A stretch of 58,214 nucleotides of DNA, from the NCBI GenBank assembly GCA_039588075.1, contig JBDHAL010000011.1, positions 1 through 58,214 on the forward strand, written 5' to 3'. Source of the DNA: Gemmatimonadota bacterium (GTDB taxonomy: Bacteria > Gemmatimonadota > Gemmatimonadetes > Palauibacterales > KS3-K002). Of the stretch, positions 1 to 58,214 are shown piece after piece (positions within the stretch are counted from its first letter, which is position 1; the number at the start of each line of letters is the position of its first letter). The notes below the pieces were generated by a model that did not search any database, was not told where the DNA came from, and saw only the letters and a list, made by a program, of their open reading frames with translations. The position numbers and the translations under genes were made by a program.

Positions 1-1
1 G

Positions 2-208
2 GTCCTGGTCAGCAGCGGAGCATCGATCCGCTGGGTCAACCGCGACCCCGTCGTTCATACGATCGCCGGGAACGATGGCACGTGGAGATCACCGTTGGTC
101 GGCCCGGGCGAGACCTATACGACGCGGCTACAAGAGCCGGGGCGGTATGAGTATCGCTGCACGCTTCATGAGCACGAAACCGGCGTCATTCTGGTGGAAC
201 CGGCGTGA
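2..208 (+). CDS. cupredoxin-like protein, C-terminal fragment (5' end outside window)
   Basis: Frame 2 is open from the window edge to TGA at 206-208. The tail ...GRYEYRCTLHEHETGVILVEPA resembles the G-x-Y-x-Y-x-C-x2-H copper loop of plastocyanin/azurin-type cupredoxins. The Met ligand is not evident. Confidence 0.45.
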   Translation, partial: VLVSSGASIRWVNRDPVVHTIAGNDGTWRSPLVGPGETYTTRLQEPGRYEYRCTLHEHETGVILVEPA

Positions 209-210
209 GG

Positions 211-348
211 GAATTCTCGAATGTTGATTCCGGGAGTACGGAATAGGGGAGTTTGGAAATTAGAAGCTGGCCCGGCCATCTCCCGGCTACATTCCCACTT
301 CCAAACTCCCCTATTCCCGTGTTCCCGGAATCAACATTCGAGAATTTC
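211..348. repeat. 138-bp imperfect palindrome (two ~49-nt arms, ~40-nt spacer)
   Basis: Left arm GAATTCTCGAATGTTGATTCCGGGAGTACGGAATAGGGGAGTTTGGAA. The right arm reverse-complements to GAAATTCTCGAATGTTGATTCCGGGAACACGGGAATAGGGGAGTTTGGAA. It lies between the cupredoxin stop and the next gene start. Confidence 0.7.
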
Positions 349-434
349 CTCACGACCGGTTTCCCCGGCTTCCAAGGCGCCTTAGTTTCCCCCCCGGCCC
401 CACACAGTCAAACGTATCCACACCTGGAGGGGAG

Positions 435-3400
435 ATGACTAGACGACTAGCGCTCCTGCTGGCTTTCGCTCTATGCCTGCCTATGGCGACGGCGGCGATG
501 GCCCAGTTGATGTCGGGCCGCGTGATCGACATCGCCGTCGATCCGGTGGACCGCAGCACCTGGTACGTGGCGATGGCGTCGGGCAACGTCTGGAAGACCC
601 AGAACGCCGGCACGACGTGGAGCACGATCTTCGACAAGTACGGCTCCTATTCCATCGGCACGGTGGCGGTGGATCCCAACAACCGCTTCGTGGTCTGGGT
701 CGGCACCGGCGAGAACAACAGCCAGCGGAGCGTGGGCTACGGCGACGGAGTCTACAAGTCGATCGACGGCGGCCGCAGCTTCGAGAACGTGGGGCTGAAG
801 AACTCCGAGCACATCGCCAGGATCCTCATCGACCCGCGCGATTCCGACGTGGTTTACGTCGCGGCGCAGGGCCCGCTCTGGGCGCCCGGTGGCGACCGCG
901 GGCTGTACAAGACCACAGACGGCGGTGAGACGTGGGACCTCGTTCTGGAAATCAGCGAGAACACCGGCGTCAGCGAGGTCGTTTTCGATCCGCGCAACCC
1001 CGACGTCCTGTACGCCGTCGCCTACCAGCGACGCCGCCACGTCTGGACGCTCATCGACGGTGGTCCCGAGTCGGGCGTTTACAAGTCCACCGACGCGGGC
1101 GCGACCTGGAAGAAGATCAACAAGGGCCTCCCCTCTGGCGACAAGGGCCGAATGGGTCTGACCATCTCGCCGATAAGGCCGGACGTCCTGTATGTGATCA
1201 TCGAGGCCTCCGGCAACAGCGGCGGTTTCTTCCGCACGACGAACGGCGGCGAGAATTGGTCCAAGCAGAGCAGCTACGTGAGCAACAGCCCGCAGTACTA
1301 CAACGAGATCTATGCCGACCCCCACAAGTATGGCCGCATCTACTCCATGGACACCCGCACGATGGTGTCGGAGGATGACGGAGAGAACTTCACACGGCTG
1401 GGCACCCGTTGGAAACACGTCGACGACCACGCCTTGTGGATCGACCCCGACGATGAGAATCACCTGCTCATCGGGTGCGACGGCGGACTGTACGAGACAT
1501 TCGACCGCGGGCAGAACTACCGCTTCTTCGCGAACCTGCCAGCGACCCAGTTTTACAAGCTCGCAGTCAGCAACGACGAGCCGTTCTACTACGTGTACGG
1601 CGGCACGCAGGACAACAACACGCAGGGCGGTCCTGCACGAACGGACAACGTGCACGGGATCCGTAACAGCGACTGGTTCATCACGGTAGGGGGCGACGGG
1701 TTCGACCCGGCCGTGGACCCGGTGGAGCCGAACATCGTCTATTCGCAGTGGCAGTACGGCGGCTTGATGCGGTTCGACAGGAGCAACGGAGAGCAGGTGG
1801 ACATCAAGCCGCGCGCATCGGCGGAAGGGCCGGCGCTGCGCTGGAACTGGGATTCGGCGTTGTTGATCAGCCCGCACTCGAACACGCGGATCTACTACGC
1901 GGCGCAGATCCTGTTCAGGAGCGAAGACCGTGGTGCCACGTGGCGGGCAGTGAGCGGCGATCTGACGCGCAACATGGACCGCAACACGCTCGAGGTGATG
2001 GGCCGGATCTGGGGCGTCGACGCGGTGGCCAAGAATCGGTCGACGTCGCTCTACGGAACGATCGTGGCGTTGACCGAGTCGCCGATGGTCGAAGACCTGA
2101 TTTACGTCGGCACGGATGACGGGCTGATCCAGGTCACAGAGGACGGAGGCGCCAACTGGAGAAGGATTGACGGTGTCGGGGACGTTCCCAACATGACCTA
2201 CGTCAACGACCTCGAGGCGTCGCTTCACGACGAGAACACCGTCTTCGCTGTATTCAACAACCACAAGCGCGGCGACTTCAAGCCGTACGTCTACAAGAGC
2301 ACGAACCGCGGCGGCTCGTGGACGTCCATCACCGGCGACCTGCCGGAGCGCGGCTCCACCTACACCATCGTTCAGGACCACGTGAACCCGGACCTGCTGT
2401 TCGTCGGAACCGAGTTCGGGATCTTCGCCACGCTGAACGGCGGGACCAATTGGATCCAGCTCAAGGGCGGCATGCCGACCATCGCGGTGCGCGATCTGGA
2501 AATCCAGCGTCGCGAGAACGACCTGGCCGCCGCCTCGTTCGGCCGCGGGTTCTTCATCCTGGACGATTACACGCCGCTGCGCACGCTGAGCGCCGCGACG
2601 CTCGAGCAAGACGCCCACATCTTCCCGATCAAGACGGCCGATCTGTATATCGAGAGGGAGACGCTGGGCGGCAGCCAGAAGGCCTCCCAGGGCGCCGCCT
2701 TCTACACCGCGGACAACCCGCCGTACGGCGCGACTTTCACCTTCTATATGAAGGAGTCGCTCAAGACCCGCAGGGCAGAGCGCCAGGCGGCCGAGCGCAC
2801 CGCGGCGAAGGCAGGAGAGGATACTCCGTACCCAAGCTGGGAAGCGCTGAAGGCGGAGGACCGCGAGGAAGGGCCGGCCGTCGTCCTGACGATCCGGGAT
2901 GAAGCCGGCGACGTGGTGAGGCGGATCGATGGTCCGACCTCATCGGGTCTGCACCAGGTGACGTGGAACCTGCGCTACCCGGGCTATGGCCCGATAAGCA
3001 TGAGCGGCGAAGGTTACGGTCCGTTGGCCGTGCCGGGCACCTACACCGTCGCAATCGATAAAGTGGTGGACGGCGTCATCACCCAGCTGATCGCGCCGAC
3101 GCCCTTCCAGGTCGAGGTGCTGGGTACATCGACTCTGCCGGCGGCGGACCGGGCTGAGCTGCTGGCCTTCCAGAAGCAGGTGGGCGAGCTGCAGCGTGCC
3201 GTGGTCGGCGCCGGCCGGGCGGCCGCCAACGCTGCAGAAGAGATCGATTTCATGAAGCGCGCGATCGAGATCTCGCCGCAGGTGGATCTCAGCCTGGAGC
3301 CGCAGGCCCGCGAGCTGGAGCTCCGCTTGCTGGACCTGCGCGAGCGCCTGGGCGGCGACCCGACCCGGCGTCGCCGCAGCGAGTCCGCCATGCCGGGTAT

Positions 3401-3626
3401 CCAGAGCCGGATCCAGACGGTCGTATTCGGCAGCTACTCGAGCACTTCGGCGCCGACAGCGACGCAGCGCCAGGGCTACGAGATCGCGGCGGATGAGTTC
3501 AGCGAGATTCTCGGCGACCTTCGCCAGATCGTCGAGACCGACATCCCGGCTTTGGAAAGCCAGCTCGAAGCCGCAGGCGTGCCATGGACGCCGGGGCGCG
3601 GGGTGCCTACGTGGCAGCGGCAGTAG
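435..3626 (+). CDS. secreted BNR/Asp-box (sortilin-VPS10-like) beta-propeller repeat protein, 1063 aa
   Basis: N-terminal signal peptide (MTRRLALLLAFALCLPMATAAMAQ). At least 8 Asp-box-like motifs (TTDGGETW, STDAGATW, TTNGGENW, SEDDGENF, SEDRGATW, TEDGGANW, STNRGGSW, TLNGGTNW). Long uninterrupted ORF. Confidence 0.85.
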   Translation: MTRRLALLLAFALCLPMATAAMAQLMSGRVIDIAVDPVDRSTWYVAMASGNVWKTQNAGTTWSTIFDKYGSYSIGTVAVDPNNRFVVWVGTGENNSQRSVGYGDGVYKSIDGGRSFENVGLKNSEHIARILIDPRDSDVVYVAAQGPLWAPGGDRGLYKTTDGGETWDLVLEISENTGVSEVVFDPRNPDVLYAVAYQRRRHVWTLIDGGPESGVYKSTDAGATWKKINKGLPSGDKGRMGLTISPIRPDVLYVIIEASGNSGGFFRTTNGGENWSKQSSYVSNSPQYYNEIYADPHKYGRIYSMDTRTMVSEDDGENFTRLGTRWKHVDDHALWIDPDDENHLLIGCDGGLYETFDRGQNYRFFANLPATQFYKLAVSNDEPFYYVYGGTQDNNTQGGPARTDNVHGIRNSDWFITVGGDGFDPAVDPVEPNIVYSQWQYGGLMRFDRSNGEQVDIKPRASAEGPALRWNWDSALLISPHSNTRIYYAAQILFRSEDRGATWRAVSGDLTRNMDRNTLEVMGRIWGVDAVAKNRSTSLYGTIVALTESPMVEDLIYVGTDDGLIQVTEDGGANWRRIDGVGDVPNMTYVNDLEASLHDENTVFAVFNNHKRGDFKPYVYKSTNRGGSWTSITGDLPERGSTYTIVQDHVNPDLLFVGTEFGIFATLNGGTNWIQLKGGMPTIAVRDLEIQRRENDLAAASFGRGFFILDDYTPLRTLSAATLEQDAHIFPIKTADLYIERETLGGSQKASQGAAFYTADNPPYGATFTFYMKESLKTRRAERQAAERTAAKAGEDTPYPSWEALKAEDREEGPAVVLTIRDEAGDVVRRIDGPTSSGLHQVTWNLRYPGYGPISMSGEGYGPLAVPGTYTVAIDKVVDGVITQLIAPTPFQVEVLGTSTLPAADRAELLAFQKQVGELQRAVVGAGRAAANAAEEIDFMKRAIEISPQVDLSLEPQARELELRLLDLRERLGGDPTRRRRSESAMPGIQSRIQTVVFGSYSSTSAPTATQRQGYEIAADEFSEILGDLRQIVETDIPALESQLEAAGVPWTPGRGVPTWQRQ

Positions 3627-3630
3627 AATG

Positions 3631-3828
3631 GGACTGATTCGACGGGACTGATTCGACATCGGACAGCGGTCAGCCGGGGCTCGACGGCGGGCGGAGGAGG
3701 CAACTACCGATGCGCGACAGCCGACGCTCACCGTCCGACGGAGGTTGGACGTAGAACGTAGGGCGTCGACTGTCGACAGCTGCCTCTTTCGGCGGCCGTC
3801 GAGCGACGGCTGACCGCTGTCCGATGTG
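3631..3828. repeat. family-A nested-inverted-repeat intergenic element, copy 1
   Basis: Arms GACTGATTCGACATCGGACAGCGGTCAGCC and GGCTGACCGCTGTCCGATGTGG. The terminal 13 nt GGGACTGATTCGAC is directly duplicated at the left end. It lies between convergent stops at 3626 and 3860. Confidence 0.8.
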
Positions 3829-3859
3829 GCCTCGGCCCGGTCGAATGTTGAATGTTGAA

Positions 3860-5068
3860 TCAGATGGAGTCGATTCCGCGCTTCCCTCGCGCGAGCAGCT
3901 CGCTGACCTCGCGCACTTCCGGCCGTTTCGCTTTCTGGGCGACCTGAGCGGGTGTGAGGCCGCTACGGTTGGCCAGCTCCGGGGCCGCACCGCGCCCGAG
4001 TAAGAGCTCGACGGTTTTCGCTCTACCGGCCCGCACGGCGTCGAACAGAGGAGACTCGCCTCTGCCATCCACGGCATTGATATCGGCGCCGTAGTCCAGT
4101 AAGACCTCGGTGATCTCGGTGAACCCGGCCTGCGAAGCGCGGTGCAGCGGCGTCTTGCCCTTGAAGTCACGAACGTTAACGTCGGCGCCCAGCCTGAGGA
4201 GGGGAACGACGCGGCTTGGGTCGTCAGCCGCGTTGTGGTTGCCGCGGCTGGCGTTGACGAGAGCGGGGTACCCCATCCAGTTGGGAGCGTCGATGTCGAA
4301 CTCGTAACCGTATTGCCTGACGAGCCCACTCAACCTCGAGTCGGCGGCCCACTCGCTGATCCCGGAATCGGCGGGGTCGGCACCGTGGTCGAGCAGGATC
4401 TCGACGATGTCGGTCCGATCGCGCCAGACGGCCCAGCGAAGCAACATACCGCCCGGCCGCTTCACATCGGCGCCCCTGGATATCAGCAGCTCAACCGTCG
4501 TTTCCCAGGCGCCGGCGACAGCGTAGTGCAATGGAGTGGACGAGTACGTCTTCGCAGCTCTGGGCGCCGCGCCGAAATCACGGTTTAGAAGGCGTGGGTT
4601 GCCGTCGAGGAAAGACGCAACCAAGTCGTCACGGCCCAGGTAAGCGGCGTTATGTACGTCGAGGTTGGCACCGCCCTCACGAAGGGCAGTCGCGATCTCC
4701 TCGCGGCCCTTTAGAAGAGCCAGGCAATAAGGGCTGACATCGACGAAGTGCTCCTTGAAGTAGCAGCCGGCGGCGTGAACGTCGGCGCCCTCCTCGATCA
4801 GAAACTCGACCAGCTCGGCCCTTCCCTTGTTCACCGCCTCCCAGAGCATGGTCCGGCCGTGGGGCCCTCGGGCCGTCACCCACCCGGGATCGGACTTCAC
4901 GTAGGCGCGCACCGCTTCCAGGTCGCCCCGTGCGGCGGCGGGAAGAACGATCTTGGAGAGATCGCTGTGGTTTCCGGTCAGTTCTCGCTCCAGCATCATA
5001 TACAATACTTGCAACGAAGGCCTCAACTCGCCAGTGTGGGCATAATGAGAACTCGAGCGGTGGGACAA
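3860..5068 (-). CDS. ankyrin-repeat protein
   Basis: Multiple ANK-like units (GRTMLWEAVNKGRAELVEFLIEEGADV; TPLHYAVAGAWETTVELLISRGADV; GKTPLHRASQAGFTEITEVLLDYGADINAVDGRGESPLFDAVRAGRAKTVELLLGRGA). The start is uncertain. An alternative Met at 4999 would leave a promoter gap before the divergent gene. Confidence 0.8.
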   Translation of the reverse strand: MSHRSSSHYAHTGELRPSLQVLYMMLERELTGNHSDLSKIVLPAAARGDLEAVRAYVKSDPGWVTARGPHGRTMLWEAVNKGRAELVEFLIEEGADVHAAGCYFKEHFVDVSPYCLALLKGREEIATALREGGANLDVHNAAYLGRDDLVASFLDGNPRLLNRDFGAAPRAAKTYSSTPLHYAVAGAWETTVELLISRGADVKRPGGMLLRWAVWRDRTDIVEILLDHGADPADSGISEWAADSRLSGLVRQYGYEFDIDAPNWMGYPALVNASRGNHNAADDPSRVVPLLRLGADVNVRDFKGKTPLHRASQAGFTEITEVLLDYGADINAVDGRGESPLFDAVRAGRAKTVELLLGRGAAPELANRSGLTPAQVAQKAKRPEVREVSELLARGKRGIDSI

Positions 5069-5071
5069 ACG

Positions 5072-7528
5072 ATGGACGCTATCCAGAAGAACCTGCGTTA
5101 CGCGGGCCGCCGTCTCTTGCGGAGCCCCGGCTTCACCCTGACCGCGATCCTCTCGCTGGCGCTGGGCGTCGGGGCGAACACCGCGATCTTCAGCATCGTC
5201 AACGCCGTGCTTCTGAGGGACCTCCCGCTGGAGAACCCTGAAGAGCTGGTCGAGATCTACATCGATTTTCCGATCTTCGCCTTCACTCCCTTCTCGTACC
5301 CCGAGTACGAGGACTTCAGGGACTGGACCTCCGACGCTTTCGCCGGCGTCTCGGGCTCGGGCCTCGCCTTTCTCCAGATCGATCTCCCGGACGGGGTCGA
5401 GACGGTCATGGGCGAGGTCGTGACGGGCAATTACTTCCCGTTGCTGGGTGTGCGGGCTGAGGTCGGTCGAACGATTCTACCCGAAGACAACGTGTCGCCC
5501 GGCGGTCACCCCGTCGTGATGCTGAGCCACGGCTACTGGCAGCGGGCCTACGGCGGCGACCCCGGCGCCGTCGGTCAGGAGGTTCGGCTTTACGGTCGCC
5601 CCTACACGATCGTCGGCGTGGTGCCCGAGGCGTATACGGGAAGCCTGAGGGGCCTGGCGCCGGACCTGTACGCGCCGGTCATGATGGCCGACGAGCTGCA
5701 GTCGTTCGCCGGCAGCCGGCTCGAGCAACGTGGCAATCGCTGGTTCTTCGTGAAGGGCCGGCTGGCGCCCAGCGTTTCGATGGAAGCCGCCAGCGTCGTA
5801 TCGTCGCGCGTGGCTTCTCGGTTCAAGGAGGAGTACCCCGAGCAGTGGCAGGGTGACGACCGCATGGTTCTCGTCCCGACCGAGGACGTGATACTGAACC
5901 CGGCGTTCGATCGCTTCATAGGCCCGGCCACCGGACTGGTGATGGGCGTGGTCGGCCTGGTCCTGCTGATCGCCTGCGCCAACCTGGCGAGCTTTCTGCT
6001 GGCCCGGGCGATGGACCGCAGGAAAGAGATCGCGGTTCGCCTGGCGCTGGGCGCGACGCGCCGCACGCTGATCGGCCAGCTGCTCACCGAGACCGTGCTG
6101 CTCTCCATGCTGGGAGGGGCGGTGGGCGTGATCCTGGCCATCGGGATGCTGAAGCTGCTGGTCAGCGCCGACCTGCCGCTGCCATTCCCCATCACGCTCG
6201 ACCTTTCGCTGGACGCGAACGTGCTGGCCTTCAGCCTGGCGATCTCCGCCGCGGCGGGAATCCTGTTCGGGCTGGCGCCGGCGATCCAGGGCACCAACCC
6301 GGCGGTGGCGCCGACGCTGAGGGACGAGAGCGCCGGAGCGGGCGGCCGGCCCGGGCGGCTGTCCCTGCGGAACGCCCTGGTGGCGGGCCAGGTCGCCCTT
6401 TCGCTGGTCTTGCTGGTCTGCGCCGGCCTCTTCATGCGCAGCCTCCAGGCGACGCGGGCGGTGGAGCCGGGCTTCGGCAGTGACCCGACGGCGATTCTCA
6501 CCTTGGGCCTGCGCGAGGAGCGTTACTCGGAGGAAGAGGGGCGAATCTTCACGCGCACGTTATTGGAGCGGGCGCAGGCGCTCCCGGGCGTGACGGCGGC
6601 CGGCATGATCGACAACATCCACCTGAACACGCTGAGCACGCAGACCACGGGAATAAACGTGGATGGCGTGGAGCCGCCCCCGGAGCGAGACGAGCACTCG
6701 GTGGACTACGCGCGCGTCGAGCCCGGTTTCTTCGACGCCGCCGGCGTGCCGATCCTGCGCGGCCGCAATTTCTCTGAGGGCGATCTGGCCGACGGTCCAC
6801 CCGTCGCGATCATCAGCGAGGCGATGGCGCAACGGTTCTGGCCTGATGCGGACCCGGTCGGCCGTATCATTCACGGGCGCGACAACCTGGATCTTAGAGT
6901 CGTAGGTGTAGCCCGCGATGCCAAGGTACGATCGCTGGGCGAGCCCCCGCGCCCGTTCATCTATCGCCCCTACAGCCAGAGCTACTCCTCGTTCATGACC
7001 GTGATCGCACGCACTTCGGTCGACGCGGACCGCACGGCCCTCGACCTCCTGTCGCTGGTCCGCGAACTGGACCGCGAGGTGATCGTGCTCGTCAGCACGA
7101 CCATGGAGAGACACCTGGCCATCATGCTGCTGCCGGCTCGCCTGGGCGCTACCGTGATCACCGCGTTCGCCATTCTCGCCCTCAGCCTGGCGAGCATCGG
7201 GCTGTACGGGCTCGTGAGCTACGCCGTCGCCCGGCGGTCACGCGAGGTGGGAATCCGTATGTCCCTCGGCGCCGACGGCGGCATGGTCGTTCGGATGCTC
7301 ATGGCCAGCGGCATGAAGCCCGTCATCGCGGGCGGCCTCGTCGGCCTGGTCCTCGCCGTTCTGCTCACGCGAGGGATGGCCGGGTTGCTGTTCGGCATCG
7401 GCTCCCTGGATCTCGCCACGTTCGTCATCGTGCCGCTCGCCCTCGCCGTTGTGGCGCTGCTGGCTACGTACATACCGGCCCGGCGCGTGAGCCGGGTTAA
7501 TCCGGTATCTGCTCTGCGGGCGGAGTAG
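5072..7528 (+). CDS. ADOP-family (MacB/FtsX-like duplicated orphan) ABC permease
   Basis: An in-frame ATG at 5072 gives the N-terminus MDAIQKNLRYAGRRLLRSPGFTLTAILSLALGVGANTAIFSIVNAVLL, typical of the ADOP family. There are two FtsX-like 4-TM modules. The upstream ORF extension 4748-5071 is antisense to the ankyrin gene. Confidence 0.85.
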   Translation: MDAIQKNLRYAGRRLLRSPGFTLTAILSLALGVGANTAIFSIVNAVLLRDLPLENPEELVEIYIDFPIFAFTPFSYPEYEDFRDWTSDAFAGVSGSGLAFLQIDLPDGVETVMGEVVTGNYFPLLGVRAEVGRTILPEDNVSPGGHPVVMLSHGYWQRAYGGDPGAVGQEVRLYGRPYTIVGVVPEAYTGSLRGLAPDLYAPVMMADELQSFAGSRLEQRGNRWFFVKGRLAPSVSMEAASVVSSRVASRFKEEYPEQWQGDDRMVLVPTEDVILNPAFDRFIGPATGLVMGVVGLVLLIACANLASFLLARAMDRRKEIAVRLALGATRRTLIGQLLTETVLLSMLGGAVGVILAIGMLKLLVSADLPLPFPITLDLSLDANVLAFSLAISAAAGILFGLAPAIQGTNPAVAPTLRDESAGAGGRPGRLSLRNALVAGQVALSLVLLVCAGLFMRSLQATRAVEPGFGSDPTAILTLGLREERYSEEEGRIFTRTLLERAQALPGVTAAGMIDNIHLNTLSTQTTGINVDGVEPPPERDEHSVDYARVEPGFFDAAGVPILRGRNFSEGDLADGPPVAIISEAMAQRFWPDADPVGRIIHGRDNLDLRVVGVARDAKVRSLGEPPRPFIYRPYSQSYSSFMTVIARTSVDADRTALDLLSLVRELDREVIVLVSTTMERHLAIMLLPARLGATVITAFAILALSLASIGLYGLVSYAVARRSREVGIRMSLGADGGMVVRMLMASGMKPVIAGGLVGLVLAVLLTRGMAGLLFGIGSLDLATFVIVPLALAVVALLATYIPARRVSRVNPVSALRAE

Positions 7529-7553
7529 GCGCGTAGCTTCTGGGGGTCCGTTT

Positions 7554-7756
7554 CTGATTCGACAGCCGACAGGGGACAGCCGATGGCCGACCCTTAAGTT
7601 TTGTTGGACTATCGACGCCCGACTCCCGGCTCAGGACGCTCGGTTAGGTGCCGCGGCAGCAGCGGCGAGCGTCGGAAGTCGAGAGTCGAGACGTCGAACG
7701 TCCAACAACACTTAGGAGTCGGCTGTGGGCTGTCCCCTGTCGGCTGTCGAATACAG
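7554..7756. repeat. diverged subfamily copy of the family-A inverted-repeat element
   Basis: Arms CTGATTCGACAGCCGACAGGGGACAGCC and GGCTGTCCCCTGTCGGCTGTCGAATACAG. Inner pair GTTTTGTTGGAC and GTCCAACAACAC. Shares the CTGATTCGAC terminus with family A. Confidence 0.7.
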
Positions 7757-7885
7757 CCTACCCAAGGCCGGTGAGGATGGCAGCGACGTCCCCCGGAGGA
7801 TCCCAACCTTTTGGGCCCGACGGCCATCCAACTCGTATAACCTCGTGCGACATGGCTTACTCACTGATCTGACCTGGAGAGATCC

Positions 7886-10333
7886 ATGGGCCCCACCTGG
7901 CAGGACGTGCGCTATGGATTCCGTACGCTGCTCAAGCGTCCCGGATTCGCGCTGATCGCGGTACTGACCATCGCGCTGGGAATCGGCGCCAACACTTCCA
8001 TCTTCAGCATCGTCAACGGCGTGCTGCTCGAGCCACTGCCGCTCCACGAGCCGCAGGATCTCGTGACGCCGGACGTGATAAGCTCGCGCGGCTTCTCGAT
8101 CTCGCTGTCGATCCCCAACTTCAAGGACTGGCGTGAGCGCAGCCGTTCGTTCGAGTCGTTCGGGGCGAACATGTCGAATAACCTGACGCTCACCGGCATC
8201 GACCGCCCCGAGATGATACGCGCCCGCTTCGTGCTCGGTGACTATTTCGAGACGCTCGGCGTGCCGCCGTTCATGGGCCGGACGATAAGATCGGACGAGA
8301 CGTGGGCGGGAGCCGTGCCGATCGCCGTCGTGACGTACGGTTTTTGGGAACGACGCCTCGGCTCCGACCCCGACGCGCTGGGCCGCAGCATCACGCTGGC
8401 CGGCGAAGTCTACGAGATCGTCGGCATCATGCCCCCGGAGTTCCAGTTCCCGTCCGCCGACACCGAAGCCTTCCTTCCCATGGGCTATATCTCCGATCGA
8501 CTCTGTTGGGAGGTGCGCGGCTGCTCCCAGGGCACGTGGGCCATCGCCCGGCTCAAGGACGGCGTCAGCATCGAGACCGCCCAGGCCGACCTCGACCGGA
8601 TACACCGCGAGATCGAAGAAGAGGAAGGCCAGGAGGTTGCGCGGCCCGAGCTGGGCTCGCTGATGGACGCCTACGTCGGCGACATTCGCACGCCGATCCT
8701 GATCCTGATGGGCGCGGTCGGCTTCGTCCTGCTGATCGCCTGCGCCAACGTGGCCAGCCTGCTGCTGTCGCGCGGCGAGAGCCGCAGGCGCGAGATCGCC
8801 GTCCGCACCGCACTCGGCGCCGGGCGCGGCCGGGTGATCCGCCAGCTTCTCACCGAAAGCGTCATACTCGGGCTCGCCGGTGGTGGCCTCGGCGTCGGCC
8901 TGGCCTACGTCGGCACGCGACTGCTCGTTCCAGCGATCTCCGACAACATACCGACGATCATGATCGGTAGGATCGGGCTCGACGTACCGGTTCTGCTGTT
9001 CACGTTCGCCGTCTCGGTGGGAGCGGGCCTGCTGTTCGGGATCGCGCCGGCGCTGCGCGCTTCCGTCCAAGAGCTGGTGGGCGAGCTGAAGGAAGGCGGC
9101 CGTGGTGGAACCGGGAGCAAGGCGCGGCAGCGCCTGCGGTCGAGTCTCGTGGCAGCCGAGGTGGCGCTGTCGCTCGTGCTGCTCATCGGCGCCGGGCTGA
9201 TGATCCAGAGCCTGCGCAAATTGCAGAACGTCGACAAGGGGTTCGTCGCCGACAACATATTCACTGCCCGCGTCTCGCTGCCCCGCATACGGTACGACGG
9301 CAAGGAGCCCGTCTGGCGGTTCTACAACGAGTTCCTCGAACGCGTTCAGTCGTTGCCCGGCGTCAAGACCGCATCGCTCACCCAGATCGTGCCGCTGCAG
9401 GGCAACAGCTGGGAGCAGAGCATCATTCCGGAAGGCGTCGCACCCGATCCGGAGAACTTCCAGTCGGTCCTTTATTACATGGTCTCGCTCGACCACTTCG
9501 CGACCTTCGGCATCCCGCTGCTGCGGGGGCGCTTGTTCACGGAACAAGACCGCGACGGCGGCGAGCTGATCTGTGTGATCGACGAAACGATGGCGGAGAA
9601 GTTCTGGCCCGGCGAAGACCCGATCGGCAAGCGCGTCTCGTTCGAAGACACGGAGGAGTCCACCCGCGAGAACCCGATCCGGGTCTTCAGAACCGTGGTC
9701 GGCGTGACGCGGAATGTCCGTCACTACGAACTGGAAAACCCGTCGCGCATCACGGTCTACGTGCCGATGAACCAGAGCGAGCGCTCGTGGACCACGGCCA
9801 TGCACATCGTGGCCAAGACCCAGGGCGACCCGCTGGCCCTTACCGAGACGGTCCGGCGCGAATTGAGCACCCTCGACGCCGAGGTGCCGCTTTACTCTGT
9901 AGAGACCATGGAGGGCTACGTTGGCGAAGCGCTCTCCAATACCCGGGTCGTGGGCAGCCTGCTCACCATCTTCAGCGCCATCGCGCTCACTCTATCCGCC
10001 ATCGGTATCTTCGGCGTCATGTCGCTTTCCGTGGTGCAGCGGCTGCGCGAGATCGGTATCCGGATGGCGCTGGGCGCCCGGGGCGGAGACGTGGTGCGCA
10101 TGGTCACCCGGCAGGGCCTGATCGTCACGCTCACCGGCGTGGCCATCGGCCTCTTCGCCGCCTTCGCGCTCACTCGGCTGATGACGAGCCTGCTTTACCA
10201 GGTGGATCCGGTGGAGCCGGTTACCTATGCCGGCTTCGCGGGCTTCCTCATCGCGGTCTCCTTGCTGGCGGCGTACTTGCCGGCGCGACGCGCGACCCGG
10301 GTGGATCCGGCGATCGTGCTCAGAGAGGAGTAA
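7886..10333 (+). CDS. ADOP-family (MacB/FtsX-like duplicated orphan) ABC permease, second copy
   Basis: N-terminus MGPTWQDVRYGFRTLLKRPGFALIAVLTIALGIGANTSIFSIVNGVLL. Same architecture as the gene at 5072-7528. Confidence 0.9.
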   Translation: MGPTWQDVRYGFRTLLKRPGFALIAVLTIALGIGANTSIFSIVNGVLLEPLPLHEPQDLVTPDVISSRGFSISLSIPNFKDWRERSRSFESFGANMSNNLTLTGIDRPEMIRARFVLGDYFETLGVPPFMGRTIRSDETWAGAVPIAVVTYGFWERRLGSDPDALGRSITLAGEVYEIVGIMPPEFQFPSADTEAFLPMGYISDRLCWEVRGCSQGTWAIARLKDGVSIETAQADLDRIHREIEEEEGQEVARPELGSLMDAYVGDIRTPILILMGAVGFVLLIACANVASLLLSRGESRRREIAVRTALGAGRGRVIRQLLTESVILGLAGGGLGVGLAYVGTRLLVPAISDNIPTIMIGRIGLDVPVLLFTFAVSVGAGLLFGIAPALRASVQELVGELKEGGRGGTGSKARQRLRSSLVAAEVALSLVLLIGAGLMIQSLRKLQNVDKGFVADNIFTARVSLPRIRYDGKEPVWRFYNEFLERVQSLPGVKTASLTQIVPLQGNSWEQSIIPEGVAPDPENFQSVLYYMVSLDHFATFGIPLLRGRLFTEQDRDGGELICVIDETMAEKFWPGEDPIGKRVSFEDTEESTRENPIRVFRTVVGVTRNVRHYELENPSRITVYVPMNQSERSWTTAMHIVAKTQGDPLALTETVRRELSTLDAEVPLYSVETMEGYVGEALSNTRVVGSLLTIFSAIALTLSAIGIFGVMSLSVVQRLREIGIRMALGARGGDVVRMVTRQGLIVTLTGVAIGLFAAFALTRLMTSLLYQVDPVEPVTYAGFAGFLIAVSLLAAYLPARRATRVDPAIVLREE

Positions 10334-10335
10334 CT

Positions 10336-10400
10336 CGGTAACCGGTAACCGGTGACCGGTAATCGGTAACTGCGTGCCTGGCAGCTACCGATTACCGGTC
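10336..10400. repeat. family-B heptamer array (GGTNAYC)n with inverted partner (hairpin)
   Basis: CGGTAACCGGTAACCGGTGACCGGTAATCGGTAAC, then a 14-nt spacer, then CTACCGATTACCGGTC. Starts 3 nt after the ADOP stop. Confidence 0.75.
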
Positions 10401-10438
10401 GCCGTCTTGCGCCCCGCAGGCCACCGCATTACAAAAAT

Positions 10439-10858
10439 GTGGGTAGCGGCATATCTCCTGAACTGCGGGGCCCGATGAAGACAGAATCGACCGTTCGCGT
10501 CGATGAAGCCAAGAACAGGATCTACCTGGTCCTCGAGGGTTTCCACGACATGGAAGAAGCGGTGAGGATGCGGGAGGCGTACCGCGAAGCGATCGCGAAG
10601 TGCAGGCCCGGCTTCACTGTCCTGGCCGACGTGTCGAACTACAAGCCCGGCGCCGGTGACGTCCAATCCGTGCACGCCGAAGCGGTGAAGATAGCCGAGG
10701 ACGCGGGAATTAGCCGGGTGGCGCGATTGGTGGGAGAGAAGCCGTTGGGCGGCATGCAGATCGAGCGCATCGCCAGGAGCAAGGGCCACTACCTGGCGCA
10801 GCATTTCACTGACGCAGAGGAAGCGGAGGCGTTTCTGGACGCTGCGGAAGACGACTAG
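10439..10858 (+). CDS. hypothetical small cytoplasmic protein (possibly STAS/SpoIIAA-like fold)
   Basis: 139-aa ORF with coding-like composition. The alternating beta/alpha pattern (RIYLVLEGFHDMEEAVRMREAYREAIAKCRPGFTVLADVS) is reminiscent of STAS_2-type domains. This is a weak by-eye call. The start could be the Met at 10475. Confidence 0.5.
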   Translation: MGSGISPELRGPMKTESTVRVDEAKNRIYLVLEGFHDMEEAVRMREAYREAIAKCRPGFTVLADVSNYKPGAGDVQSVHAEAVKIAEDAGISRVARLVGEKPLGGMQIERIARSKGHYLAQHFTDAEEAEAFLDAAEDD

Positions 10859-10884
10859 GAACGCGCGTCGAAGCACTTTCGGAG

Positions 10885-11169
10885 CGACATCGGACAGCGG
10901 TCAGCCTTGGGTGACTGACTCGACATCGGACAGCGGTCAGCCTTGGGTGACTGACTCGACATCGGACAGCGGTCAGCCGTCGCTCGATTGTCGAGTTGGA
11001 CTCTTCGCTCGACGTAGGACGGTCGATTTTCGACTTTCAACTCTGCTCGCCACCTCGTCCGGCCTCCCCATCTAATCCCCAACGTTGTACGTCGAACCTC
11101 GGCCGTCGAGCGTCGAGCGAAGAGTCCAACTCGACCCGTCGAGCGACGGCTGACCGCTGTCCGATGTCG
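10885..11169. repeat. family-A element, copy 2, with triplicated left arm
   Basis: Three tandem starts of CGACATCGGACAGCGGTCAGCC at 10885, 10921 and 10957 (36-nt period). These are followed by the inner repeat, a centre, and the right arm ending CCGATGTCG at 11169. Confidence 0.85.
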
Positions 11170-11179
11170 GTACGGGTCG

Positions 11180-12352
11180 TCAAACGAACATATGACACAA
11201 ATACGCGGTCGCCACGCCGAGATAATTGCCCAGCGCATAACCGATCAGTGCCAGCATGATCGATATCGGCACCAACTCCTCGCGGTGATAGCCGGCCGCC
11301 ACGGGGGCCGATGCGGCGCCGCCCACGGCAGCGACGCTGGCGGTCGCCGCCATGCTGACGTCGACGCGGAACATGCGGGCGCTGATGAAGACAAAGAGCA
11401 GGTGGATGGCGACGCAGATGAACCCGGCGGCGAGGAACCACTGGGCGCCGCCGATGTTTCGCAGGTCGGCCTGGGCGCCGATCATCGTCATATAGATATA
11501 GACGAAGGCCATGGCCAGCGGTTCGGTGCCGGGCACGTCTTTCAGCTTGGTACCCGAAAGCGCGATCCCGAACGTGGTCACCAACAGGATGGCCCAGGTC
11601 CCTCGCGTCAGCACCGGCGGCAGCTCAGGAATGAAATCGGCCACCAGGTTTGCGGCCAACATCGCGGTGAACGCCCACCCCACCAGGATCAGCAGGTCCT
11701 TGAAGTGGACCTCGTGTGATTTCTTTTCGACTTCCGAAGTGGCCTGGGTGATGTGCTCAATCTGCTCCTTGGAGACCCGAGACCAGCGATTGAACCACGA
11801 CGCCCAGCGTTTCGAAGTGAGGATGATCGGGAAGTAGATCAGGTAGACGAAGTTGTCCACCAACACGACCATGCCGACCATCTCGCCGGGCGTGTTCAGG
11901 CTCTCCGCCACCGCGGCCAGGTTGCCTGTTCCGCCGATCCAGCTGCCGGCCAGCGCGCCGTAGCCGCGCCAGGTGTCCGGCGGCAGGCCTTCCCTGAACA
12001 TGATGAACGAGAAAACGGCGCCAATCACGATCCCGAAGGAGCCGATCACCAGCACGGCGGCGCCGCGCCACGCCACCTTGAGCGACTGGCGGATGTTGAT
12101 GTCCAGCAGCATCAGCACGATGAACAACGGCACAGCGAACGAGCGGAAGGTGGTATAGATCGGGCTCTCGCGCGGGATGATGTTGAGATTGCTGAGGAAG
12201 ATGGGCGTGAGAAAGATCCAGATGATCGCCGGCAGGATGTCGAAGATCTTCCACTTCGTCTTCTTCTCCAGCCAGATGAAGAAGACCGGGACCATCGTGA
12301 TGACGGCCATCACGCCGACGAGATCGTTGAAGAGCGGCTGCGACTCCATCAC
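11180..12352 (-). CDS. DUF819-family integral membrane protein
   Basis: 390-aa polytopic membrane protein. The AGSWIGGTGNLAAV motif and overall layout resemble DUF819 (YjcL-like) proteins, from memory of the family. Confidence 0.7.
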   Translation of the reverse strand: MMESQPLFNDLVGVMAVITMVPVFFIWLEKKTKWKIFDILPAIIWIFLTPIFLSNLNIIPRESPIYTTFRSFAVPLFIVLMLLDINIRQSLKVAWRGAAVLVIGSFGIVIGAVFSFIMFREGLPPDTWRGYGALAGSWIGGTGNLAAVAESLNTPGEMVGMVVLVDNFVYLIYFPIILTSKRWASWFNRWSRVSKEQIEHITQATSEVEKKSHEVHFKDLLILVGWAFTAMLAANLVADFIPELPPVLTRGTWAILLVTTFGIALSGTKLKDVPGTEPLAMAFVYIYMTMIGAQADLRNIGGAQWFLAAGFICVAIHLLFVFISARMFRVDVSMAATASVAAVGGAASAPVAAGYHREELVPISIMLALIGYALGNYLGVATAYLCHMFV

Positions 12353-12507
12353 GCCTCCAGTTCAGGCCACGCCATCGAGGATATTTCCCCGGCACCGAAG
12401 CACCGACGGTAGCACGAGAGCCCGGCGAGCGAAAGACCTGACGATACCCGTACGGGGCCCCGGTCTCCCAAGCGCGCTTTTCTATCTCAGGAATTTCGGG
12501 GGGAGCA

Positions 12508-12669
12508 TCACCCGAAGTAGTAGTCCTTGATGCGCCGGCCCGCATATAGGCCGATGCCGGTGCCGACGAGGCCCAGGACCAAGCCGGTCAGCGGCCCAAA
12601 CAGCGCTCCAAACCACCACCCCGCCCAGCCGCCGAGGACGGCCAGCATCAGCGAAAAGAGCCTGTGCAT
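12508..12669 (-). CDS. small (53 aa) glycine-zipper membrane protein
   Basis: Below the track cutoff. ATG at 12669 to TGA at 12508 encodes MHRLFSLMLAVLGGWAGWWFGALFGPLTGLVLGLVGTGIGLYAGRRIKDYYFG (GxxxG-rich double TM). No clear SD. Confidence 0.4.
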   Translation of the reverse strand: MHRLFSLMLAVLGGWAGWWFGALFGPLTGLVLGLVGTGIGLYAGRRIKDYYFG

Positions 12670-12788
12670 TGTCGGTCCTATGAATAGGGGATGGGGGAGG
12701 TCGGCTCTGTGGCGCCAGGAGCAACTTCCCTAATTTCACACATGCGGCCCGATCAGCCAAGGGCCGCGATGGGGGTGCGGTTCTTCCG

Positions 12789-14030
12789 CTAGCGGAGCAC
12801 CTCTTCAAAGGGACGAGCGAGGATGTGCCACCCGAACAGAGCGCCGGCCCGCGAGAGCTTGATGGCGCGAAGGACGGCGCAGGAGCTGTAATGCACCTCC
12901 GGGTCGTAGAAGGCGTCCTCGTTCTGCAGCCAGAGGCCCCTCTCGTTGTCGCCGCAGGAGCCGTGGTCTTGCCGATCGTGGATGACGGCGCCGAAGAACC
13001 TCTGGGACATGTTGATCTCGAAGCAGCCCCTCGACAGGATGATGCCGGCGAACTCGCCGACGCCGGCGTCATCGCCGTCGTCATCCGATGCCTGGAGGTC
13101 GAACTCGGCGTCGGTGATCAGGATCGCCTGCCCGTAGCCATCGCCGAGGTTCGTTCGCATCCCACCGTCTTTCAGGTAGATGATGGGGAAATAGTTGAAG
13201 CACGCGTCGCCGGGTACGTTCGAGCCCCAGTTGTAGGGATCGTCGGTGTTGCAGCTCCCGTCATCGTTGTAAGACGGACGAACGGTCTCCCGCACCTTGC
13301 CGTCGGAGTCATCGGTAATCGGATTGCCGATGACGTGGTCGGCCAGATCGATCAGGTTGTCCCAGGTGGGGCCGTTGAACTCGTTGAAGGTGTCGTCGTC
13401 GATGCTAGCGTCCTGTATAACCGCCGGATCGCCATCGATATCCGAATCATCCCATATGTCCAGATCGTCGAGGTCCTCGATGATCAGGCCCGGCTTGTCA
13501 TCCATCGGATCCGTGCACAGGCCGCCGCCGCTCCAGCCGGGGGGCGCCACGTCGTGTCCGTCGATCAGGCTGCCGTCTTCCAGGCGCGCCCGGCCGCGCA
13601 CCTTCGCCGCGGCGTCCATCGTCGGATAAGGGCTGTAGCTGAACGCGTGGCTCAAGATCCGCTGGCCGCCCCGGGGGCCCTCGCCGCGCCCTTCCACGTC
13701 CAGGCGATAGAGCGCCTGGCCATCGACGCCTTCGTCCAGCCGCCGGATGACCGCGTGATAGCCGCCGCCGTGGGGCAGGTCGTGCCAGCCCAGGTCCAGC
13801 GTCGCGCCGGGCTGCAGCGCCGCCAGCGCGACGTCGCTGACCGTCGAGGGCACCTGGTTGAGGCCCGCCTCGGCGGCGTAGAAGGCGGCCGCCGACTCGA
13901 CCATCGCCTGGGCCGAACTGCGCTCGTCGCCGCTCGAGATCAGCGCCGCCATCATGAGCAGGCTCAACACGAGCATCGTCATGATGATGGCGGGAACTAC
14001 GAATCCGCCTTTGTCGGCCAAGTGCTTCAT
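12789..14030 (-). CDS. PilX-like (PilX_N-type N-terminus) pilus-associated protein
   Basis: A start at 14030 (GAGGTGG SD 7 nt upstream) gives MKHLADKGGFVVPAIIMTMLVLSLLMMAAL...AFYAAEAGLN, the PilX N-terminal pattern. The central segment is acidic (DDLDIWDDSDIDGDPAVIQDASIDDD). Alternative starts are at 14066 and 14153. Confidence 0.65.
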   Translation of the reverse strand: MKHLADKGGFVVPAIIMTMLVLSLLMMAALISSGDERSSAQAMVESAAAFYAAEAGLNQVPSTVSDVALAALQPGATLDLGWHDLPHGGGYHAVIRRLDEGVDGQALYRLDVEGRGEGPRGGQRILSHAFSYSPYPTMDAAAKVRGRARLEDGSLIDGHDVAPPGWSGGGLCTDPMDDKPGLIIEDLDDLDIWDDSDIDGDPAVIQDASIDDDTFNEFNGPTWDNLIDLADHVIGNPITDDSDGKVRETVRPSYNDDGSCNTDDPYNWGSNVPGDACFNYFPIIYLKDGGMRTNLGDGYGQAILITDAEFDLQASDDDGDDAGVGEFAGIILSRGCFEINMSQRFFGAVIHDRQDHGSCGDNERGLWLQNEDAFYDPEVHYSSCAVLRAIKLSRAGALFGWHILARPFEEVLR

Positions 14031-14097
14031 GTTCAACCACCTCATAGCAGCGTTCAACGAATTCATCTCTCTATCCCTGACAAAGATCCTCACCGCT

Positions 14098-14955
14098 TCA
14101 GTTGCGCGTGCTGACACGCACCCGCAGAGTGTCTTTCTGGAAGAACGGGTCACCCGTCATCGGCGCCCTGCGCAGGCTCTCCGCTTTGAGAACGATATCG
14201 ACCAGGGCGACCTGCGCCGGATCCGCGGTTGGGTTACCGGCGCGATCGTAGTACACGAACGCCAACCCGCTGTCGCCCGGTGGACGAAGCGGTCCGATCA
14301 GCCGCTCGTAGTCGGCGGCGTTTCCCACCTTGCGCCCCAACCACCAGCGATCCCCTTCCGGATAGATCGAGTACTCAACCCGGCGGAAAGCGCGGATGGA
14401 GCCGCCGACGATGACGCCGTCGGTCGTTCCGCCCACCGCGACAACCAGGTCCGGATCGACATACCCGCCCATCCCGTCGTCCCAGACACACTTCGGCACA
14501 CCGCCGGAGCCGGGGTCCCAACGGGCCTCCAAGTCGATTACCGACCACATATCGTCCTGAGTACCCTTTGCGCCCGCGGCAAACAGCAACGCGCTGTCCT
14601 GCGGGGCCGTATTGAACTCGCCGCGCACACCCCAGACGGCGAACCGTGGTAGCGTCGTGTGCTTGGCGCAGACGATGCCACTGCCCTGCACCGAGCGCAG
14701 CGTCACCCAGTACGTATTTATCTCGTACAGATCCCCGCCTGACGGCGAGGTCTGCCTAAGCTCCCACGCCAGCAGCGACGCCGCCGATCTCAGCGTCGTG
14801 CGGACATCCATCAGCTCGTTCTGCTTCATGTAGAGCCGGCTCTGCCCGATCAACAGCTTGTAGACCGCCGTCACGATCACCGCGCCCAGCGCGAGCGCTA
14901 CGATGATCTCCATAATCGTGAAGCCGGTCTTCGCTTTGAGCGTTGCTTTGGCCAT
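14098..14955 (-). CDS. PilW/GspJ-like minor pilin (prepilin-type N-terminal methylation motif)
   Basis: MAKATLKAKTGFTIMEIIVALALGAVIVTAVYKLL matches the class III signal G/FT(I/L)xE plus hydrophobic helix. Its size is typical of PilW. Confidence 0.75.
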   Translation of the reverse strand: MAKATLKAKTGFTIMEIIVALALGAVIVTAVYKLLIGQSRLYMKQNELMDVRTTLRSAASLLAWELRQTSPSGGDLYEINTYWVTLRSVQGSGIVCAKHTTLPRFAVWGVRGEFNTAPQDSALLFAAGAKGTQDDMWSVIDLEARWDPGSGGVPKCVWDDGMGGYVDPDLVVAVGGTTDGVIVGGSIRAFRRVEYSIYPEGDRWWLGRKVGNAADYERLIGPLRPPGDSGLAFVYYDRAGNPTADPAQVALVDIVLKAESLRRAPMTGDPFFQKDTLRVRVSTRN

Positions 14956-15284
14956 GACACCTGGTATTCTTGCCGACCGCGGAATCCAGAGCCGGCGGAC
15001 GGACGGGATTACCTCGTTGGCGGGCTGAACGAAACCGGCGGAAGCGGGATGATCTCAGCTGCGGGGCGCCGCCGGGCGTCCCGCCGCGAGCATATGGCGT
15101 CGCAATCCACGTGCCCGGCGGCGACACGGGCCTGGTGAGGCTATCCCATTGTAGGATAAGAGGTTAGCCGAAAAGGCAGATTACGACACACTCGTCTGCG
15201 GGGGCCGCCCCACGGTCAGATTGACCGAGGCCGGGCCGGACCCAGGGGTTACGCCCGGGTCCGACCGTCCGTCCGGCCTCCGGC

Positions 15285-16553
15285 CTAGGGTAGGTCTACT
15301 CCGTATATGTCGTTACCGCTCAGGCCATAGCGGCTCCCGTCGAAGAAGAGGATCGAGTCGAACGTCCCCTGCGTAGACGAGCCCAGCGAGATCGGCGTGA
15401 AGATGAATACATCCTCGTCAGCACCGGAAGCGCCGGACACCGAGAAATTCCCCTTGGTGGATATGTAGATCCTGCCCGCTCCATCGACCGCCAGGCCGTA
15501 GATGTCCTCGTCGCTGTTCGTCATGCCGACGTCGCTGCCGTCAAAGTACATGGACCATGTGCCCGAGGTACTCGCCCCCAGCGACGCGGGCGTGAAAGCG
15601 GCGATGTCCTCATCTCTTCCGGAAAGCCCGCTCACCCCGAAGGACCCCTTCGTCGAAATCAACAGCGTTCCATCGGGCAGCAGATCGAAGGCGTCAACGT
15701 CTTCGTCGCTGTTGGTCAAGCCCACATCGCTGCCGTCGAAGTAAAGCTCGAACCAACCGGCGGTGTTCTGGCCCAGCGATGTGGCCGTGAACTTGATGAT
15801 GTCCGAGTCGTCCACTCCACCGCTGATGCCGGGCACCGACTCGTCGCTGGTGAACGACATGAGGATCTCCGTACTGCTGATGACCGCGAAGCCATCGAGG
15901 CGCGCGTCCTCGATACCTACGTCGGAGCCGTCGAAGTAGAGACTGAAGGCGGAGCCGTCGAAGGTCAGGATGTCTTCATTCTCGACGCTCACGCCGCCCA
16001 CCGTCGTCGCGCTGGTCAATGAGAAGTAAAGCGCTACGGTCGCCTGTTCATTGACTGTCAACGAACGATCCATGACGGAGAGGTCGCCGTCGGCCTCGTG
16101 AACCGTAAGCCTCACGGTGTACGTCCCCGGAGCGCTGTAGCTGTGGCTCGGGTTCCGGTCGTTGCTGTCGATGGCCGGCCCCGACGCGATGTCAAAATCC
16201 CACTCCCAGGCCGTAATCCCGTCGTAGGAAGTCGAGGCATCGAAGAACGAGACGAGCGAGCCTACCGTCGGCGCCCCGGGTGAAAAGCTAAAGTCCGAGT
16301 ATGGATTGAGATCGCTCACCGTCGCCGACGTTGTGGCTACGATCGAGACCCCGCCATCGTCATCGCGTGCCCGCAACCCAACGGTGAACGATCCGTCCTG
16401 CGGATAGGTGTGCTGGAGCGACGCGCCCGAGCCGTCAACGTTGAACGACGTTCCGTCGTAGTCGAAGTCCCACTCGTAGGTCAGGTCGTCCGCACCGGGA
16501 TCCGTGGCGCTCCCGGTGGACGATCGCCGCCAGGATGTTGGGCAGGAAATCTC
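15285..16553 (-). CDS. PKD-domain protein with four ~65-aa C-terminal repeats, 5'-truncated with no usable start in frame
   Basis: One and two-thirds PKD domains (DDLTYEWDFDYDG...; ITAWEWDFDIASG...YTVRLTV). These are followed by repeats built around DEDI-x-F-x3-SLG-x9-YFDGSDVG. The track calls 15285-16376 from an internal TTG. The frame is open up to the stop at 16554-16556, without ATG or GTG and without a signal peptide. Confidence 0.6.
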   Translation of the reverse strand, partial: EISCPTSWRRSSTGSATDPGADDLTYEWDFDYDGTSFNVDGSGASLQHTYPQDGSFTVGLRARDDDGGVSIVATTSATVSDLNPYSDFSFSPGAPTVGSLVSFFDASTSYDGITAWEWDFDIASGPAIDSNDRNPSHSYSAPGTYTVRLTVHEADGDLSVMDRSLTVNEQATVALYFSLTSATTVGGVSVENEDILTFDGSAFSLYFDGSDVGIEDARLDGFAVISSTEILMSFTSDESVPGISGGVDDSDIIKFTATSLGQNTAGWFELYFDGSDVGLTNSDEDVDAFDLLPDGTLLISTKGSFGVSGLSGRDEDIAAFTPASLGASTSGTWSMYFDGSDVGMTNSDEDIYGLAVDGAGRIYISTKGNFSVSGASGADEDVFIFTPISLGSSTQGTFDSILFFDGSRYGLSGNDIYGVDLP

Positions 16554-16608
16554 CTATCCCGCGCACGAAAGCGGTAATGGAGTCGAGGATGATGTCCTGA
16601 ATCTGCAT
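16435..16608 (-). pseudogene. 57-codon remnant: N-terminus of a membrane protein (conserved-TM-helix/MscS-associated-like) running out of frame into the PKD gene
   Basis: A strong SD (GGGAGGTGA) and ATG at 16608 encode MQIQDIILDSITAFVRGIGDFLPNILAAIV. The frame then degenerates to Arg-rich junk and stops at 16435-16437. It overlaps the PKD frame. Confidence 0.35.
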
Positions 16609-16775
16609 GCTTCACCTCCCGGTGGTTACAGATTGATCCGGACGACGTTCGACTGTTTTGTTCTGTATGTTAGGAGAAGTGGAGACCGGGCTATGTCCAC
16701 TTTAGGACACCTCAGCGGATCCGGCAAGGAAGGCGGTCTGGCTGGGACCGGAAGAACCGGCCCCCGCGCCCAGAT

Positions 16776-19397
16776 TCAATTCTTCGCTCGCCCCTCCAAC
16801 TCGGCCGTCCAGTTGAGCACGACCACCACCTGCCGCTCCCCCTCGGCGCTCCTCACCATGATGAAGCGGTCACCATCGGGATGGATGTCGTAGTTGGTGT
16901 GGTGGGGATTGGGAACGTACGGCCCCTCGAACAGCACCTGGCTGGCGCCCACCCTGAATACGGGCTGCGTCTCGACGGTGACGGCGACCAATTCGTCGCC
17001 GCGCCGATAGAAGATCTCACGTGCATCGGGTGACCAGAGCGGCTCGGTTCCGCCCTCGGTCGAGATCTGCCACTTGGCGCCGGACTCGGCGAACGTGCCG
17101 ACATACACTTCGCTGCGTCCCGACTCGTCCGACACGTAGGCGACGTAGCGTCCATCGGGAGAGACTCGCGCGGCCCGCTCCTGGTCCGGTGAGGCGAACA
17201 ACGGGCTCGGCTGCCGGTCGCCCTCGAGAGGAAGCACCCAGAGGTCGCGTCCGGTCTGAGGGTCGTTCTGCCGGTAGACGAGACTCTTGCCGTCAGGCGC
17301 CCAGGCGATCTCCCACTGCGACAGTTCTGTCGCAAGCAAGGGCTCCGCCGAGCCGCTGCCATCGGCGGGCCTCCAAAACAGATCCGGGCTCCCGGCGCGC
17401 ACCGTTATGAATGAGACGCGCCGACCGTCCGGCGACCATTCGGGGTAGAAGTTGTTGCTCACAAAGGTAAGGCGCGAAAACGTACCGCGGCCGATCTCAT
17501 AGACCCAGATGTGAAACCCGCCTTCCTCAATACGCAGCGCCACGCTCCGCCCGTCGGGCGAGAATCGCGGCGCATCGAAACCACGGAGTTGCGGCGAAAG
17601 CACTCGCTCCCTGCCCTGGCGATCGACGATAACCAGCGCGCGCTGGGTCTCGTCGCCAGTCAGATAGATTAGAGAGCCGTCGCGAGAGAGTGCAAAATTG
17701 CTGACCCCGCTACCGGTCGCGCCGACGTCAGATTCAACCGAGATGACCGGGCCGCTGAGCTCCAGCCGGCGGGCGTCGAACCCGGCGGTCTTCAAGCCGT
17801 CCTCGGTTCGCCAAACGAGATGCCCCGCGGCGTAGCGTGGAGAGAGGCCCTCTGCGAGATACTTCACCTCTCCCGTCTCGAGGGAAGCCACAGCGATGCG
17901 CGTGTCGAGTTCGTAAGCAACCGTGAAGAACACCGCTCGCACATCCGTGACGACGTCGGGCGCGAGATGATCGATTTCGCCGGCGATGGAGACCGGTGTG
18001 GTGACCCGCTCGGGCGTTCCACCGTCCGCCGGTATTCGGAAGAGCCCGGCCCTGTCAGGTGGGCTGAAGACTATGAAGCCGTCGCGACCCCAGCTCGCGC
18101 CAGCATAGGTGCCATCCTGGATGGTCACCGGGGTACCGCCGCCCAGAGCGACCTTCTTCATCGCGCCATCGGCCAGGAAACCGACCCAGCGGCTGTCGGG
18201 AGAGAAGAACGGCCACGAAGCGCCTTCCGTCCCCTGAATCGGCACAGCCGCAAAGCGATCGAAAGGTCGGAAGTAGAGTCGCCGACCCTCGGAGCCCACT
18301 CCGACATAGACGAAACCGGTGCCGTCGGGCGCCACAGCGATCAGCCGCCCAGCAGCCTCGCCAAGCTGCTCGCTGGCGGGCAAGGTGATGACGAATCGTG
18401 CGACCGGGGTTTCCGAGTTCGTGGCCGGTTCTCGCAGCCATCCTCCGATCGCGGCGACAACGGCGAGAGCCGCTGCAGCGGGCCAGGCAAGACGGGCGAT
18501 CTTCCCAAAGCCGGTCGGCTGGACCGCGCTGACTGCCACGGATGTGGGCCGCGCCGTCACCAATCCCGGTTTGCTGAGCGCCTCGGCGAAATCAGCCGCG
18601 GTCTCGAAGCGGTCGGCCGGTAGCTTCTCCAGCGCCTTGTGAACCGTCGCCGCGACGTGCTCCGGGACGCTCCTCCGCCGCTCTCCCAGCAGGCGTGGAT
18701 CCTCCGTGATGATTTTGGCGACGATCGCCTGCGTGCTCGGACCCGTGTACGGCGGTTCACCCACCAGCATCTCGTAGGTGACGGCGCCCAGCGAGTAGAT
18801 GTCGCTGCGGGCGTCCAGCTCACGATCCGCCGTCGCCTGCTCCGGGCTCATGTACTGAGGCGTCCCCAGCGAGAGGCCGGTCTGAGTCACACGGTCGCCG
18901 CCCGCCGCCCGCACCGCCAGAGCGATGCCGAAGTCCGCCACCACCGCCTGGCCGTCGTGAAGCAGGATGTTCTCGGGCTTGATGTCGCGGTGAACCACAT
19001 CGTGGCGGTGGGCGTAGTCCAACGCGTGGGCGACTTGCGTCGCCACCGCCATCGCCTCCTCCACGGCCAGTTCCCTCTCCTGCTCGAGGCGATCGCGCAG
19101 TGACTCGCCTTCGATGTACGGCATCACGTAGAACAACAGCCCTTCGACTTCGCCGGAGTCGAAGAGCGGCAGGATATGAGGATGCTGGAGGTTGGCGGTC
19201 AGACGGATCTCGCCCAGGAAACGCTTGACACCGAGGACGGCGGTGAGCTCGGGCCGCAGCACCTTGAGCGCGACTTTCCGCTCGTGCTTGAGATCGTGGG
19301 CGCGATACACCGTCGCCATGCCGCCCGCCCCCAGCTCGCCTTCGATGCTGTAACGGTCGGCCAGCGCGGCTCCCAGCCGCTCGGCGATCTCACTCAC
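16776..19397 (-). CDS. Ser/Thr protein kinase with TM segment and C-terminal TolB-like (PD40/WD40-like) beta-propeller repeats
   Basis: Hanks kinase motifs GAGGMATVY, VALK, HRDIKPENILL, DFGIA and SPEQ. The central hydrophobic segment is AWPAAAALAVVAAIGGW. The C-terminal half carries repeated FSPDG/WSPDG/VSPDG propeller blades. Confidence 0.9.
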   Translation of the reverse strand: MSEIAERLGAALADRYSIEGELGAGGMATVYRAHDLKHERKVALKVLRPELTAVLGVKRFLGEIRLTANLQHPHILPLFDSGEVEGLLFYVMPYIEGESLRDRLEQERELAVEEAMAVATQVAHALDYAHRHDVVHRDIKPENILLHDGQAVVADFGIALAVRAAGGDRVTQTGLSLGTPQYMSPEQATADRELDARSDIYSLGAVTYEMLVGEPPYTGPSTQAIVAKIITEDPRLLGERRRSVPEHVAATVHKALEKLPADRFETAADFAEALSKPGLVTARPTSVAVSAVQPTGFGKIARLAWPAAAALAVVAAIGGWLREPATNSETPVARFVITLPASEQLGEAAGRLIAVAPDGTGFVYVGVGSEGRRLYFRPFDRFAAVPIQGTEGASWPFFSPDSRWVGFLADGAMKKVALGGGTPVTIQDGTYAGASWGRDGFIVFSPPDRAGLFRIPADGGTPERVTTPVSIAGEIDHLAPDVVTDVRAVFFTVAYELDTRIAVASLETGEVKYLAEGLSPRYAAGHLVWRTEDGLKTAGFDARRLELSGPVISVESDVGATGSGVSNFALSRDGSLIYLTGDETQRALVIVDRQGRERVLSPQLRGFDAPRFSPDGRSVALRIEEGGFHIWVYEIGRGTFSRLTFVSNNFYPEWSPDGRRVSFITVRAGSPDLFWRPADGSGSAEPLLATELSQWEIAWAPDGKSLVYRQNDPQTGRDLWVLPLEGDRQPSPLFASPDQERAARVSPDGRYVAYVSDESGRSEVYVGTFAESGAKWQISTEGGTEPLWSPDAREIFYRRGDELVAVTVETQPVFRVGASQVLFEGPYVPNPHHTNYDIHPDGDRFIMVRSAEGERQVVVVLNWTAELEGRAKN

Positions 19398-19498
19398 GTA
19401 TCGAACTCCAGCCTATTACTCCATGGGCCCAAGACAGCGAAGCGGCCGCCAGGGTACAGCACGACCTAGTAGGTAACGACCCACGTGTGGTGGCGGTT

Positions 19499-19987
19499 TC
19501 ACATCGTTTGTGGGGGTGGCGGGGGGATCACACTCCACATGTTCCGCCACAGCTTCCAAGAACCGTCGGACTGCTTCCTCAGGATCATGAGCCATAAGCC
19601 ACTGAATTCCATCGTCTCACCCTCGCCCTTGACCGTCAAGGTCTCCTCGTAGAAGGCTCGCAAGACAGCCAGGTCTCCTGCGACGACTACCTCGTCCAAT
19701 CGAGGAGTGAACTGGAACGCGTACGTGCTAAATACGGCTTCGTACCTGGGTCGGAGTTCATCCATTCCGCTGATCGGGAGCTCGTCCGGTGGCAAGACCA
19801 CCGCGTCGTCAGCAACGAAGGTCATCCAACCCTCCAGATCCCCTGCGTTGATGGCTGCGTTGTACTGCTCGAACCACGCCCTGATTGCCTCGACCTCGGG
19901 TCCGGTAGTAGTGGTTTGCTGTTCGACGGTTTGGGTGCAGGCCAGCAGAACCAGAGAGATAGGCAAAGCAAGTGCGAGACGGCACAT
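19499..19987 (-). CDS. SnoaL/DUF4440-like (NTF2 fold) lipoprotein
   Basis: Lipobox LLAC at residues 14-17. The segment YNAAINAGDLEGWMTFVADDAVVLPP...LWLMILRKQSDGSWKL is typical of DUF4440/SnoaL-like proteins. Confidence 0.55.
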   Translation of the reverse strand: MCRLALALPISLVLLACTQTVEQQTTTTGPEVEAIRAWFEQYNAAINAGDLEGWMTFVADDAVVLPPDELPISGMDELRPRYEAVFSTYAFQFTPRLDEVVVAGDLAVLRAFYEETLTVKGEGETMEFSGLWLMILRKQSDGSWKLWRNMWSVIPPPPPQTM

Positions 19988-20004
19988 AAACTCCCCCTTT
20001 ACGA

Positions 20005-22254
20005 TCAGGACCGAAACAGGGACGCGGCGTGATTCAGAAGCAGTGAAAGAAGCCTGCGCTCTTCCCTGTTGTAGAAGAGGCCACCCTCTCTCGGTCCAAG
20101 GATCAACAGGCCGGGATACGATTCGCTCTTGCCAATCCTCGAGACGAGTACCGGCCCGGCATCTGTGGTCACCACTGTCGAAGCCTGATGCTCCAGCGCC
20201 CCTACGGCGGCCCCGGCGAGCAGCGCGGTCGGTGGGTCGCTCGCCGAGCCCCAGTCCCTGGCAAACAGATTATCGTTCCTTCGGACAAGCACGATGCACG
20301 GCGTCGGCCCCAGCGCTTCACTCAACCGCTGTCCCAACGCACCAGCCGGGGACGAACCTTTAGCAAGGCTTCCAAGCTCCTCCGAGATGTCAGCGACCAC
20401 GCGATCGAGTCTTTCCGACTCGGGGAAGAATCTTCGGGTGACCGTATTGGCGACCCAACGCTGAGATACAGCAACGACGCCCGCCGCCAGCGCCGTTGCC
20501 CCCAGATCGTTGAGCCAGCCAAGACCCAGAATGCCCGCCGGCACGAGGCGCTCAATGGTGACGTCGAGAGAGAGCCACGCGAGCACGAAGACAACGGTCA
20601 ATCCCGAATACAGTGTCGCGCGCTTCACGATGAGGTCGACATCCCACAGCCCACGGCGGATCATTGCCAGCAGCACCCCCAGAAAGGGAAGACCCATGGC
20701 CAACGCGCTGACTGCTCCCAGCGCTGCTATGATGGGCCGGCGTTGCAGCTCGTAGGCGGATGAGCCGGCAGACGCGGCAAATGCAAACTCGGAGAGCCAG
20801 GTTATGATGAACAGCGTGAAGCCAATGGCGATCGTGTAAAGGACCATCCTGGCTTGTCCAAGCTCCTCCGCTGCCTTCTCGCGCCTGACCCGATCGACCG
20901 CCAACCACACGATCCTGACCGGTACCGTGAAAACGAGAACCATCCCGACCGCGAATGCCGCCCCGAATGCGATGAGGAGCGGCAAACCAACGCCGAGGGT
21001 GAACAGCGGCGTGAGAGTAGACTCCGAGCGACTGAGCCAGTGCACGAATATCGCCCCTGGAAACATCAGGGTACAAGCAACCAGACCCTTGGCAGGAACT
21101 CTGAAACGCCGCGGCAGCACTTGATCCGTGTCAGGGAACGCTTGCAGGAACCAGAGAAAAGCGCAGAGAATTCCCGGTATCAGTACGAAAGCCAGCCATG
21201 CCTGCCTCGACAACCAGTCCATCGGCGTACCGACCAGCAGCGGCGTGCGCCACGCCAACCAGTGCCAGCTGAAGCCGAGAATCTCGAGCAAGCCCCACAG
21301 CACGCAGACAACAACGAAACGGGGCGTGGCAACATCTCCCGACCGCGCGCGAAGGGCGAGAAGCCCGGCCAGCAACACGAAGATCGCCACAATCGACCCA
21401 GTGAGCGAAGGGATCGACGGCACAATGCCGTACGGCACCGCTCTGACCTCGACGACGCGCCAGTCCAGAACAGTGACGACCTCGGCCAATTCCTCTGAAC
21501 CCTCGCGGCCGGAGCCGCCACCGCTTCCTCCACTGCGTCGTTCGTCCGGGCGGATGTAGTCAAACCGCACGATCGAAAGGTCCCGGGAGCCACACCAGCG
21601 GAGACCGACAGACACGAGCTGTCCCGGCGCGCCAGGTATGGCTACGCCCGAGGAGTCTATGACAACCCTAGACGTGTCCTTGCTCACCCACTCGATGGGG
21701 AGAGGATTACCGGCCGCATCGGTGGCGCTGAGGATCGTCCTTCGCCCTGATACCAGGACGGCCGGATCCACTGCGAGGGGCTCGGAGCCCACAAGCAGCA
21801 GGTTCGCTTCCTCCAACCCTGCTAGAGATGCCTTCAGGCTGTCCCGCCATCCATCGACTCGGCAATCTGGGGCCAACGGCTGATCGTTGAAGGCCAGGAC
21901 CCGATCCCCGGGTTGGACGCCGACATCGCTGACGTGGACCTCGTCGACCGTCCATTCCTGTGGGAAACCGCTCAGATCCATTCTTCGGCCAGCAGCGGCC
22001 CCGCCGATGGCGTAGCCCAGGCGGCGGGCCGTCGATTGGCTGACCTCGAAGGGAAGGCGGCTGGGTGTGACGGTGGCCATCATCTGGAGGACTATCCCGG
22101 CAAAGACGACGACGAGAGCGAGAGAGAGTGCAGCAGCAAGGGCGAAACGGACTCGGCGGTCCATTCCGGCAGACGGTGCGCGCGGTCTGCGCAGATCGAT
22201 ATCCCCGCGTCGGTCTCGCTTCCAGAGCATGGCCGAGTTCCGATCCGAGCTCAT
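20005..22254 (-). CDS. large polytopic membrane protein, possible sensor (PDZ-like N-terminal region, about 10 TM segments, GAF-like C-terminus)
   Basis: 749-aa ORF with many hydrophobic helices. The N-terminal segment VSDVGVQPGDRVLAFNDQPL is PDZ-like. The C-terminal soluble domain ends ...LFYNREERRLLSLLLNHAASLF. The domain calls are weak and made by eye. Confidence 0.65.
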   Translation of the reverse strand: MSSDRNSAMLWKRDRRGDIDLRRPRAPSAGMDRRVRFALAAALSLALVVVFAGIVLQMMATVTPSRLPFEVSQSTARRLGYAIGGAAAGRRMDLSGFPQEWTVDEVHVSDVGVQPGDRVLAFNDQPLAPDCRVDGWRDSLKASLAGLEEANLLLVGSEPLAVDPAVLVSGRRTILSATDAAGNPLPIEWVSKDTSRVVIDSSGVAIPGAPGQLVSVGLRWCGSRDLSIVRFDYIRPDERRSGGSGGGSGREGSEELAEVVTVLDWRVVEVRAVPYGIVPSIPSLTGSIVAIFVLLAGLLALRARSGDVATPRFVVVCVLWGLLEILGFSWHWLAWRTPLLVGTPMDWLSRQAWLAFVLIPGILCAFLWFLQAFPDTDQVLPRRFRVPAKGLVACTLMFPGAIFVHWLSRSESTLTPLFTLGVGLPLLIAFGAAFAVGMVLVFTVPVRIVWLAVDRVRREKAAEELGQARMVLYTIAIGFTLFIITWLSEFAFAASAGSSAYELQRRPIIAALGAVSALAMGLPFLGVLLAMIRRGLWDVDLIVKRATLYSGLTVVFVLAWLSLDVTIERLVPAGILGLGWLNDLGATALAAGVVAVSQRWVANTVTRRFFPESERLDRVVADISEELGSLAKGSSPAGALGQRLSEALGPTPCIVLVRRNDNLFARDWGSASDPPTALLAGAAVGALEHQASTVVTTDAGPVLVSRIGKSESYPGLLILGPREGGLFYNREERRLLSLLLNHAASLFRS

Positions 22255-22441
22255 GATCTCGCCCGGACGGCATCCGTTCCGGGCGCGGAGGTTCTCGTGG
22301 AGTTGTACTCGGAGTCTTGTTAATGGTGGGTCGGCTCCGAGTCGCAGTCAACAAGGAGGCGTTATCGATCCTCAACCCCAATACGATACCGCCCCACCGA
22401 GTAGCGGCAGGGCGGTTCAGTCGTGTTCGGCCAGGATCCAG

Positions 22442-22756
22442 CTAGTTGTTGCGGCGTGGCGCGCTTCTCATCGACGGCGGCACCAGCGAGTCCGGAATGA
22501 AGATCGCCTTGTCGGTTGGCCATTCGGTCATGAGCTGCGGGTGATAGCCCTCCGGATAGTACCGAGCCGGATCGATCTCCCTGTCCCGGATGAACTGTTC
22601 CTGCAGATCGGGACGCTGATAGGGCGGGGGCGGAACCACGAGGCCTCCGTAACGCGCGATCGAGGCGTCGGCGTTGGGAGCTTTGTTGTTGGGGTACTCC
22701 GCGACCACGCCATCACGGACCCAGATCTGATCCTTGGTCATGTTGACGACAACCAT
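22442..22756 (-). CDS. hypothetical protein (104 aa)
   Basis: ORF with coding-like composition (MVVVNMTKDQIWVRDGVVAEYPNNKAP...YYPEGYHPQLMTEWP). No family recognised. Overlaps the upstream gene by 44 nt. Confidence 0.4.
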   Translation of the reverse strand: MVVVNMTKDQIWVRDGVVAEYPNNKAPNADASIARYGGLVVPPPPYQRPDLQEQFIRDREIDPARYYPEGYHPQLMTEWPTDKAIFIPDSLVPPSMRSAPRRNN

Positions 22757-23099
22757 GTCCGGGGCGCCCGGATGATAGGGGCACCAGGACTTCCACCTCC
22801 AGATCGCTATCGGCGATCACGTTGGCGCTGGCGCCGAGCCCGTCAACGAACGACATCTCGCCGAACACCTCGCCGGGGCCCAGGCGCGCTATGGCGAAGT
22901 CACGGCCGAAATGGGTCCTCTCGATTCGAACCGTCCCCTTGCGGATCGTGTACAGCGCCTGGGCCAAACTCCCCTCCTCCAGCACGGTGTCGCCCGCGGC
23001 GTACTTCGTCAGCCGCGCCTTCTCGCTGAGCAGGCGCCGGTCGTCTTCCGTAACAAACCGAAATGCATCGCCAGCCCGGGCGTCTTGAGTCGGATCCAT
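22713..23099 (-). CDS. cyclic-nucleotide-binding (CAP effector-type) domain protein
   Basis: The segment ...TKYAAGDTVLEEGSLAQALYTIRKGTVRIERTHFGRDFAIARLGPGEVFGEMSFVDG...ANVIADSDLEVEVL matches the cNMP-binding beta-roll with the FGE motif. The last ~23 residues look like out-of-frame filler. Confidence 0.7.
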   Translation of the reverse strand: MDPTQDARAGDAFRFVTEDDRRLLSEKARLTKYAAGDTVLEEGSLAQALYTIRKGTVRIERTHFGRDFAIARLGPGEVFGEMSFVDGLGASANVIADSDLEVEVLVPLSSGRPGHGCRQHDQGSDLGP

Positions 23100-23459
23100 G
23101 CTAGCCGCCTCCTAATCTGCGCAACGTGATCGCCCTCGAACACATCCTTCGTATTGAATTCGCGACTGGAACCGCAGACAGGCGGGGCTTGCCCGGTGAG
23201 TGAGCGAATCGAGAGCAAGCATGGGTCGGCCCGCGGCGGCGCGACTTATCGGCTTGGGATCAGTGGCTTGTGGTTGGGAGCCCAATCAAAGATGCGGTGC
23301 TTACAGGCGGCAATCAACAAGCGCTCTACTGCCTCGATCGTCCCTCCAATTCGGCCGTCCAATGGGCGATCATTGACCGGGCCGACTCTTACGAGCCATA
23401 CTGATGCATACGCCAAAGTGGCTACCGGTAAACCCAAAATCAGGCGATGGAGGGACACC

Positions 23460-25376
23460 ATGAACACGGCACGCTTGGCTTTCGGGTCAGTGTTGGCGTT
23501 CCTTGCGGGTGCGTACCTGCTGGGTTGCAGCGAAGGTACCGAGCCAGCGACTACGCCGGTTAGCGTCGAGATTACGACGGGCGACTACACTTTCACAGCC
23601 CTGAGCCAGACCAGGCAGTTCAGCGCGGTGGCGCGAGACGCGACGGGCAGTGTGATTGGGGACGCGAGCTTCACCTGGAGCTCGTCGGCGCCGGGTGTGG
23701 CGACGGTAGACAACGGTCTCGTTACGGCGATCGGTAACGGGGAGGCGACGATCACAGCAAGGTCAGGTGATGTGTCGGGCAGCGCCACGGCGACCGTCAG
23801 TCAGGAGGTCTCTGGAGTCGTTGTCGATCCGAACCAGTACACGCTCACCGCGCTCGACGAGACGTACCAGCTCAGTGCTGACGCCCGGGACGCGAACGGA
23901 CACTCGGTCGCCGGGCAAACGTACGGCTGGCAGTCGGACGACCCGAACGTGGTCTCCGTGGATTCCAGAGGCATAGTGACGGCGGTAGCCAATGGCGGGC
24001 CGGTGAGTATCACGGCGACGACGGCGGGATTCAGCGGCACCGCCATGCTGAGCGTGGTGCAGGCCACGGCGAACGTGGAGGTGACGCCGGATGGTTGTAC
24101 TCTGGCGGAACGCGGCGCGACGTGCCTGCTGGCCGCGATAGCGAGGGACGCGAACGGCAACGAGATCATCGGATCGAGCTTCGCCTGGAGCACGTCGGAC
24201 GAGAACGTGGCGACGGTGGCGGGCGGCCTGGTGACGGCCGTGGGGCCGGGGCAGACGATCATAACGGCGAGTGCGGCTGGAGCGGATGACCAGACGAGTG
24301 TCAGCGTCATCCTCTACGCCCAGGTGAGCGCCGGTTCGAGTCACACGTGTGGTGTGACGACCAACGGGACGGCCTACTGCTGGGGCTACAACTGGAAAGG
24401 GGAGCTGGGAGACGGCACGACGACACGTCGGTCGACACCGGCGGAGGTCTCCGGCGGCCTAAGCTTTGCCTCGGTAACTGCAGGGTATCTGCATAGCTGC
24501 GGCCTGACGATCGGGGGTGCGGCTTACTGCTGGGGCTACAACATCGACGGGCAGCTGGGCGAGGCCACCACGACAGACCGCCTCACACCTGCAGCGGTCG
24601 CCGGCGGCCTGAGCTTTGTCTTGCTAGACGCCGCCGACTCGCATACCTGCGGCTTGACCGGCAGCGGGACAGTCTACTGTTGGGGTCGCGGCTCGGCCGG
24701 GCAGCTGGGGAATGGGACGACGACGGGAAAGCAGACGACGCCTGTCGCGGTGACCGGTGGCCATACCTTCGCCTCGCTGAGTACAGGACGTTCCCACAAC
24801 TGCGGCGTAGCGAACGGCGCGACAGCCTACTGCTGGGGAAACAACACGTCCTGGGAACTGGGCGATGGTACAGGGACAAATCGTTCCTCACCCGTGGCGG
24901 TCGCCGGCGGTCTGACCTTTACCTCGGTGATTGCCGGAGGATCGCACAGCTGCGGTGTCGCGACCAGCGGGAGGGTCTACTGCTGGGGCCGCAACACTTT
25001 CGGCGAGCTGGGGGATGGCACTTACACAAACCGCTCGACACCCGTGGAGATTTCCGGCGGCCTCGGCTTCGCCGCTCTGACTGCTGGGAGTTTGCACAAC
25101 TGCGGCGTGACGAGCGGCGGGGCAAGCTACTGTTGGGGCTACAACGGTGACGGGCAACTCGGTGATGGTACCATGATCGACCGCACTACGATTCAGGCGA
25201 TCGCCGGCGCGCTGAGCTTCGCTTCGTTGAGCGCGGGCTTTGGGCACAGCTGTGGTGTGACGGCCAGCGGAGCGGCCTACTGTTGGGGTGATAACCTAAG
25301 GGGCCAGTTGGGGGATGGCACGACCGACGACAGCCTGACACCCGTCCGAGTCGTATCGCCCTGGGTGCAGAACTGA
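23460..25376 (+). CDS. lipoprotein with Big_2 (bacterial Ig-like) domains followed by seven RCC1-like repeats
   Basis: SD GGAGGG precedes the ATG at 23460. Lipobox LLGCSEG. Four repeats follow the pattern SS.P.VATVD..GLVTA...GEATITA. Seven repeats follow the pattern H(T/S/N)CG(V/L)T..G.AYCWG.N..G(E/Q)LGDGT. Confidence 0.85.
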   Translation: MNTARLAFGSVLAFLAGAYLLGCSEGTEPATTPVSVEITTGDYTFTALSQTRQFSAVARDATGSVIGDASFTWSSSAPGVATVDNGLVTAIGNGEATITARSGDVSGSATATVSQEVSGVVVDPNQYTLTALDETYQLSADARDANGHSVAGQTYGWQSDDPNVVSVDSRGIVTAVANGGPVSITATTAGFSGTAMLSVVQATANVEVTPDGCTLAERGATCLLAAIARDANGNEIIGSSFAWSTSDENVATVAGGLVTAVGPGQTIITASAAGADDQTSVSVILYAQVSAGSSHTCGVTTNGTAYCWGYNWKGELGDGTTTRRSTPAEVSGGLSFASVTAGYLHSCGLTIGGAAYCWGYNIDGQLGEATTTDRLTPAAVAGGLSFVLLDAADSHTCGLTGSGTVYCWGRGSAGQLGNGTTTGKQTTPVAVTGGHTFASLSTGRSHNCGVANGATAYCWGNNTSWELGDGTGTNRSSPVAVAGGLTFTSVIAGGSHSCGVATSGRVYCWGRNTFGELGDGTYTNRSTPVEISGGLGFAALTAGSLHNCGVTSGGASYCWGYNGDGQLGDGTMIDRTTIQAIAGALSFASLSAGFGHSCGVTASGAAYCWGDNLRGQLGDGTTDDSLTPVRVVSPWVQN

Positions 25377-25690
25377 GAGTCCGTCAGACGCCATAATACC
25401 TAGCCGCCGCCCGGCGCTCGTGCTTGAGATGCGGCCCGCAGTTCGCCCGGGACTACAGCACAATCTCGTAGGTGACGACCAAACGAGTGGTGGAGGTTCC
25501 TGCCCAGTATTCCGGCCTGGGACCCGAACGCGGTGAGCCTTGCTCCAGAAAACGCCCGCGGATACTAATAGGGTCCCGAAGCTTGTCAACATTAAGAATC
25601 GTTATGGTAGGGTAGACGCACTAGCACGATCAGATTTCGAGGACTCCTCGGTTTGAGCTGACCCACCCAGGCTTAACAGGAGACAGAAGG

Positions 25691-26794
25691 ATGGACCGAC
25701 GGACCTTCCTGAAGGGCGCGACCGCATCAGCGGTGGCTCTCAATCTGACGCCTCATGGTTCGGCGCTGGGTGAGGAGGCCGCGGGCCGACCCCACGTGAG
25801 TAGCCCCAATCCCGAGGCGCTCATCATGGACGCCATGGGCGAGCTGCGTCCGATCTACGAGCCGCCCCTCGTCCGGGAGATGCTGGCCAGCGGTATGGAC
25901 TCGATCACCGTGACGCTCTGTGATCCGAAGGCCGAGGGCGCGGAGGCCTTGGAGCTGGCCGTGGACGGGCTGTTGGAGTACGACCGTTACCTGGCCGCGC
26001 ACCCCGACCTGTTCGTGAAGGCCACCTCCGTAGCCGATGTCGATGCGGCGCGCGTCTCAGGACGGATGGCCGTGTTCTACCTCTACCAGAACGCGACCCA
26101 GTTCGACGATGACCTGGACCGGGTCGAGATGTTCTACAGGCTGGGGCTGACTAGCTGCCAGCTCACGTACAACGAGAGAAACCTCGTCGGCGTGGGGTGC
26201 CGCGCTGAAGGTGACGACGGCGGCCTCACCGATTACGGGCGCCAGCTGATCGATCGGATGAACGGCATCGGTATGCTCATCGATCTGTCGCACGCGAACA
26301 TGCGGACGATGGCGGAGGCGATCAAGCACTCACCTGCGCCGGCGATCATCTCGCATACCGGCTGCGACGCCGTGCACCCGCACGTACGGAACACGACGGA
26401 CGCGAACTTGCGGCTGCTCGCCGACCACGGTGGCCTCGTCGGTGTTTGCCAGCTGCGTCCCTTCCTGACATTCAAGAAGAAGGAAAACCTGCACGCTTAC
26501 TTCGACCACGTCGACCACGCGGTCAACGTCGCCGGCATCGACCACGTGTGCATCGGGAGCGACCGGGACCACAGGGTCATCGAGATGACTCCCGAGTACG
26601 AGGCGGAGCTCCGAGCCGAAGAGGGAGCCCAGGTTGTCAGCCACGAGCTGCCCTACTTCATCGACGAACTGAACGGACCACGGCGTATGGAGGTGGTGTG
26701 GGACGGGCTAGAGGCCCGCGGCTACTCGGAGTCCGAGGTCGAGAAGATCATGGGTGTGAACCTCTATCGCCTCTACGGGGAGGTGATCGGTTAG
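25691..26794 (+). CDS. membrane dipeptidase (peptidase M19) homologue with Tat-type signal
   Basis: The N-terminus MDRRTFLKGATASAVAL is a twin-arginine-like leader. M19-like blocks: IDLSHANMRTMAEAI..SPAPAIISHTG, HVRNTTDANLRLLADHGGLVGV and GIDHVCIGSDRDH. Confidence 0.8.
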   Translation: MDRRTFLKGATASAVALNLTPHGSALGEEAAGRPHVSSPNPEALIMDAMGELRPIYEPPLVREMLASGMDSITVTLCDPKAEGAEALELAVDGLLEYDRYLAAHPDLFVKATSVADVDAARVSGRMAVFYLYQNATQFDDDLDRVEMFYRLGLTSCQLTYNERNLVGVGCRAEGDDGGLTDYGRQLIDRMNGIGMLIDLSHANMRTMAEAIKHSPAPAIISHTGCDAVHPHVRNTTDANLRLLADHGGLVGVCQLRPFLTFKKKENLHAYFDHVDHAVNVAGIDHVCIGSDRDHRVIEMTPEYEAELRAEEGAQVVSHELPYFIDELNGPRRMEVVWDGLEARGYSESEVEKIMGVNLYRLYGEVIG

Positions 26795-26939
26795 CTGTTG
26801 TTACGCCGCCTCACCGCTTACGGCGGCGAGCCCTACGGGACCCAACAATGCAGGCCAGCTGGGAGACAGGACCGTGAGGCTCACTGGCCGACGGCGTCGG
26901 CCACAAGGGTGGACACTGAGCCCTCTTTGAAAGGCAGAG

Positions 26940-27013
26940 AGCGGGAGACGGGACTCGAACCCGCGACCCTCAGCTTGGAAGGCTGATGCTCTGGCCAACT
27001 GAGCTACTCCCGC
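26940..27013 (-). tRNA. tRNA-Gly (anticodon UCC)
   Basis: The reverse complement reads GCGGGAGTAGCTCAGTTGGCCAGAGCATCAGCCTTCCAAGCTGAGGGTCGCGGGTTCGAGTCCCGTCTCCCGCT. It has a 7-bp acceptor, anticodon loop CUUCCAA, and a GTTCGAGTC T-arm. CCA is not encoded. Confidence 0.9.
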
Positions 27014-27046
27014 TTCTTTGGGCAGGCTTGGCTGCCCGGGCAGGCA

Positions 27047-27144
27047 GGTAACCGGTAATCGGTGACCGGTAACACCTGACCCATCGTCGGCGGCCGGTGG
27101 CCGGTCGGGAAGGTGCCGTTACCGATCACCGGTTACCGCTTACC
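27047..27144. repeat. family-B heptamer arrays in inverted orientation (palindromic spacer element between tRNA-Gly and tRNA-Val)
   Basis: GGTAACCGGTAATCGGTGACCGGTAAC, about 45 nt, then GTTACCGATCACCGGTTACCGCTTACC. Confidence 0.7.
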
Positions 27145-27149
27145 AAACA

Positions 27150-27223
27150 TGGGGCGGGAGGGACTCGAACCCCCGACTTCTGCGATGTGAACGCAGCGCT
27201 CTAACCAACTGAGCTACCGCCCC
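27150..27223 (-). tRNA. tRNA-Val (anticodon CAC)
   Basis: The reverse complement reads GGGGCGGTAGCTCAGTTGGTTAGAGCGCTGCGTTCACATCGCAGAAGTCGGGGGTTCGAGTCCCTCCCGCCCCA. The anticodon loop is UUCACAU. CCA is not encoded. Confidence 0.9.
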
Positions 27224-27278
27224 GCCGGATGTATCGAAACACATCAATTGTCCCGTTTCGATACACCTTCCTGCCGAA

Positions 27279-27351
27279 AGCGGGAGACGGGTCTCGAACC
27301 CGCGACCTCGAGCTTGGGAAGCTCGCGCTCTACCAGCTGAGCTACTCCCGC
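27279..27351 (-). tRNA. tRNA-Gly (anticodon CCC)
   Basis: The reverse complement reads GCGGGAGTAGCTCAGCTGGTAGAGCGCGAGCTTCCCAAGCTCGAGGTCGCGGGTTCGAGACCCGTCTCCCGCT. The anticodon loop is UUCCCAA. Confidence 0.9.
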
Positions 27352-27420
27352 GTTCTTTCAAAGTGCTCCGGCGCCGCCCGCGTGACAAGTGCTTCGACAA
27401 GCGGTCGTGCCGGTTGGAAA

Positions 27421-27490
27421 GGTAACCGGTAATCGGTGATCGGTAATCGGTAACGGCCCGGATCCACCGGTTACCGGTCACCGGTTACCG
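27421..27490. repeat. family-B heptamer hairpin element (core GGCCCGGATCCACC)
   Basis: GGTAACCGGTAATCGGTGATCGGTAATCGGTAAC, then GGCCCGGATCC, then ACCGGTTACCGGTCACCGGTTACCG. Ends 7 nt before the tRNA-Cys 3' end. Confidence 0.75.
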
Positions 27491-27496
27491 AAACAG

Positions 27497-27567
27497 AGGT
27501 GCCGGGAGGAATTGAACCTCCGTAAGAGGCTTTGCAGGCCTCCGCCTAGCCACTCGGCCACGGCACC
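27497..27567 (-). tRNA. tRNA-Cys (anticodon GCA)
   Basis: The reverse complement reads GGTGCCGTGGCCGAGTGGCTAGGCGGAGGCCTGCAAAGCCTCTTACGGAGGTTCAATTCCTCCCGGCACCT. The anticodon loop is CUGCAAA and the discriminator is U. Confidence 0.9.
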
Positions 27568-27577
27568 GGGGTGGGGG

Positions 27578-27606
27578 AATTAATTCGGTGTGTTTGCTTT
27601 GGTCAA
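27578..27606 (-). promoter_or_regulatory. candidate sigma70-type promoter for tRNA-Cys (and possibly the cluster)
   Basis: On the minus strand, TTGACC, a 17-nt spacer, then TTAATT. The -10 ends about 10 nt upstream of the tRNA-Cys 5' end. Confidence 0.35.
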
Positions 27607-27643
27607 GCGTTTTGCGGCGGCAGCGTCCTGCAGCGTCAGGGCA

Positions 27644-27724
27644 GGTAAGCGGTAATCGGTGACCGGTAACCGGTGGATCCGGGCCGTTACTGGTCACCGG
27701 TCACCGGTTACCGGTTACCGTACC
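27644..27724. repeat. family-B heptamer hairpin element, inverted copy of 27421-27490
   Basis: GGTAAGCGGTAATCGGTGACCGGTAACCGGT, then GGATCCGGGCC, then GTTACTGGTCACCGGTCACCGGTTACCGGTTACCGTACC. Its core is the reverse complement of the 27421-27490 core. Confidence 0.75.
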
Positions 27725-28486
27725 AAGGGGAAGAACGTGCCGACCGAAGTTACCTGCGCTGGGATCCGAGACGACGACTTCAAGCTCCAGGTTCTTCCCG
27801 GCGGCACTGCGCGGAACCGGCACCCGGCCTTTGAACATGTTCGTCTGGCCGGCGTACTCGAGCTGGGACCGGGAGACGACCTTTCCGTCCGCCATGAGGT
27901 GGGCCATGACCTGCTTCGTGTTGGCGTCCCACATGCCGCCGGGCTCGATGGAGCAGCCGCACATCATACGAACTCGCACCCTCACGTCGATGGAGCCTTC
28001 GACCGGGGTCATCGGATCGGGATCCTCGATCTCGACTATGAAGCCGTAGAGCTCGAGGATGACGCCGTCGCCGACGATGTCGCTGCCGGGGACGAGAAGC
28101 ATCTGCCGAGTGGCCGAGCGGGTGGCCTGCGGATAGCCCAGCGGGCCCACCGCCGAGATGTTGACAACGGTCGGCTCGCTGAGCTGTAGGTCGGCCACGA
28201 AACCGGCGGCGCCCTCCGTGTCGTAGACGGTCATGTCCCGGGCGTGGGGCGTGGACATGATGAGATTGGTGTTCCCCGTACCGCCCTCGTGCACCCCGCT
28301 CGCCAGGATCTCGCCGGTCTCCGCGTTCACGATCGTCACCTCGGCCCCGCCAACGCCGCTCCCGATGATCTTGGCGTCCCGCGCCACCACGCGGACGACC
28401 ACGCGAGTCGTGACCGCTTCCTCCTGTGCCGCTCCGGCCGCCGCCCCCAACGCCACCAACGCAATGAGCATAGCCCCAGCGCGCAT
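27701..28486 (-). CDS. hypothetical secreted protein (261 aa)
   Basis: Signal-peptide-like N-terminus MRAGAMLIALVALGAAAGAAQ. Coding-like composition and no family recognised. The last residues (VTGNR) and the stop codon lie inside the heptamer array. Confidence 0.6.
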   Translation of the reverse strand: MRAGAMLIALVALGAAAGAAQEEAVTTRVVVRVVARDAKIIGSGVGGAEVTIVNAETGEILASGVHEGGTGNTNLIMSTPHARDMTVYDTEGAAGFVADLQLSEPTVVNISAVGPLGYPQATRSATRQMLLVPGSDIVGDGVILELYGFIVEIEDPDPMTPVEGSIDVRVRVRMMCGCSIEPGGMWDANTKQVMAHLMADGKVVSRSQLEYAGQTNMFKGRVPVPRSAAGKNLELEVVVSDPSAGNFGRHVLPLGTVTGNR

Positions 28487-28504
28487 CGTCGCCCCTCCGT
28501 TTCC

Positions 28505-28570
28505 ACCGGTTACCGATTACCGGTCACCGGTTACCATCAGTTACCGGTCACCGGTCACCATCTGTTACCA
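28505..28570. repeat. family-B heptamer array
   Basis: ACCGGTTACCGATTACCGGTCACCGGTTACCATCAGTTACCGGTCACCGGTCACCATCTGTTACCA. Overlaps the fabH stop codon at 28565-28567. Confidence 0.65.
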
Positions 28571-29560
28571 TCTTATAAGAGCGGCTCCCCAGGTGAAGCC
28601 GGAACCGAACGCCGTTAGACAGACGAGATCTCCGCGACTAATCCGCCCGTCCTCCAGCGCTTCATGCAGGGCGATCGGGATGCTCGCCGCGGTGGTGTTG
28701 CCGTACTTGTGGATGTTGCTGACCACTTTCTCGTCGGGCAGCCCCAGCTGCTTCTGAACCGCCTGCGTGATCCTCAGGTTCGCCTGGTGCGGAATCACCA
28801 GATCGATGTCAGACAGCTCGAGGCCGTTGGCCTCCAGCGCCTCCTTCACGGCCTGAGGCATCCGAACGGCGGCGTGCTTGAACACCTCACGCCCTTCCAT
28901 GTACGGTCGCGTTAGACCCTTCTCGATTTGCTCCGGCACCAACCACGGGTTGTAGCGGGAGCCCGGCGCCTCCATCCACAACTTCTCGGCGTGCTTGCCG
29001 TCCGCATGGATGTGAACCGACAACACACCGCGATCCCCGTCCTCTCCCGGCCCAAGGATCACCGCCCCCGCCCCATCCCCGAACAGCACCGCCGTGTCGC
29101 GCCCGTCGTTCGTCTTCTCCAACCCCGTCGACTGCACCTCCGTGCCCACCAGCAAGACCCGTCGGTACATCCCCGTCCGGATCCAGGCGTCGGCTATCGA
29201 CAGCCCGTAGATGAACCCGCTACACTGGTTCCGAACGTCCAGGCACGGGATGTTCTTGATCCCCAGCTTGCGCTGCAGAAACACCCCAGACCCCGGGAAG
29301 TACACATCCGGGGACAGCGTCGCCACGATCAGGCAATCCAGCTCCGACGCCTCCATCTCCGCCGCCTCCAGGGCCCGCTCAGCCGCCAGCTGCGCCAGGT
29401 CCGAGCTCCCGACTCCCTCATCGACCCACCGCCGCTCCTCTATCCCGGAGCGCTGGCGGATCCATTCGTCACTCGTCTCCATCCACTGCTCGAGATCATG
29501 GTTGGTTATCACACGTTCGGGCACGTAATAACCTGTCGAAATCACCTGTGTACGTAGCAT
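28565..29560 (-). CDS. fabH: 3-oxoacyl-ACP synthase III (KAS III)
   Basis: The N-terminus MLRTQVISTGYYVPERVITNHDLEQWMETSDEWIRQRSGIEERRW, the QCSGFIYGL active-site Cys block, the HQANLRI and GNTTAASIP motifs, and the 331-aa length are all typical of FabH. Confidence 0.9.
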   Translation of the reverse strand: MLRTQVISTGYYVPERVITNHDLEQWMETSDEWIRQRSGIEERRWVDEGVGSSDLAQLAAERALEAAEMEASELDCLIVATLSPDVYFPGSGVFLQRKLGIKNIPCLDVRNQCSGFIYGLSIADAWIRTGMYRRVLLVGTEVQSTGLEKTNDGRDTAVLFGDGAGAVILGPGEDGDRGVLSVHIHADGKHAEKLWMEAPGSRYNPWLVPEQIEKGLTRPYMEGREVFKHAAVRMPQAVKEALEANGLELSDIDLVIPHQANLRITQAVQKQLGLPDEKVVSNIHKYGNTTAASIPIALHEALEDGRISRGDLVCLTAFGSGFTWGAALIRW

Positions 29561-29666
29561 AAATTACGTGTTTGAGTTACGTCGCGCTCCGGTCTCTCGA
29601 CTGGACCGCGCGGATGTGATAATCTACGGCGTTCCTGACGTCTTGACGACGGGGAGGAGGGACCAG

Positions 29667-30635
29667 TTGGCGAAGCGGAAGGCTGCCACACAGACGAAGA
29701 AGAGCCGGAGCGGGGGCAAGCGAGTCAAAGCGGAGCCCACGCTACGGGAGCAGCAGGACGCGGTGGACCGGGCGCGAGATTGGCTTTCGGAGCATCGGGA
29801 CTACTACGGATACCTGAGCCGGCAGAGCGGGGCGCGGGGCGCGCCTGAACTGGCGCGGCACCTACGTGGCGACATGCAGGCAAAGCAGGGTCGGGACGGG
29901 AGCTGGGCGGAGGGCGACCTGGCGGAGTCGACAGAAGCGTTGTGGCGCCTGCTGGACCTGGGGATGGCAGCGGATGGGCCGGCGATAGTGCGTGGACTGG
30001 ATTGGCTGTACGAGCAGCGGGAGGTGGAAGGCGCGTACGGTGGTGGGTGCACGCCGGGCCGACACGAGCAGCGGATGTGCGAGCACTTCATAAGCGGTCT
30101 ATTCAGTCCAGGTCCTGAGGACGAGCCGCAGGAGATCACGCTGGCGAACGGACAGACGGTGACATCGGATGCCGGGGCGCGGCTGTTGGCATCGGAGCGA
30201 GCGCTGCGACTGGCGCTGCGGGCAAACGCGGGAGACGCGAGGGTAGTGGCGTCGGTGTCCGGGCTGCGGGGATTGCCGTTGTACCTGGAGTACGGTGGTG
30301 GCTTCACCCCGGCGGTGCTGGTGGGAGCGATTCAAGCGCTGGCCTGGACGCCGGGCACGCACTGCAGCGAGTTGGAAGCGGGTCTCGAGGCGCTGGCGGA
30401 TGAGCAGGGGAAGGATGGAAACTGGCCTAACGTGGAATTCTTCTTCGTGCTCGAGACGTTGTTGGAGGTGAAGCATCCTCTGGCGCGGCAGATGCTTGCG
30501 AAGGCGGTGCCGCGGTTGCTGGAGGGCCAGCACAAATACGGGGCTTGGGGCCGGCACTATCAGGCGGCGCAGACCTGGATCGGGCTGCTGGTGCTGGAAC
30601 ACGCTCTGGAGCGAATGAAAGCGGGCAAAAGGTAG
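29667..30635 (+). CDS. prenyltransferase/squalene-oxidase-repeat-like (alpha/alpha toroid) protein
   Basis: The preferred start is TTG at 29667, with SD GGAGGAGG 6 nt upstream. The track ORF begins at 29568, only 8 nt from the fabH start. Repeated Q-x-x-DG-x-W motifs (QGRDGSWAE, QGKDGNWPN, QHKYGAWG) are present. Confidence 0.5.
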   Translation: MAKRKAATQTKKSRSGGKRVKAEPTLREQQDAVDRARDWLSEHRDYYGYLSRQSGARGAPELARHLRGDMQAKQGRDGSWAEGDLAESTEALWRLLDLGMAADGPAIVRGLDWLYEQREVEGAYGGGCTPGRHEQRMCEHFISGLFSPGPEDEPQEITLANGQTVTSDAGARLLASERALRLALRANAGDARVVASVSGLRGLPLYLEYGGGFTPAVLVGAIQALAWTPGTHCSELEAGLEALADEQGKDGNWPNVEFFFVLETLLEVKHPLARQMLAKAVPRLLEGQHKYGAWGRHYQAAQTWIGLLVLEHALERMKAGKR

Positions 30636-30731
30636 CGCGTCGCGCCTGATACCGCCCTTGACGCCTACTTACCCTGTTCTTAGTCTCAGCCGCAACCTCA
30701 AAGCGCCTGCAAACGGGCATCGGCCGGGAGA

Positions 30732-31445
30732 ATGATGCGCACCCGTCGGAGAACGTTCACAATCAGCGTGGTTGGTCTCGCCGGCTTGGCGGTCATCGCG
30801 ATCGCCATTCAGGCGCAGCGCCTGCGCGCCGGAGCGCCGGCGATAGCCGCGGCCGCCGCCGTTCAGGACGCCGCGTTCTCCATCGACCCCGACACCATGG
30901 TGGGATGGAACGAGGGTCCGGCGCAGCCGGTCTTCTTCAGCCACCGGCGCCACGCGGGTGTCTACGAAATCCAGTGCCTGTACTGTCACAGCAATACGGA
31001 CCTGTCCCCGATTGCGTCGATGCCGCCGCTGGAGGTCTGCCTCGGCTGTCACCGGGTCGTGCAGGGCGGCAGCTCGGAGATCGCGAAGCTCCGCGGCTAC
31101 GAGCAGCAGGGCGAGGCGATACCCTGGGAGCGGATCTACAAGCTGGCGGACTTCGTTCAGTTCAACCACGGGCGCCATATCCTGGCCGAACTGGAGTGCG
31201 AGGAGTGCCACGGCAAGGTGGAGGAGACGGATGTCCTCTACCAGTGGTCATCGATGACGATGGGCTGGTGCCTGGAGTGCCACCGGGAGCCGGGCGAGGA
31301 CGAAGCGAAGCTGGCGGAAGCCCACGCGAACGCCGAGCGGTTCACAGAGGAGGGGCGGGAGTCGCCCGGGCTTTATCCCAAGTCGATCGACTCGGACTAC
31401 GGCGTCACCAAAGGTCCCATCGACTGCGCTGCATGTCACTACTGA
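30732..31445 (+). CDS. actA: Alternative Complex III subunit ActA, pentahaem cytochrome c
   Basis: N-terminal TM anchor. Five CxxCH motifs (CLYCH, CLGCH, CEECH, CLECH, CAACH). Located immediately upstream of actB-F. Confidence 0.8.
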   Translation: MMRTRRRTFTISVVGLAGLAVIAIAIQAQRLRAGAPAIAAAAAVQDAAFSIDPDTMVGWNEGPAQPVFFSHRRHAGVYEIQCLYCHSNTDLSPIASMPPLEVCLGCHRVVQGGSSEIAKLRGYEQQGEAIPWERIYKLADFVQFNHGRHILAELECEECHGKVEETDVLYQWSSMTMGWCLECHREPGEDEAKLAEAHANAERFTEEGRESPGLYPKSIDSDYGVTKGPIDCAACHY

Positions 31446-31475
31446 AGAAGGTGCGTCCCATAGGGAGCGTAATAG

Positions 31476-34407
<2,932 letters not shown>

Positions 34408-35781
34408 ATGGCTTCGGTCGCACCGCCGGCGCGATCACCATTCGCGAAAGTCAGCCGCGACATCATCGGCGCGCTGTGGGAGCCCGACTGGCGCTACCAC
34501 GTGATGATGGTCGCCCTGCTGGCGATCCTGGGCTGGGCCGGTTTCGCCTGGATCTACCAGATCAAGGTCGGTATGGGTGCGGCCGGCATCAACCACCCGG
34601 TGATGTGGGGCGTCTATATCACCAACTTCGTCTTCTGGGTCGGCATCGCCCACTCCGGCACCCTGATCTCGGCCATCCTCTACTTGCTCCGATCGGGCTG
34701 GCGGACGACGATCAACCGGGCCGCCGAGGCGATGACGATCTTCGCCGTCATGACCGCCGGCCTTTTCCCGATCATCCACCTGGGCCGGATCTGGTACTTC
34801 TACTTCCTGGCGCCCTACCCGAATCAGCGGTTGCTCTGGCCGAACTTCAGATCGCCGCTGATCTGGGACTTCTTCGCGATCAGCACCTACTTCACCATCA
34901 GCCTGCTGTTCTGGTACTCGGGACTGATCCCGGACGTCGCGGCGATCCGCGACAAGATGAAGGGGCTGACGGGACGCGCCGCACGGCTCAAAGAGAAGAT
35001 CTACGGCGCCCTCGCGCTGGGCTGGCAGGGTAGCGACAGGCAGTGGAAGAACTACCGGCGCGCCTACCTCTACATGGCGGCGATCGCGACCCCGCTGGTG
35101 CTATCGGTGCACAGCGTGGTGTCGTGGGACTTCGCCATGGCCATCACGCCGGGTTGGCACTCGACGATCTTCGCGCCCTACTTCGTCGCCGGCGCGATCT
35201 TCTCCGGGATCGCCATGGTGATCACGCTGTCGGTCCCCTTCCGCTGGGCGCTGGGCCTGGAGGACTACATCAACGAGTACCACTACGACAACATGGGCAA
35301 GCTGTTGCTGCTCACGTCGCTGATCGTAGGGTACGCGTACGTCACCGAGTACTTCATGGCGTGGTTCTCCGGCGACGCGATGGAGTGGGAGAGCTTCCGC
35401 TGGCGAGCCCTGGGAGCCTACGCGGGTCCGTTCGTCATCATGTTCATCTGCAACGTTCTCATTCCGCTGCTCTGTTTCTGGCGAAAGATCCGGCGCAGCA
35501 TCAAAGCGATGTTCGTGATATCGATCTTCGTGAACATCGGGATGTGGTACGAGCGATTCGTGATCATCGTGTCGGCGCTGGCCCACGAGTACGAACCGGG
35601 CGCCTGGGGTCTCTACAAGCCAAGCTGGGTGGAACTCTCGATCACGCTCGGCAGCTTCGCCTGGTTCTTGTTCTGGTTCATGCTGTTCGCCAAGGTGTTG
35701 CCGGCCATCTCGATCACCGAGGTCAAGGAATCGATCGCCGAAGGCGTCTGGAGCCCCGGCGACAAGAAGGAAGACTCCTAG
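34408..35781 (+). CDS. actC: Alternative Complex III subunit ActC (NrfD/PsrC-like membrane quinol-interacting subunit)
   Basis: 457-aa polytopic protein. NrfD-like N-terminal region (WGVYITNFVFWVGIAHSGTLISAILYL). ATG directly follows the actB stop. Confidence 0.85.
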   Translation: MASVAPPARSPFAKVSRDIIGALWEPDWRYHVMMVALLAILGWAGFAWIYQIKVGMGAAGINHPVMWGVYITNFVFWVGIAHSGTLISAILYLLRSGWRTTINRAAEAMTIFAVMTAGLFPIIHLGRIWYFYFLAPYPNQRLLWPNFRSPLIWDFFAISTYFTISLLFWYSGLIPDVAAIRDKMKGLTGRAARLKEKIYGALALGWQGSDRQWKNYRRAYLYMAAIATPLVLSVHSVVSWDFAMAITPGWHSTIFAPYFVAGAIFSGIAMVITLSVPFRWALGLEDYINEYHYDNMGKLLLLTSLIVGYAYVTEYFMAWFSGDAMEWESFRWRALGAYAGPFVIMFICNVLIPLLCFWRKIRRSIKAMFVISIFVNIGMWYERFVIIVSALAHEYEPGAWGLYKPSWVELSITLGSFAWFLFWFMLFAKVLPAISITEVKESIAEGVWSPGDKKEDS

Positions 35782-36291
35782 ATGTCAGCGCTGACGGCTG
35801 TAACGGCGATATTCGACGATATCCACGCTGTGGTGGGTGCCGTGCGCTCGATCCGCGAGGAGGACTGCAAGGAGGTGCAGGTCTTCGGTCCGATCATGGA
35901 GACGGAGTTGGAAGACGCGATCGGGAAGCCGCCCAGCCCGGTACGCCGGTACGCTCTCATAGGTGGCCTGGCCGGCTGCATATCCGGATTCGCGATCACG
36001 ATCTGGTCCTCCTACTACTACCCGCTGGTCGTCGGCGGCAAGCCACTCGCGTCGATTCCGGCCTATGTCATCATCGGGTTCGAGATGACCATCTTGTTCG
36101 CCGGTATATCGGCGCTGATCGGCATGTTGATACATAGCCGGATGCCGACCACAAAACTCAGCCGGGCATACCAGGCGAGCTTCAGCGACGACGAATTCGG
36201 CGTTCGCGTGATCTGCGACTCGAGCAGCTCGGCAAAGATCCAGGATCTTCTTAGTAGCTACGGTCCCGGCGAGGTGCGCGTTGAAGAGTGA
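35782..36291 (+). CDS. actD: Alternative Complex III subunit ActD (DUF3341)
   Basis: 169 aa: a soluble N-terminal half followed by two TM helices. It occupies the canonical position between actC and actE. Confidence 0.7.
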   Translation: MSALTAVTAIFDDIHAVVGAVRSIREEDCKEVQVFGPIMETELEDAIGKPPSPVRRYALIGGLAGCISGFAITIWSSYYYPLVVGGKPLASIPAYVIIGFEMTILFAGISALIGMLIHSRMPTTKLSRAYQASFSDDEFGVRVICDSSSSAKIQDLLSSYGPGEVRVEE

Positions 36292-36835
36292 ACGAGTAAG
36301 AGCGGCAACCTCCGCGCTGGCTTGTCTTGTCCTGGCCTACGGGCTGGCGGGATGCCAGGGCACGGAGATCGAGGATGCCATAAGCAAGGTCTCGTGGTTC
36401 AACACGATGCGAGACCAGCCGGCGGTCGAACCTTACGAGGAGGCGGCACGCATGCCGCCGGAGGGCACGGTGGCTTTCGAGGCCGGCGTCCCGCTCGGCA
36501 CCTTGCCCGACGATTACGTCGACGTGCCGAACCCGGTGCCGACCAGCGCGGAGTCGCTGGAGATCGGCAAGGCGCGGTACGACATCTACTGCGACGTCTG
36601 TCACGGCCCCGAAGGGCGCGGCGGCGGCAGCGTCGAGGGCCCGTTCCCGCGCGGCTTGATCAACACGCTGGATACGCAGCGGGCGCGGAACCTGAGCGAC
36701 GGCTACCTGTTCGGCATAATCTCCGCGGGACGCGGCCTGATGCCGAACTACCGGCGCATGCCCCAGGTAGAACGCTGGCACATAGTCAACTACATCCGCC
36801 AGCTCCAGCAGAGCTCACCCGAGGGTGACGGTTAA
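36281..36835 (+). CDS. actE: Alternative Complex III subunit ActE, monohaem cytochrome c lipoprotein
   Basis: Lipobox LAGCQG. A single CDVCHG haem motif. The MPNY segment is likely the distal Met region. Confidence 0.75.
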   Translation: MKSERVRAATSALACLVLAYGLAGCQGTEIEDAISKVSWFNTMRDQPAVEPYEEAARMPPEGTVAFEAGVPLGTLPDDYVDVPNPVPTSAESLEIGKARYDIYCDVCHGPEGRGGGSVEGPFPRGLINTLDTQRARNLSDGYLFGIISAGRGLMPNYRRMPQVERWHIVNYIRQLQQSSPEGDG

Positions 36836-38130
36836 TGGTGGAAACGAGTCATAGCGAAGCAGCCGACGTGAGAGAGCGCGAGATCCTGGGCCGCGTTCCC
36901 GGCCGAATCTCCGGTGGGGTCGTCACGACGCTGGGAACGCTATCGGCGCTCGGGATCGTCGGCTTCATCGCGGGTCTCGCCGCGGACCCGCAGCGGGTCT
37001 GGCAGGCCTACCTGGTCAACTTCCTCTTCTTCTCCGGGCTCGCTGCGGCGGGCGTGCTGTTCGGCGCCGCCATGCAGCTGGCCAAGGGGCACTGGGGCAA
37101 GTCGATGCACAGGATCGGCCAAGGGTTCGGCGCGTTCTTGCCGGCATCGTACCTGTTCTTCTTGCTCCTCTACCTGGGGAGGGCCAGGATCTTCCCCTGG
37201 ATCGGCAACCCGGTGAACTCCGAGGGTCACCCGCTCCCAACGGTTTGGTACAACGTGGGCGGTCTCTTTGCCAGGGGCGCGATCTTTCTGGGCGTGCTCT
37301 ACGCGCTTTGCCTCGCGTTCATGTATTACTCGTTGCGCCCCGACATGCCCGCCGTCGCCGGCCGCCTCAGCGGCTGGCGCCGCAGCCTGGTGGATTGGAT
37401 TGGGCGCGATTTCGGGACCGTGGATACGGAGGCGGCCCGTTCCCGGCGCGTTTTGGCCCGACTCTCGCCGATCCTCGCCCTGAGCTACACCGTCATCTTG
37501 AGCGGCATGGCCGTCGACCTGATCATGTCGCTCGAGCCGGGCTGGCTATCGGCGCTGTATCCCGCCTACTTCTTCATCGGGGCCTGGCTCTCGGCGCTGG
37601 CCGGAATGGCCGTGATGGCGGCGCTGTTGCGCAAGCGCGCCGGCCTCGACTTCTTCGCCTCCAACCAGTGGCACGACCTGGGCAAGCTGGTCTTCGCGTT
37701 TTGCATCTTTTGGGCCTACCTCTGGTTCTCCCAGTACTTGCCCATCTGGTACGGCAACCTGGGACGCGAGACGCTCTTCATCGAGGCCCGCATGGATCCG
37801 CCCTGGCTGGGAACGTCCATCGCCCTCTTCGCCTTCGTCTTCGTCTTTCCGTTCCTGCTACTGTTGTGGCAGAAGGTCAAGATGGCCCCGTCTTACCTGG
37901 CGGCGGTGTCCGGCCTGGTGCTGCTGGGACTCTGGCTGGAGCGCTTTAACGCGGTCGTTCCGTCGATCTGGACCGGCGCCGGCGTACCGCTGGGATGGAT
38001 CGAGATCCTCGTGACTCTCGGGTTCCTCGGCGCTTTCGGCTTCTGCTACGCTCTCTACGCCTCGACCTTCCCGATGGTCCCGCTGCGTGACAGCATTATC
38101 GTTGGGTCGGCGCGGAAGGGACCGTACTAG
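36835..38130 (+). CDS. actF: Alternative Complex III subunit ActF (NrfD-like membrane subunit)
   Basis: 431-aa polytopic protein paralogous in layout to ActC. It is the last gene of the operon and overlaps the actE stop by 1 nt. Confidence 0.8.
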   Translation: MVETSHSEAADVREREILGRVPGRISGGVVTTLGTLSALGIVGFIAGLAADPQRVWQAYLVNFLFFSGLAAAGVLFGAAMQLAKGHWGKSMHRIGQGFGAFLPASYLFFLLLYLGRARIFPWIGNPVNSEGHPLPTVWYNVGGLFARGAIFLGVLYALCLAFMYYSLRPDMPAVAGRLSGWRRSLVDWIGRDFGTVDTEAARSRRVLARLSPILALSYTVILSGMAVDLIMSLEPGWLSALYPAYFFIGAWLSALAGMAVMAALLRKRAGLDFFASNQWHDLGKLVFAFCIFWAYLWFSQYLPIWYGNLGRETLFIEARMDPPWLGTSIALFAFVFVFPFLLLLWQKVKMAPSYLAAVSGLVLLGLWLERFNAVVPSIWTGAGVPLGWIEILVTLGFLGAFGFCYALYASTFPMVPLRDSIIVGSARKGPY

Positions 38131-38131
38131 T

Positions 38132-38166
38132 CGGTAACCGGTAACCGGTAATCGGTGACCGGTAAC
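38132..38166. repeat. family-B heptamer array
   Basis: CGGTAACCGGTAACCGGTAATCGGTGACCGGTAAC, beginning 2 nt after the actF stop. Confidence 0.7.
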
Positions 38167-38197
38167 ACAAGTAATTCAACCATAATCCTAGGTCGAC

Positions 38198-38255
38198 CGT
38201 CGAGCGAAGAGTCCAACTCGACGATCGAGTGACGGCTGACCGCTGTCCGATGTCG
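38198..38255. repeat. family-A element, solo right half
   Basis: CGTCGAGCGAAGAGTCCAACTCGACGATCGAGTGACGGCTGACCGCTGTCCGATGTCG. There is no left arm upstream. The position where a left arm would be is occupied by the heptamer array. Confidence 0.7.
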
Positions 38256-38278
38256 CGCCGAACGTCGCCCCACCTGAT

Positions 38279-38653
38279 TCAGGCGATCAGAGCTTCCAGG
38301 GCTGGATCGGCCGGCGTTGTCCAGACCTTCCGATAGGCGAGCAAAACGATCAGCGAATAGAGGTTGGCGAGGGCGAAGGGTGCTCCCAGGAGGGTGGGCC
38401 AGCGGGGGACGTAATAGGCCGCGGCGATTAGCAGGGCTAGGTGGGCGAGCGTTCCGAGCAGCCAGGCGGCGCGGCTTCCGTGGACTTGTTTCCAAACGTA
38501 GGTGACGAGCAGGCCGGAGAGGGCCAGGAGGCCGAACCCCCAGGAGAGGATGAGGCCCGGTACCAGGAAGAACATCCCGGCAAAGCCGATGGGCACGGCG
38601 AGCACGGCCCAAAGGGCGTAGTGGATATCTACCAGTGGATAGGAACGGTTCAT
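38279..38653 (-). CDS. small hydrophobic membrane protein (124 aa, about 4 TM)
   Basis: The Met at 38653 has SD AGGAGAG about 11 nt upstream. MNRSYPLVDIHYALWAVLAVPIGFAGMFFLVPGLILSWGFGLLALSGLLV... The longer track ORF (to 38899) would overlap the metH 3' end. Confidence 0.55.
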   Translation of the reverse strand: MNRSYPLVDIHYALWAVLAVPIGFAGMFFLVPGLILSWGFGLLALSGLLVTYVWKQVHGSRAAWLLGTLAHLALLIAAAYYVPRWPTLLGAPFALANLYSLIVLLAYRKVWTTPADPALEALIA

Positions 38654-38727
38654 CGGGCGGAATTCTCTCCTGTTCAGCTCGTCTCGAGGTCGCACCAGCT
38701 TACTCGACGCCAGGGAATGAGGCAAGT

Positions 38728-41700
38728 TCAGACGGAGAAGTACCTGGCAGCAGGATGATGAACGACCAACGCCGCCGTGGCGAGCTCGGGGATCAGCGCG
38801 CCGGCTTCCGTAAGCTCCATGCCGAGTCGTTCCCGTGCCGGGAGCAACTCGAATACGATGCCGTGCTGCCGGTGGTCCGGGCAGGCGCCGTAGCCCCACG
38901 AGTAACGAAGTCCGCGTTCCGGCTCGACCCCCAACTCCTCCCGAATTCGGCTGTGCACGTACTCGGCCCCCGCCTCCGCCAGCCGAACGCCGAAGCCGTG
39001 CAGGTAGTATCCCTCCGCGTAGTCGCCCGACTTCATCAGCGCGTCCGACTTCTCCAGGATCGCGTCGCCGACGGTGACGATCTGGAACGCGACCACGTCC
39101 CGACCGCCGCCGGCGGCGGGCAGGAAATAGTCGGTAAGAGATAGCTTGTCATAGTCCGCCTGCCTCGGGAAGTCGAAGCGCGCGATCTCTCGCTCGCCGT
39201 CGGCCGGGTCATAGACGACGAGCGCGTCTGCGTCGGCGGTCGCCGGGAAGAAGCCGTAGGCCGCCTGCGGTCGTAGCCAGCCGCCGGCGAGCGTCTCCTG
39301 CTTGTAGCGTTCCAGTCTTGGTTCGAACTCGTCCTTCTGTAACTGCTCCCACTTCGCGCCCTTGGCATTCTTCGCGCCCCAATGCAGCCGATAGAGCGTG
39401 TTCAGGTCGATGAGCGGGAAGAGATCTGCCAGCGGCAACCGATCCAGCACCTTGACGCCCCAGAACGCGGGCTCGGGGATCTCCACGTCACGGGAGGGTC
39501 CGCCCTTGCCGCCGACCCCGGCGCGCGCCGCGCGCGCCTTTTCCTGGAGCGCCTCGCGCTTCACGATCCCTTCGCGGATCTCCCGGTGCCGGGCGCGCAC
39601 GTAATCTTCTCGACCGTCCTCGTCCCTGAGGGCGTCGACCGCGGCGAGGCCCGCGAACGCGTCCTTGCAGTAGAAGAGCCCCGGCGGATAGACGGTTTCT
39701 TTCGAGTCATCGACGAATGCCGCGTTGCGAACGAACGACGGGTTGATCGCCGCGCCACCCACCAGCACCGGATAGTCGAGCTCGCGGGTGTAAAGCTCCT
39801 GAACGCAGAGAGGCATCTGCTTCGATGTGGATACCAGAAGCGCTGATAGGCCTATGGCATCGGCGCCGACCTCCTGAGCCTTGTCGATGATCGTGTTGAC
39901 CGGGACCTGTTTCCCGAGATCGTGCACGGTGTAACCGTTGTTACTCAGGATGGTGCCGACGAGGTTCTTGCCGATATCGTGCACGTCGCCGAACACGGTT
40001 GCCAGCACGACCACGCCCTTCGTCTGGCCCTCGACCTGATCGAGGTAGCTCTCGAGGCGCGCGACGGCCTTCTTCATCACTTCGGCCGATTGCAGCACGA
40101 ACGGCAAGATGAGCTCACCCGTACCGAACTTGTCGCCCACCTCCTTCATCGCGGGAAGCAGCACGTTGTTCAGAACCCATACCGCCGCATCGTTGTCGCC
40201 GCCCCGCTCCTCGATCGCCGTATCGACCAGGCCCTCGATCCCCTCCTTCACCCGGTGGAGGATCATCCAGTGGATCACCTCCTCGCAGGTCATATCGGCG
40301 GTGGGATCGACTTGCTCCGCTTCCTCCGCCTCGTGTTCCTGGAAGTAGGCGATATAGCGTTCCAGCGAGTCCTCGCGCCGGTCGAAGATCAAGTCGTCGG
40401 CCAACCCGCGCTGTTCCTGGTCCACTTCCGCGTAAGGAACGATGTGGGCGGCGTTGACGATGGCCATGTCGAGACCCGCCTCCACGCAGTGGTGGAGGAA
40501 GACCGAGTTCAGCACGGCGCGTGCGTGCGGCTGGAGGCCGAACGACACATTGGAAACGCCAAGGCTGGTGAAGACGCCGGGCAGCTCCTGCTTGATCCTG
40601 CGAATCCCATCTATGGTCTCGACCGCCGACCGCCTGAACTCCTCATCGCCCGTTGCTAGAGTGAAAGTCAGGTCGTCGAAGATGAGGTCCTGCGATCGCA
40701 GGCCGTAATCGTTGACGCAGATGTCGTGGATCCGCCTGGCGATCTCCGCCTTGCGGTCCGCCGTCTTGGCCATCCCCTCTTCATCGATGGTGAGAGCGAT
40801 GACCGCCGCTCCGTGCTCGACCGCATGCGGGACCACCGAATCGATCCGGGCGCGACCGTTCTCCAGGTTGATGGAGTTGATCACGCCGCGGCCCGGGTTC
40901 CGCTTCAGGGCCGCCTCCACCACTTCCACTTCGGTCGAATCGATGACCAGTGGCGTGGGGACTCCCTGGGCGAGCAGCTTGACCAGCGTGCTGGTCTGTT
41001 CCGCTTCGTCCTGCCGCTCTGTCAGGGCCGTGCAGACATCGAGCAGGTGAGCGCCGCCCTCGACCTGGTCGCGCGCGATGCTGAGGATCTCGTCGTACCG
41101 ATCATCGAGAAGCAGTTGTTTCACCTTCCGCGAGCCCTGGCTGTTGACCCGCTCGCCGATGAGCGACGGCGCGGGATTCTGCGCGATGTCGTAGGCCTCC
41201 ATGGCGCTGGAGACTCGAGGCACGCTAACGACTTCTCGCCGCAGCGGTTCGACGCCCCAGACCCGCTCCACCACCCGCTCCATGTGCTCCGGCGTCGTAC
41301 CGCAGCAGCCGCCGACGATACTGACGCCGAATTTCCTCACGAACTCGTCGTGCGCGTCAGCTAGCGCTTCGGGCGTGAGCCCGTAGACGGCGACACCGTC
41401 CACGTTGTGCGGAATCCCGGCGTTTGGAACCACGCTGACCGGCAGGCGCGTACTGTCGCACAGGTAGCGAATCGGCTCGCGCATGTGCTTCGGGCCGGTG
41501 GAGCAGTTGAGGCCGATGACATCGATTCGCAGCGCCTCGAGCGTGACGAGCGCCGCCTCGATGTTGGTGCCCAGCAGCATGCGACCGGCGGTGTCCAGCG
41601 TGGGCTGGACCTGCACCGGGATCCAGGCGCCGGCCTCGCGCAGGGCGTTTCTGACTCCGGTGATTGCCGCCTTCAGCTCGAGGATGTCCTGCCCCGTCTC

Positions 41701-42195
41701 GATCAGAAGAACATCCGCACCGCCGGCGGCCAGTCCCTTCGCCTGCTCGCAGAAAACATCGACCAGCTCGTCGTAGGTGATGTTTCCGAGCGCCGGATCC
41801 GAGGTGCTGGGCAGATAGCCCGACGGGCCGATACTGCCGGCGACGAAACGGGGCCGGTCGGGCGTCGAGAAATCGTCGGCGACGTTTCTGGCGATCTCCG
41901 CCGCCGCCCGGTTGAGCTCGATGATCTTATCGCCGAGTCCGTACTCGGCGAGGCTCAGACGGTTGGCGCGGAAGCTGTCGGTCTCGATGACATCGCAGCC
42001 GACCTCCAGGAAGGAGGCGTGGATATCGTGAATGACTCCGGGGCGCGAAAGGACGAGGTAATCGTTGCAGCCCTCGAGTTCGGGGCCGCCGAAATCATCG
42101 GCCGACAGCTCGAGCGACTGCACACTCGTGCCCATCGCCCCGTCGAAAACGAGGACGCGCTGTTTCAGGACGTCGAGGTAGCGGCTCTCACCCAT
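38728..42195 (-). CDS. metH: cobalamin-dependent methionine synthase
   Basis: 1155 aa. It has the Hcy S-methyltransferase N-terminus (VLVFDGAMGT...GGCCGTTPEH), a pterin-binding domain, a B12-binding domain (TVFGDVHDIGKNLV) and the C-terminal AdoMet-activation domain. Confidence 0.95.
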   Translation of the reverse strand: MGESRYLDVLKQRVLVFDGAMGTSVQSLELSADDFGGPELEGCNDYLVLSRPGVIHDIHASFLEVGCDVIETDSFRANRLSLAEYGLGDKIIELNRAAAEIARNVADDFSTPDRPRFVAGSIGPSGYLPSTSDPALGNITYDELVDVFCEQAKGLAAGGADVLLIETGQDILELKAAITGVRNALREAGAWIPVQVQPTLDTAGRMLLGTNIEAALVTLEALRIDVIGLNCSTGPKHMREPIRYLCDSTRLPVSVVPNAGIPHNVDGVAVYGLTPEALADAHDEFVRKFGVSIVGGCCGTTPEHMERVVERVWGVEPLRREVVSVPRVSSAMEAYDIAQNPAPSLIGERVNSQGSRKVKQLLLDDRYDEILSIARDQVEGGAHLLDVCTALTERQDEAEQTSTLVKLLAQGVPTPLVIDSTEVEVVEAALKRNPGRGVINSINLENGRARIDSVVPHAVEHGAAVIALTIDEEGMAKTADRKAEIARRIHDICVNDYGLRSQDLIFDDLTFTLATGDEEFRRSAVETIDGIRRIKQELPGVFTSLGVSNVSFGLQPHARAVLNSVFLHHCVEAGLDMAIVNAAHIVPYAEVDQEQRGLADDLIFDRREDSLERYIAYFQEHEAEEAEQVDPTADMTCEEVIHWMILHRVKEGIEGLVDTAIEERGGDNDAAVWVLNNVLLPAMKEVGDKFGTGELILPFVLQSAEVMKKAVARLESYLDQVEGQTKGVVVLATVFGDVHDIGKNLVGTILSNNGYTVHDLGKQVPVNTIIDKAQEVGADAIGLSALLVSTSKQMPLCVQELYTRELDYPVLVGGAAINPSFVRNAAFVDDSKETVYPPGLFYCKDAFAGLAAVDALRDEDGREDYVRARHREIREGIVKREALQEKARAARAGVGGKGGPSRDVEIPEPAFWGVKVLDRLPLADLFPLIDLNTLYRLHWGAKNAKGAKWEQLQKDEFEPRLERYKQETLAGGWLRPQAAYGFFPATADADALVVYDPADGEREIARFDFPRQADYDKLSLTDYFLPAAGGGRDVVAFQIVTVGDAILEKSDALMKSGDYAEGYYLHGFGVRLAEAGAEYVHSRIREELGVEPERGLRYSWGYGACPDHRQHGIVFELLPARERLGMELTEAGALIPELATAALVVHHPAARYFSV

Positions 42196-42200
42196 GGCCC

Positions 42201-42238
42201 AATAACAAAAGCCCCGGCTACGGTCTTCCGCGCGGGGC
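42201..42238 (-). terminator. terminator-like hairpin plus U-tract in the metH leader (candidate attenuator or riboswitch expression platform)
   Basis: The minus strand reads GCCCCGCGCGGAAGACCGTAGCCGGGGC followed by TTTTGTTATT. The U-tract ends 5 nt before the metH ATG. Confidence 0.4.
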
Positions 42239-42370
42239 GTCGAATCGGCTCGTCAGCGTATTCTGTCCCGGCACTTTAGACCTTTGTTTTGGCGGCACCG
42301 CTCCGGTGCCGCCCGGCGGTGGCAAGCGTCCACAAATCCGTCCGCCGGAATCACATCAATTGTCCCGCTC

Positions 42371-42400
42371 AAGTATCGCGCGTCGCCTGCGGCGGGTCAA
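42371..42400 (-). promoter_or_regulatory. candidate sigma70-type promoter for metH
   Basis: On the minus strand, TTGACC, an 18-nt spacer, then ATACTT. This would give a leader of about 170 nt. Confidence 0.3.
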
Positions 42401-42534
42401 GTGCGCCGGGCAGCGGGTCGCGATCTTGCAGCCGCGGTTGGCGAACAACGGGGCGATATGTATGTTGTGAGGCATCATGAGCGCCCTGGCGGCGCAGCCG
42501 CCCGCGCGCTACCGGATATCCCCCGCCGACACAG

Positions 42535-43167
42535 ATGAACGGGACTGGAGGGTTGATGATGAAGGCCATTATTCGCATGGCGTGCGGCATCCTGGTGTTG
42601 GCAATCGCTCCCGCAGCCTCCTTCGCGCAGGACGGGACGACGCCGTTCCTCATGATCCCCGAGACGCTGGCGCGCGGCCAGTCGGAGATCGGCGGCTACG
42701 TGTCCATCGAAGAGAACATCGACCTGTTCGGGATCTATAGGCGCGGCCTGTCCCCAGGCTTCGATGTCGGCCTGCGGCTCGGCTTCACCGACGCGGCGGG
42801 CGGCGGCGTCAACTTCGGCGGCGACGCGAGGTACATGATCTCCCATGGTTCTCAGGACCTGCCGCTGCAGTTCGCTCTGGTCGGTGACGCCCAGTTTTCC
42901 ATCCTGGACGGCGTGAACCTGTTCGCCGCGCCGGCCGGCGTCTCGATGGGCGCGATGCTGGAGCCCGAGGACCACCCGCTCTGGCTGTACGGCACTCCCT
43001 ACGTGATGTTCACCTGGGTGGATGTCGATGGTGTTGGATCGGATACCGATCTGGACATCGGCATCGAGCTGGGCGCCCAGCTGCTGCTCGGTGGGAAGCT
43101 CTGGCTGGCGACGGCGCTGACGATTCAGAATGATGTGGCGCTTGCGCTGGGGCTTTCATACCGCTGA
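42535..43167 (+). CDS. putative outer-membrane beta-barrel protein (210 aa)
   Basis: Signal peptide (MKAIIRMACGILVLAIAPAASFAQ). Alternating hydrophobic beta-strand pattern, Gly/Asp-rich loops, and a C-terminal strand ALALGLSYR. The start may be 42556 or 42559. Confidence 0.55.
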   Translation: MNGTGGLMMKAIIRMACGILVLAIAPAASFAQDGTTPFLMIPETLARGQSEIGGYVSIEENIDLFGIYRRGLSPGFDVGLRLGFTDAAGGGVNFGGDARYMISHGSQDLPLQFALVGDAQFSILDGVNLFAAPAGVSMGAMLEPEDHPLWLYGTPYVMFTWVDVDGVGSDTDLDIGIELGAQLLLGGKLWLATALTIQNDVALALGLSYR

Positions 43168-43204
43168 GGGTCGGACGCTGAACATCGGACTTTGAATCGC
43201 TGAA

Positions 43205-43399
43205 GTCGACAGCGGACAGCGGTCAGCCGTCGCTCGACGGCGGGCGATAGAGGCGATTATCGACGGCCGATGTTCGATCTACAGCGATCCGGCAACGGGA
43301 TTTCCGTGAGGAGAATCGAGAGTCCCAAATCGACGGTCGTACGTCGAGCGAAGAGTCCAACTCGATAATCGAGCGACGGCTGACCGCTGTCCGCTGTCG
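43205..43399. repeat. family-A element, copy 4
   Basis: Arms GTCGACAGCGGACAGCGGTCAGCCGTCGCTCGA and TCGAGCGACGGCTGACCGCTGTCCGCTGTCGC. An inner right repeat is present. It lies between convergent stops at 43167 and 43414. Confidence 0.8.
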
Positions 43400-43413
43400 C
43401 TTATAATATCAAA

Positions 43414-45351
43414 CTAAAATGCTTCTCTCATCGCAGTACGGATCACGTTGCCGACGTTCGGCGTGCCGGGCGGCAACAGCTCGGGGTTGCGGAAATCGGT
43501 GTCGAAGCCCCAATCGCGCTGCGGCGGATAGTAGTACGTGCCGTTCCAGGTGCCGGTCGTCTTCTGACTGGTGAACGGGCTGACCAGGGCACCGAGATAG
43601 TGGAAGATGATCCTGGTGCTGCCGCTCTTCCATCGCTCGAGGAAGCGCGGAAAGTTCTCGATGCCGCCGCCGTAGAAGTCGGCGTAGCCGCCGGCGCATG
43701 GGGGCACCTCGTGATCGCAGGGCGTCGGCCAGTGCCCGGCCAGAACCGCCCCGTTCACCGTCGTCTCCGACGCGGTCTCCATGTTCCAGGTCGGTACCCA
43801 GTCTTCGTAGCCGGAACATGGGCTGCCGGCCAGGACCATTCCGTCGCAGTCGTTGACGTCACTGTTCTTGGGCCGGTTCTCGTTATCCTTCCACCCCTCC
43901 GAGAGAATGGTCAGACCGTCTGAGGCCAGCGCCGCGGGCTGCTTCGGCGAGTCGTTATAGTCGCCCTCCACGTAGAGCGGCCAATCGGTCGCCACCGTCA
44001 TGGGATTGGGAAGCGTCGAGCCGCTCTTCAATCGCAGGGCGGGGTCGACCGTGGCATCCAGAGTCTCATCCTTGACGTCTTGCGGATAGGTGCTGACTCC
44101 GCCCGGGACCACGAACTCGACATAGATGACCGCGGTGGCCCGGCTCTCTTCCCCGTCGATCCAGTCGTCGAGCTGCTGGATGTCTATGGTCAGGACATCC
44201 TTCATCTCTTCTTCCCGACCATCGTAGAACGCCGCCCACTCCCATCTCATGATGTCGCAAAGCGCCGGCTTGTTGGGGACGGTGCTGCCGTCTCGCTCGA
44301 TCGTGATGTCCGGCCACCACTTGTTGCCGCCGAAATTGTCATCGGGGTCGTCTTCACCATCGTCGCAGACCATGCCCTTGCTTTTTAGGTTGACCAGGTC
44401 GACGGTCACGTAGGTGTCCGCGTTCCAGGCGAACTTCACCGACTTCTCGGCCGCGCCGTCGTCCAGGTCGCGGGGCCGGATGACCTCGTACGGCGGGACC
44501 CCTTCCGGCAGCGGGAGCCTTAGCGAGTCCACCTCGAAAGCATCGGTCTGCAGGCGGCAATCGAAATCGTCGCAGCTCCGCGTCTTGAACGCCTCGAAGT
44601 CGGGGATCGAGCGGCTGTCGAACTCGAGCCTGACTTCGTTGCCTTCGGCGTCGTTGATGAACACGCCCGTCTGGATGTCGTGATTGTCCTTGCGGTCGTT
44701 GAACACCTTGTTGGGCGTGGTGATCATCTCCCGGTACCAGGCGTTGGGCTCGCTGTCGTCATCGCCGCCGCCCGAGCTCAGGTAGATGTTGCTGTTCGAG
44801 TGAACCCGGCCCACGAACTCGAGCGGCGGCCCGTTGGTCGCTTCCAGGTCATCATCGAAGAACACGCCGAACTGGAAGATGGGGATCGCCTGGGCCTTGG
44901 CGTCGAGGATCACGCCGCCAATGCTCCCGTTGGGATCCTCCGCCAGCGAAACGATCTCCACGTCCTGGGTTAGCGCGTACAACCCGCTGTACGGGCCGTC
45001 AGTGATCGTTTCCACGATCGGAGTGCCCTTCTTCATCACGGAGAAGCTGTCGTAGTTGAAGCCCTCCATCGTCGGCGCCTGCACGGCGGCCAGCTCGGCG
45101 TCTTCCAGCAGACCGTCCTGCAAAGCGAGCTTGATCTGGGCCAGCGCGACCTCGCCGCCGGCTTCCGCCGCATAGAAAGCCCGGCCTTCGTGGTATTCGA
45201 GGGCCGATGTCCGCACCGAGGCCATTACTGCTGTGACCATCGCGGCCACGACGGTACCGACCACCGCGAGAACGATGATGGTCGTGATCAGAGCCAGCCC
45301 GGAGCGGTCGCCCGGCCGCAGGGTCGATTTGCTAGACTTCAATACCGACAT
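43414..45351 (-). CDS. large PilX/GspK-like pilus tip-associated protein, cassette A (645 aa)
   Basis: The N-terminus ...GLALITTIIVLAVVGTVVAAMV...FYAAEAGGEVAL follows the PilX_N pattern. It is a paralogue of 47887-49812 along its whole length. Confidence 0.7.
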   Translation of the reverse strand: MSVLKSSKSTLRPGDRSGLALITTIIVLAVVGTVVAAMVTAVMASVRTSALEYHEGRAFYAAEAGGEVALAQIKLALQDGLLEDAELAAVQAPTMEGFNYDSFSVMKKGTPIVETITDGPYSGLYALTQDVEIVSLAEDPNGSIGGVILDAKAQAIPIFQFGVFFDDDLEATNGPPLEFVGRVHSNSNIYLSSGGGDDDSEPNAWYREMITTPNKVFNDRKDNHDIQTGVFINDAEGNEVRLEFDSRSIPDFEAFKTRSCDDFDCRLQTDAFEVDSLRLPLPEGVPPYEVIRPRDLDDGAAEKSVKFAWNADTYVTVDLVNLKSKGMVCDDGEDDPDDNFGGNKWWPDITIERDGSTVPNKPALCDIMRWEWAAFYDGREEEMKDVLTIDIQQLDDWIDGEESRATAVIYVEFVVPGGVSTYPQDVKDETLDATVDPALRLKSGSTLPNPMTVATDWPLYVEGDYNDSPKQPAALASDGLTILSEGWKDNENRPKNSDVNDCDGMVLAGSPCSGYEDWVPTWNMETASETTVNGAVLAGHWPTPCDHEVPPCAGGYADFYGGGIENFPRFLERWKSGSTRIIFHYLGALVSPFTSQKTTGTWNGTYYYPPQRDWGFDTDFRNPELLPPGTPNVGNVIRTAMREAF

Positions 45352-45402
45352 GTTTACTCTGCCTCAATTCCCGAGAAACGGCGGGCACTTTTGTGCTTCA
45401 AC

Positions 45403-46380
45403 CTAAAGTCGGTCCTTCTCGTAACGCAGATTCCTCGGCGCGATCGTCCACTCGAAGGTCCGGCGCAGCAATTCACCACCGTTCACTTTCGGATGGGCGC
45501 GGTCCGCCTTCACCCTGACGCGTATCTTCACGGCAACGACGTCGTCGAAGTCGTTGCTGTCGTCCGTATCGAGGGCGCTGGGTTGCTGCAATTCATCTCC
45601 GTCATCGAAAACGAGGGTCACCTCGAATTCCTCGACGCCGTAGGCAAGGACCTGACCGGCCGGCGAGCCGTCCAGGTTCAGGCGAACGGCACGTATCAAC
45701 TGCTCGTTCTCGTCGAGGTAGTAGACTATGGGCAACAGCTCTTGCACGTACGTTCCGAAGCGGTCGAGGCTCAAGAAGTCCATGCCGGCAGGCTGGCGGA
45801 GCAGCGTGTCGGCGGTCGTGAACAGCAACTCTACGCTCGTGTCGGTCGTCACGTTGAGGCTCTGGATGAGGGCGAGCCGCCGCGCGCCGAGGACCTGGAG
45901 GCGCGTGAGATCACCGACTTCAAGATCAAGGGGAGCGATGGCGTCCTTGGTGACCTCGATACACTGAAGCCCGCACACGCTGCTGGGCGGAAGCGGGTTC
46001 TCTGTGCCGTCCGGCGGAACGATAACGTGGGGCGGAGCCGGCGTCGGCACGTAGGGTACGAAGAGAACGATCAGCGTATCGCCGTAATCTCCCTGCCAGG
46101 CGTCGGCGGTGCCGAACGTCGTGGTGGTCTCGATACCGATACCCGCCCGCTGAAGGTCACGGCGCAGCGACACCCCGATGTAGCGGCCGTTGCGCGCTAC
46201 CGTATCGCGAATGTCGTGGGTGCTCAAGGTTTGAAATTCGGTGATCAGGTACTTGATTGCAGCGGTCATCACAATCGTGCCCAGCAGCAAGGCGACGATC
46301 AATTCCACGAACGTGAAACCGGAACGCGCTCCCGCTCTGATATCCTTGCCCGCAACAATCACCTGTGACCGCAATGTCAA
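45403..46380 (-). CDS. PilW/GspJ-like minor pilin, cassette A
   Basis: ARSGFTFVELIVALLLGTIVMTAAIKYL is a prepilin methylation motif with Glu+5. 325 aa. Paralogue of 49890-50858. Confidence 0.8.
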   Translation of the reverse strand: MTLRSQVIVAGKDIRAGARSGFTFVELIVALLLGTIVMTAAIKYLITEFQTLSTHDIRDTVARNGRYIGVSLRRDLQRAGIGIETTTTFGTADAWQGDYGDTLIVLFVPYVPTPAPPHVIVPPDGTENPLPPSSVCGLQCIEVTKDAIAPLDLEVGDLTRLQVLGARRLALIQSLNVTTDTSVELLFTTADTLLRQPAGMDFLSLDRFGTYVQELLPIVYYLDENEQLIRAVRLNLDGSPAGQVLAYGVEEFEVTLVFDDGDELQQPSALDTDDSNDFDDVVAVKIRVRVKADRAHPKVNGGELLRRTFEWTIAPRNLRYEKDRL

Positions 46381-46799
46381 CTCCCCACGTATACTATCGT
46401 TCTCACAACTACCGCTCTCTGCCTGCCCAGGCCGCCGGGATAGAGGACCGTCACCGCGAGCTGCACCGCGTCGGCCACGCTAGGTTCCGGCTCGACCGTC
46501 ACTTCACGAACGAACTTGCCGTTGTTGTCTTCCAGACCCCGTTCGTTCACCTGGACCGGTGCTTCACTATCGAGCGAACTCCGCTCCCGCGTCTTTAGCT
46601 GCTCCATGTAGGCCATGGCGATCGATGATGCTGTCGAGCGCGTACGGGCATCGGTTTCCACCGAGGTCATGAAGAGAGAAGAGCTGGACATCACGACGAC
46701 CCCCGCCGATAGCAGCACGATGGCCACCAGCACGGATACCATCCCGTATCCGTCTTCCGACGCCAGGGGGGTCCGCCACGCTCGCCTCACTTCTCCCAA
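46377..46799 (-). CDS. PilV/GspI-like minor pilin, cassette A (non-canonical, Ser at +5)
   Basis: ...EDGYGMVSVLVAIVLLSAGVVVMSSS. 140 aa. It has a 4-nt overlap with the downstream pilW-like gene and a 13-nt overlap with the upstream gene. Confidence 0.6.
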   Translation of the reverse strand: MGEVRRAWRTPLASEDGYGMVSVLVAIVLLSAGVVVMSSSSLFMTSVETDARTRSTASSIAMAYMEQLKTRERSSLDSEAPVQVNERGLEDNNGKFVREVTVEPEPSVADAVQLAVTVLYPGGLGRQRAVVVRTIVYVGS

Positions 46800-47428
46800 C
46801 TCCCGTTCCGGTATCGCCAGGCGCGGAACGCTCCCGCACCGCTTATTGTCACCGCCGCCACCGCCGTCGGTTCGTCCTCGTGCGCCAGGAAAACCACGCC
46901 TCCGACTCCAGCCGGCGTCACCATCCCACCCGCATCGAACTCGACCTGGCCACCCTCAAGGGTGATCGCAGCGGTCACCATGCTACCCAGCGGACCCGTC
47001 ACCACGTCCCCCGCTCCGAACACCACATCGTTCTTCAGCTCGACGCCCGGGACACCGCCCTCCGAGCCCCGCGCCACCAGGCGACTCCCGCGCGCCTCCT
47101 CACTCGTTTCTGATATCGTCCCCAGCCTCTCGCCCGTCATATCCATGTACGCCGTGTAAAAGCCCTCCGACTCGAGGAAGACCACCCGCACCCTCCGCTT
47201 CGACGCGATCGCCCGCATCCGCACCTGCTCCAGGTCTCGTGCCAGCGACCGCGCCGCCAGGTCCACCTGCAGTCGCGGGCTCTTCGTTATCGTCCGCGGC
47301 AGCGCCACCGCCACTATCACGCCCAGCATCAGCATCACGACGACCAACTCGATCACCGTGTAGCCGCTTCGCTCGCTCGCCGTCTGGGTTCTCGTTCGTT
47401 CCATCTCACAAAACGATAAGTCGGTCAT
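46787..47428 (-). CDS. FimT/GspH-like minor pilin, cassette A
   Basis: SERSGYTVIELVVVMLMLGVIVAVALPR carries the methylation motif. The GspH-like body includes LARDLEQVRMRAIASKRRVRVVF. The start is possibly the Met at 47404. Confidence 0.75.
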   Translation of the reverse strand: MTDLSFCEMERTRTQTASERSGYTVIELVVVMLMLGVIVAVALPRTITKSPRLQVDLAARSLARDLEQVRMRAIASKRRVRVVFLESEGFYTAYMDMTGERLGTISETSEEARGSRLVARGSEGGVPGVELKNDVVFGAGDVVTGPLGSMVTAAITLEGGQVEFDAGGMVTPAGVGGVVFLAHEDEPTAVAAVTISGAGAFRAWRYRNGSWEK

Positions 47429-47632
47429 TCTGACCGACCCGGAGGTACAGCTGCCCGCCCGGTAGGGTGCCGGCCGACTGACTCCGGAAGAGTGAAAAGC
47501 GCTTTATGTAGGCGGGAACTGCGCTTCAGGACGAAGGATCGGGCCGGTCCGCCAGTGGATCCGGCCAAGGTCCGTGGCTATGAAAGGCAAGAGCCGGGCC
47601 TAAGTGGTAGGGTTGCTGGACGACGTTCGGCG

Positions 47633-47854
47633 CGACATCGGACAGCGGTCAGCCGTCGCTCCACGGTCGAGTTGGACTCTTCGCTCGACGTACGACGGTC
47701 GACTTGGGACTCTCTACTCTCCTCACGGCCATCGCCGTTTGCCCGATCGGCCTCATCCTCCCCTCAGCCCCGTACATCGAACATCGGCCGTCGAGCGTCG
47801 AGCGAAGAGTCCAACTCGAACCGTCGAGCGACGGCTGACCGCTGTCCGATGTCG
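47633..47854. repeat. family-A element, copy 5 (between the two pilin cassettes)
   Basis: CGACATCGGACAGCGGTCAGCCGTCGCTC... to ...TCGAGCGACGGCTGACCGCTGTCCGATGTCG, with both inner repeats. Confidence 0.85.
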
Positions 47855-47886
47855 TAAAAAACAACATCGCTGCGCACCATGCCGGG

Positions 47887-49812
47887 CTAAAGAGCTTCTC
47901 GCATAGCGGTCCGGATGACGTTGCCGACACTAGGCGTGCCGGGTGGCAGCAGCTCGGGGTTTCTGAAGTCGGTATCGAACTGCCAATCGCGCTGCGGCGG
48001 ATCGTAATAGGTGCCGTTCCAGGTGCCGGTAGTCTGTTGGCTGGTGAAGGGGCTGATGAGGGCGCCGGTGTAGTGGAGAATGTGCCTGGCGCCACCTCCG
48101 CCGCTGACGATCCAGCTCTCGAGGAAGCGCGGGAAGTTCTCGATGCCGCCGCCGTAGAAGTTGCTGTAACCGCCACCGCAGGGAGGGATCTCATGATCGC
48201 ACGGAGTAGGCCAGTGGCCGGCGAGGATGCCGGCGTTCACCGTCGTCTCCTGGGCCTCCTTGTTGTTCCAGGCGTTGGTGAAGGCGACGTACTCGTCGCA
48301 GCTTCCATCGTCCTCGTTGGCATCGTCACACCGCTCGAACACGCTCGTGGTGCCCGGGCGGTTTTGAGGATCCTGCCACCGGTTCGACAGTATGTCGATC
48401 CCATCGCCGGCGAGCGCGGCCGGTTTCTTGTCAATGTTGTTGTAATCGCCCCAGGCGTACATCGGCCACTCGGTGACGATGGTCATTCGGTTTGGCAACA
48501 GCGCGCCAGCGGCGACGCGCACGGCGGGATCGACCTGGCCATCGAGTATCTGGGCGCGCGTCTCGGGCGTGAACCCTCCGATGCCCGCCGGCGCGGTGAT
48601 CTCGACATAGATGATCTCCATCGCGCGATCCACGTCGCCGGCAACCCAAGAGTCGATTTCGTCGATATTGATCTGCACGATGTCTTTCAGCTCATCCTCG
48701 CGCCCATCGTAGAAGGCAGCCCACTGCCATTGGAACATCCTGCAGAGTTGGGTCTCGTTGGGGACCACGGCGCCACCGGAACGAACCGCCCTGACAGTGG
48801 GGATCAGCACGTTCCCGGCCACATCTTTGGAAATGCTGCAGGCGCCGCTCCAGTTCTTCATGCTGGTGAAGTCCACGGTCACGTACATGTCGGCGTTCCA
48901 CGCGAATTTCACCGACTTCTCCGCCTCGCCGTCATCGACGTCACGCGGCCGGATGAGCTCGGAAGCGGGCACGCCGTCCGGCAACGGCAACTCCAGAGAA
49001 TCCACGTTGAACGCATCGGTCTCCAAGCGACAATCGAACTTGGCGCAGCTCTCCGTCTTGAATGCTTCCGCATCGTCTATCGTGCGACTGTCGAAGTCGA
49101 GCTTGACCTCGTTCCCATCGGCGTCGTTGATGTAGACTCCATCCTGGATGTCGTGGTTGTCCTTCCGGTCGTGGAAGACCTTGTTGGGCGTCGTTATCGG
49201 CTCGCGGTACCACGCGTTGGGCAGGTTATCGCCGGGCCCCGCGCCCGAGCTCAGGTAGATATTGCCGTTCGAGTGGACGCGGCCCTTGAACTCGAGAGGC
49301 GGACCGTTGGTCGCCTCGAGGTCCTCGTTGTAGAACACGCCGAACTGGAAGATGGGGATGGCCTGGGCCTTGGCTCTGAGCACAACGCCAGCGACCGTAC
49401 CGTTCTCGTCCGCGGCCAGCGAGTAGATCTCGACGTTCTGCGTCAGAGCATAAAGACCTTCGTAAGGACCGTCGGTGATGTTCTCGACAACCGCGGTGCC
49501 CTGCCTGGCGACCGTGAAGCTGTCGAAGCTGAACCCATCGATATCGGGGGGCGTGATCGCGGCGAGCTCCTCGTCACCCAGAAACGCGTCCTGCAGCGCC
49601 AGCTTGAGCTGCGAGAGCGCGGATTCGCCGCCCGCCTCGGCGGCGTAAAAGACACGGGCTTCCTGGTAGTCGAGGCTCGACGAGCGAAGTGAAGTCATAG
49701 CGGCTCGCACGGCGCCGGCGATGACCACGCCCATGATGGCCAACACGATGAGCGTTGCAACCAGCGCCAGGCCGCGCCTGTCGCTCCGTCCTGTGGCTGA
49801 GATATCAAACAT
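47887..49812 (-). CDS. large PilX/GspK-like pilus tip-associated protein, cassette B (641 aa from preferred start)
   Basis: The preferred start is ATG at 49812 with a strong SD (GGAAGGAGGAG). MFDISATGRSDRRGLALVATLIVLAIMGVVIAGAV...FYAAEAGGESAL. The track ORF extends to 49938 and would overlap the upstream gene. Confidence 0.7.
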   Translation of the reverse strand: MFDISATGRSDRRGLALVATLIVLAIMGVVIAGAVRAAMTSLRSSSLDYQEARVFYAAEAGGESALSQLKLALQDAFLGDEELAAITPPDIDGFSFDSFTVARQGTAVVENITDGPYEGLYALTQNVEIYSLAADENGTVAGVVLRAKAQAIPIFQFGVFYNEDLEATNGPPLEFKGRVHSNGNIYLSSGAGPGDNLPNAWYREPITTPNKVFHDRKDNHDIQDGVYINDADGNEVKLDFDSRTIDDAEAFKTESCAKFDCRLETDAFNVDSLELPLPDGVPASELIRPRDVDDGEAEKSVKFAWNADMYVTVDFTSMKNWSGACSISKDVAGNVLIPTVRAVRSGGAVVPNETQLCRMFQWQWAAFYDGREDELKDIVQINIDEIDSWVAGDVDRAMEIIYVEITAPAGIGGFTPETRAQILDGQVDPAVRVAAGALLPNRMTIVTEWPMYAWGDYNNIDKKPAALAGDGIDILSNRWQDPQNRPGTTSVFERCDDANEDDGSCDEYVAFTNAWNNKEAQETTVNAGILAGHWPTPCDHEIPPCGGGYSNFYGGGIENFPRFLESWIVSGGGGARHILHYTGALISPFTSQQTTGTWNGTYYDPPQRDWQFDTDFRNPELLPPGTPSVGNVIRTAMREAL

Positions 49813-49889
49813 CTGTCCAGCTCCTCCTTCCCGCGGGCAACATGGGGCCCGATGTCGCAGCGGGCTCTCTAGTCCGCACCAGAGTCGAT

Positions 49890-50858
49890 TCAGATTCTGA
49901 ACTTCTCGTAACGCAGGTTCCGAGGTGAAATCGTCCACTCGTACTGCCTGCGAAGTATTTCACCTTCGTTGACCCGTGGATCCGCGGCGTCGGCCTTGAC
50001 TGTGACTGCAATCTTGACGGCCACGATGTCGTCGAAGTCGTTGGAATCATCCAGATCGTTCGAGTTGGCCGTTTCCAGTTCGTCGCCATCGGCGAACACC
50101 AGCTTGACATCGAACCGCTCCACGCCATAGGCGAGAATGTGGCCCTCCGGCGAGCCGTCGAGCTTCAACCTCCCCGCCCGCATCAGCTGCTCCTGATCGT
50201 CCAGGTAGTAGGCGACCAGCTCCAGCTTCTGTATGATCGTACCGAAGCGGTCGAGGAGCATGCCGTCCTCGAGGCCGGCGGGTTGCCTCACTATGGTATC
50301 CGCCGCCGTGAAGCTGATTTGCACCGACGTGTCGGTAACCTCGTCGAGCTCGGTGATGAGGATCAGGTGCCGGGTGCCCGGAATCTGCAGCCGCGCCAGA
50401 TCGCCCACCCGGAGATCGAGCGGCTCGACATCGTCCTTCAGCACTTCGACGCAGCGGGCTCCACAGGTGCCGCCGGGCGGGAGGGGGTTATCGATGCCGA
50501 ACGGAGGTACGATGACGTGGGCCGGTGCGACGTCCGGCTGGTAGGGCACGTGCAGGATGACCACGGTGTCGCCGAACGTTCCGGGCCAAACGGCTACCGT
50601 GCCGAACGTCGTCGTACTGGTGATCTCGATGCCGGCCCGCTGCACATCGTGGCGAAGCGATGAGCCGATGTACCGCGCGTTGCGGCTCAAGCTCTGACGG
50701 ATCTCGCTTCCGGCCAGCGTGCGCATCTCCCGGATGACGTAAGCGATCGCCGCGCTCAGGACGAGGACGCCCATGGCGAGGGCGATGATCAGCTCCACGA
50801 AGGTGAAGCCGCGAAGCCTGCGCCGCCGAGCCGGCGCTTCGTGTCTCATAGCTCGCAT
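49890..50858 (-). CDS. PilW/GspJ-like minor pilin, cassette B
   Basis: RLRGFTFVELIIALAMGVLVLSAAIAYV. 322 aa. Roughly 60 percent identical by eye to the cassette A copy. Confidence 0.8.
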   Translation of the reverse strand: MRAMRHEAPARRRRLRGFTFVELIIALAMGVLVLSAAIAYVIREMRTLAGSEIRQSLSRNARYIGSSLRHDVQRAGIEITSTTTFGTVAVWPGTFGDTVVILHVPYQPDVAPAHVIVPPFGIDNPLPPGGTCGARCVEVLKDDVEPLDLRVGDLARLQIPGTRHLILITELDEVTDTSVQISFTAADTIVRQPAGLEDGMLLDRFGTIIQKLELVAYYLDDQEQLMRAGRLKLDGSPEGHILAYGVERFDVKLVFADGDELETANSNDLDDSNDFDDIVAVKIAVTVKADAADPRVNEGEILRRQYEWTISPRNLRYEKFRI

Positions 50859-51302
50859 CTACTCATTCCCCACGTAAATGACCGTCACCAACTCCAGGGT
50901 CCTGCGGCGACCGAAGCCCGACGGATACTGAACCTCGACCGTCGCCCTGACCGCATCGGGCGTGTCCGGCTCTTCGACGACCGTCAGGCTGCGCAGGAAA
51001 CGGCCGCCGGTGGCCTCGGTACCCGTCTCGTTCACGGCAACCTCGGCTTCGGTCGCGATGGAAGTCGGGAGCCGGGTCTTGACTTGCTCCATGTAAGCGA
51101 GGGCGATGGCGCTGGCCCGGGTACGTTCGGCGGCATCGGTCTGAAGCGAGACCATGAAGGCGCTGGAGCTGGACAGCGCGACCACGCCTATCGCGATCAA
51201 CACTATGGCCACGAGCACCGAGACGATGCCGAAGCCGGCCTGCGATCGTTCAATCGCCGCGGTACGCATCAGTTGATCCACGTTCCGCCGCGGTAGCGCC
51301 AA
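50859..51302 (-). CDS. PilV/GspI-like minor pilin, cassette B (non-canonical, Ser at +5)
   Basis: ...SQAGFGIVSVLVAIVLIAIGVVALSSS. An alternative start is the ATG at 51269, which overlaps the upstream stop by 1 nt (TGATG). Confidence 0.6.
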   Translation of the reverse strand: MALPRRNVDQLMRTAAIERSQAGFGIVSVLVAIVLIAIGVVALSSSSAFMVSLQTDAAERTRASAIALAYMEQVKTRLPTSIATEAEVAVNETGTEATGGRFLRSLTVVEEPDTPDAVRATVEVQYPSGFGRRRTLELVTVIYVGNE

Positions 51303-51916
51303 AGACGCAACGCGCTGGCTCCCGAGATCGTTACGGCGGCCACCGCGGACGGGTCATCTTGATGAACCAGATATATAACGCCGCCGTACCCGGCAGGGTC
51401 CACCAGTCCACGAGCGCCGAACTCCACCCAGGTACTCTCCCCGTTGTAGCCCAGGGCTATCGACTCGGCGGCCGAAATCCCCAGCGGTCCGCTGGACGCG
51501 CCGCCGGCGCCGAACTCGATCTTTCTGGGAAGCTCGACACCGGGGATGCCGGCGAGGGACCCGCGCACGACCAACCCTCCCTCGCGCACTTCTTCGACGG
51601 TCTCGGACACGGTGCCGAGTCGCTGACCCGACACATCCATGAAGGCGGTATAGAAATTCCCGGCATCGTAGAAGCGGACCCGGACCTGGCGCTTGGCGGC
51701 GAGCGCACGCGTGCGAGCCTGCTCGAGGTCACGGACGAGCGAACGGGCGGCGCGATCGACCTGTTGATTGGGAGTCGAACGGATGGCACGCGGCAAGGCG
51801 ATCGTGGCGACGACCACCAGGATGATCATGACCACGACGATTTCGATAAGCGTGAAGCCCCACCTGTTTCGCAACATAGACCTCATCCGCCCCTTGGCCG
51901 GGTAGGCGTTTGTCAA
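51269..51916 (-). CDS. FimT/GspH-like minor pilin, cassette B
   Basis: NRWGFTLIEIVVVMIILVVVATIALPR. The segment LVRDLEQARTRALAAKRQVRVRF parallels cassette A. The track start is TTG, and an internal Met is possible. Confidence 0.75.
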   Translation of the reverse strand: MTNAYPAKGRMRSMLRNRWGFTLIEIVVVMIILVVVATIALPRAIRSTPNQQVDRAARSLVRDLEQARTRALAAKRQVRVRFYDAGNFYTAFMDVSGQRLGTVSETVEEVREGGLVVRGSLAGIPGVELPRKIEFGAGGASSGPLGISAAESIALGYNGESTWVEFGARGLVDPAGYGGVIYLVHQDDPSAVAAVTISGASALRLWRYRGGTWIN

Positions 51917-52347
51917 TCCAACGAAGCCGCCCTCGCGGCTCTCCGGTCAACCTGACCGCTCGGGGGGTGAGCACCCAGCCGGCAACAATTGTAGCCTTGC
52001 GCCCGGCATTTCAAGCGCAGAAGAAGGAAGCGCCGCGGGACACAGCTGGGGGAGACCCAGACAAGATGGGCGACCCGGACGGGGCGGTCAATGCTGAGTC
52101 CGGGTGGAGTATTGGCGGATGCAAACGAGCTTGCAGAAAGCCAGACCGCCGCGCCTCGAGTCACTCGCGCGCGATCGCCACAACGTGTTTCAATGCAACG
52201 CTTTGGGTTTACGGCCCAGCGCGGCACCGCCTTTGCAAATACATCCGTTTAACGAAGCGCGCCTCGGGCGCGTCTCATGATTGGGCGCGAGAGCCCCATT
52301 CAGCAGCACCTCCCACCCCAAGTGTCCCGCCAGGAGTATGATCAACC

Positions 52348-53211
52348 GTGCCGTTCATAGAGTATCAGAGCCGATTGTACCCGCTCAAGGAGGGTGAGAA
52401 CCGCCTCGGGGCCGACCCGAACGCCAACGTGCGGATCCCCGACCTGCAGGCCGACATCGAACTGGCGATCAGCGTCGAGATGCTCGGTTCGTTCGCCTGG
52501 GCCAAGGGCGATAGCCGCGAGATCGCGATCAACGGGAGCCCGCTCAACAAGGAGCCGATCCCGCTATTTCACGGCGATCGCCTCTCGTTGAACGGCTCGA
52601 CGCTGGTCTTCATCGATGACGACGGAGAACCCACCGTTCATATGCAACGACCGGCGCCGGCCGCCGTGGCCAGCACCGTGGCGGAATCACCGCAGGGAAC
52701 AGCGGCCGTGGAGCCGCACTTGCTGTCGCGGATGACACCACCGACGCAAAAGCGAAGAGTCGTTGCCGTGCTGCGCCGGGCCGATAACAATCAAGCGTAC
52801 ATCGTGGGCCGGACCGGGTTCCGGATCGGACGAGAGAAGCGCTGTGACTTGATCATTCCGGACAGGTCGGTCTCGCGGCTGCACGCCGAGATCGCGTTCA
52901 GCGGCGGCCAATTCTTGTTGCGCTGCCTCGGCCGCACTTCGACCAAGGTCAACGGGCGCGCGCTGGATGAACCGTACAAACTTCGTGTCGGGGACGTGAT
53001 TCAGATAGGGAGCTACGAATTCACGTTTCTACGCAGACCGGCCACCGCGCAGGAGATCGTTCAGGCAAGCGAGGTCACGCCGATCCGCAGCGCCGTCGCG
53101 GAGGCGCCGACCGTCGCGATCGGTGGCGCTACCCGCGGCCGGTTGGTCTTCTGGTTCCTGTTTACGGTGCTTGCCGGACTCGTCGGCGTCATACTCATGG
53201 GCCGCGCCTAG
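52348..53211 (+). CDS. FHA-domain protein with degenerate N-terminal FHA-like domain, canonical second FHA domain and C-terminal TM anchor
   Basis: The second domain is canonical: YIVGRTGFRIGREKRCDLIIPDRSVSRLHAEIAFSGGQFLLRCLGRTSTKVNGRAL..LRVGDVIQIGSYEFTF. The first domain (LKEGENRLGADPNANVRIPD...INGSPL...LFHGDRLSLNGSTLVF) lacks the SR-H signature. The C-terminal helix is LVFWFLFTVLAGLVGVILMG. Confidence 0.8.
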   Translation: MPFIEYQSRLYPLKEGENRLGADPNANVRIPDLQADIELAISVEMLGSFAWAKGDSREIAINGSPLNKEPIPLFHGDRLSLNGSTLVFIDDDGEPTVHMQRPAPAAVASTVAESPQGTAAVEPHLLSRMTPPTQKRRVVAVLRRADNNQAYIVGRTGFRIGREKRCDLIIPDRSVSRLHAEIAFSGGQFLLRCLGRTSTKVNGRALDEPYKLRVGDVIQIGSYEFTFLRRPATAQEIVQASEVTPIRSAVAEAPTVAIGGATRGRLVFWFLFTVLAGLVGVILMGRA

Positions 53212-53218
53212 GGGGAGA

Positions 53219-53430
53219 CTGATTCGACATCGGACAGCGGTCAGCCGTCGCTCGATTGTCGAGTTGGACTCTTCGCTCGACGCCCGACCGTCGATGCTCG
53301 ACGTACAGCGCCGAAGGGATGGGGAGGTCCTATCCAAGTGGGGAGAGTCGCAAGTCGAGCGACGCACGTCGAGCGAAGAGTCCAACTCGGACGTCGAGCG
53401 ACGGCTGACCGCTGTCCGATGTCGAATCAG
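53219..53430. repeat. family-A element, copy 6 (best-preserved, 37-bp perfect terminal inverted repeat)
   Basis: CTGATTCGACATCGGACAGCGGTCAGCCGTCGCTCGA to TCGAGCGACGGCTGACCGCTGTCCGATGTCGAATCAG. It fills the gap between convergent stops at 53211 and 53427 almost exactly. Confidence 0.9.
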
Positions 53431-53693
53431 TTCCCCTCGCCTACGATCTCCTCTACCGCCGCCTTCGTGCTATCCGCCGCCGACCGCAGGTTGTCCCCGG
53501 CGCGCCGGCCGCGATCGATCACTTCCTCGCCCGCTTCGCGCAGCGACTCGACATCGGCCACGATCTCCTCGTACGCCTGCTTGAGATCCCGGTATTGCTG
53601 GTCGCGAACGTAGTAGCCCAGCGCGATACCGGCCACGAAGATAACGAGTCGCGGCATTAGCCACCTGGCAAAACTTCTTCTTCTCTCCGACAT
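53427..53693 (-). CDS. small membrane-anchored coiled-coil protein (YtxH-like?)
   Basis: 88 aa. An N-terminal TM (LVIFVAGIALGYYV) is followed by a charged helical region. The stop codon lies within the terminal repeat of the family-A element. Confidence 0.5.
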   Translation of the reverse strand: MSERRRSFARWLMPRLVIFVAGIALGYYVRDQQYRDLKQAYEEIVADVESLREAGEEVIDRGRRAGDNLRSAADSTKAAVEEIVGEGN

Positions 53694-53713
53694 AGCTCAA
53701 CCCCTGCTATTCA

Positions 53714-55321
53714 TCAGTCCACCTGCTCGTCCGGCTGGCGGGCTTCCTCGTCGACGTCGACCCGCTCTTCATGCCACAACCGATCCCAGCCAGCTTCCTC
53801 GCCTTCAACCAGCCGGGAGTCGACCTCTTGCTTGAGCTCGCGCCAGACCTCTTCGCTCAGCAGGCCGCGGCGCAAGGCTTCGTCCAGCGCGGTACGCTCA
53901 GCGGCGAACACCTGCGCGCTAACCCGCGCTAGCTGGCGGCCGGCCACGGCTCTGTGGTCCTCGGTCAGCCCGGCCAGCGCCGCCGAACCCTCGCCGAGCG
54001 CGCCCTCGAAGTACTCCCTCAGCCTTCCGTACAAAAGCTCCGACATTTCGCCCCGGCTGTAAAGCTCGTTCAGCTCGACCAGGGCCGCCCGGGCGGCGAT
54101 CACCTGGCCCTGGGCCTTCTCGAACTCGCCCTGCTCGTCCGACCGGCTAACCAGGCCCAGGGAGCGGAGCAGCGGCTTGATCGTCAGTCCCTGGAGGATC
54201 AGAGACAAAAACACGGCGCCCAGCGTGACCGACTGCAGTCGCGTGACCTGCGGGACACTCGAAGACAGGCCAAGGGCGAGCGCCACCGGGATGCTACCGC
54301 GCACGCCGCCCCAGTTGGCGACGTGTAGCCAGCTCGTCGGCATGTAGCGATTTGACCGCAGCTTGTATATCCCGAGAATCCCGTACACCGCGATCGCCCG
54401 AGCAACGAGCATGACGGCGAACACGAGAGCAATTTGCCCGCCGTAGCTCAGCAGGTGGCCGCGCTCGAGGGTCAACCCGATGAGCAGGAAGAGCAGCCCG
54501 TTGAGGAGAAACGTCCCCACCTCCCAGAAGTGATTGAGGCTGAGACGCGTGCTGGGGCTCATCGAGAAGACGCGGCCGTAGTTGCCGATGATCAGGCCGG
54601 CGACTACGGTGGCGATGACGCCGGACACTTCCAGCCGTTCTGCCAACAAGTAGGAGCCGTACGCGAGTACGACGGAGAGCCCCACCTCGATCAGGTTGTC
54701 ATCGATGACGCTGTACAGCCGGTGCGTCAGATATCCCAGCGCCGCGCCTACCAGCGCGCCGCCGGCGACGACCTTCACGAACTCGATCGATGCGCTCACG
54801 ACCGTGACCGGCTCCCCGTGCAGCACCTCGAGGACGATCAGGTAGAGGACCACGGCGATCCCGTCATTGAAGACCGACTCGCCCTCGACGATCGTGCGGA
54901 GGCCGCGCGCTACTCCGTACTCCTTGAAGAGAGACAGTACCGACACGGGGTCGGTGGGGCTGAGCATGACGCCGAGCAGTGCGGCCAGTGGAACGGGCAG
55001 GCCGAGAAACCTGTTGAACGCCAGCGTCAAGAGCGTGACCGAGACCAGCGTGCCGACCAGCGCCAGCAGCCCGACCGGCGTGGCGTACTTTCGCAGCACC
55101 TCGAGGTCCATGTCGATGGCGCCCTCGAAGAGCAGCGGCGGCAGAAACAGAAACAGCCACAGCGTGGGAGCCACCGGCGGGGCGGCGACATCGGGTAGCA
55201 ATCCCACGCCGACGCCGGCGATGACCAGCGCGATCGTGTAGGGCAAGCGCACATATTTGACGACGATTGCGACGATGATGGCGAGAAGCAGCAGTTCTAC
55301 GATCAGGATTGTCTGGCTCAT
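53714..55321 (-). CDS. Na+(K+)/H+ antiporter, CPA1 (NhaP-type) family
   Basis: 535 aa with about 12 TM segments. Blocks such as LFLPPLLFEGA, SPTDPVSV and ESVFNDGIAVVLY, plus a C-terminal cytoplasmic helical domain, are typical of NhaP/YjcE-like exchangers. Confidence 0.85.
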   Translation of the reverse strand: MSQTILIVELLLLAIIVAIVVKYVRLPYTIALVIAGVGVGLLPDVAAPPVAPTLWLFLFLPPLLFEGAIDMDLEVLRKYATPVGLLALVGTLVSVTLLTLAFNRFLGLPVPLAALLGVMLSPTDPVSVLSLFKEYGVARGLRTIVEGESVFNDGIAVVLYLIVLEVLHGEPVTVVSASIEFVKVVAGGALVGAALGYLTHRLYSVIDDNLIEVGLSVVLAYGSYLLAERLEVSGVIATVVAGLIIGNYGRVFSMSPSTRLSLNHFWEVGTFLLNGLLFLLIGLTLERGHLLSYGGQIALVFAVMLVARAIAVYGILGIYKLRSNRYMPTSWLHVANWGGVRGSIPVALALGLSSSVPQVTRLQSVTLGAVFLSLILQGLTIKPLLRSLGLVSRSDEQGEFEKAQGQVIAARAALVELNELYSRGEMSELLYGRLREYFEGALGEGSAALAGLTEDHRAVAGRQLARVSAQVFAAERTALDEALRRGLLSEEVWRELKQEVDSRLVEGEEAGWDRLWHEERVDVDEEARQPDEQVD

Positions 55322-55386
55322 TTGCCTAAGCTAGGGCTTTCGACGCTGAACGTCGACGTTCGACAGCTAACGCCGAATGTTGATGG

Positions 55387-55635
55387 GACATCGGACAGCG
55401 GTCAGCCGTCGCTCGATTGTCGAGTTGGACTCTTCGCTCGGCGGTCGACGTACGACGTTCGAGTTTCGACGCTCGTGATCGGAACCGCCAGATCGATCAG
55501 CCGATCCTGCAAATCATGGGTGTCGCGCCACCTCGTCGATTCGCCCAATCTCCCCTCCTCGCTGTACGTCGAAGATCGGCCGTCGAGCGACGAGCGAAGA
55601 GTCCAACTCGGCCGTCGAGCGACGGCTGACCGCTG
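55387..55635. repeat. family-A element, copy 7 (right terminus degenerate)
   Basis: GACATCGGACAGCGGTCAGCCGTCGCTCGATTGTCGAGTTGGACTCTTCGCTCG... to ...CGAGCGAAGAGTCCAACTCGGCCGTCGAGCGACGGCTGACCGCTG. It lies in the divergent region between the antiporter and the ABC genes. Confidence 0.8.
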
Positions 55636-55723
55636 ATGGCTGTTCCTTCAACAATCACCATTTACCATTCAACATTCGATGTTCCCCTTGCGGTGTTTTA
55701 TCCGCTGGAATAGCATCGCAGCC

Positions 55724-56644
55724 ATGAACGATTCGGATTCTCTCGCGATCAGGCTCGCCGGCATCTCCAAGAGCTACGGGGGCAAGCTGGCCGTGGACGG
55801 GCTCGACCTGGAGATTCCGCGGGCGACGATCTGCGGGATGCTGGGGCCGAACGGAGCCGGCAAGACGACGACGATCCGAATCATCCTCGACATCATAGGA
55901 CCCGATCGGGGCGCGGTGGAAGTTCTGGGCGGATCGCTGACCGATGAACTGCGCGATCGCATCGGCTACCTGCCGGAAGAGCGCGGTCTCTACAGCAAGA
56001 TGAAGGTGCTGGAGCACCTGACATTCTTGGGAGAGATCAAGGGAACGCCGCGGCGCGTGGCTAGGGAGCGCGCTTCCGGATGGCTCGACCGTCTCGATTT
56101 GAGCGACTGGGCGGAAAAGCGGGTGGACGAGCTATCGCGGGGAATGCAGCAGAAGGTGCAGTTTATCGCCACGGTGCTGCACGAGCCGGAGTTGCTCATC
56201 CTGGACGAGCCCTTCTCCGGTCTCGATCCGCTGAACGTGGACACTTTGAAGCAAATTGTGATCGAGCAGCACAGCCGAGGCGCGACGGTGCTCTTTTCGA
56301 CGCACAACATGGATCAGGCGGAGCGGCTTTGTGAACGGGTGGTGATGATAAAGGACGCCCGCAAAGTGCTGGATGGTTTGCTGACCGAGATAAAGCGGGA
56401 GGCATGGCTGGAAGGCCACCGCCAGATCCTGTTGTCGATCGAAGGGAATGGCAGCCTGCTGGAGGATCGCTCCCTGATCGAGAGCGTCGAGGATCGCGGC
56501 ACACACGTCGCCGTGTCATTGAGGGATGGAGTCGAGCCACAGCAACTACTGGAAGCGGCGGTTCGAGCGGGTGTCATCGTCCACCGATTCGAGGTCAGCG
56601 AACCCTCACTTCACGACATATTCGTGACTCGTGCAAGTGAATAA
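55724..56644 (+). CDS. ABC transporter ATP-binding protein (ABC-2/NatA-like)
   Basis: The preferred start is the Met at 55724 (MNDSDSLAIRLAGISKSYGG). Walker A GPNGAGKTT, signature LSRGMQQK and Walker B LLILDEP are present. Confidence 0.9.
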   Translation: MNDSDSLAIRLAGISKSYGGKLAVDGLDLEIPRATICGMLGPNGAGKTTTIRIILDIIGPDRGAVEVLGGSLTDELRDRIGYLPEERGLYSKMKVLEHLTFLGEIKGTPRRVARERASGWLDRLDLSDWAEKRVDELSRGMQQKVQFIATVLHEPELLILDEPFSGLDPLNVDTLKQIVIEQHSRGATVLFSTHNMDQAERLCERVVMIKDARKVLDGLLTEIKREAWLEGHRQILLSIEGNGSLLEDRSLIESVEDRGTHVAVSLRDGVEPQQLLEAAVRAGVIVHRFEVSEPSLHDIFVTRASE

Positions 56645-57890
56645 GCTCGTCGCCATCATCCGTCGCGAGTACGTCGCTCGAGTGCGAAGCAAGTGGTTCA
56701 TCATCACAACGATACTGGCGCCCGTGCTTCTCGTCGGCGCGATGGCGTTGCCGGTGCTGCTCGCCACACGCCAGGTGCAGCGGGCGACCGAGATCAGCGT
56801 GGTGGACGAGACCGGACTCCTCACACAAGAACTATTGCAGACGGAGCCGTTCGAGGAAGGTCGCCTCTTGTACCGACCACCACCGCGCGGCGACGCCGAG
56901 ACCGTGCGGGAGGCGCTGCGCCAAAAGGTGCTCAACCAGGAGATCGCCGGATACCTATACGTGCCGGCCGACGTGGAGGAAGGCGCGCGTTGCGAATATT
57001 GGGGCCGCGAAGGCGCTCAATCCGCCGTACGGGCAAACCTCGGATCGGCGATCAACACGGCAGTCCGCAGATTACAGGCGCGGCAACTGGGCCTCGAGCC
57101 CGAGGCGGCGGAGCGGCTATCCCGGACGATAAGGTTGGAGAGCTACCGCGTGACCGATGAAGGTGCGGCGCGGGAGCAGGGCAAGACGGTCATTCTCGCG
57201 CACGTGCTCAGCCTATTGATATACACGGTCGTGCTGCTGTATGGAGCGATGATGCTGCGGGCCGCGGTGGCCGAGAAGGCGAGCAAGACGGTGGAGATCA
57301 TCCTGTCGAGCGTGCGGCCGTGGCAACTGATGCTTGGCAAGACGCTGGGCGTCGGGGCGGTGGGGCTGACGCAGATCGGGGTGTGGCTCGTCTTCATCGG
57401 TATCCTTTTGCTCTACGCGGCCAGCGCTCAGACCTTCACAGAAATGAACTTCCTGGAGAACCTACCTCTTGGATTCGACACGCTGTACATCTTCCTCGGG
57501 CTGTTCCTGACCGGATATTTCTTATTCGCCGGCATGTACGCATCGACGGGCGCCATAGCCAGCACGGAACAGGAGGCCGCGCAGCTCCAGCTCCCCGTCA
57601 CCCTTCTGGCGATCATTCCCATCCTCGTGATACCAATCGTGCTGGAGGCGCCGGCCAGCACGGCGAGCAGGGTACTGTCATGGATACCGACATTCACGCC
57701 CGTGCTGTTCCTGGCGCGCTACGTGCTCGGCGCCGTCGCGGCCTGGGAGATCCCGCTGGTGTTCGCCACCCAGGTCCTGGCGATCTTGTTCGTCGCCTGG
57801 ATCGGCGGCCGCATCTACCGGGTCGGTCTGCTGATGACCGGCAAGCGGCCGAGCCTGCCGGAGCTGATCCGCTGGGTGAGGCACGGATGA
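56631..57890 (+). CDS. ABC-2 family transporter permease (NatB-like)
   Basis: 419 aa. An N-terminal TM is followed by a large extracytoplasmic loop and five C-terminal TM helices. It overlaps the ATPase gene stop, indicating translational coupling. Confidence 0.8.
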   Translation: MQVNKLVAIIRREYVARVRSKWFIITTILAPVLLVGAMALPVLLATRQVQRATEISVVDETGLLTQELLQTEPFEEGRLLYRPPPRGDAETVREALRQKVLNQEIAGYLYVPADVEEGARCEYWGREGAQSAVRANLGSAINTAVRRLQARQLGLEPEAAERLSRTIRLESYRVTDEGAAREQGKTVILAHVLSLLIYTVVLLYGAMMLRAAVAEKASKTVEIILSSVRPWQLMLGKTLGVGAVGLTQIGVWLVFIGILLLYAASAQTFTEMNFLENLPLGFDTLYIFLGLFLTGYFLFAGMYASTGAIASTEQEAAQLQLPVTLLAIIPILVIPIVLEAPASTASRVLSWIPTFTPVLFLARYVLGAVAAWEIPLVFATQVLAILFVAWIGGRIYRVGLLMTGKRPSLPELIRWVRHG

Positions 57891-57921
57891 AGTCCTCCGA
57901 CGCGCCCCAGGGTGGCGATCT

Positions 57922-58214
57922 GTGAGCAAGCGAGAGCCAACGATCCTGGAAGCGTTGCTCCCCTTCGTGGTGATGGCCGTGCTTCTGGGGGTGGGCTACG
58001 GCGTCTATCGACTGCGCATCGAGGTACTGCTCATCGTGGCGGCGGCGGTGGCCGGCCTTGTCGCTTCACGCCTGGGCTACGACTGGGCCGAGCTTCAGGC
58101 CGGCATCATCGAAGGGATCGCCAAGGCCCTGCCGGCCGTGATGATCCTGGTGAGCGTAGGTGCGCTGATCAGCACGTGGATCGCGGCGGGCACCATCCCG
58201 ATGCTTGTCCGCCT
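57922..58214 (+). CDS. Na+/H+ antiporter NhaC-family protein, N-terminal fragment (3' end outside window)
   Basis: GTG at 57922. VSKREPTILEALLPFVVMAVLLGVGYGVY...GIAKALPAVMILVSVGALISTWIAAGTIPML resembles NhaC N-termini. The frame is open to the window edge. Confidence 0.55.
   Translation, partial: MSKREPTILEALLPFVVMAVLLGVGYGVYRLRIEVLLIVAAAVAGLVASRLGYDWAELQAGIIEGIAKALPAVMILVSVGALISTWIAAGTIPMLVR

Follow-up and report, generated by a model that had tools for sequence, protein, structure and literature searches.

The window analysed here, the whole stretch of 58,214 nucleotides from a Gemmatimonadota bacterium, contains a repeat, henceforth referred to as family A, of 200–290 bp per copy and devoid of a conserved ORF. 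Family A accounts for all eight sites listed in the first-pass annotation: six are full copies, one is a half copy and one has diverged. Five copies are found between convergent stop codons, one between pilin cassettes, one between two MacB/FtsX genes and one in a divergent spacer, and ORF and domain annotation of the window confirmed these contexts and that every copy is intergenic. The earlier naming of the MacB/FtsX genes as “ADOP” implied Acidobacteria as the taxon, which is incorrect since the host belongs to the Gemmatimonadota. Coordinates are presented in Table 1.

Table 1 Family A copies and solo termini in the window.
Feature	Coordinates	Strand	Evidence
3631 copy, full, subfamily A2	3631..3862	+	Repeat search arms 3637-3739 / 3744-3846, BLASTN, nhmmer
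7554 copy, diverged, between two MacB/FtsX permease genes	7554..7756	+	Repeat search, BLASTN, nhmmer
Two solo tandem 36-nt units (22-nt terminus CGACATCGGACAGCGGTCAGCC + 14-nt flank TTGGGTGACTGACT)	10885..10956	+	Period 36, 2.6 copies, 100%
10951 copy, full, alpha→beta, between convergent stops	10957..11169	+	31/31 outer stem
Half copy, alpha arm only	38182..38258	-	Repeat search, BLASTN, nhmmer
43205 copy, full, chimeric, between convergent stops	43204..43403	-	Repeat search, nhmmer, arm comparison
47633 copy, full, between two minor-pilin cassettes	47630..47856	+	Repeat search, BLASTN, nhmmer
53219 copy, full	53213..53436	-	Fold, relatives' spacers
55387 copy, full, divergent Na+/H+ exchanger / ABC spacer, longest centre	55381..55650	+	Repeat search, relatives' spacers

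A BLASTN search of the window using 53219–53430 as query recovered every listed site and no others (3648–3827, 7554–7752, 10951–11169, 38191–38255, 43206–43399, 47633–47854 and 55381–55635), with E-values among the copies of 1e-9 to 1e-47, and also matched the solo terminus at 10885–10906. The same copy set was recovered by repeat search and by an nhmmer profile of the arms, the latter adding two solo termini at 10882–10944. The repeat family at these sites is real. The interval 10885–11169, originally taken as one copy, was resolved into the full copy and, directly upstream of it and outside the palindrome, the two extra tandem units. Together the copies cover ~1.64 kb (2.8% of the window), matching the previous estimate of ~1.6 kb and near 3%. 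Two further full copies are located just beyond the end of the window in the same genome, giving ten sites in ~65 kb, or roughly one copy per 6.5 kb.

The copies are homologous. Arm identity between them is 77–93%, their gene contexts differ and their flanks are unique. The same copies were observed in a second assembly from the same population (JGI 3300041086, Ga0452216_001755), which is 99.7–99.9% identical over the overlap and displayed no copy polymorphism, all copies in the overlap being common to both assemblies. These observations answer the concern, raised in the first-pass annotation, that the copies might result from assembly duplication. No two copies are identical, and the family thus gives no indication of being active at present. 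The JGI contig terminates in the neighbouring heptamer-repeat cluster.

Each full copy is a single long imperfect palindrome. The inverted pairing of the nested-inverted-repeat architecture proposed earlier was upheld, but its separate inner and outer modules were not, as each arm is a continuous run of 13–16 degenerate heptads (~90–110 nt). Lag-7 identity was 43–51% compared to 26% in shuffles (z = 6–7.6). A copy proceeds from the 22-nt terminus CGACATCGGACAGCGGTCAGCC through an alpha arm of ~13 heptads, a variable C-rich centre and a beta arm to the inverted terminus, and the inverted repeat spans nearly the whole element rather than its ends alone. This layout is polar, with the alpha/beta differences and the C-rich centre common to seven copies. 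Fold-back synthesis was rejected because all copies inherit the alpha/beta differences. Inside copies, Tandem Repeats Finder (TRF) detected only short runs of 2–5 units, among them perfect tandems of 7 and 14 nt; the element is a fixed composite sequence made up of degenerate heptads. Two subfamilies were distinguished, A1 (alpha type) and A2, which has the same 22-nt terminus and a different inner arm. In GCCGTCGCTCGACGGC, CGTC occurs solely within paired sequence of the element, and GTAG is absent at the ends. Neither the heptad periodicity nor the polarity featured in the earlier description.

Every copy folds into a rod, of ~100 bp in full copies (z = -17), with perfect outer stems of 31–38 nt. 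Folding of the 53219 copy yielded 38 consecutive pairs at -160.6 kcal/mol (z = -17.2 against 200 shuffles), in agreement with the long rod predicted for it and with the 37/37 outer stem read by eye. Across the arms, 90.9% of cells were paired. Both sides were changed in 27 of 65 pairs, compared to 11.6 ± 2.4 in shuffles (0/500 reached 27) and 6–15 in slid controls. The arms are kept complementary through paired changes.

The 3631 copy contains a perfect 14-nt x2 tandem at 3630–3657 and GAATGTT x2.6 at 3843–3860. The terminus of the 7554 copy reads CTGATTC GACAGCC GACAGGG GACAGCC, and its two arm changes with respect to the main family each have a compensating change on the opposite arm. In the 43205 copy, the right arm is of alpha type (A1), the left arm has A2 inner sequence, and the first heptad is GACAGCG on both arms, changed from the family form. 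Heptad arrays run outward from the 55387 copy to about 55335–55690, and the half copy adjoins a GGTAACC heptamer array at 38122–38169. The second PilX-like gene ends upstream of the 47633 copy. The 53219 copy occupies the entire spacer from the stop of an FHA gene (53209–53211) to that of an 88-aa gene (53427–29).

At their right ends, the 53219 and 3631 copies each run into the stop codon of an adjacent gene, the former placing the 88-aa gene stop inside its terminal AATCAG and the latter placing the ankyrin gene stop (3860–3862) within its right terminal GAATCAG. A TGA within the terminal CTGATTC/TGATCGA was found in these two copies and at both ends of a copy at 5740–6010 of locus L124. “Portable” stop codons or targeting of a CTGA/TCAG palindrome are not claimed, as the other copies are 11–38 nt from stops.

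The copies are enriched between convergent genes, occupying 5 of 6 convergent spacers compared to 3 of ~21 other spacers (Fisher p = 0.004). Divergent promoter spacers hold two copies, the 55387 copy and L124 4531–4767. A scan for intrinsic terminators returned 9 terminator-like sites in 42000–56500, against a shuffle expectation of 8.0, and none was on an element. No T-run was observed on the transcribed side of the copy flanks.

Target-site duplication was absent at the three sharp-ended copies, whose flanks differ (TCGGAG/GTACGG for 10951, CTGAAGT/CTTATAA for 43205 and TCGGCG/TAAAAA for 47633), consistent with the initial reading. No conserved target motif or duplication was found at the ends when copies were placed in the alpha→beta orientation. 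The ends are fuzzy, several copies extending the palindrome outward with differing heptads, which is unlike the usual product of a site-specific transposase. As had also been noted from the sequence, no transposase, RAYT or integrase is present in the window; no Pfam domain of these types, or of Y1/HUH type, was detected in its ORFs, and no mobilising gene was found in ~65 kb of the genome.

Syntenic relatives (74–88% protein identity) were compared at the occupied sites, with filled and empty sites judged against relatives at 74% identity. No match to family A was found in the relatives' loci L121–L123 and L125–L129. L121 and L122 have orthologous spacers of 10 and 0 nt, respectively, at the 53219 copy, and of 80 and 72 nt, free of the element, at the 55387 copy; at a third occupied site, MscS-like/EamA, the relatives' spacer is 66–119 nt. 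The relatives carry no heptamer hairpin at these three sites. At three other orthologous sites they bear heptamer hairpins of different sequence: GGTGGTA-type in L125 and GGGGTAG-type in L129 at the permease 3' end (7554 copy), another in L129 (20680–20730) at the BNR/sortilin 3' end (3631 copy), and another in L121 (6165–6354) at the EamA/antiporter site (L124 5740–6010). Recombination rather than insertion could thus have put some copies in place of an older hairpin. At the locus of the 10951 copy, relatives have one or two extra genes. Judged by these spacer comparisons, family A is an insertion relative to the syntenic relatives. It was inserted between genes after the split from the sampled relatives and is lineage-specific.

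In line with the earlier remark that the repeat was not recognised as a named family, nothing matching it turned up in Rfam, in plasmid records, in GTDB species genomes or in the JGI metagenome contigs searched. Only four tRNAs in the window passed the Rfam gathering threshold, and in E-value mode the best match on the element was EBER2 (18.5 bits against a threshold of 200). Plasmid records searched with blastn contained no family A match. An exact 20-mer scan of GTDB species genomes produced four single matches in actinomycetes, judged to be chance because the second arm was absent. Among JGI metagenome contigs, a collection that evidently lacks the source sample, a scan for a degenerate 20-mer with 18 specified bases returned 115 single matches, none of which was an element by BLASTN, and a 19-mer scan of IMG/VR gave two matches limited to the seed. 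A protein database search using concatenated arm-consensus translations in all open frames returned nothing at E ≤ 1.

The explanation that we favour, with about even confidence, is that family A is a non-autonomous, non-coding element that forms hairpins and has been copied, each time as a complete unit, into intergenic spacers in one Gemmatimonadota lineage. It is best read as closest to REPIN/TIR-repeat systems and as tolerated mainly between convergent genes. Whole-unit copying, suggested by the alpha/beta differences and C-rich centre common to seven copies, would spread the element to spacers between genes, and slippage in a 7-nt register would produce the heptad texture and still be visible as the perfect 7- and 14-nt tandems. 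The copying activity would be supplied by a gene elsewhere in the genome. An enzyme acting on folded single-stranded DNA, such as a HUH tyrosine transposase of RAYT/TIRYT type, is the most likely candidate because the ends are hairpins and not sharp terminal inverted repeats with duplication. Copies would persist mainly at gene 3' ends because they are harmless there, and after transcription the 100-bp stem probably serves as a barrier at 3' ends or as a substrate for RNase III.

A possible but clearly less probable explanation is that the copies are 3'-end hairpins serving the host as bidirectional terminators, insulators or mRNA stabilisers, selected and homogenised by gene conversion or replacement rather than by transposition. 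The occupancy of five of the six convergent spacers, the hairpins of other sequence at the same 3' ends in relatives (permease, BNR/sortilin, EamA/antiporter) and the arm co-variation, as expected of a selected stem, fit this account, as does the presence, after stops and between tRNA genes, of GGTAACC arrays, a further hairpin family of simpler build. Two copies nevertheless reside in divergent promoter spacers, and the FHA/88-aa spacer of only 0–10 nt in relatives indicates that a hairpin is not needed there. The lack of T-runs after the copies and of predicted terminators on them in the scanned stretch also argues against this account, as does a stem of ~100 bp, which far exceeds what termination needs. 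Conversion would also require flanking homology that the three empty sites do not offer.

Origin as a classical MITE, an IS deletion derivative moved by cut-and-paste by a DDE transposase recognising terminal inverted repeats, is improbable. Such an element would be small and non-coding with long terminal inverted repeats and a conserved 22-nt terminus, as here, and insertion relative to relatives and the solo termini at 10885–10956 are also compatible with it. The missing target-site duplications at the three sharp-ended copies, the ends differing between copies and the inverted repeat covering almost the whole element argue against this origin, as do the absence of a transposase in ~65 kb and of similarity to plasmid records, a rich IS source.

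Elhai and colleagues reportedly proposed in 2008 that the small dispersed repeats of Nostoc, located inside tandem heptamers, spread by way of an RNA intermediate or by template switching into hairpins or heptamer arrays already present. For family A this route is very improbable, even though the half copy adjoins a GGTAACC array and the outer heptads vary by copy as if grafted into local arrays. Mismatches on the alpha→beta strand are of G-U type in 62 cases and of A-C type in 35, counts that are not independent because the copies share ancestry; the two strands fold about equally, with energy differences of -14 to +7 kcal/mol of inconsistent sign. No reverse transcriptase was seen, and three insertion sites lack a heptamer array in relatives. 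Assembly artefact or chance similarity, for which the metagenome-assembly source is the sole argument, is next to impossible and was ruled out by the window BLASTN and the second assembly, given 7–23% arm divergence with unique flanks, E-values down to 1e-47 and the same copies in Ga0452216_001755.

Dispersed palindromic repeats have been studied closely in Proteobacteria; for Gemmatimonadota, a literature search and the REP survey (PMC3733652), whose main text does not mention the phylum, yielded no described case. Because family A fills ~3% of the stretch and most convergent spacers, it will break short-read assemblies. The family adds to the amount of intergenic DNA, and many transcripts probably have 3' ends shaped by it. 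Given a complete genome, the 22-nt terminus provides a specific probe for the mobilising gene. A route by which simple 7-nt arrays develop into a complex dispersed element is suggested by the heptad texture, combined with the simpler heptamer hairpins that relatives carry at these gene ends. A broader proposal, which we consider doubtful, is that heptad-register palindromes form a distinct class of self-propagating bacterial repeat. A process in a 7-nt register (polymerase slippage on hairpins, or a heptad-reading protein) would build inverted arrays at gene ends, each genome would homogenise a motif of its own (GGTAACC in this one; GGTAGCC, GGGGTAG and GGTGGTA among relatives), and now and then a composite array that has diverged, family A being an example, would become copyable whole to new sites. 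If true, this would tie the excess of bacterial heptameric repeats, noted long ago and unexplained, to the origin of REP- or MITE-like dispersed elements.

Among known systems, a REP unit is a 20–40 nt imperfect palindrome with an unpaired GTAG or CGTC tag, and a REPIN is two such units inverted (PMC3733652). REP/REPIN (BIME) elements with their RAYT genes and the TIR repeats that flank RAYT-like TIRYT genes (“TIRtrons”) (PMC3116915, PMC3733652) resemble family A in being extragenic, palindromic, high in copy number and species-specific in sequence, with paired stem changes, no target-site duplication and inverted pairs that can fold into larger structures. They occur mostly between convergent and unidirectional genes, and those tied to RAYT/TIRYT genes show the same placement bias as family A (PMC3733652). 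Family A differs in its ~90–110 nt arms of degenerate heptads, in lacking the unpaired tag and in having no RAYT/TIRYT gene within ~65 kb. Heptameric simple-sequence repeats share the 7-nt unit and the mostly intergenic location; passages of PMC4692102 and PMC4679880 describe inverted GGGAATC pairs in Xanthomonas, GGGGA(C/T)T in Nostoc, TAACTGA in Beggiatoaceae and STRR in Calothrix, with 70–75 cases per Xanthomonas genome of two convergently oriented arrays possibly forming stem-loops. The GGTAACC hairpins of the window (family B) fit the Xanthomonas type as described in those passages. The published examples are single-unit arrays, and dispersal of a composite sequence is not described in the same passages, whereas family A has diverged heptads and a fixed sequence of ~200 nt dispersed as a conserved polar unit.

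In Nostoc punctiforme, small dispersed repeats of 21–27 nt are reportedly inserted into heptamer arrays, according to Elhai and colleagues (2008), and are likewise said to combine an association with tandem heptamer arrays and hairpins with lineage-restricted spread; in family A the array-like palindrome is itself the repeat of 200–290 nt. ERIC, Correia/NEMIS, RUP and BOX are MITE-like repeats of 100–300 bp co-transcribed with genes. Family A shares their size range, long imperfect palindrome and intergenic position, and would be expected, like them, to be part of mRNA and an RNase III substrate. It occurs in a different phylum, and heptad periodicity is not known as a feature of these families. 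Searches of Rfam and plasmid records found no similarity to ERIC or Correia, and the TA duplication that, with an IHF site, marks Correia elements is absent. The REPIN/ERIC/Correia-type label of the first-pass annotation is apt for a structured, non-coding, intergenic palindromic family, but membership was not supported, there being no tagged REP unit, TA duplication or sequence similarity and no RAYT in ~65 kb. Family A is a new, lineage-specific example of the known hairpin-forming intergenic repeats (REP/REPIN, ERIC, MITE-like).

Family A, a heptad-built palindromic intergenic repeat of 200–290 bp, was matched by BLASTN of its 53219–53430 copy at all eight sites reported for the window in the first-pass annotation, and at no others (E 1e-9 to 1e-47). 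The same grouping of the eight sites was obtained from a repeat search, and a search with a family-A arm profile recovered 15 arms and two solo termini, bearing out a single intergenic family. The extent of one copy was revised: 10885–10956, previously taken as the start of the palindrome at the c10951 site, consists of two extra tandem 36-nt units (a 22-nt terminus plus its 14-nt flank) lying outside the palindrome. JGI contig Ga0452216_001755 (sample 3300041086) overlaps the window, is 99.7–99.9% identical to it and carries the same copies. This contig extends past the window end; with two more full copies there (L124), the family occupies 10 sites in ~65 kb of this genome. Scans for exact words yielded single chance matches or nothing in a set of one genome per GTDB species, in JGI metagenome contigs and in IMG/VR. 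At ~33223 the window is missing 73 nt relative to an otherwise 99.7–99.9% identical JGI contig (L005, 18974–19046). In the alternative complex III operon, the resulting frameshift falls in the gene for the molybdopterin/FeS subunit (ORFs 31476–33524 and 32908–34407), which in L005 is a single 1001-aa gene; the gap stems either from strain variation or from misassembly.

The 53219 copy folds as a single rod whose outer stem runs through 38 pairs without a break (−160.6 kcal/mol; z = −17.2), as anticipated from its long complementary outer stem, and the remaining full copies also fold as rods (−105 to −182 kcal/mol). Pairing was analyzed on an alignment of 10 elements with an RNAalifold consensus of 65 pairs, in which 90.9% of cells were paired. 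Both-sided changes were observed at 27 of the 65 pairs compared to 11.6 ± 2.4 in shuffles, none of 500 reaching 27, and fell to 6–15 when the partner was slid by 1–3 columns. The diverged copy c7554, for example, carries GACAGGGGACAGCC/GGCTGTCCCCTGTC in place of GACAGCGGTCAGCC/GGCTGACCGCTGTC, a paired change across the arms, and c43205 and the second L124 copy each have the first heptad altered on both arms. This covariation is consistent with a pairing constraint at the DNA or RNA level; the two levels were separated neither by folding energies of both strands nor by G-U versus A-C type mismatches (62 to 35, counts that are not independent).

Strong 7-nt periodicity was found in every copy, including c7554, and in a related element of another species. 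Mean identity was 47%, 40% and 35% at lags of 7, 14 and 21, respectively, against ~19–32% at other lags, with per-copy lag-7 z values of 6.0–7.6 relative to dinucleotide shuffles. A window-wide lag-7 scan returned family A, the GGTAACC hairpins (family B) and only three short marginal stretches. In register, the arm reads (CTGATTC) GACATCG GACAGCG GTCAGCC GTCGCTC GATTGTC GAGTTGG ACTCTTC GCTCGAC GTACGAC GGTCGAT TTTCGAC TCTCGAC. The outer and inner inverted repeats described earlier as nested are therefore parts of one continuous heptad run. The alpha arm terminates in GTACGAC GGTCGAT TTTCGAC TCTCGAC and the beta arm in GCTCGAC GGCCGAT GCTCGAC GTACAGC; the centre between them is C-rich on the alpha-to-beta strand and varies greatly in length. 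Since these differences, the C-rich centre included, are common to seven copies, the copying unit is the whole polar element. Arms are 77–93% identical between copies (mean 86%). A second inner-arm type, A2, makes up both arms of c3631 but only one arm of c43205, which identifies c43205 as a chimera. Slippage in the heptad register after insertion is shown by perfect 14-nt (×2) and 7-nt (×2.6) tandems within c3631 and by short runs of period 7 in most copies.

Gene contexts were checked with a GC3-based gene map and Pfam scans, which agreed with the initial assignment: five sites lie between convergent stop codons, one between two minor-pilin cassettes, one between two MacB/FtsX-type (ADOP) permease genes and one in a divergent spacer. 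Among spacers of at least 25 nt, 5 of the 6 convergent ones hold a family-A copy, versus 3 of ~21 tandem or divergent spacers (Fisher p = 0.004). As first noted, no transposase, RAYT or integrase domain was detected by Pfam in any window ORF. A T-run is absent after every copy, and a terminator-pattern scan of 42000–56500 placed no site on an element. A sigma-70-like match (43380–43407, + strand; 10/12, a consensus match only) has its −35 CTGACC in the right terminus of c43205 and its −10 TATAAT in the flank, and is directed into the 3′ end of a PilX-like gene.

Several features of the gene map were also recorded. The minor-pilin cassettes (43414–47428 and 47887–51916; GspH-like, PilW-like, PilX-like) are tandem paralogs, 75–82% identical at their 3′ ends; relative L121 (the 4.8-Mb MAG CP070812.1) also has two and relative L122 one. 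Downstream of each PilX-like gene lies a family-A copy, the two copies being opposite in polarity. The longest ORFs of an ankyrin-repeat gene (3860–5068, − strand) and the first permease gene (4748–7528, + strand) share 321 nt; since the MacB domain of the permease ORF is reached only at residue 130, the permease start is probably further downstream. A 749-aa ORF without a Pfam family (20005–22254, − strand), located where AT skew is unusually high (0.23), was missed by the GC3 filter, leaving its coding status uncertain.

The closest named homologs of the Na+/H+ exchanger (74%) and the DUF819 protein (to 88%) are from Gemmatimonadota MAGs, which places the host among uncultured Gemmatimonadota. 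L121, L122 and L123 are perfectly syntenic with the window around the exchanger. At the three spacers compared in the table, no heptamer hairpin is present in L121 or L122, and conservation of the flanking proteins extends through their C-termini up to the element. No fewer than three copies are therefore de novo insertions into short spacers. Family A is absent also from closer relatives (87–88% identity on DUF819), indicating that it expanded in this lineage after the split. No direct repeat was found flanking the copies whose palindromes end sharply, and the reported lack of target-site duplication holds there. At the c10951 site (window 10859–11179), relatives L125 (2211–2912) and L129 (11171–12729) have one or two extra genes between DUF819 and a 126–139-aa gene, encoding a 229–235-aa protein, which in L129 is methyltransferase-like, and a 242-aa protein that only L129 has in addition; gene loss or rearrangement thus coincides with the element.

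Coordinates and spacer lengths of family-A copies, compared spacers and heptamer hairpins
Feature	Position	Window spacer (nt)	L121 spacer (nt)	L122 spacer (nt)	Remark
Family-A full copy	L124 4531–4767				within 7 kb past window end
Family-A full copy	L124 5740–6010				within 7 kb past window end
FHA / 88-aa convergent spacer		215	10	0	window spacer filled by c53219
ABC / exchanger spacer		357	80	72	
MscS-like / EamA spacer		367 (window genome)	65	118	
GGTAACC-type hairpins	window 10330–10410, 27036–27145, 27410–27490, 27644–27726, 28497–28569, 38122–38169				near-perfect heptamer arrays
Relatives' heptamer hairpins	L121 1059–1096, 17439–17454; L122 4290–4325; L125 6063–6199, 9448–9489				gene 3′ ends
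Relatives' heptamer hairpins	L128 4499–4530; L129 4419–4442, 13199–13229, 20711–20730				gene 3′ ends

Other heptamer hairpins occur in the window and its relatives. In the window, GGTAACC/GGTGACC/GGTAATC arrays paired with their complements form short hairpins downstream of stop codons and in the spaces between four tRNA genes (26939–27567), where arms of 77 nt with 90% complementarity flank tRNA-Cys. The period-7 arrays of the relatives are built mostly of a unit particular to each genome (GGTAGCC, GGGGTAG, GGTGGTA/GGTGGTG), some of them at positions orthologous to family-A sites. Past the permease gene, c7554 in the window corresponds to a GGTGGTA-type hairpin in L125 and a GGGGTAG-type hairpin in L129; downstream of the BNR/sortilin gene, c3631 corresponds to a GGTAGGG-type hairpin in L129. 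A different palindrome of 190 nt stands at the EamA/antiporter site of L121 (6165–6354; TCGACAT TCGACAG CCGACAT ...), with a terminus motif common to family A and c7554 (nhmmer E = 0.004). The relatives' hairpins look like genome-wise homogenization of a motif. Hairpins of this kind at gene 3′ ends are thus a trait of the clade, of which family A is the one complex, long, highly amplified version. A third, single-copy palindrome of ~150 nt (204–354) starts at the stop of the first partial gene; its arms are 92% (204–241/317–354) and 81% (240–275/282–317) complementary, and CGAATGTTGA, found in its outer stem, recurs among the outer heptads of both c3631 and c55387. A 46-kb JGI contig of the same population ends inside the tRNA/GGTAACC cluster (~27424 by coordinate mapping), suggesting that these repeats break short-read assemblies.

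There is perhaps an even chance that family A is a non-autonomous element, copied whole and mobilized in trans by an enzyme that we infer, its nearest parallel being REPIN or TIR-repeat systems, which HUH tyrosine transposases serve. This reading is based on hairpin ends, missing duplication, extragenic placement, lineage-specific bursts and de novo insertion into spacers of 0–120 nt; the family-A terminus, CGACATCGGACAGCGGTCAGCC, is a specific probe for a gene flanked by such ends. The main rival, host-serving 3′-end hairpins spread by conversion, draws on the positional conservation implied by the relatives' other hairpins at the same gene ends, but is rather unlikely given that some copies lie in divergent spacers, that relatives do without any hairpin at some sites and that T-runs are missing. 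The two views are compatible, as a selfish hairpin at a gene end will also affect its transcript. A classical MITE is improbable, with fuzzy ends and no target-site duplication. RNA-mediated spread is very improbable, and an assembly artefact can practically be dismissed.

Trans-mobilization remains the preferred reading, and the comparison with known systems bears on the proposal that family A is closer to a REPIN/ERIC/Correia-type repeat than to a MITE. The contrast with MITEs stands, since their duplication is missing, whereas family A lacks the unit size and tag that define REPs and the TA duplication of Correia elements; it also lacks the T-run of intrinsic terminators. With these features failing and no similarity to Rfam families or plasmid records, in line with its first description as unnamed, family A is placed among dispersed intergenic palindromic repeats outside the named families. 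Among long simple repeats, heptamers are reported as the most frequent in many bacteria (Mrazek 2007, as summarized in PMC4679880). Family A partly resembles the inverted heptamer arrays of Xanthomonas (PMC4692102), and in its working it is like REP/REPIN/TIR repeats (PMC3116915, PMC3733652).

Follow-up and report, generated by a model that had tools for sequence, protein, structure and literature searches.

The SAM-II riboswitch, also called the metA motif (Corbino et al. 2005, PMC1273637), is represented in Rfam by RF00521 (SAM_alpha) and RF01726 ('SAM-II long loop'). The residues of SAM-II that contact SAM are U10-U12 in L1, U20, U21 and G22, the bulged U44, and A45-A47 (PMC3303485). SAM-V (RF01826), found with metY of 'Candidatus Pelagibacter ubique', has a triplex ligand pocket as in SAM-II; in SAM-V the 3' strand of P1 leads into a P3 stem-loop, after which come A-minor adenines and the ascending P2 strand, whereas SAM-II has no P3 (PMC6061858). 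In both classes the linker L3 faces the minor groove of P1. SAM-V and some SAM-II members are translational switches, the 2-bp P2a of SAM-V masking the Shine-Dalgarno sequence (PMC6061858).

Here we analyse the leader of a metH gene on a contig from a bacterium of the phylum Gemmatimonadota; the whole 58,214-nt stretch of DNA that was analysed is referred to as the window. Gemmatimonadota is a poorly studied phylum, mostly known from metagenome-assembled genomes (MAGs), and in the literature searched we found no paper on SAM-II in Gemmatimonadetes. Judging by sequence comparison, we consider it very probable that the metH leader is a riboswitch for SAM that belongs to the SAM-II/SAM-V pseudoknot superfamily and serves as an OFF switch of transcription. 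Its architecture, a SAM-II core and platform combined with a P3 like that of SAM-V, is unrecorded; the class itself is a known one and not new. The coordinates of its parts are given in Table 1.

Table 1. Features of the metH locus and its leader (positions in the window; nucleotide strings read on the minus strand).
Feature	Position	Strand	Remarks
metH, cobalamin-dependent methionine synthase, 1155 aa	38728-42195	-	five MetH Pfam domains
Candidate sigma-70-type promoter, TTGACC-N17-GATACT	42372-42400	-	-35 at 42400-42395, -10 at 42377-42372
Putative aptamer, SAM-II-type H-type pseudoknot with inserted P3 hairpin	42265-42349	-	R1 match, 100 bits
P1 5' strand, GGCGG	42342-42346	-	partner strand 42315-42319; the same in all 33 P3-bearing members
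P1 3' strand, CCGCC	42315-42319	-	
L1 / third strand, ACGGAUUUGU	42332-42341	-	GAUUU invariant
P2a 5' strand, GGAC	42328-42331	-	GG pairs with CC at 42270-42271
P2b 5' strand, CUUGCC	42321-42326	-	U:A, U:A and G:C invariant
P3, inserted 9-bp hairpin, GGCGGCACC-GGAGC-GGUGCCGCC	42291-42313	-	all six scored pairs covary
A-rich linker L3, AAAACAAA	42283-42290	-	(G/A)AAC(C/A)AA(A) conserved
3' pseudoknot strand, GGUC-U-AAAG-UGCC	42270-42282	-	GUGCC is the P2a 3' strand
Predicted antiterminator, 42267-42282 (GGUCUAAAGUGCCGGG) with 42222-42237 (CCCCGCGCGGAAGACC)	42222-42282	-	minimum free energy (MFE) fold
Predicted intrinsic terminator	stem 42211-42238, U-tract 42201-42210	-	-18 kcal/mol alone

The protein encoded by metH contains the Pfam domains S-methyl_trans, Pterin_bind, B12-binding_2, B12-binding and Met_synt_B12, in line with the gene assignment and minus-strand orientation given in a preliminary description of this DNA. 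The intergenic gap 5' of metH is 339 nt long and the neighbouring gene (42535-43167, plus strand) is divergent from metH; the metH promoter therefore lies within a divergent intergenic region. This promoter is the only sigma-70-like site between 41900 and 42900 (shuffled sequences give 0.2), and its -35 (CTTGACC) and -10 (GATACT) elements are kept in relatives of the same family. The preliminary description had also placed a promoter 5' of metH, and its N18 spacer and ATACTT element are the same site read one base over. The metH transcript probably starts near 42365. The divergent gene has a GGAGG site 5' of its start at 42535 and a signal-peptide-like N-terminus; a minus-strand ORF that overlaps it (42475-42975) matches no Pfam family.

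Read on the minus strand, the aptamer core is GGCGG-ACG-GAUUU…CUUGCC-A-CCGCC … AAACAAAG-GUC-U-AAAG-UGCC, which agrees with the consensus of SAM-II at those SAM-contacting positions that were compared; the likeness includes the CUAAAG of the tail. The segment 42346-42315 reads GGCGG-ACG-GAUUUGU-GGAC-GCUUGCC-A-CCGCC, so that the P1 loop opens with GAUUU and closes with the UUGC strand of P2b, and P1 could be extended by pairing of C42347 with G42314. The equivalents of U10-U12 are U42336, U42335 and U42334, those of U20, U21 and G22 are U42325, U42324 and G42323, that of U44 is U42278, and those of A45-A47 are A42277, A42276 and A42275; all the mapped SAM-contacting residues (from PMC3303485 and PMC6061858) are present and conserved in the metH leader. 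In the proposed fold, the P1 loop would supply both the U-rich third strand GAUUU and the P2 5' strand GGAC...CUUGCC; after P1 would come the variable P3 hairpin, the A-rich linker and then GGUC-U-AAAG-UGCC, which would close the pseudoknot.

The folding energy of the leader is no different from that of shuffled sequences (z = -0.85), so that the argument has to come from comparison between genomes. By blastn against 60 relatives, we found the leader in 13 other genomes from two families, at 74-81% identity over ~190 nt, and in every relative locus that reaches far enough its place is upstream of the conserved metH start. A pattern scan of species-representative genomes yielded matches to the leader in 17 contigs of Gemmatimonadota MAGs. 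Two further pattern matches, in contigs of Clostridia and Verrucomicrobiota, were set aside as chance matches in coding DNA, without tail or terminator. Among the 17 distinct metH leaders 59 columns are invariant. The invariant blocks are GGCGGACGGAUUU, CUUGCCACCGCC and GGUCUAA.GUGCCGGG, the last with one variable base (A in 15 leaders, G in two); between the blocks are two variable hairpins, both of which show compensatory changes among the leaders. As a side observation, the region between terminator and metH start in five relatives is occupied over 60-200 nt by short repeats, both tandem and inverted, with units such as GATGGGG/GATGGCG and GTCGTAGTC; the spacer in the window is without repeats.

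To collect further members, we used a covariance model (R1) made from no sequences other than the 17 metH leaders. Of 151 genomes sampled from the phylum, 19 have a match; for the window's family the figure is 25 genomes out of 30, and for the sister family three out of 30. The matches fall into hairpin-bearing elements of 77-87 nt and hairpin-less elements of ~61 nt, and many genomes have both. Through R1 we obtained 33 distinct hairpin-bearing members from across the class, which make up alignment A3.

We found that P3 and the pseudoknot covary in this alignment. All six scored pairs of P3 change on both sides across the 33 sequences, and the length of the stem varies widely. The P2b pair two steps past the G:C pair (columns 32-98) is CG in 18 members, UA in 14 and AU in one, and is unpaired in none; in the P3-less set the same pseudoknot pair is GC in eight, AU in seven and GU in two. 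The covariation score of A3 was reached by none of 500 shuffles, and 89.6% of its cells pair, compared with 35-48% when partners are slid. As P1 and P2a are invariant in the P3-bearing set, no covariation comes from them there; P1 does vary in the hairpin-less elements of the phylum (CGUGG/CCACG, CGCGG/CCGCG, GGUGG/CCACC, and also CGAGG with a matching partner). Not every pair is canonical: the second G:C-type pair of P2b is a C.U mismatch, or requires a bulged U, in the window's clade (18 of the 33 members), and the third P2a pair, C:G in 24 of the 33 members, is A.G in the window. The RNAalifold consensus of the 17-sequence alignment was partly implausible because the core is invariant, and only its hint of an antiterminator was used. 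The preliminary description had named conservation and covariation of related leaders as tests, and both are seen. It had also given the perfect 9-bp GC hairpin at 42291-42313 exactly as it stands; this hairpin is no element of a sensor or attenuator but the inserted stem P3, variable in sequence and with all its scored pairs covarying.

We then compared the leader with existing RNA-family models. At the gathering thresholds, a scan of the whole window against Rfam returned four tRNAs only and no riboswitch; the four tRNA genes are clustered at 26940-27567 on the minus strand. With permissive filters and E <= 10, the region 42100-42600 gave no match to RF00174, RF01057, RF00162, RF01826, RF01727 or RF00521. 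The one informative line was a partial match to RF01726 (positions 6-35, at 42346-42315) of 15.5 bits, where the Rfam 15 gathering cut-offs are 44 bits for RF01726 and 36 bits for RF00521; the other matches were at chance level. Standard RNA-family models thus miss the leader on account of its extra hairpin. The same division is seen among loci scanned alongside one another: none of nine P3-bearing loci passed any Rfam cut-off or gave any riboswitch match, whereas eight of 11 P3-less loci passed, seven of them for RF00521 (36-48.4 bits, six at 42.6 or more) and two for RF01726.

The two forms can nevertheless be linked. R1 matches two Rfam-positive elements, L051 (41.4 bits, E = 2.7e-08) and L052 (27.3 bits, E = 7e-05). 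An HMM of 22 hairpin-less SAM-II or SAM-II-like elements gave two weak half-matches to the intact window (E = 0.67 and 0.79), and, when P3 was deleted in silico, a single match of 20.5 bits (E = 1.5e-05). A covariance model of 19 distant P3-less SAM-II elements (R2), run with filters off, found the right locus with 8.7 bits and E = 1.9, threading P3 wrongly as P1, and an nhmmer search with an HMM of the same 19 elements did not match the leader either with or without P3. As the models of distant hairpin-less elements failed, the link between the two forms depends on closer members.

These results bear on several points of the preliminary description. It had counted a cmscan search without a hit, along with a lack of conservation, against a riboswitch; there was indeed no match at threshold, but the missing match does not serve as a refutation, the leader being conserved and homologous to SAM-II. 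Its judgement that the leader is neither S-box nor SAH agrees with the absence of RF00162 and RF01057 at E <= 10, while the loose cobalamin resemblance it mentioned is not borne out by any RF00174 match even at that level. It had left open a known class or an unclassified element; we place the leader with two of the classes it listed, SAM-II (RF00521) and SAM-V (RF01826), and homology to SAM-II, through the R1 links and the HMM match after P3 excision, speaks against an unclassified element.

A second SAM-II-like element, without the hairpin, was observed in the window's own genome (contig C283, 2607-2669, minus strand). It reads GGUGGACUGAUUUGUGGCCGCUUGCAACCACC-AU-AAAAAAAGCCUAAACAGCCGGG and is followed, ~140 nt downstream, by a fusion gene of the homocysteine S-methyltransferase-MTHFR type. 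Its scores of 39.6 bits on RF01726 (cut-off 44) and 26.9 bits on RF00521 (cut-off 36) are just under both cut-offs, and standard annotation would therefore overlook it too. It corresponds base for base to the metH leader, except for the 23-nt hairpin that the latter has between the P1 3' strand and the A-rich segment; where the metH leader has its A-rich segment, P3-less elements read UUAAACAA.

In the window's family, in some genomes of the sister family f2 and in one genome of family f5, copies with the hairpin stand ahead of metH; in one genome such a copy precedes a gene with an aspartate-kinase-like N-terminus. In family f3 the hairpin-bearing copy is followed by a terminator, a small ORF rich in Cys and Met, a second terminator and a gene that is metY-like by its N-terminal sequence. 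The f3 ORFs lie ~130-400 nt downstream of the aptamer and are ~28-35 codons long in most loci; examples of their products are MKRCPEMCRCKCMCTPRGVDC... and ...EMCCRICMCP..., and the metY-like gene starts M[TP]YHPDTLAIHAGQ.... This layout suggests a tandem of a SAM riboswitch and a leader-peptide attenuator that uses Cys/Met codons. The gene context, methionine or SAM metabolism throughout, fits SAM as the effector.

Downstream of the aptamer is a stem of GCCCCG (42238-42233) and CGGGGC (42216-42211), after which comes UUUUGUUAUU (42210-42201). Folded alone, this hairpin is a bulged stem of 11 bp; a simple terminator scan missed it because its loop exceeds 8 nt. Between the U-tract and the metH ATG (42195) are 5 nt, GGGCC, and no Shine-Dalgarno-like purine run is visible ahead of the ATG. 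The preliminary description had reported a terminator-like hairpin at 42201-42238 that ends 5 nt before an ATG with no obvious Shine-Dalgarno sequence and had read the leader as an attenuator or riboswitch expression platform; the reading as a riboswitch-type leader with a terminator platform holds. In relatives, ~15 to ~260 nt separate the terminator from the start, often filled with repeats; a terminator adjoining the ATG is specific to the window's genome and is not conserved. A stable GC-rich hairpin ahead of a U run is present in 31 of the 33 members. The remaining two lack a run of three U and were left out of the antiterminator scoring.

The unconstrained MFE fold of the leader is the antiterminator, which takes up the 3' pseudoknot strand together with the 5' arm of the terminator and encloses a variable hairpin at 42242-42263. 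With these pseudoknot strands blocked as a mimic of ligand binding, the whole leader folds into P1, P3 and the terminator. The base after AAAG in the tail (N52) is paired with the 5' arm of the terminator in all 31 leaders scored, with pair types that differ across clades (U.G in ten, U-A in seven, C-G in nine and A-U in five), a count somewhat biased by selection, since RNAduplex chooses whichever partner is best. For many members the terminator is already part of the MFE fold at full length, and switching must therefore be kinetic.

On this basis, the leader most likely behaves as a SAM-triggered transcriptional OFF switch with termination as its predicted outcome. When SAM is bound, the 3' pseudoknot strand would be held in the P2a/P2b triplex, the GCCCCGCGCGG...CCGGGGC hairpin and the U-tract would form, and transcription would halt ahead of metH. 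Without SAM, the 3' pseudoknot strand would pair with the terminator at its 5' arm and loop (GGUCU/AGACC, GUGC/GCGC and GGG/CCC), and polymerase would read on into metH through the antiterminated leader.

SAH riboswitches control metH in many proteobacteria and activate on binding their ligand, and SAM/SAH aptamers bind SAM and SAH without discrimination. We consider it unlikely that the SAM-II-like pseudoknot described here responds to such other ligands (SAH, or SAM and SAH indiscriminately), even though metH is a classic target of SAH riboswitches and the window's clade carries a C.U one pair away from the predicted adenine-stacking site, together with the A.G in P2a. The uridines that select the sulfonium through their O4 carbonyls (the equivalents of U11 and U21) are invariant, as is the bulged U44, and neither RF01057 nor RF01727 gave a match. 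The predicted wiring, in which the ligand-bound pseudoknot leads to the terminator, would fit repression by SAM, whereas SAH switches activate; moreover, the metY-like, aspartate-kinase-like and MTHFR-fusion targets are of the kinds of genes that SAM represses and not those of SAH recycling. From the conserved equivalents of U11, U21, U44 and A45-A47, we infer selectivity for SAM over SAH. The C.U or bulge beside the adenine pocket might have retuned affinity in the window's clade.

It is also conceivable, with still lower probability, that SAM binding acts mainly on translation, with the terminator-like hairpin blocking ribosomes at the AUG instead of, or besides, terminating transcription. 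The closeness of the U-tract to a start codon that lacks a visible Shine-Dalgarno sequence would suit such a role, and translational control is known for SAM-V and some SAM-II members (PMC6061858). This closeness is, however, not conserved: as the distance from hairpin and U-tract to the start varies in relatives (~15 to 260 nt), a translational role is possible in the window and is not a conserved mechanism. The GC-rich stem precedes a U run in 31 of the 33 members, and in family f3 it is a separate small ORF that comes after the hairpin. Least probable of all, and hardly credible in our view, is a leader that senses no ligand, whether an attenuator that is protein-dependent or constitutive, or a class unrelated to SAM-II. 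The leader exceeds the threshold of no Rfam family and, with its z of -0.85, folds no more stably than shuffled sequences; against this stand the base-for-base correspondence to SAM-II at the mapped residues, the reach of R1 to Rfam-positive SAM-II elements, the significant HMM match after excision of P3 and the covariation of the pseudoknot, with cobalamin, SAH and S-box models all without a match at E <= 10.

A SAM-responsive OFF switch ahead of metH would explain feedback control of methionine synthase in Gemmatimonadota, and involves no new sensing principle. All nine P3-bearing copies scanned fall under the Rfam 15 cut-offs and most of their hairpin-less relatives pass, so that censuses undercount SAM-II-type control in this phylum. 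The 33 sequences of A3 are usable as the seed of a new model.

Among known systems, the SAH (RF01057), SAM-I/S-box (RF00162) and cobalamin (RF00174) riboswitches likewise occupy leaders of methionine-cycle genes, but their architectures differ from that of the metH leader, which none of them matches at E <= 10; for the SAH class the regulatory sign is also opposite to the OFF behaviour predicted here. SAM-V is closer. Its P3 topology is matched by the metH leader at 42313-42291, followed by AAAACAAAG, where P3 covaries. The metH leader differs from SAM-V in being GC-rich, in its longer P1 and P2a, in its terminator platform and in giving no match to RF01826 at E <= 10. Where SAM-V masks a Shine-Dalgarno sequence, the metH leader has none in or after its tail and has a terminator and U-tract instead.

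The closest likeness is to SAM-II, with which the metH leader shares the order of the core (P1, GAUUU, turn, (C/A)UUGC, P1', A-rich linker, GC-U-AAAG, P2a strand), the H-type pseudoknot, the mapped ligand-contacting residues and a class of genes for methionine or SAM synthesis. In the available part of the 2005 report, the 3' strand of P2 in SAM-II is complementary to the 5' arm of a terminator, as it is in the metH leader (PMC1273637). Copies of SAM-II that lack P3 and exceed Rfam cut-offs are found in the same phylum, and the genome itself has one that is near threshold. The differences lie in the linker and tail. SAM-II consists of one stem and a pseudoknot with an unstructured linker, whereas in the metH leader a 23-nt hairpin (42291-42313) interrupts the linker, as a hairpin does in all 33 members; P3 in the hairpin-bearing copies has from a few to well over ten bp (nine in the window) and is placed after the P1 3' strand and before the A-rich linker, and no P3-like stem is present in the available part of the 2005 SAM-II alignment (PMC1273637). 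The SAM-II tail is (U/C)GCUAAAG and that of the window's clade is GGUCUAAAG, which entails the C.U mismatch or bulge in P2b. We suggest tentatively, and with somewhat less than even confidence, that the hairpin-bearing form is a distinct phylum-wide subclass which combines a SAM-II core and terminator with the P3 of SAM-V, and which possibly extends over Gemmatimonadota and Bacteroidota-type lineages. If so, it would merit a covariance model of its own, as current models miss every copy tested, and it would represent a natural intermediate that makes SAM-II and SAM-V one family.

What the first reader, a model, noticed from the sequence alone, without database searches (positions are those of the whole stretch)
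43205..51916. Tandem duplication of a 4-gene minor-pilin cassette, each copy followed by a family-A repeat
Two co-oriented minus-strand modules share the same order and tight or overlapping junctions. Each encodes a FimT/GspH-like, a PilV/GspI-like, a PilW/GspJ-like and a large PilX/GspK-like protein. Cassette B spans 51916-47887 and cassette A spans 47428-43414. Each module is followed directly downstream by a family-A element (47633-47854 and 43205-43399), giving a repeat unit of about 4.4 kb. The protein pairs are clearly paralogous but diverged. PilW-like is roughly 60 percent identical by eye, and the PilX-like C-termini are much higher. The DNA at the 3' ends is roughly 80 percent similar by eye. 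This is therefore an old duplication, not an assembly repeat. There is no major pilin, PilY1, secretin, ATPase or prepilin peptidase in the window. Two alternative priming complexes could equip one pilus or pseudopilus machine with different tips.
Basis: partly seen in the sequence, partly recalled or inferred. Interest (0 to 1): 0.65.

Follow-up and report, generated by a model that had tools for sequence, protein, structure and literature searches.

The report
Two ancient tandem minor-pilin cassettes
A marine-sediment Gemmatimonadota bacterium carries two old, diverged tandem copies of a four-gene set that most likely builds the tip of a type IV pilus-like filament, a layout already known from other bacteria, so it is real but fairly ordinary.

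Summary
Two co-oriented minus-strand four-gene cassettes (B 51916-47887, A 47428-43414) encode paralogous prepilin-type proteins that are 54-64% identical.

- **H:** GspH/FimT-like.
- **V:** PilV/GspI-like.
- **W:** has a GspJ/PilW fold in a Foldseek search.
- **X:** a 640-aa PilX/GspK-type cap that lacks Glu5 and is partly homologous to cyanobacterial HpsA.

The duplication is ancient. Synonymous sites are saturated and dN/dS is 0.15-0.39. Upstream and downstream copies from four Gemmatimonadota genomes form separate clades. Candidatus Kutchimonas denitrificans has the same tandem pair in the same neighbourhood. An assembly artefact is excluded.

The 'family-A repeat' is not part of the duplicated unit. 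It is a dispersed 175-260-nt palindromic element with 6.5 copies in the window. It is absent from all 87 related loci, and a related strain lacks one copy.

No pilus machine genes lie in the window, but a third, unrelated pilin-like gene pair sits at 12789-14955.

The most likely function is two alternative tip/priming complexes for a type IV filament machine encoded elsewhere, with X acting as cap and adhesin in place of PilY1. This parallels Myxococcus and cyanobacteria, so I class it as a new member of a known kind, of modest interest.

The parts
51269..51916 (-). B1, the H subunit: a GspH/FimT(U)-like prepilin of 215 aa as an ORF. The true start may be an internal Met. Cleavage motif RWG|FTLIE.
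   Evidence: Pfam N_methyl 27.5 bits; GspH 20.7 bits against a cut-off of 21. TIGR01708 gspH E 4.8e-9. In the family, 51/70 members hit GspH and Glu5 is present in 69/70.
50859..51302 (-). B2, the V subunit: a PilV/GspI-like prepilin of 147 aa. Motif AG|FGIVS, with Ser instead of Glu at +5.
   Evidence: TIGR02523 PilV E 1.9e-8. TIGR01707 GspI E 4e-4 over 1-100 of 101 profile positions. In the family, N_methyl hits 49/57 members and +5 is Ser in 45/57.
49890..50858 (-). B3, the W subunit: a PilW/GspJ-like prepilin of 322 aa. Motif RG|FTFVE.
   Evidence: Pfam N_methyl, and weak PilW (16.8 bits). It is 62% identical to A3, whose model has a GspJ/XcpW fold.
47887..49812 (-). B4, the X subunit: a PilX/GspK-type cap pilin with a large globular module, 641 aa from the ATG at 49812. 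The ORF extends upstream to a GTG at 49938. Motif RRG|LALVAT, no Glu5.
   Evidence: PilX_N 26.4 bits against a cut-off of 25.5. Partial HpsA match E 4.7e-11. 64% identical to A4.
47633..47854 (.). Family-A palindromic element, copy e4, 222 nt with inverted termini of about 60 nt. It lies between the B4 stop codon and the A1 start codon.
   Evidence: Predicted hairpin of -155 kcal/mol. One of 6.5 copies in the window and absent from the 87 related loci.
47429..47632 (-). Non-coding stretch upstream of A1 and downstream of the hairpin element. A promoter for cassette A would be expected here, which is inference only.
   Evidence: Sequence. No sigma-70 consensus was found.
46787..47428 (-). A1, the H subunit: a GspH/FimT(U)-like prepilin of 213 aa. 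Motif RSG|YTVIE.
   Evidence: Pfam GspH 22.0 bits against a cut-off of 21, covering 1-108 of 108 profile positions. TIGR01708 E 2e-6.
46377..46799 (-). A2, the V subunit: a PilV/GspI-like prepilin of 140 aa. Motif DG|YGMVS, no Glu5. It overlaps A1 by 13 nt and A3 by 4 nt.
   Evidence: TIGR02523 PilV E 1.9e-6. 54% identical to B2.
45403..46380 (-). A3, the W subunit: a PilW/GspJ-like prepilin of 325 aa. Motif SG|FTFVE. Contains the invariant pair C136/C140.
   Evidence: AF2 model pLDDT 87.7. Best Foldseek PDB matches are TTHA1219, XcpW (9a1f_S, 3nje, 5vtm_W) and EpsJ (2ret_B), with probability 0.75-1.0. Invariant columns are listed.
43414..45351 (-). A4, the X subunit: a PilX/GspK-type cap pilin of 645 aa. 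Motif RSG|LALIT, no Glu5. The layout is an alpha1 helix at 19-79, a pilin-like sheet at 104-157, a large globular module and an extremely conserved C-terminal strand at 632-644.
   Evidence: PilX_N 21.4 bits. HpsA partial match E 1.7e-11. AF2 pLDDT 88.8, pTM 0.85. No PDB fold match with E<0.001. Invariant residues are listed.
43207..43399 (.). Family-A palindromic element, copy e3, 193 nt. It lies between the convergent stop codons of A4 and of the ORF at 42535-43167.
   Evidence: A contig of run X2, from a strain about 92% identical, skips 43154-43414 and carries 21 other bases instead.
51917..52347 (.). Divergent intergenic region of 431 nt between B1 and the FHA-domain gene (52348-53211, + strand). 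This is the presumed promoter region of cassette B, by inference only.
   Evidence: ORF map. FHA assignment from Pfam. The FHA gene is syntenic in Ca. Kutchimonas.

Best explanation
The region holds two paralogous operons. Each encodes a complete set of four 'core minor pilins' of a type IV filament: H (GspH/FimT-like adapter), V (PilV/GspI-like), W (PilW/GspJ-like) and X (PilX/GspK-like cap).

**Proposed mechanism (inferred).**
1. A prepilin peptidase encoded elsewhere cleaves all four proteins after the conserved Gly.
2. V, W and X assemble in the inner membrane into a tip or priming complex.
3. X lacks Glu5 and sits at the apex.
4. H links the complex to the major pilin, which is polymerised underneath by a machine encoded elsewhere in the genome.

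**Role of X.** X carries a globular module of about 470 residues between its pilin-like sheet and a nearly invariant C-terminal beta-strand, and it is partly homologous to cyanobacterial HpsA/PilX-EPS. No PilY1 gene accompanies the cassette in any of about 80 genomes. X therefore most likely acts as both plug and adhesin, supplying the licensing C-terminal strand in cis.

**Origin.** The two sets arose by tandem duplication of the whole operon in an ancestor of this marine Gemmatimonadota lineage (order Palauibacterales and relatives). Both have been kept under purifying selection. The most likely reason is that they prime filaments with different tips; X residues 306-550 are the most diverged part.

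**Repeats.** The palindromic family-A elements behind each cassette are later, independent insertions of a dispersed element. The copy between the cassettes may incidentally insulate the two transcription units.

**Shown versus inferred.** Shown: the gene families, the W fold, the lack of Glu5, the age and conservation of the duplication, and the independence of the repeat. Inferred: complex formation, the tip role of X, alternative use of the two sets, and the identity of the machine.
For: **Family assignment.**
- N_methyl, GspH, PilW and PilX_N hits. gspH, PilV, GspI, GspK and HpsA hits.
- Across relatives, 51/70 H proteins hit GspH, 63/63 W proteins hit N_methyl, and 65/65 X proteins hit HpsA partially.
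- The W model (pLDDT 87.7) matches TTHA1219, XcpW/GspJ and EpsJ best in the PDB.

**Signal motif.** Gly(-1) is nearly invariant in all four families. Glu5 is present in H (69/70) and W (63/63) and absent in X (0/63). This is the hallmark of GspK/PilX-type caps (PMC13533445).

**X architecture.** Long alpha1 helix, sheet, large module and a C-terminal strand at 632-644. P627, P628, T630, P631, V633 and G634 are invariant. This matches the in-cis C-terminal strand model for PilY1-less systems (PMC13533445).

**Age and retention.**
- pS 0.57-0.72 and dN/dS 0.15-0.39.
- NJ trees place the upstream (B-type) and downstream (A-type) copies of four genomes in separate clades. Bootstrap for concatenated HVW is 99 for the A clade and 68 for the B clade. 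In the X tree, window B4 pairs with the upstream Kutchimonas copy at 97, window A4 pairs with the downstream copy at 90, and the wider A-type clade has 99.
- The same tandem pair sits in the same neighbourhood in Ca. Kutchimonas denitrificans.

**X is the diversifying part.** One relative has six tandem X genes followed by a single H-V-W, and another has two X genes.

**Precedents.** M. xanthus has three minor-pilin/PilY1 clusters (PMC7541494). Cyanobacteria have two core sets that prime distinct filaments (bioRxiv 10.64898/2026.02.12.705559).
Against: - No pilus or secretion machine gene, major pilin or prepilin peptidase is in the window or next to the cassette in the six related loci inspected. 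The machine type is therefore unknown.
- Most HMM scores are below curated cut-offs. Examples are PilV at 28-35 bits against 52, PilW at 17-20 against 26, GspK at 20 against 130 and HpsA at 42 against 400.
- The X model has no PDB match with E<0.001, not even to GspK or ComZ.
- V also lacks Glu5 in 52/57 members, which does not fit the canonical GspI/PilV picture.
- No expression data exist; only DNA runs were found.
- No complex was modelled.
Confidence: 0.6

Rival explanations
1. The cassettes encode GspH-I-J-K tip complexes of a type II secretion pseudopilus, not of a surface pilus. The two sets would then serve protein secretion.
For: H matches Pfam GspH and TIGR gspH. B2 matches GspI over its full profile. 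W's fold matches XcpW and EpsJ. X weakly matches GspK. Some JGI records name relatives 'type II secretory pathway pseudopilin PulG'.
Against: - X is twice the size of GspK and shares its conserved N- and C-terminal frame with HpsA, which is classed as a PilX of motility pili (bioRxiv 10.64898/2026.02.12.705559).
- The top fold match of W is a Thermus type IV-like pilin.
- T2SS minor pseudopilin genes normally sit inside the gsp operon next to gspG and gspL/M, which is not seen in any locus here.
- X multiplies to six tandem copies in one relative, which suits an exposed adhesin better than an internal piston tip.
Confidence: 0.15
2. The two sets are not interchangeable alternatives at one machine. 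Instead they are dedicated to two different filaments or functions, for example DNA uptake versus motility or adhesion as in the cyanobacterial Com and EPS sets, or they are simply redundant.
For: Cyanobacteria use two core minor-pilin sets for two morphologically distinct filaments (bioRxiv 10.64898/2026.02.12.705559). Both copies here have been retained since before four genomes diverged. A strong hairpin element separates the transcription units.
Against: In cyanobacteria the two sets belong to deeply split PilV and PilX subfamilies. Here A and B are the same subfamily at 54-64% identity and both match HpsA, which is closer to the M. xanthus situation. There are no expression or phenotype data either way.
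Confidence: 0.2
3. The tandem repeat is an assembly artefact, a recent duplication, or a pair in which one copy is decaying.
For: None beyond the repeat structure itself. A few short metagenome contigs cross-match between the conserved 3' ends of A4 and B4, with only 32-39 nt on the shorter side.
Against: - The copies are only 59-68% identical in DNA and synonymous sites are saturated.
- All eight ORFs are intact and dN/dS is 0.15-0.39.
- Three other independently assembled genomes carry the same two paralogues in the same order.
- Exact-match contig pieces of both cassettes occur in other sequencing runs.
Confidence: 0.01
4. The family-A element is a functional part of the duplicated module, for example a cassette-specific terminator or regulatory RNA that was copied along with the genes.
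For: One element lies 14-32 nt downstream of the stop codon of each X gene. The hairpins are very stable, at -112 and -155 kcal/mol.
Against: - Five other copies (four complete, one half) lie next to unrelated genes in the window.
- No copy is found in any of the 87 related loci, including the syntenic tandem cassettes of Ca. Kutchimonas.
- A related strain lacks the copy behind A4.
- The internal parts of the two copies differ.
Confidence: 0.04

Closest known systems
Core minor pilin operon fimU-pilVWX(Y1E) of Pseudomonas aeruginosa, pilHIJK of Neisseria, and gspHIJK of type II secretion systems
   Same: - Four prepilin-type proteins in the order H, I/V, J/W, K/X.
- Translationally coupled genes.
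- The K/X subunit lacks Glu5.
- W has the GspJ/XcpW fold and H matches GspH.
- The operon lies away from the machine genes, as in P. aeruginosa.
   Different: - No PilY1 or PilC gene.
- X is about 640 aa rather than about 200 (PilX) or 330 (GspK), and its model has no PDB fold match.
- V also lacks Glu5.
- Sequence scores are mostly below family cut-offs.
Cyanobacterial core minor pilin sets (FimT-PilW-PilV-PilX, Com and EPS types) and HpsA/PilX-EPS (bioRxiv 10.64898/2026.02.12.705559; NCBIfam NF038301)
   Same: - More than one complete core set per genome.
- No PilY1.
- PilX carries a bulky domain inserted before the C-terminal strand.
- All 65 X-family members tested share conserved N- and C-terminal blocks with HpsA.
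   Different: - The HpsA score of 42 bits is far below the 400-bit cut-off, and X is less than half HpsA's length.
- The two sets here are close paralogues in tandem, not deeply split subfamilies.
- A beta-solenoid in X was not demonstrated here.
- The phylum is different.
Myxococcus xanthus minor pilin/PilY1 clusters 1-3 (PMC7541494)
   Same: Several paralogous clusters each encode four minor pilins. Individual clusters are able to prime the same T4aP machine. This is the closest functional precedent for alternative priming complexes.
   Different: The Myxococcus clusters each include a separate PilY1 and are dispersed in the genome. Here the tip protein is fused into X and the sets are adjacent.
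PilY1-less tip pilins with a large middle domain and an in-cis C-terminal strand: CpaL (Caulobacter Tad), the Thermus competence pilus tip pilin, and GspK (PMC13533445)
   Same: A pilin-like N-terminal domain, a middle module of hundreds of residues, and a conserved extreme C-terminal beta-strand. In X this strand is at 632-644 and is nearly invariant.
   Different: No sequence or fold match to these proteins was found.
Verru_Chthon cassette proteins A-D (TIGR02596-TIGR02600)
   Same: A multi-copy four-gene cassette with three small prepilin-type proteins and one very large one. B1 hits protein D at E 3.9e-10.
   Different: Scores are below cut-off (40 bits against 70). X does not match protein A (E 0.4). 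What I know about this cassette beyond the model names comes from memory of the TIGRFAMs descriptions and was not tested here.

Membership tests
Type IV pilin-like proteins (class III signal peptide, prepilin peptidase substrates) | Short basic leader ending in Gly(-1), followed by a hydrophobic alpha1-N helix of about 20 residues | tested here: met
   All eight proteins carry the motif. Gly(-1) is present in 68/70 H, 57/57 V, 63/63 W and 63/65 X relatives. Profile searches of the PDB hit only pilin N-terminal helices, with E down to 2.6e-11 for H. A long N-terminal helix appears in both models.
Type IV pilin-like proteins (class III signal peptide, prepilin peptidase substrates) | Glu at position +5, in all subunits except the apical cap | tested here: inconclusive
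   Met for H (69/70) and W (63/63). X lacks it, as expected for a cap (0/63). V unexpectedly lacks it too, with Ser in 45/57 and Glu in only 5/57.
GspH / FimT / FimU | Match to Pfam PF12019 (GspH) at or above the gathering score | tested here: met
   A1 scores 22.0 bits against a cut-off of 21 over the whole profile. B1 scores 20.7 bits, just below. 51 of 70 relatives match with best E 6.8e-8. There is a weak FimU match (4ipu) in the PDB profile search.
PilV / GspI | Match to TIGR02523 (PilV) or TIGR01707 (GspI) above cut-off; small size; second position in the operon | tested here: inconclusive
   PilV scores 28.4 and 34.9 bits against a cut-off of 52.2. GspI scores 20.8 bits against 44.35 but covers 1-100 of 101 positions in B2. 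Size (140-147 aa) and position fit. The globular fold was not modelled.
PilW / GspJ | GspJ-type two-sheet globular fold behind the pilin helix | tested here: met
   Pfam PilW scores only 19.6 and 16.8 bits against a cut-off of 26. However, the AF2 model of A3 (pLDDT 87.7) has TTHA1219, XcpW (9a1f_S, 3nje, 5vtm_W, 6utu, 5bw0) and EpsJ (2ret_B) as its best PDB matches, with E 3e-4 to 1.5e-2 and probability 0.75-1.0.
PilX / GspK (apical cap pilin) | Pilin-type N-terminus without Glu5; PilX_N match; last gene of the H-I-J-K set | tested here: met
   PilX_N scores 26.4 bits for B4 (cut-off 25.5) and 21.4 for A4. No Glu5 in 63 relatives. The gene sits in fourth position in this clade and first in Gemmatimonadales.
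PilX / GspK (apical cap pilin) | Globular domain resembling GspK or another solved cap pilin | tested here: not met
   GspK NF037980 scores 20 bits against 130, over the N-terminus only. Foldseek of the confident X model against the PDB gives no match with E<0.001. The PDB sequence profile search gives nothing beyond the helix.
HpsA (NF038301, equivalog) | Full-length match above 400 bits | tested here: not met
   Scores are 42.5 and 41.1 bits. Only two short blocks align: A4 154-192 to HpsA 285-323, and B4 551-642 to HpsA 1324-1398. All 65 relatives show the same partial match. X is therefore a distant relative, not a member.
T4aP core minor pilin/PilY1 priming module | PilY1/PilC gene in or next to the operon | tested here: not met
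   No PilY1-like ORF is in the window or beside the cassette in the six annotated related loci.
T4aP or T2SS system as a whole | Presence of the extension ATPase, platform protein, secretin, alignment proteins, major pilin and prepilin peptidase in the genome | not testable with these tools
   The window is the whole 58-kb contig and holds none of these.

The most novel reading that the evidence does not exclude
The X proteins may define a phylum-wide family of fused cap-plus-adhesin tip pilins in Gemmatimonadota. Their globular fold has no solved relative. They duplicate readily, giving two full cassettes here and up to six tandem X genes in front of one H-V-W set elsewhere, which would provide a repertoire of exchangeable filament tips. 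Because V also lacks Glu5, the tip complex may have a geometry with two Glu5-less subunits that differs from the canonical GspI-J-K arrangement.
Probability: 0.3. Interest if true: 0.55.

Novelty: new member of a known kind. Interest (0 to 1): 0.35.

Why it matters
- **First look at this machinery in the phylum.** Gemmatimonadota are abundant in soils and sediments but almost uncultured, and their surface machinery has hardly been described. This analysis shows that a four-gene tip-complex cassette with a large PilY1-substituting cap pilin is conserved across the phylum, with more than 540 loci found in the genome collection. Whole-cassette or X-only duplications are common.
- **Wider support for a recent idea.** It extends to a third phylum the notion that one filament machine can be primed by several minor-pilin sets.
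- **Material for follow-up.** It offers a set of natural paralogue pairs, with conserved frames and a variable middle of X, for studying tip specificity.
- **Limits.** It does not reveal a new kind of system.

Tried and rejected
- **PDB profile searches.** Sequence-profile searches with all four families found only the generic pilin helix.
- **Foldseek on X.** The search with the X model against the PDB found nothing significant, so the fold of the X module stays unassigned. I did not claim a beta-solenoid.
- **Structure prediction input.** I repeated it with database homologues.
- **Promoter and terminator scan.** Counts in and around the cassettes (43000-52500) were no higher than in shuffled sequence. 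The only sigma-70-like hits lie at the 3' end of A4.
- **Expression and read evidence.** No RNA runs exist for this sequence. The metagenome contigs are too short and too shallow to span the junction between the cassettes. They only confirm that pieces of both copies exist independently.
- **Gene conversion.** I considered this as the cause of the similar 3' ends of X. It is unlikely, because the same blocks are the invariant blocks of the whole family and synonymous differences there are still high, at pS 0.41-0.47.
- **Third pilin-like pair.** I checked whether the pair at 12789-14955 is a degenerate third cassette. It shares only the N-terminal helix with W and X.
- **Literature.** A search for pili in Gemmatimonadota, or in Ca. 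Kutchimonas and Palauibacterales, found nothing specific.

Full report

Yes. The ORF list for 41-54 kb shows two series of four minus-strand ORFs.
- Cassette B: 51916-51269, 51302-50859, 50858-49890 and 49938-47887.
- Cassette A: 47428-46787, 46799-46377, 46380-45403 and 45351-43414.

Genes within a cassette overlap or abut, by 13 and 4 nt in A. The exception is a gap of 51-77 nt before the large last gene. Local protein alignments give 59% (H), 54% (V), 62% (W) and 64% (X) identity over nearly the full lengths. Ungapped DNA repeats at the 3' ends of the X genes are 79-82% identical, with a start-to-start spacing of 4473-4482 nt.

One coordinate needs correcting. The first 42 codons of the B4 ORF have no counterpart in A4 or in 63 homologues, so B4 probably starts at the ATG at 49812.

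**2. What are the proteins?**

*Prepilin signature.* All eight proteins carry a prepilin-type N-terminus. Across relatives from about 80 genomes, Gly(-1) is nearly invariant in all four families.
- Glu5 is present in H (69/70) and W (63/63).
- Glu5 is absent from X (0/63), which has Ala or Thr there. Absence of Glu5 marks the apical GspK/PilK/PilX-type subunit (PMC13533445).
- V unexpectedly has Ser at +5 in 45/57 members and Glu in only 5.

*Family matches.*
- H matches Pfam GspH. A1 scores 22.0 bits against a cut-off of 21 and B1 scores 20.7. 51/70 relatives also match.
- V matches TIGR PilV at 28-35 bits, below the cut-off. B2 also matches GspI over the full profile.
- W has only weak Pfam PilW hits. 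An AlphaFold2 model of A3 built on 53 homologues (pLDDT 87.7, pTM 0.81) finds as its best PDB matches the Thermus type IV-like pilin TTHA1219, XcpW (GspJ) in several entries, and EpsJ. E-values are 3e-4 to 1.5e-2 with probability 0.75-1.0.
- X matches PilX_N. B4 scores 26.4 bits against a cut-off of 25.5. X also has weak N-terminal matches to GspK and tapirin, and a partial match to the cyanobacterial HpsA model at E about 1e-11. All 65 family members tested share the HpsA match.

*The X model.* The AF2 model of A4 is confident (pLDDT 88.8, pTM 0.85). It shows a 60-residue N-terminal helix, three long strands (104-157), a large mixed module and a long C-terminal strand (632-644). The C-terminal 20 residues are almost invariant in the family. 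Foldseek against the PDB gave no match with E<0.001, and a sequence profile search gave nothing.

The support is solid for H, W and the N-terminus of X. For V it rests on weak scores and gene position. The globular part of X has no solved relative.

**3. Whose genome is it, and how common is the cassette?**

*Taxon.* Homologues of X are almost all labelled Gemmatimonadota. The closest named genome is the MAG Candidatus Kutchimonas denitrificans, whose X is 69% identical. That taxon belongs to the order Palauibacterales (PMC10469786). The only sequencing runs that hold near-identical words are marine sediment metagenomes.

I called ORFs in the best 80 loci and classified them with iterated HMMs of H, V, W and X. 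Nearly every locus long enough holds all four genes.
- The order is H-V-W-X in the clade of the window.
- The order is X-H-V-W in most Gemmatimonadales.

*Duplications and expansions.*
- Full tandem duplicates (HVWX-HVWX) occur in the window, in Ca. Kutchimonas (L001/L002/L008), in L009 and in L011.
- L004 has X-X-H-V-W and L016 has X-X-H.
- L021 has six tandem X genes before one H-V-W. They are 45-69% identical, and the first is cut by the contig end.
- Several loci have extra H-V-W sets without X.

*Neighbourhood.* In six loci with pre-computed annotation, none of the neighbouring genes is a pilus or secretion machine component or a PilY1.

**4. Age of the duplication.**

Codon-aligned comparison of A and B gives proportions of synonymous differences of 0.57-0.72. 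That corresponds to dS of 1.07-2.37, which is saturated. dN/dS is 0.15-0.39.

Neighbour-joining trees support an old, whole-cassette event.
- In the concatenated H+V+W tree, the downstream copies of the window, Kutchimonas, L009 and L011 form one clade (bootstrap 99). The upstream copies form another (bootstrap 68), and window B pairs with Kutchimonas copy 1 at 99.
- In the X tree, window B4 pairs with the upstream Kutchimonas copy at 97 and window A4 with the downstream copy at 90. The A-type clade as a whole has 99.

The whole cassette therefore duplicated once, before these lineages split, and both copies have kept their order since. In Kutchimonas the pair sits in the same neighbourhood as in the window. 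On one side are a Na+/H+ exchanger, a small ORF and an FHA-domain gene. On the other are an ORF of about 200 aa with no Pfam match, metH and the alternative complex III operon.

Together with the low DNA identity of 59-68%, this excludes an assembly artefact. Exact-match contig pieces from other runs cover parts of both cassettes.

Within X, residues 126-305 and 551-645 are 75-78% identical between A and B, whereas residues 306-550 are 42-57% identical. The conserved blocks coincide with the family's invariant columns. Selection, rather than recent gene conversion, therefore explains the similar 3' ends.

**5. The family-A repeat.**

Each element is 175-260 nt with inverted termini of about 60 nt (CGACATCGGACAGCGGTCAGCCGTCGCTCGA...) and a variable core. 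Predicted hairpin energies are -112 to -155 kcal/mol. The 22-nt terminal motif occurs 13 times in the window against 0.01 expected. This defines six complete elements and one half element.

Most copies lie behind stop codons of unrelated genes. One lies between divergent starts (55386-55645).

Neither an exact-motif search nor a short-word BLAST finds any copy in the 87 related loci, including the syntenic tandem cassettes. A contig from a strain about 92% identical skips 43154-43414 and has 21 other bases instead, so the copy behind A4 is absent there.

The elements are therefore lineage-specific, probably mobile or at least polymorphic, intergenic palindromes. They landed behind both X genes independently and are not part of the duplicated unit. 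The copy between B4 and A1 could act as a transcription barrier, but that is inference only.

**6. Context claims.**

Pfam scans of 30 further large ORFs of the window found no ATPase, secretin, platform protein, prepilin peptidase or PilY1. A motif scan found no candidate major pilin.

There is one additional pilin-like pair. It consists of a 285-aa protein with a canonical G|FTIME motif (14098-14955) and a PilX_N-containing protein (12789-14153). These share only the N-terminal helix with the W and X families.

**7. Mechanism.**

The best-supported reading is that each cassette encodes a core minor-pilin initiation complex.

Established knowledge of T2SS and T4P tip complexes holds that GspI/J/K-type subunits assemble first, that the Glu5-less K subunit is apical, and that H joins the complex to the fibre. 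A C-terminal beta-strand licenses initiation. It is supplied by PilY1 in trans, or by the K-type subunit in cis when PilY1 is missing (PMC13533445).

X fits the in-cis type. It has a pilin-like N-domain, a large middle module and a nearly invariant C-terminal strand, and no PilY1 is present.

The partial homology to HpsA links X to the cyanobacterial PilX-EPS class, which has been proposed to be the plug and adhesin of motility pili (bioRxiv 10.64898/2026.02.12.705559).

Two complete, long-retained sets whose main divergence lies in the middle of X suggest two tip variants for one machine. This resembles the M. xanthus clusters (PMC7541494). The arrays of X genes in relatives point the same way.

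None of this was tested functionally here. The machine could be a T2SS (rival, 0.15). The two sets could also serve distinct filaments or be redundant (rival, 0.2).

**8. Novelty and verdict.**

The finding is a correct and careful observation of an ordinary kind of genetic arrangement in a poorly studied phylum. It is a new member of a known kind.

Three details deserve a specialist's glance:
- V lacks Glu5.
- The confident X model has no counterpart among solved structures.
- X genes tend to multiply.

Interest: 0.35.

Noticed in passing
window 3654-3829, 10957-11169, 38170-38270 (half copy), 43207-43399, 47633-47854, 53225-53424, 55386-55645: A dispersed palindromic element of 175-260 nt with inverted termini of about 60 nt and a variable core. 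Predicted hairpins are -112 to -155 kcal/mol. It occurs about once per 9 kb, mostly behind stop codons. It is absent from 87 related loci. One copy is missing in a strain about 92% identical (a contig skips 43154-43414). It looks like a MITE-like or REP-like lineage-specific repeat.
   Followed up: partly
window 12789-14955 (- strand): A third pilin-like gene pair. One protein is 285 aa with a canonical G|FTIME prepilin motif. The other is an ORF of about 454 aa, with the true start probably internal, that contains PilX_N. They lie downstream of a PKD-domain gene (15285-16376). They share only the N-terminal helix with the W and X families.
   Followed up: partly
alignment A3 (V family); window 46751 and 51236: The PilV/GspI-like subunit has Ser instead of Glu at position +5 in 45 of 57 family members and Glu in only 5. 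Two of the four cassette proteins (V and X) therefore lack the residue normally missing only from the apical subunit.
   Followed up: partly
L021 54-13581 (uncultured Gemmatimonadaceae MAG, contig CAZVSO010000055.1): Six tandem X-family genes, 45-69% identical to each other and with the first cut by the contig end, are followed by a single H-V-W set. L004 and L016 carry two X genes in tandem. L024, L039, L026, L063, L077 and L080 carry extra H-V-W sets without X.
   Followed up: partly
window 10337-10373, 27036-27726, 28497-28560, 38122-38169: A second repeat family is made of runs of GGTAACC/GGTGACC-like heptamers. It is clustered around the four-tRNA gene block (26939-27567) and occurs at two other intergenic sites.
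   Followed up: no
window 52348-53211 (+ strand): An FHA-domain protein (FHA plus a Yop-YscD_cpl-type domain) is transcribed divergently from cassette B. The same arrangement occurs in Ca. Kutchimonas (L001/L002), but not at the single cassette of CP070823.1 (L003). A regulatory link to the cassettes is possible but was not tested.
   Followed up: no
window 4748-7528 and 7886-10333 (+ strand): Two adjacent paralogous MacB_PCD/FtsX-type permease genes, with DNA repeats 70-76% identical at a spacing of about 2.8 kb. This is another old tandem duplication in the window.
   Followed up: no
window 23154-25376 (+) and 15285-16376 (-): A Big_2 plus RCC1-repeat protein has internal DNA repeats with a 150-nt period. 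A PKD-domain protein has internal repeats with a 195-nt period. Both are probably secreted repeat proteins.
   Followed up: no
alignments A4 and A5 (W family), residues C136 and C140 of A3; alignment A1 (X family), residues C545, D546 and C552 of A4: W has an invariant cysteine pair in a GTCGxxC motif. X has a conserved TPCDHE...C motif. These may be disulfides or metal sites in the periplasmic or extracellular domains.
   Followed up: no
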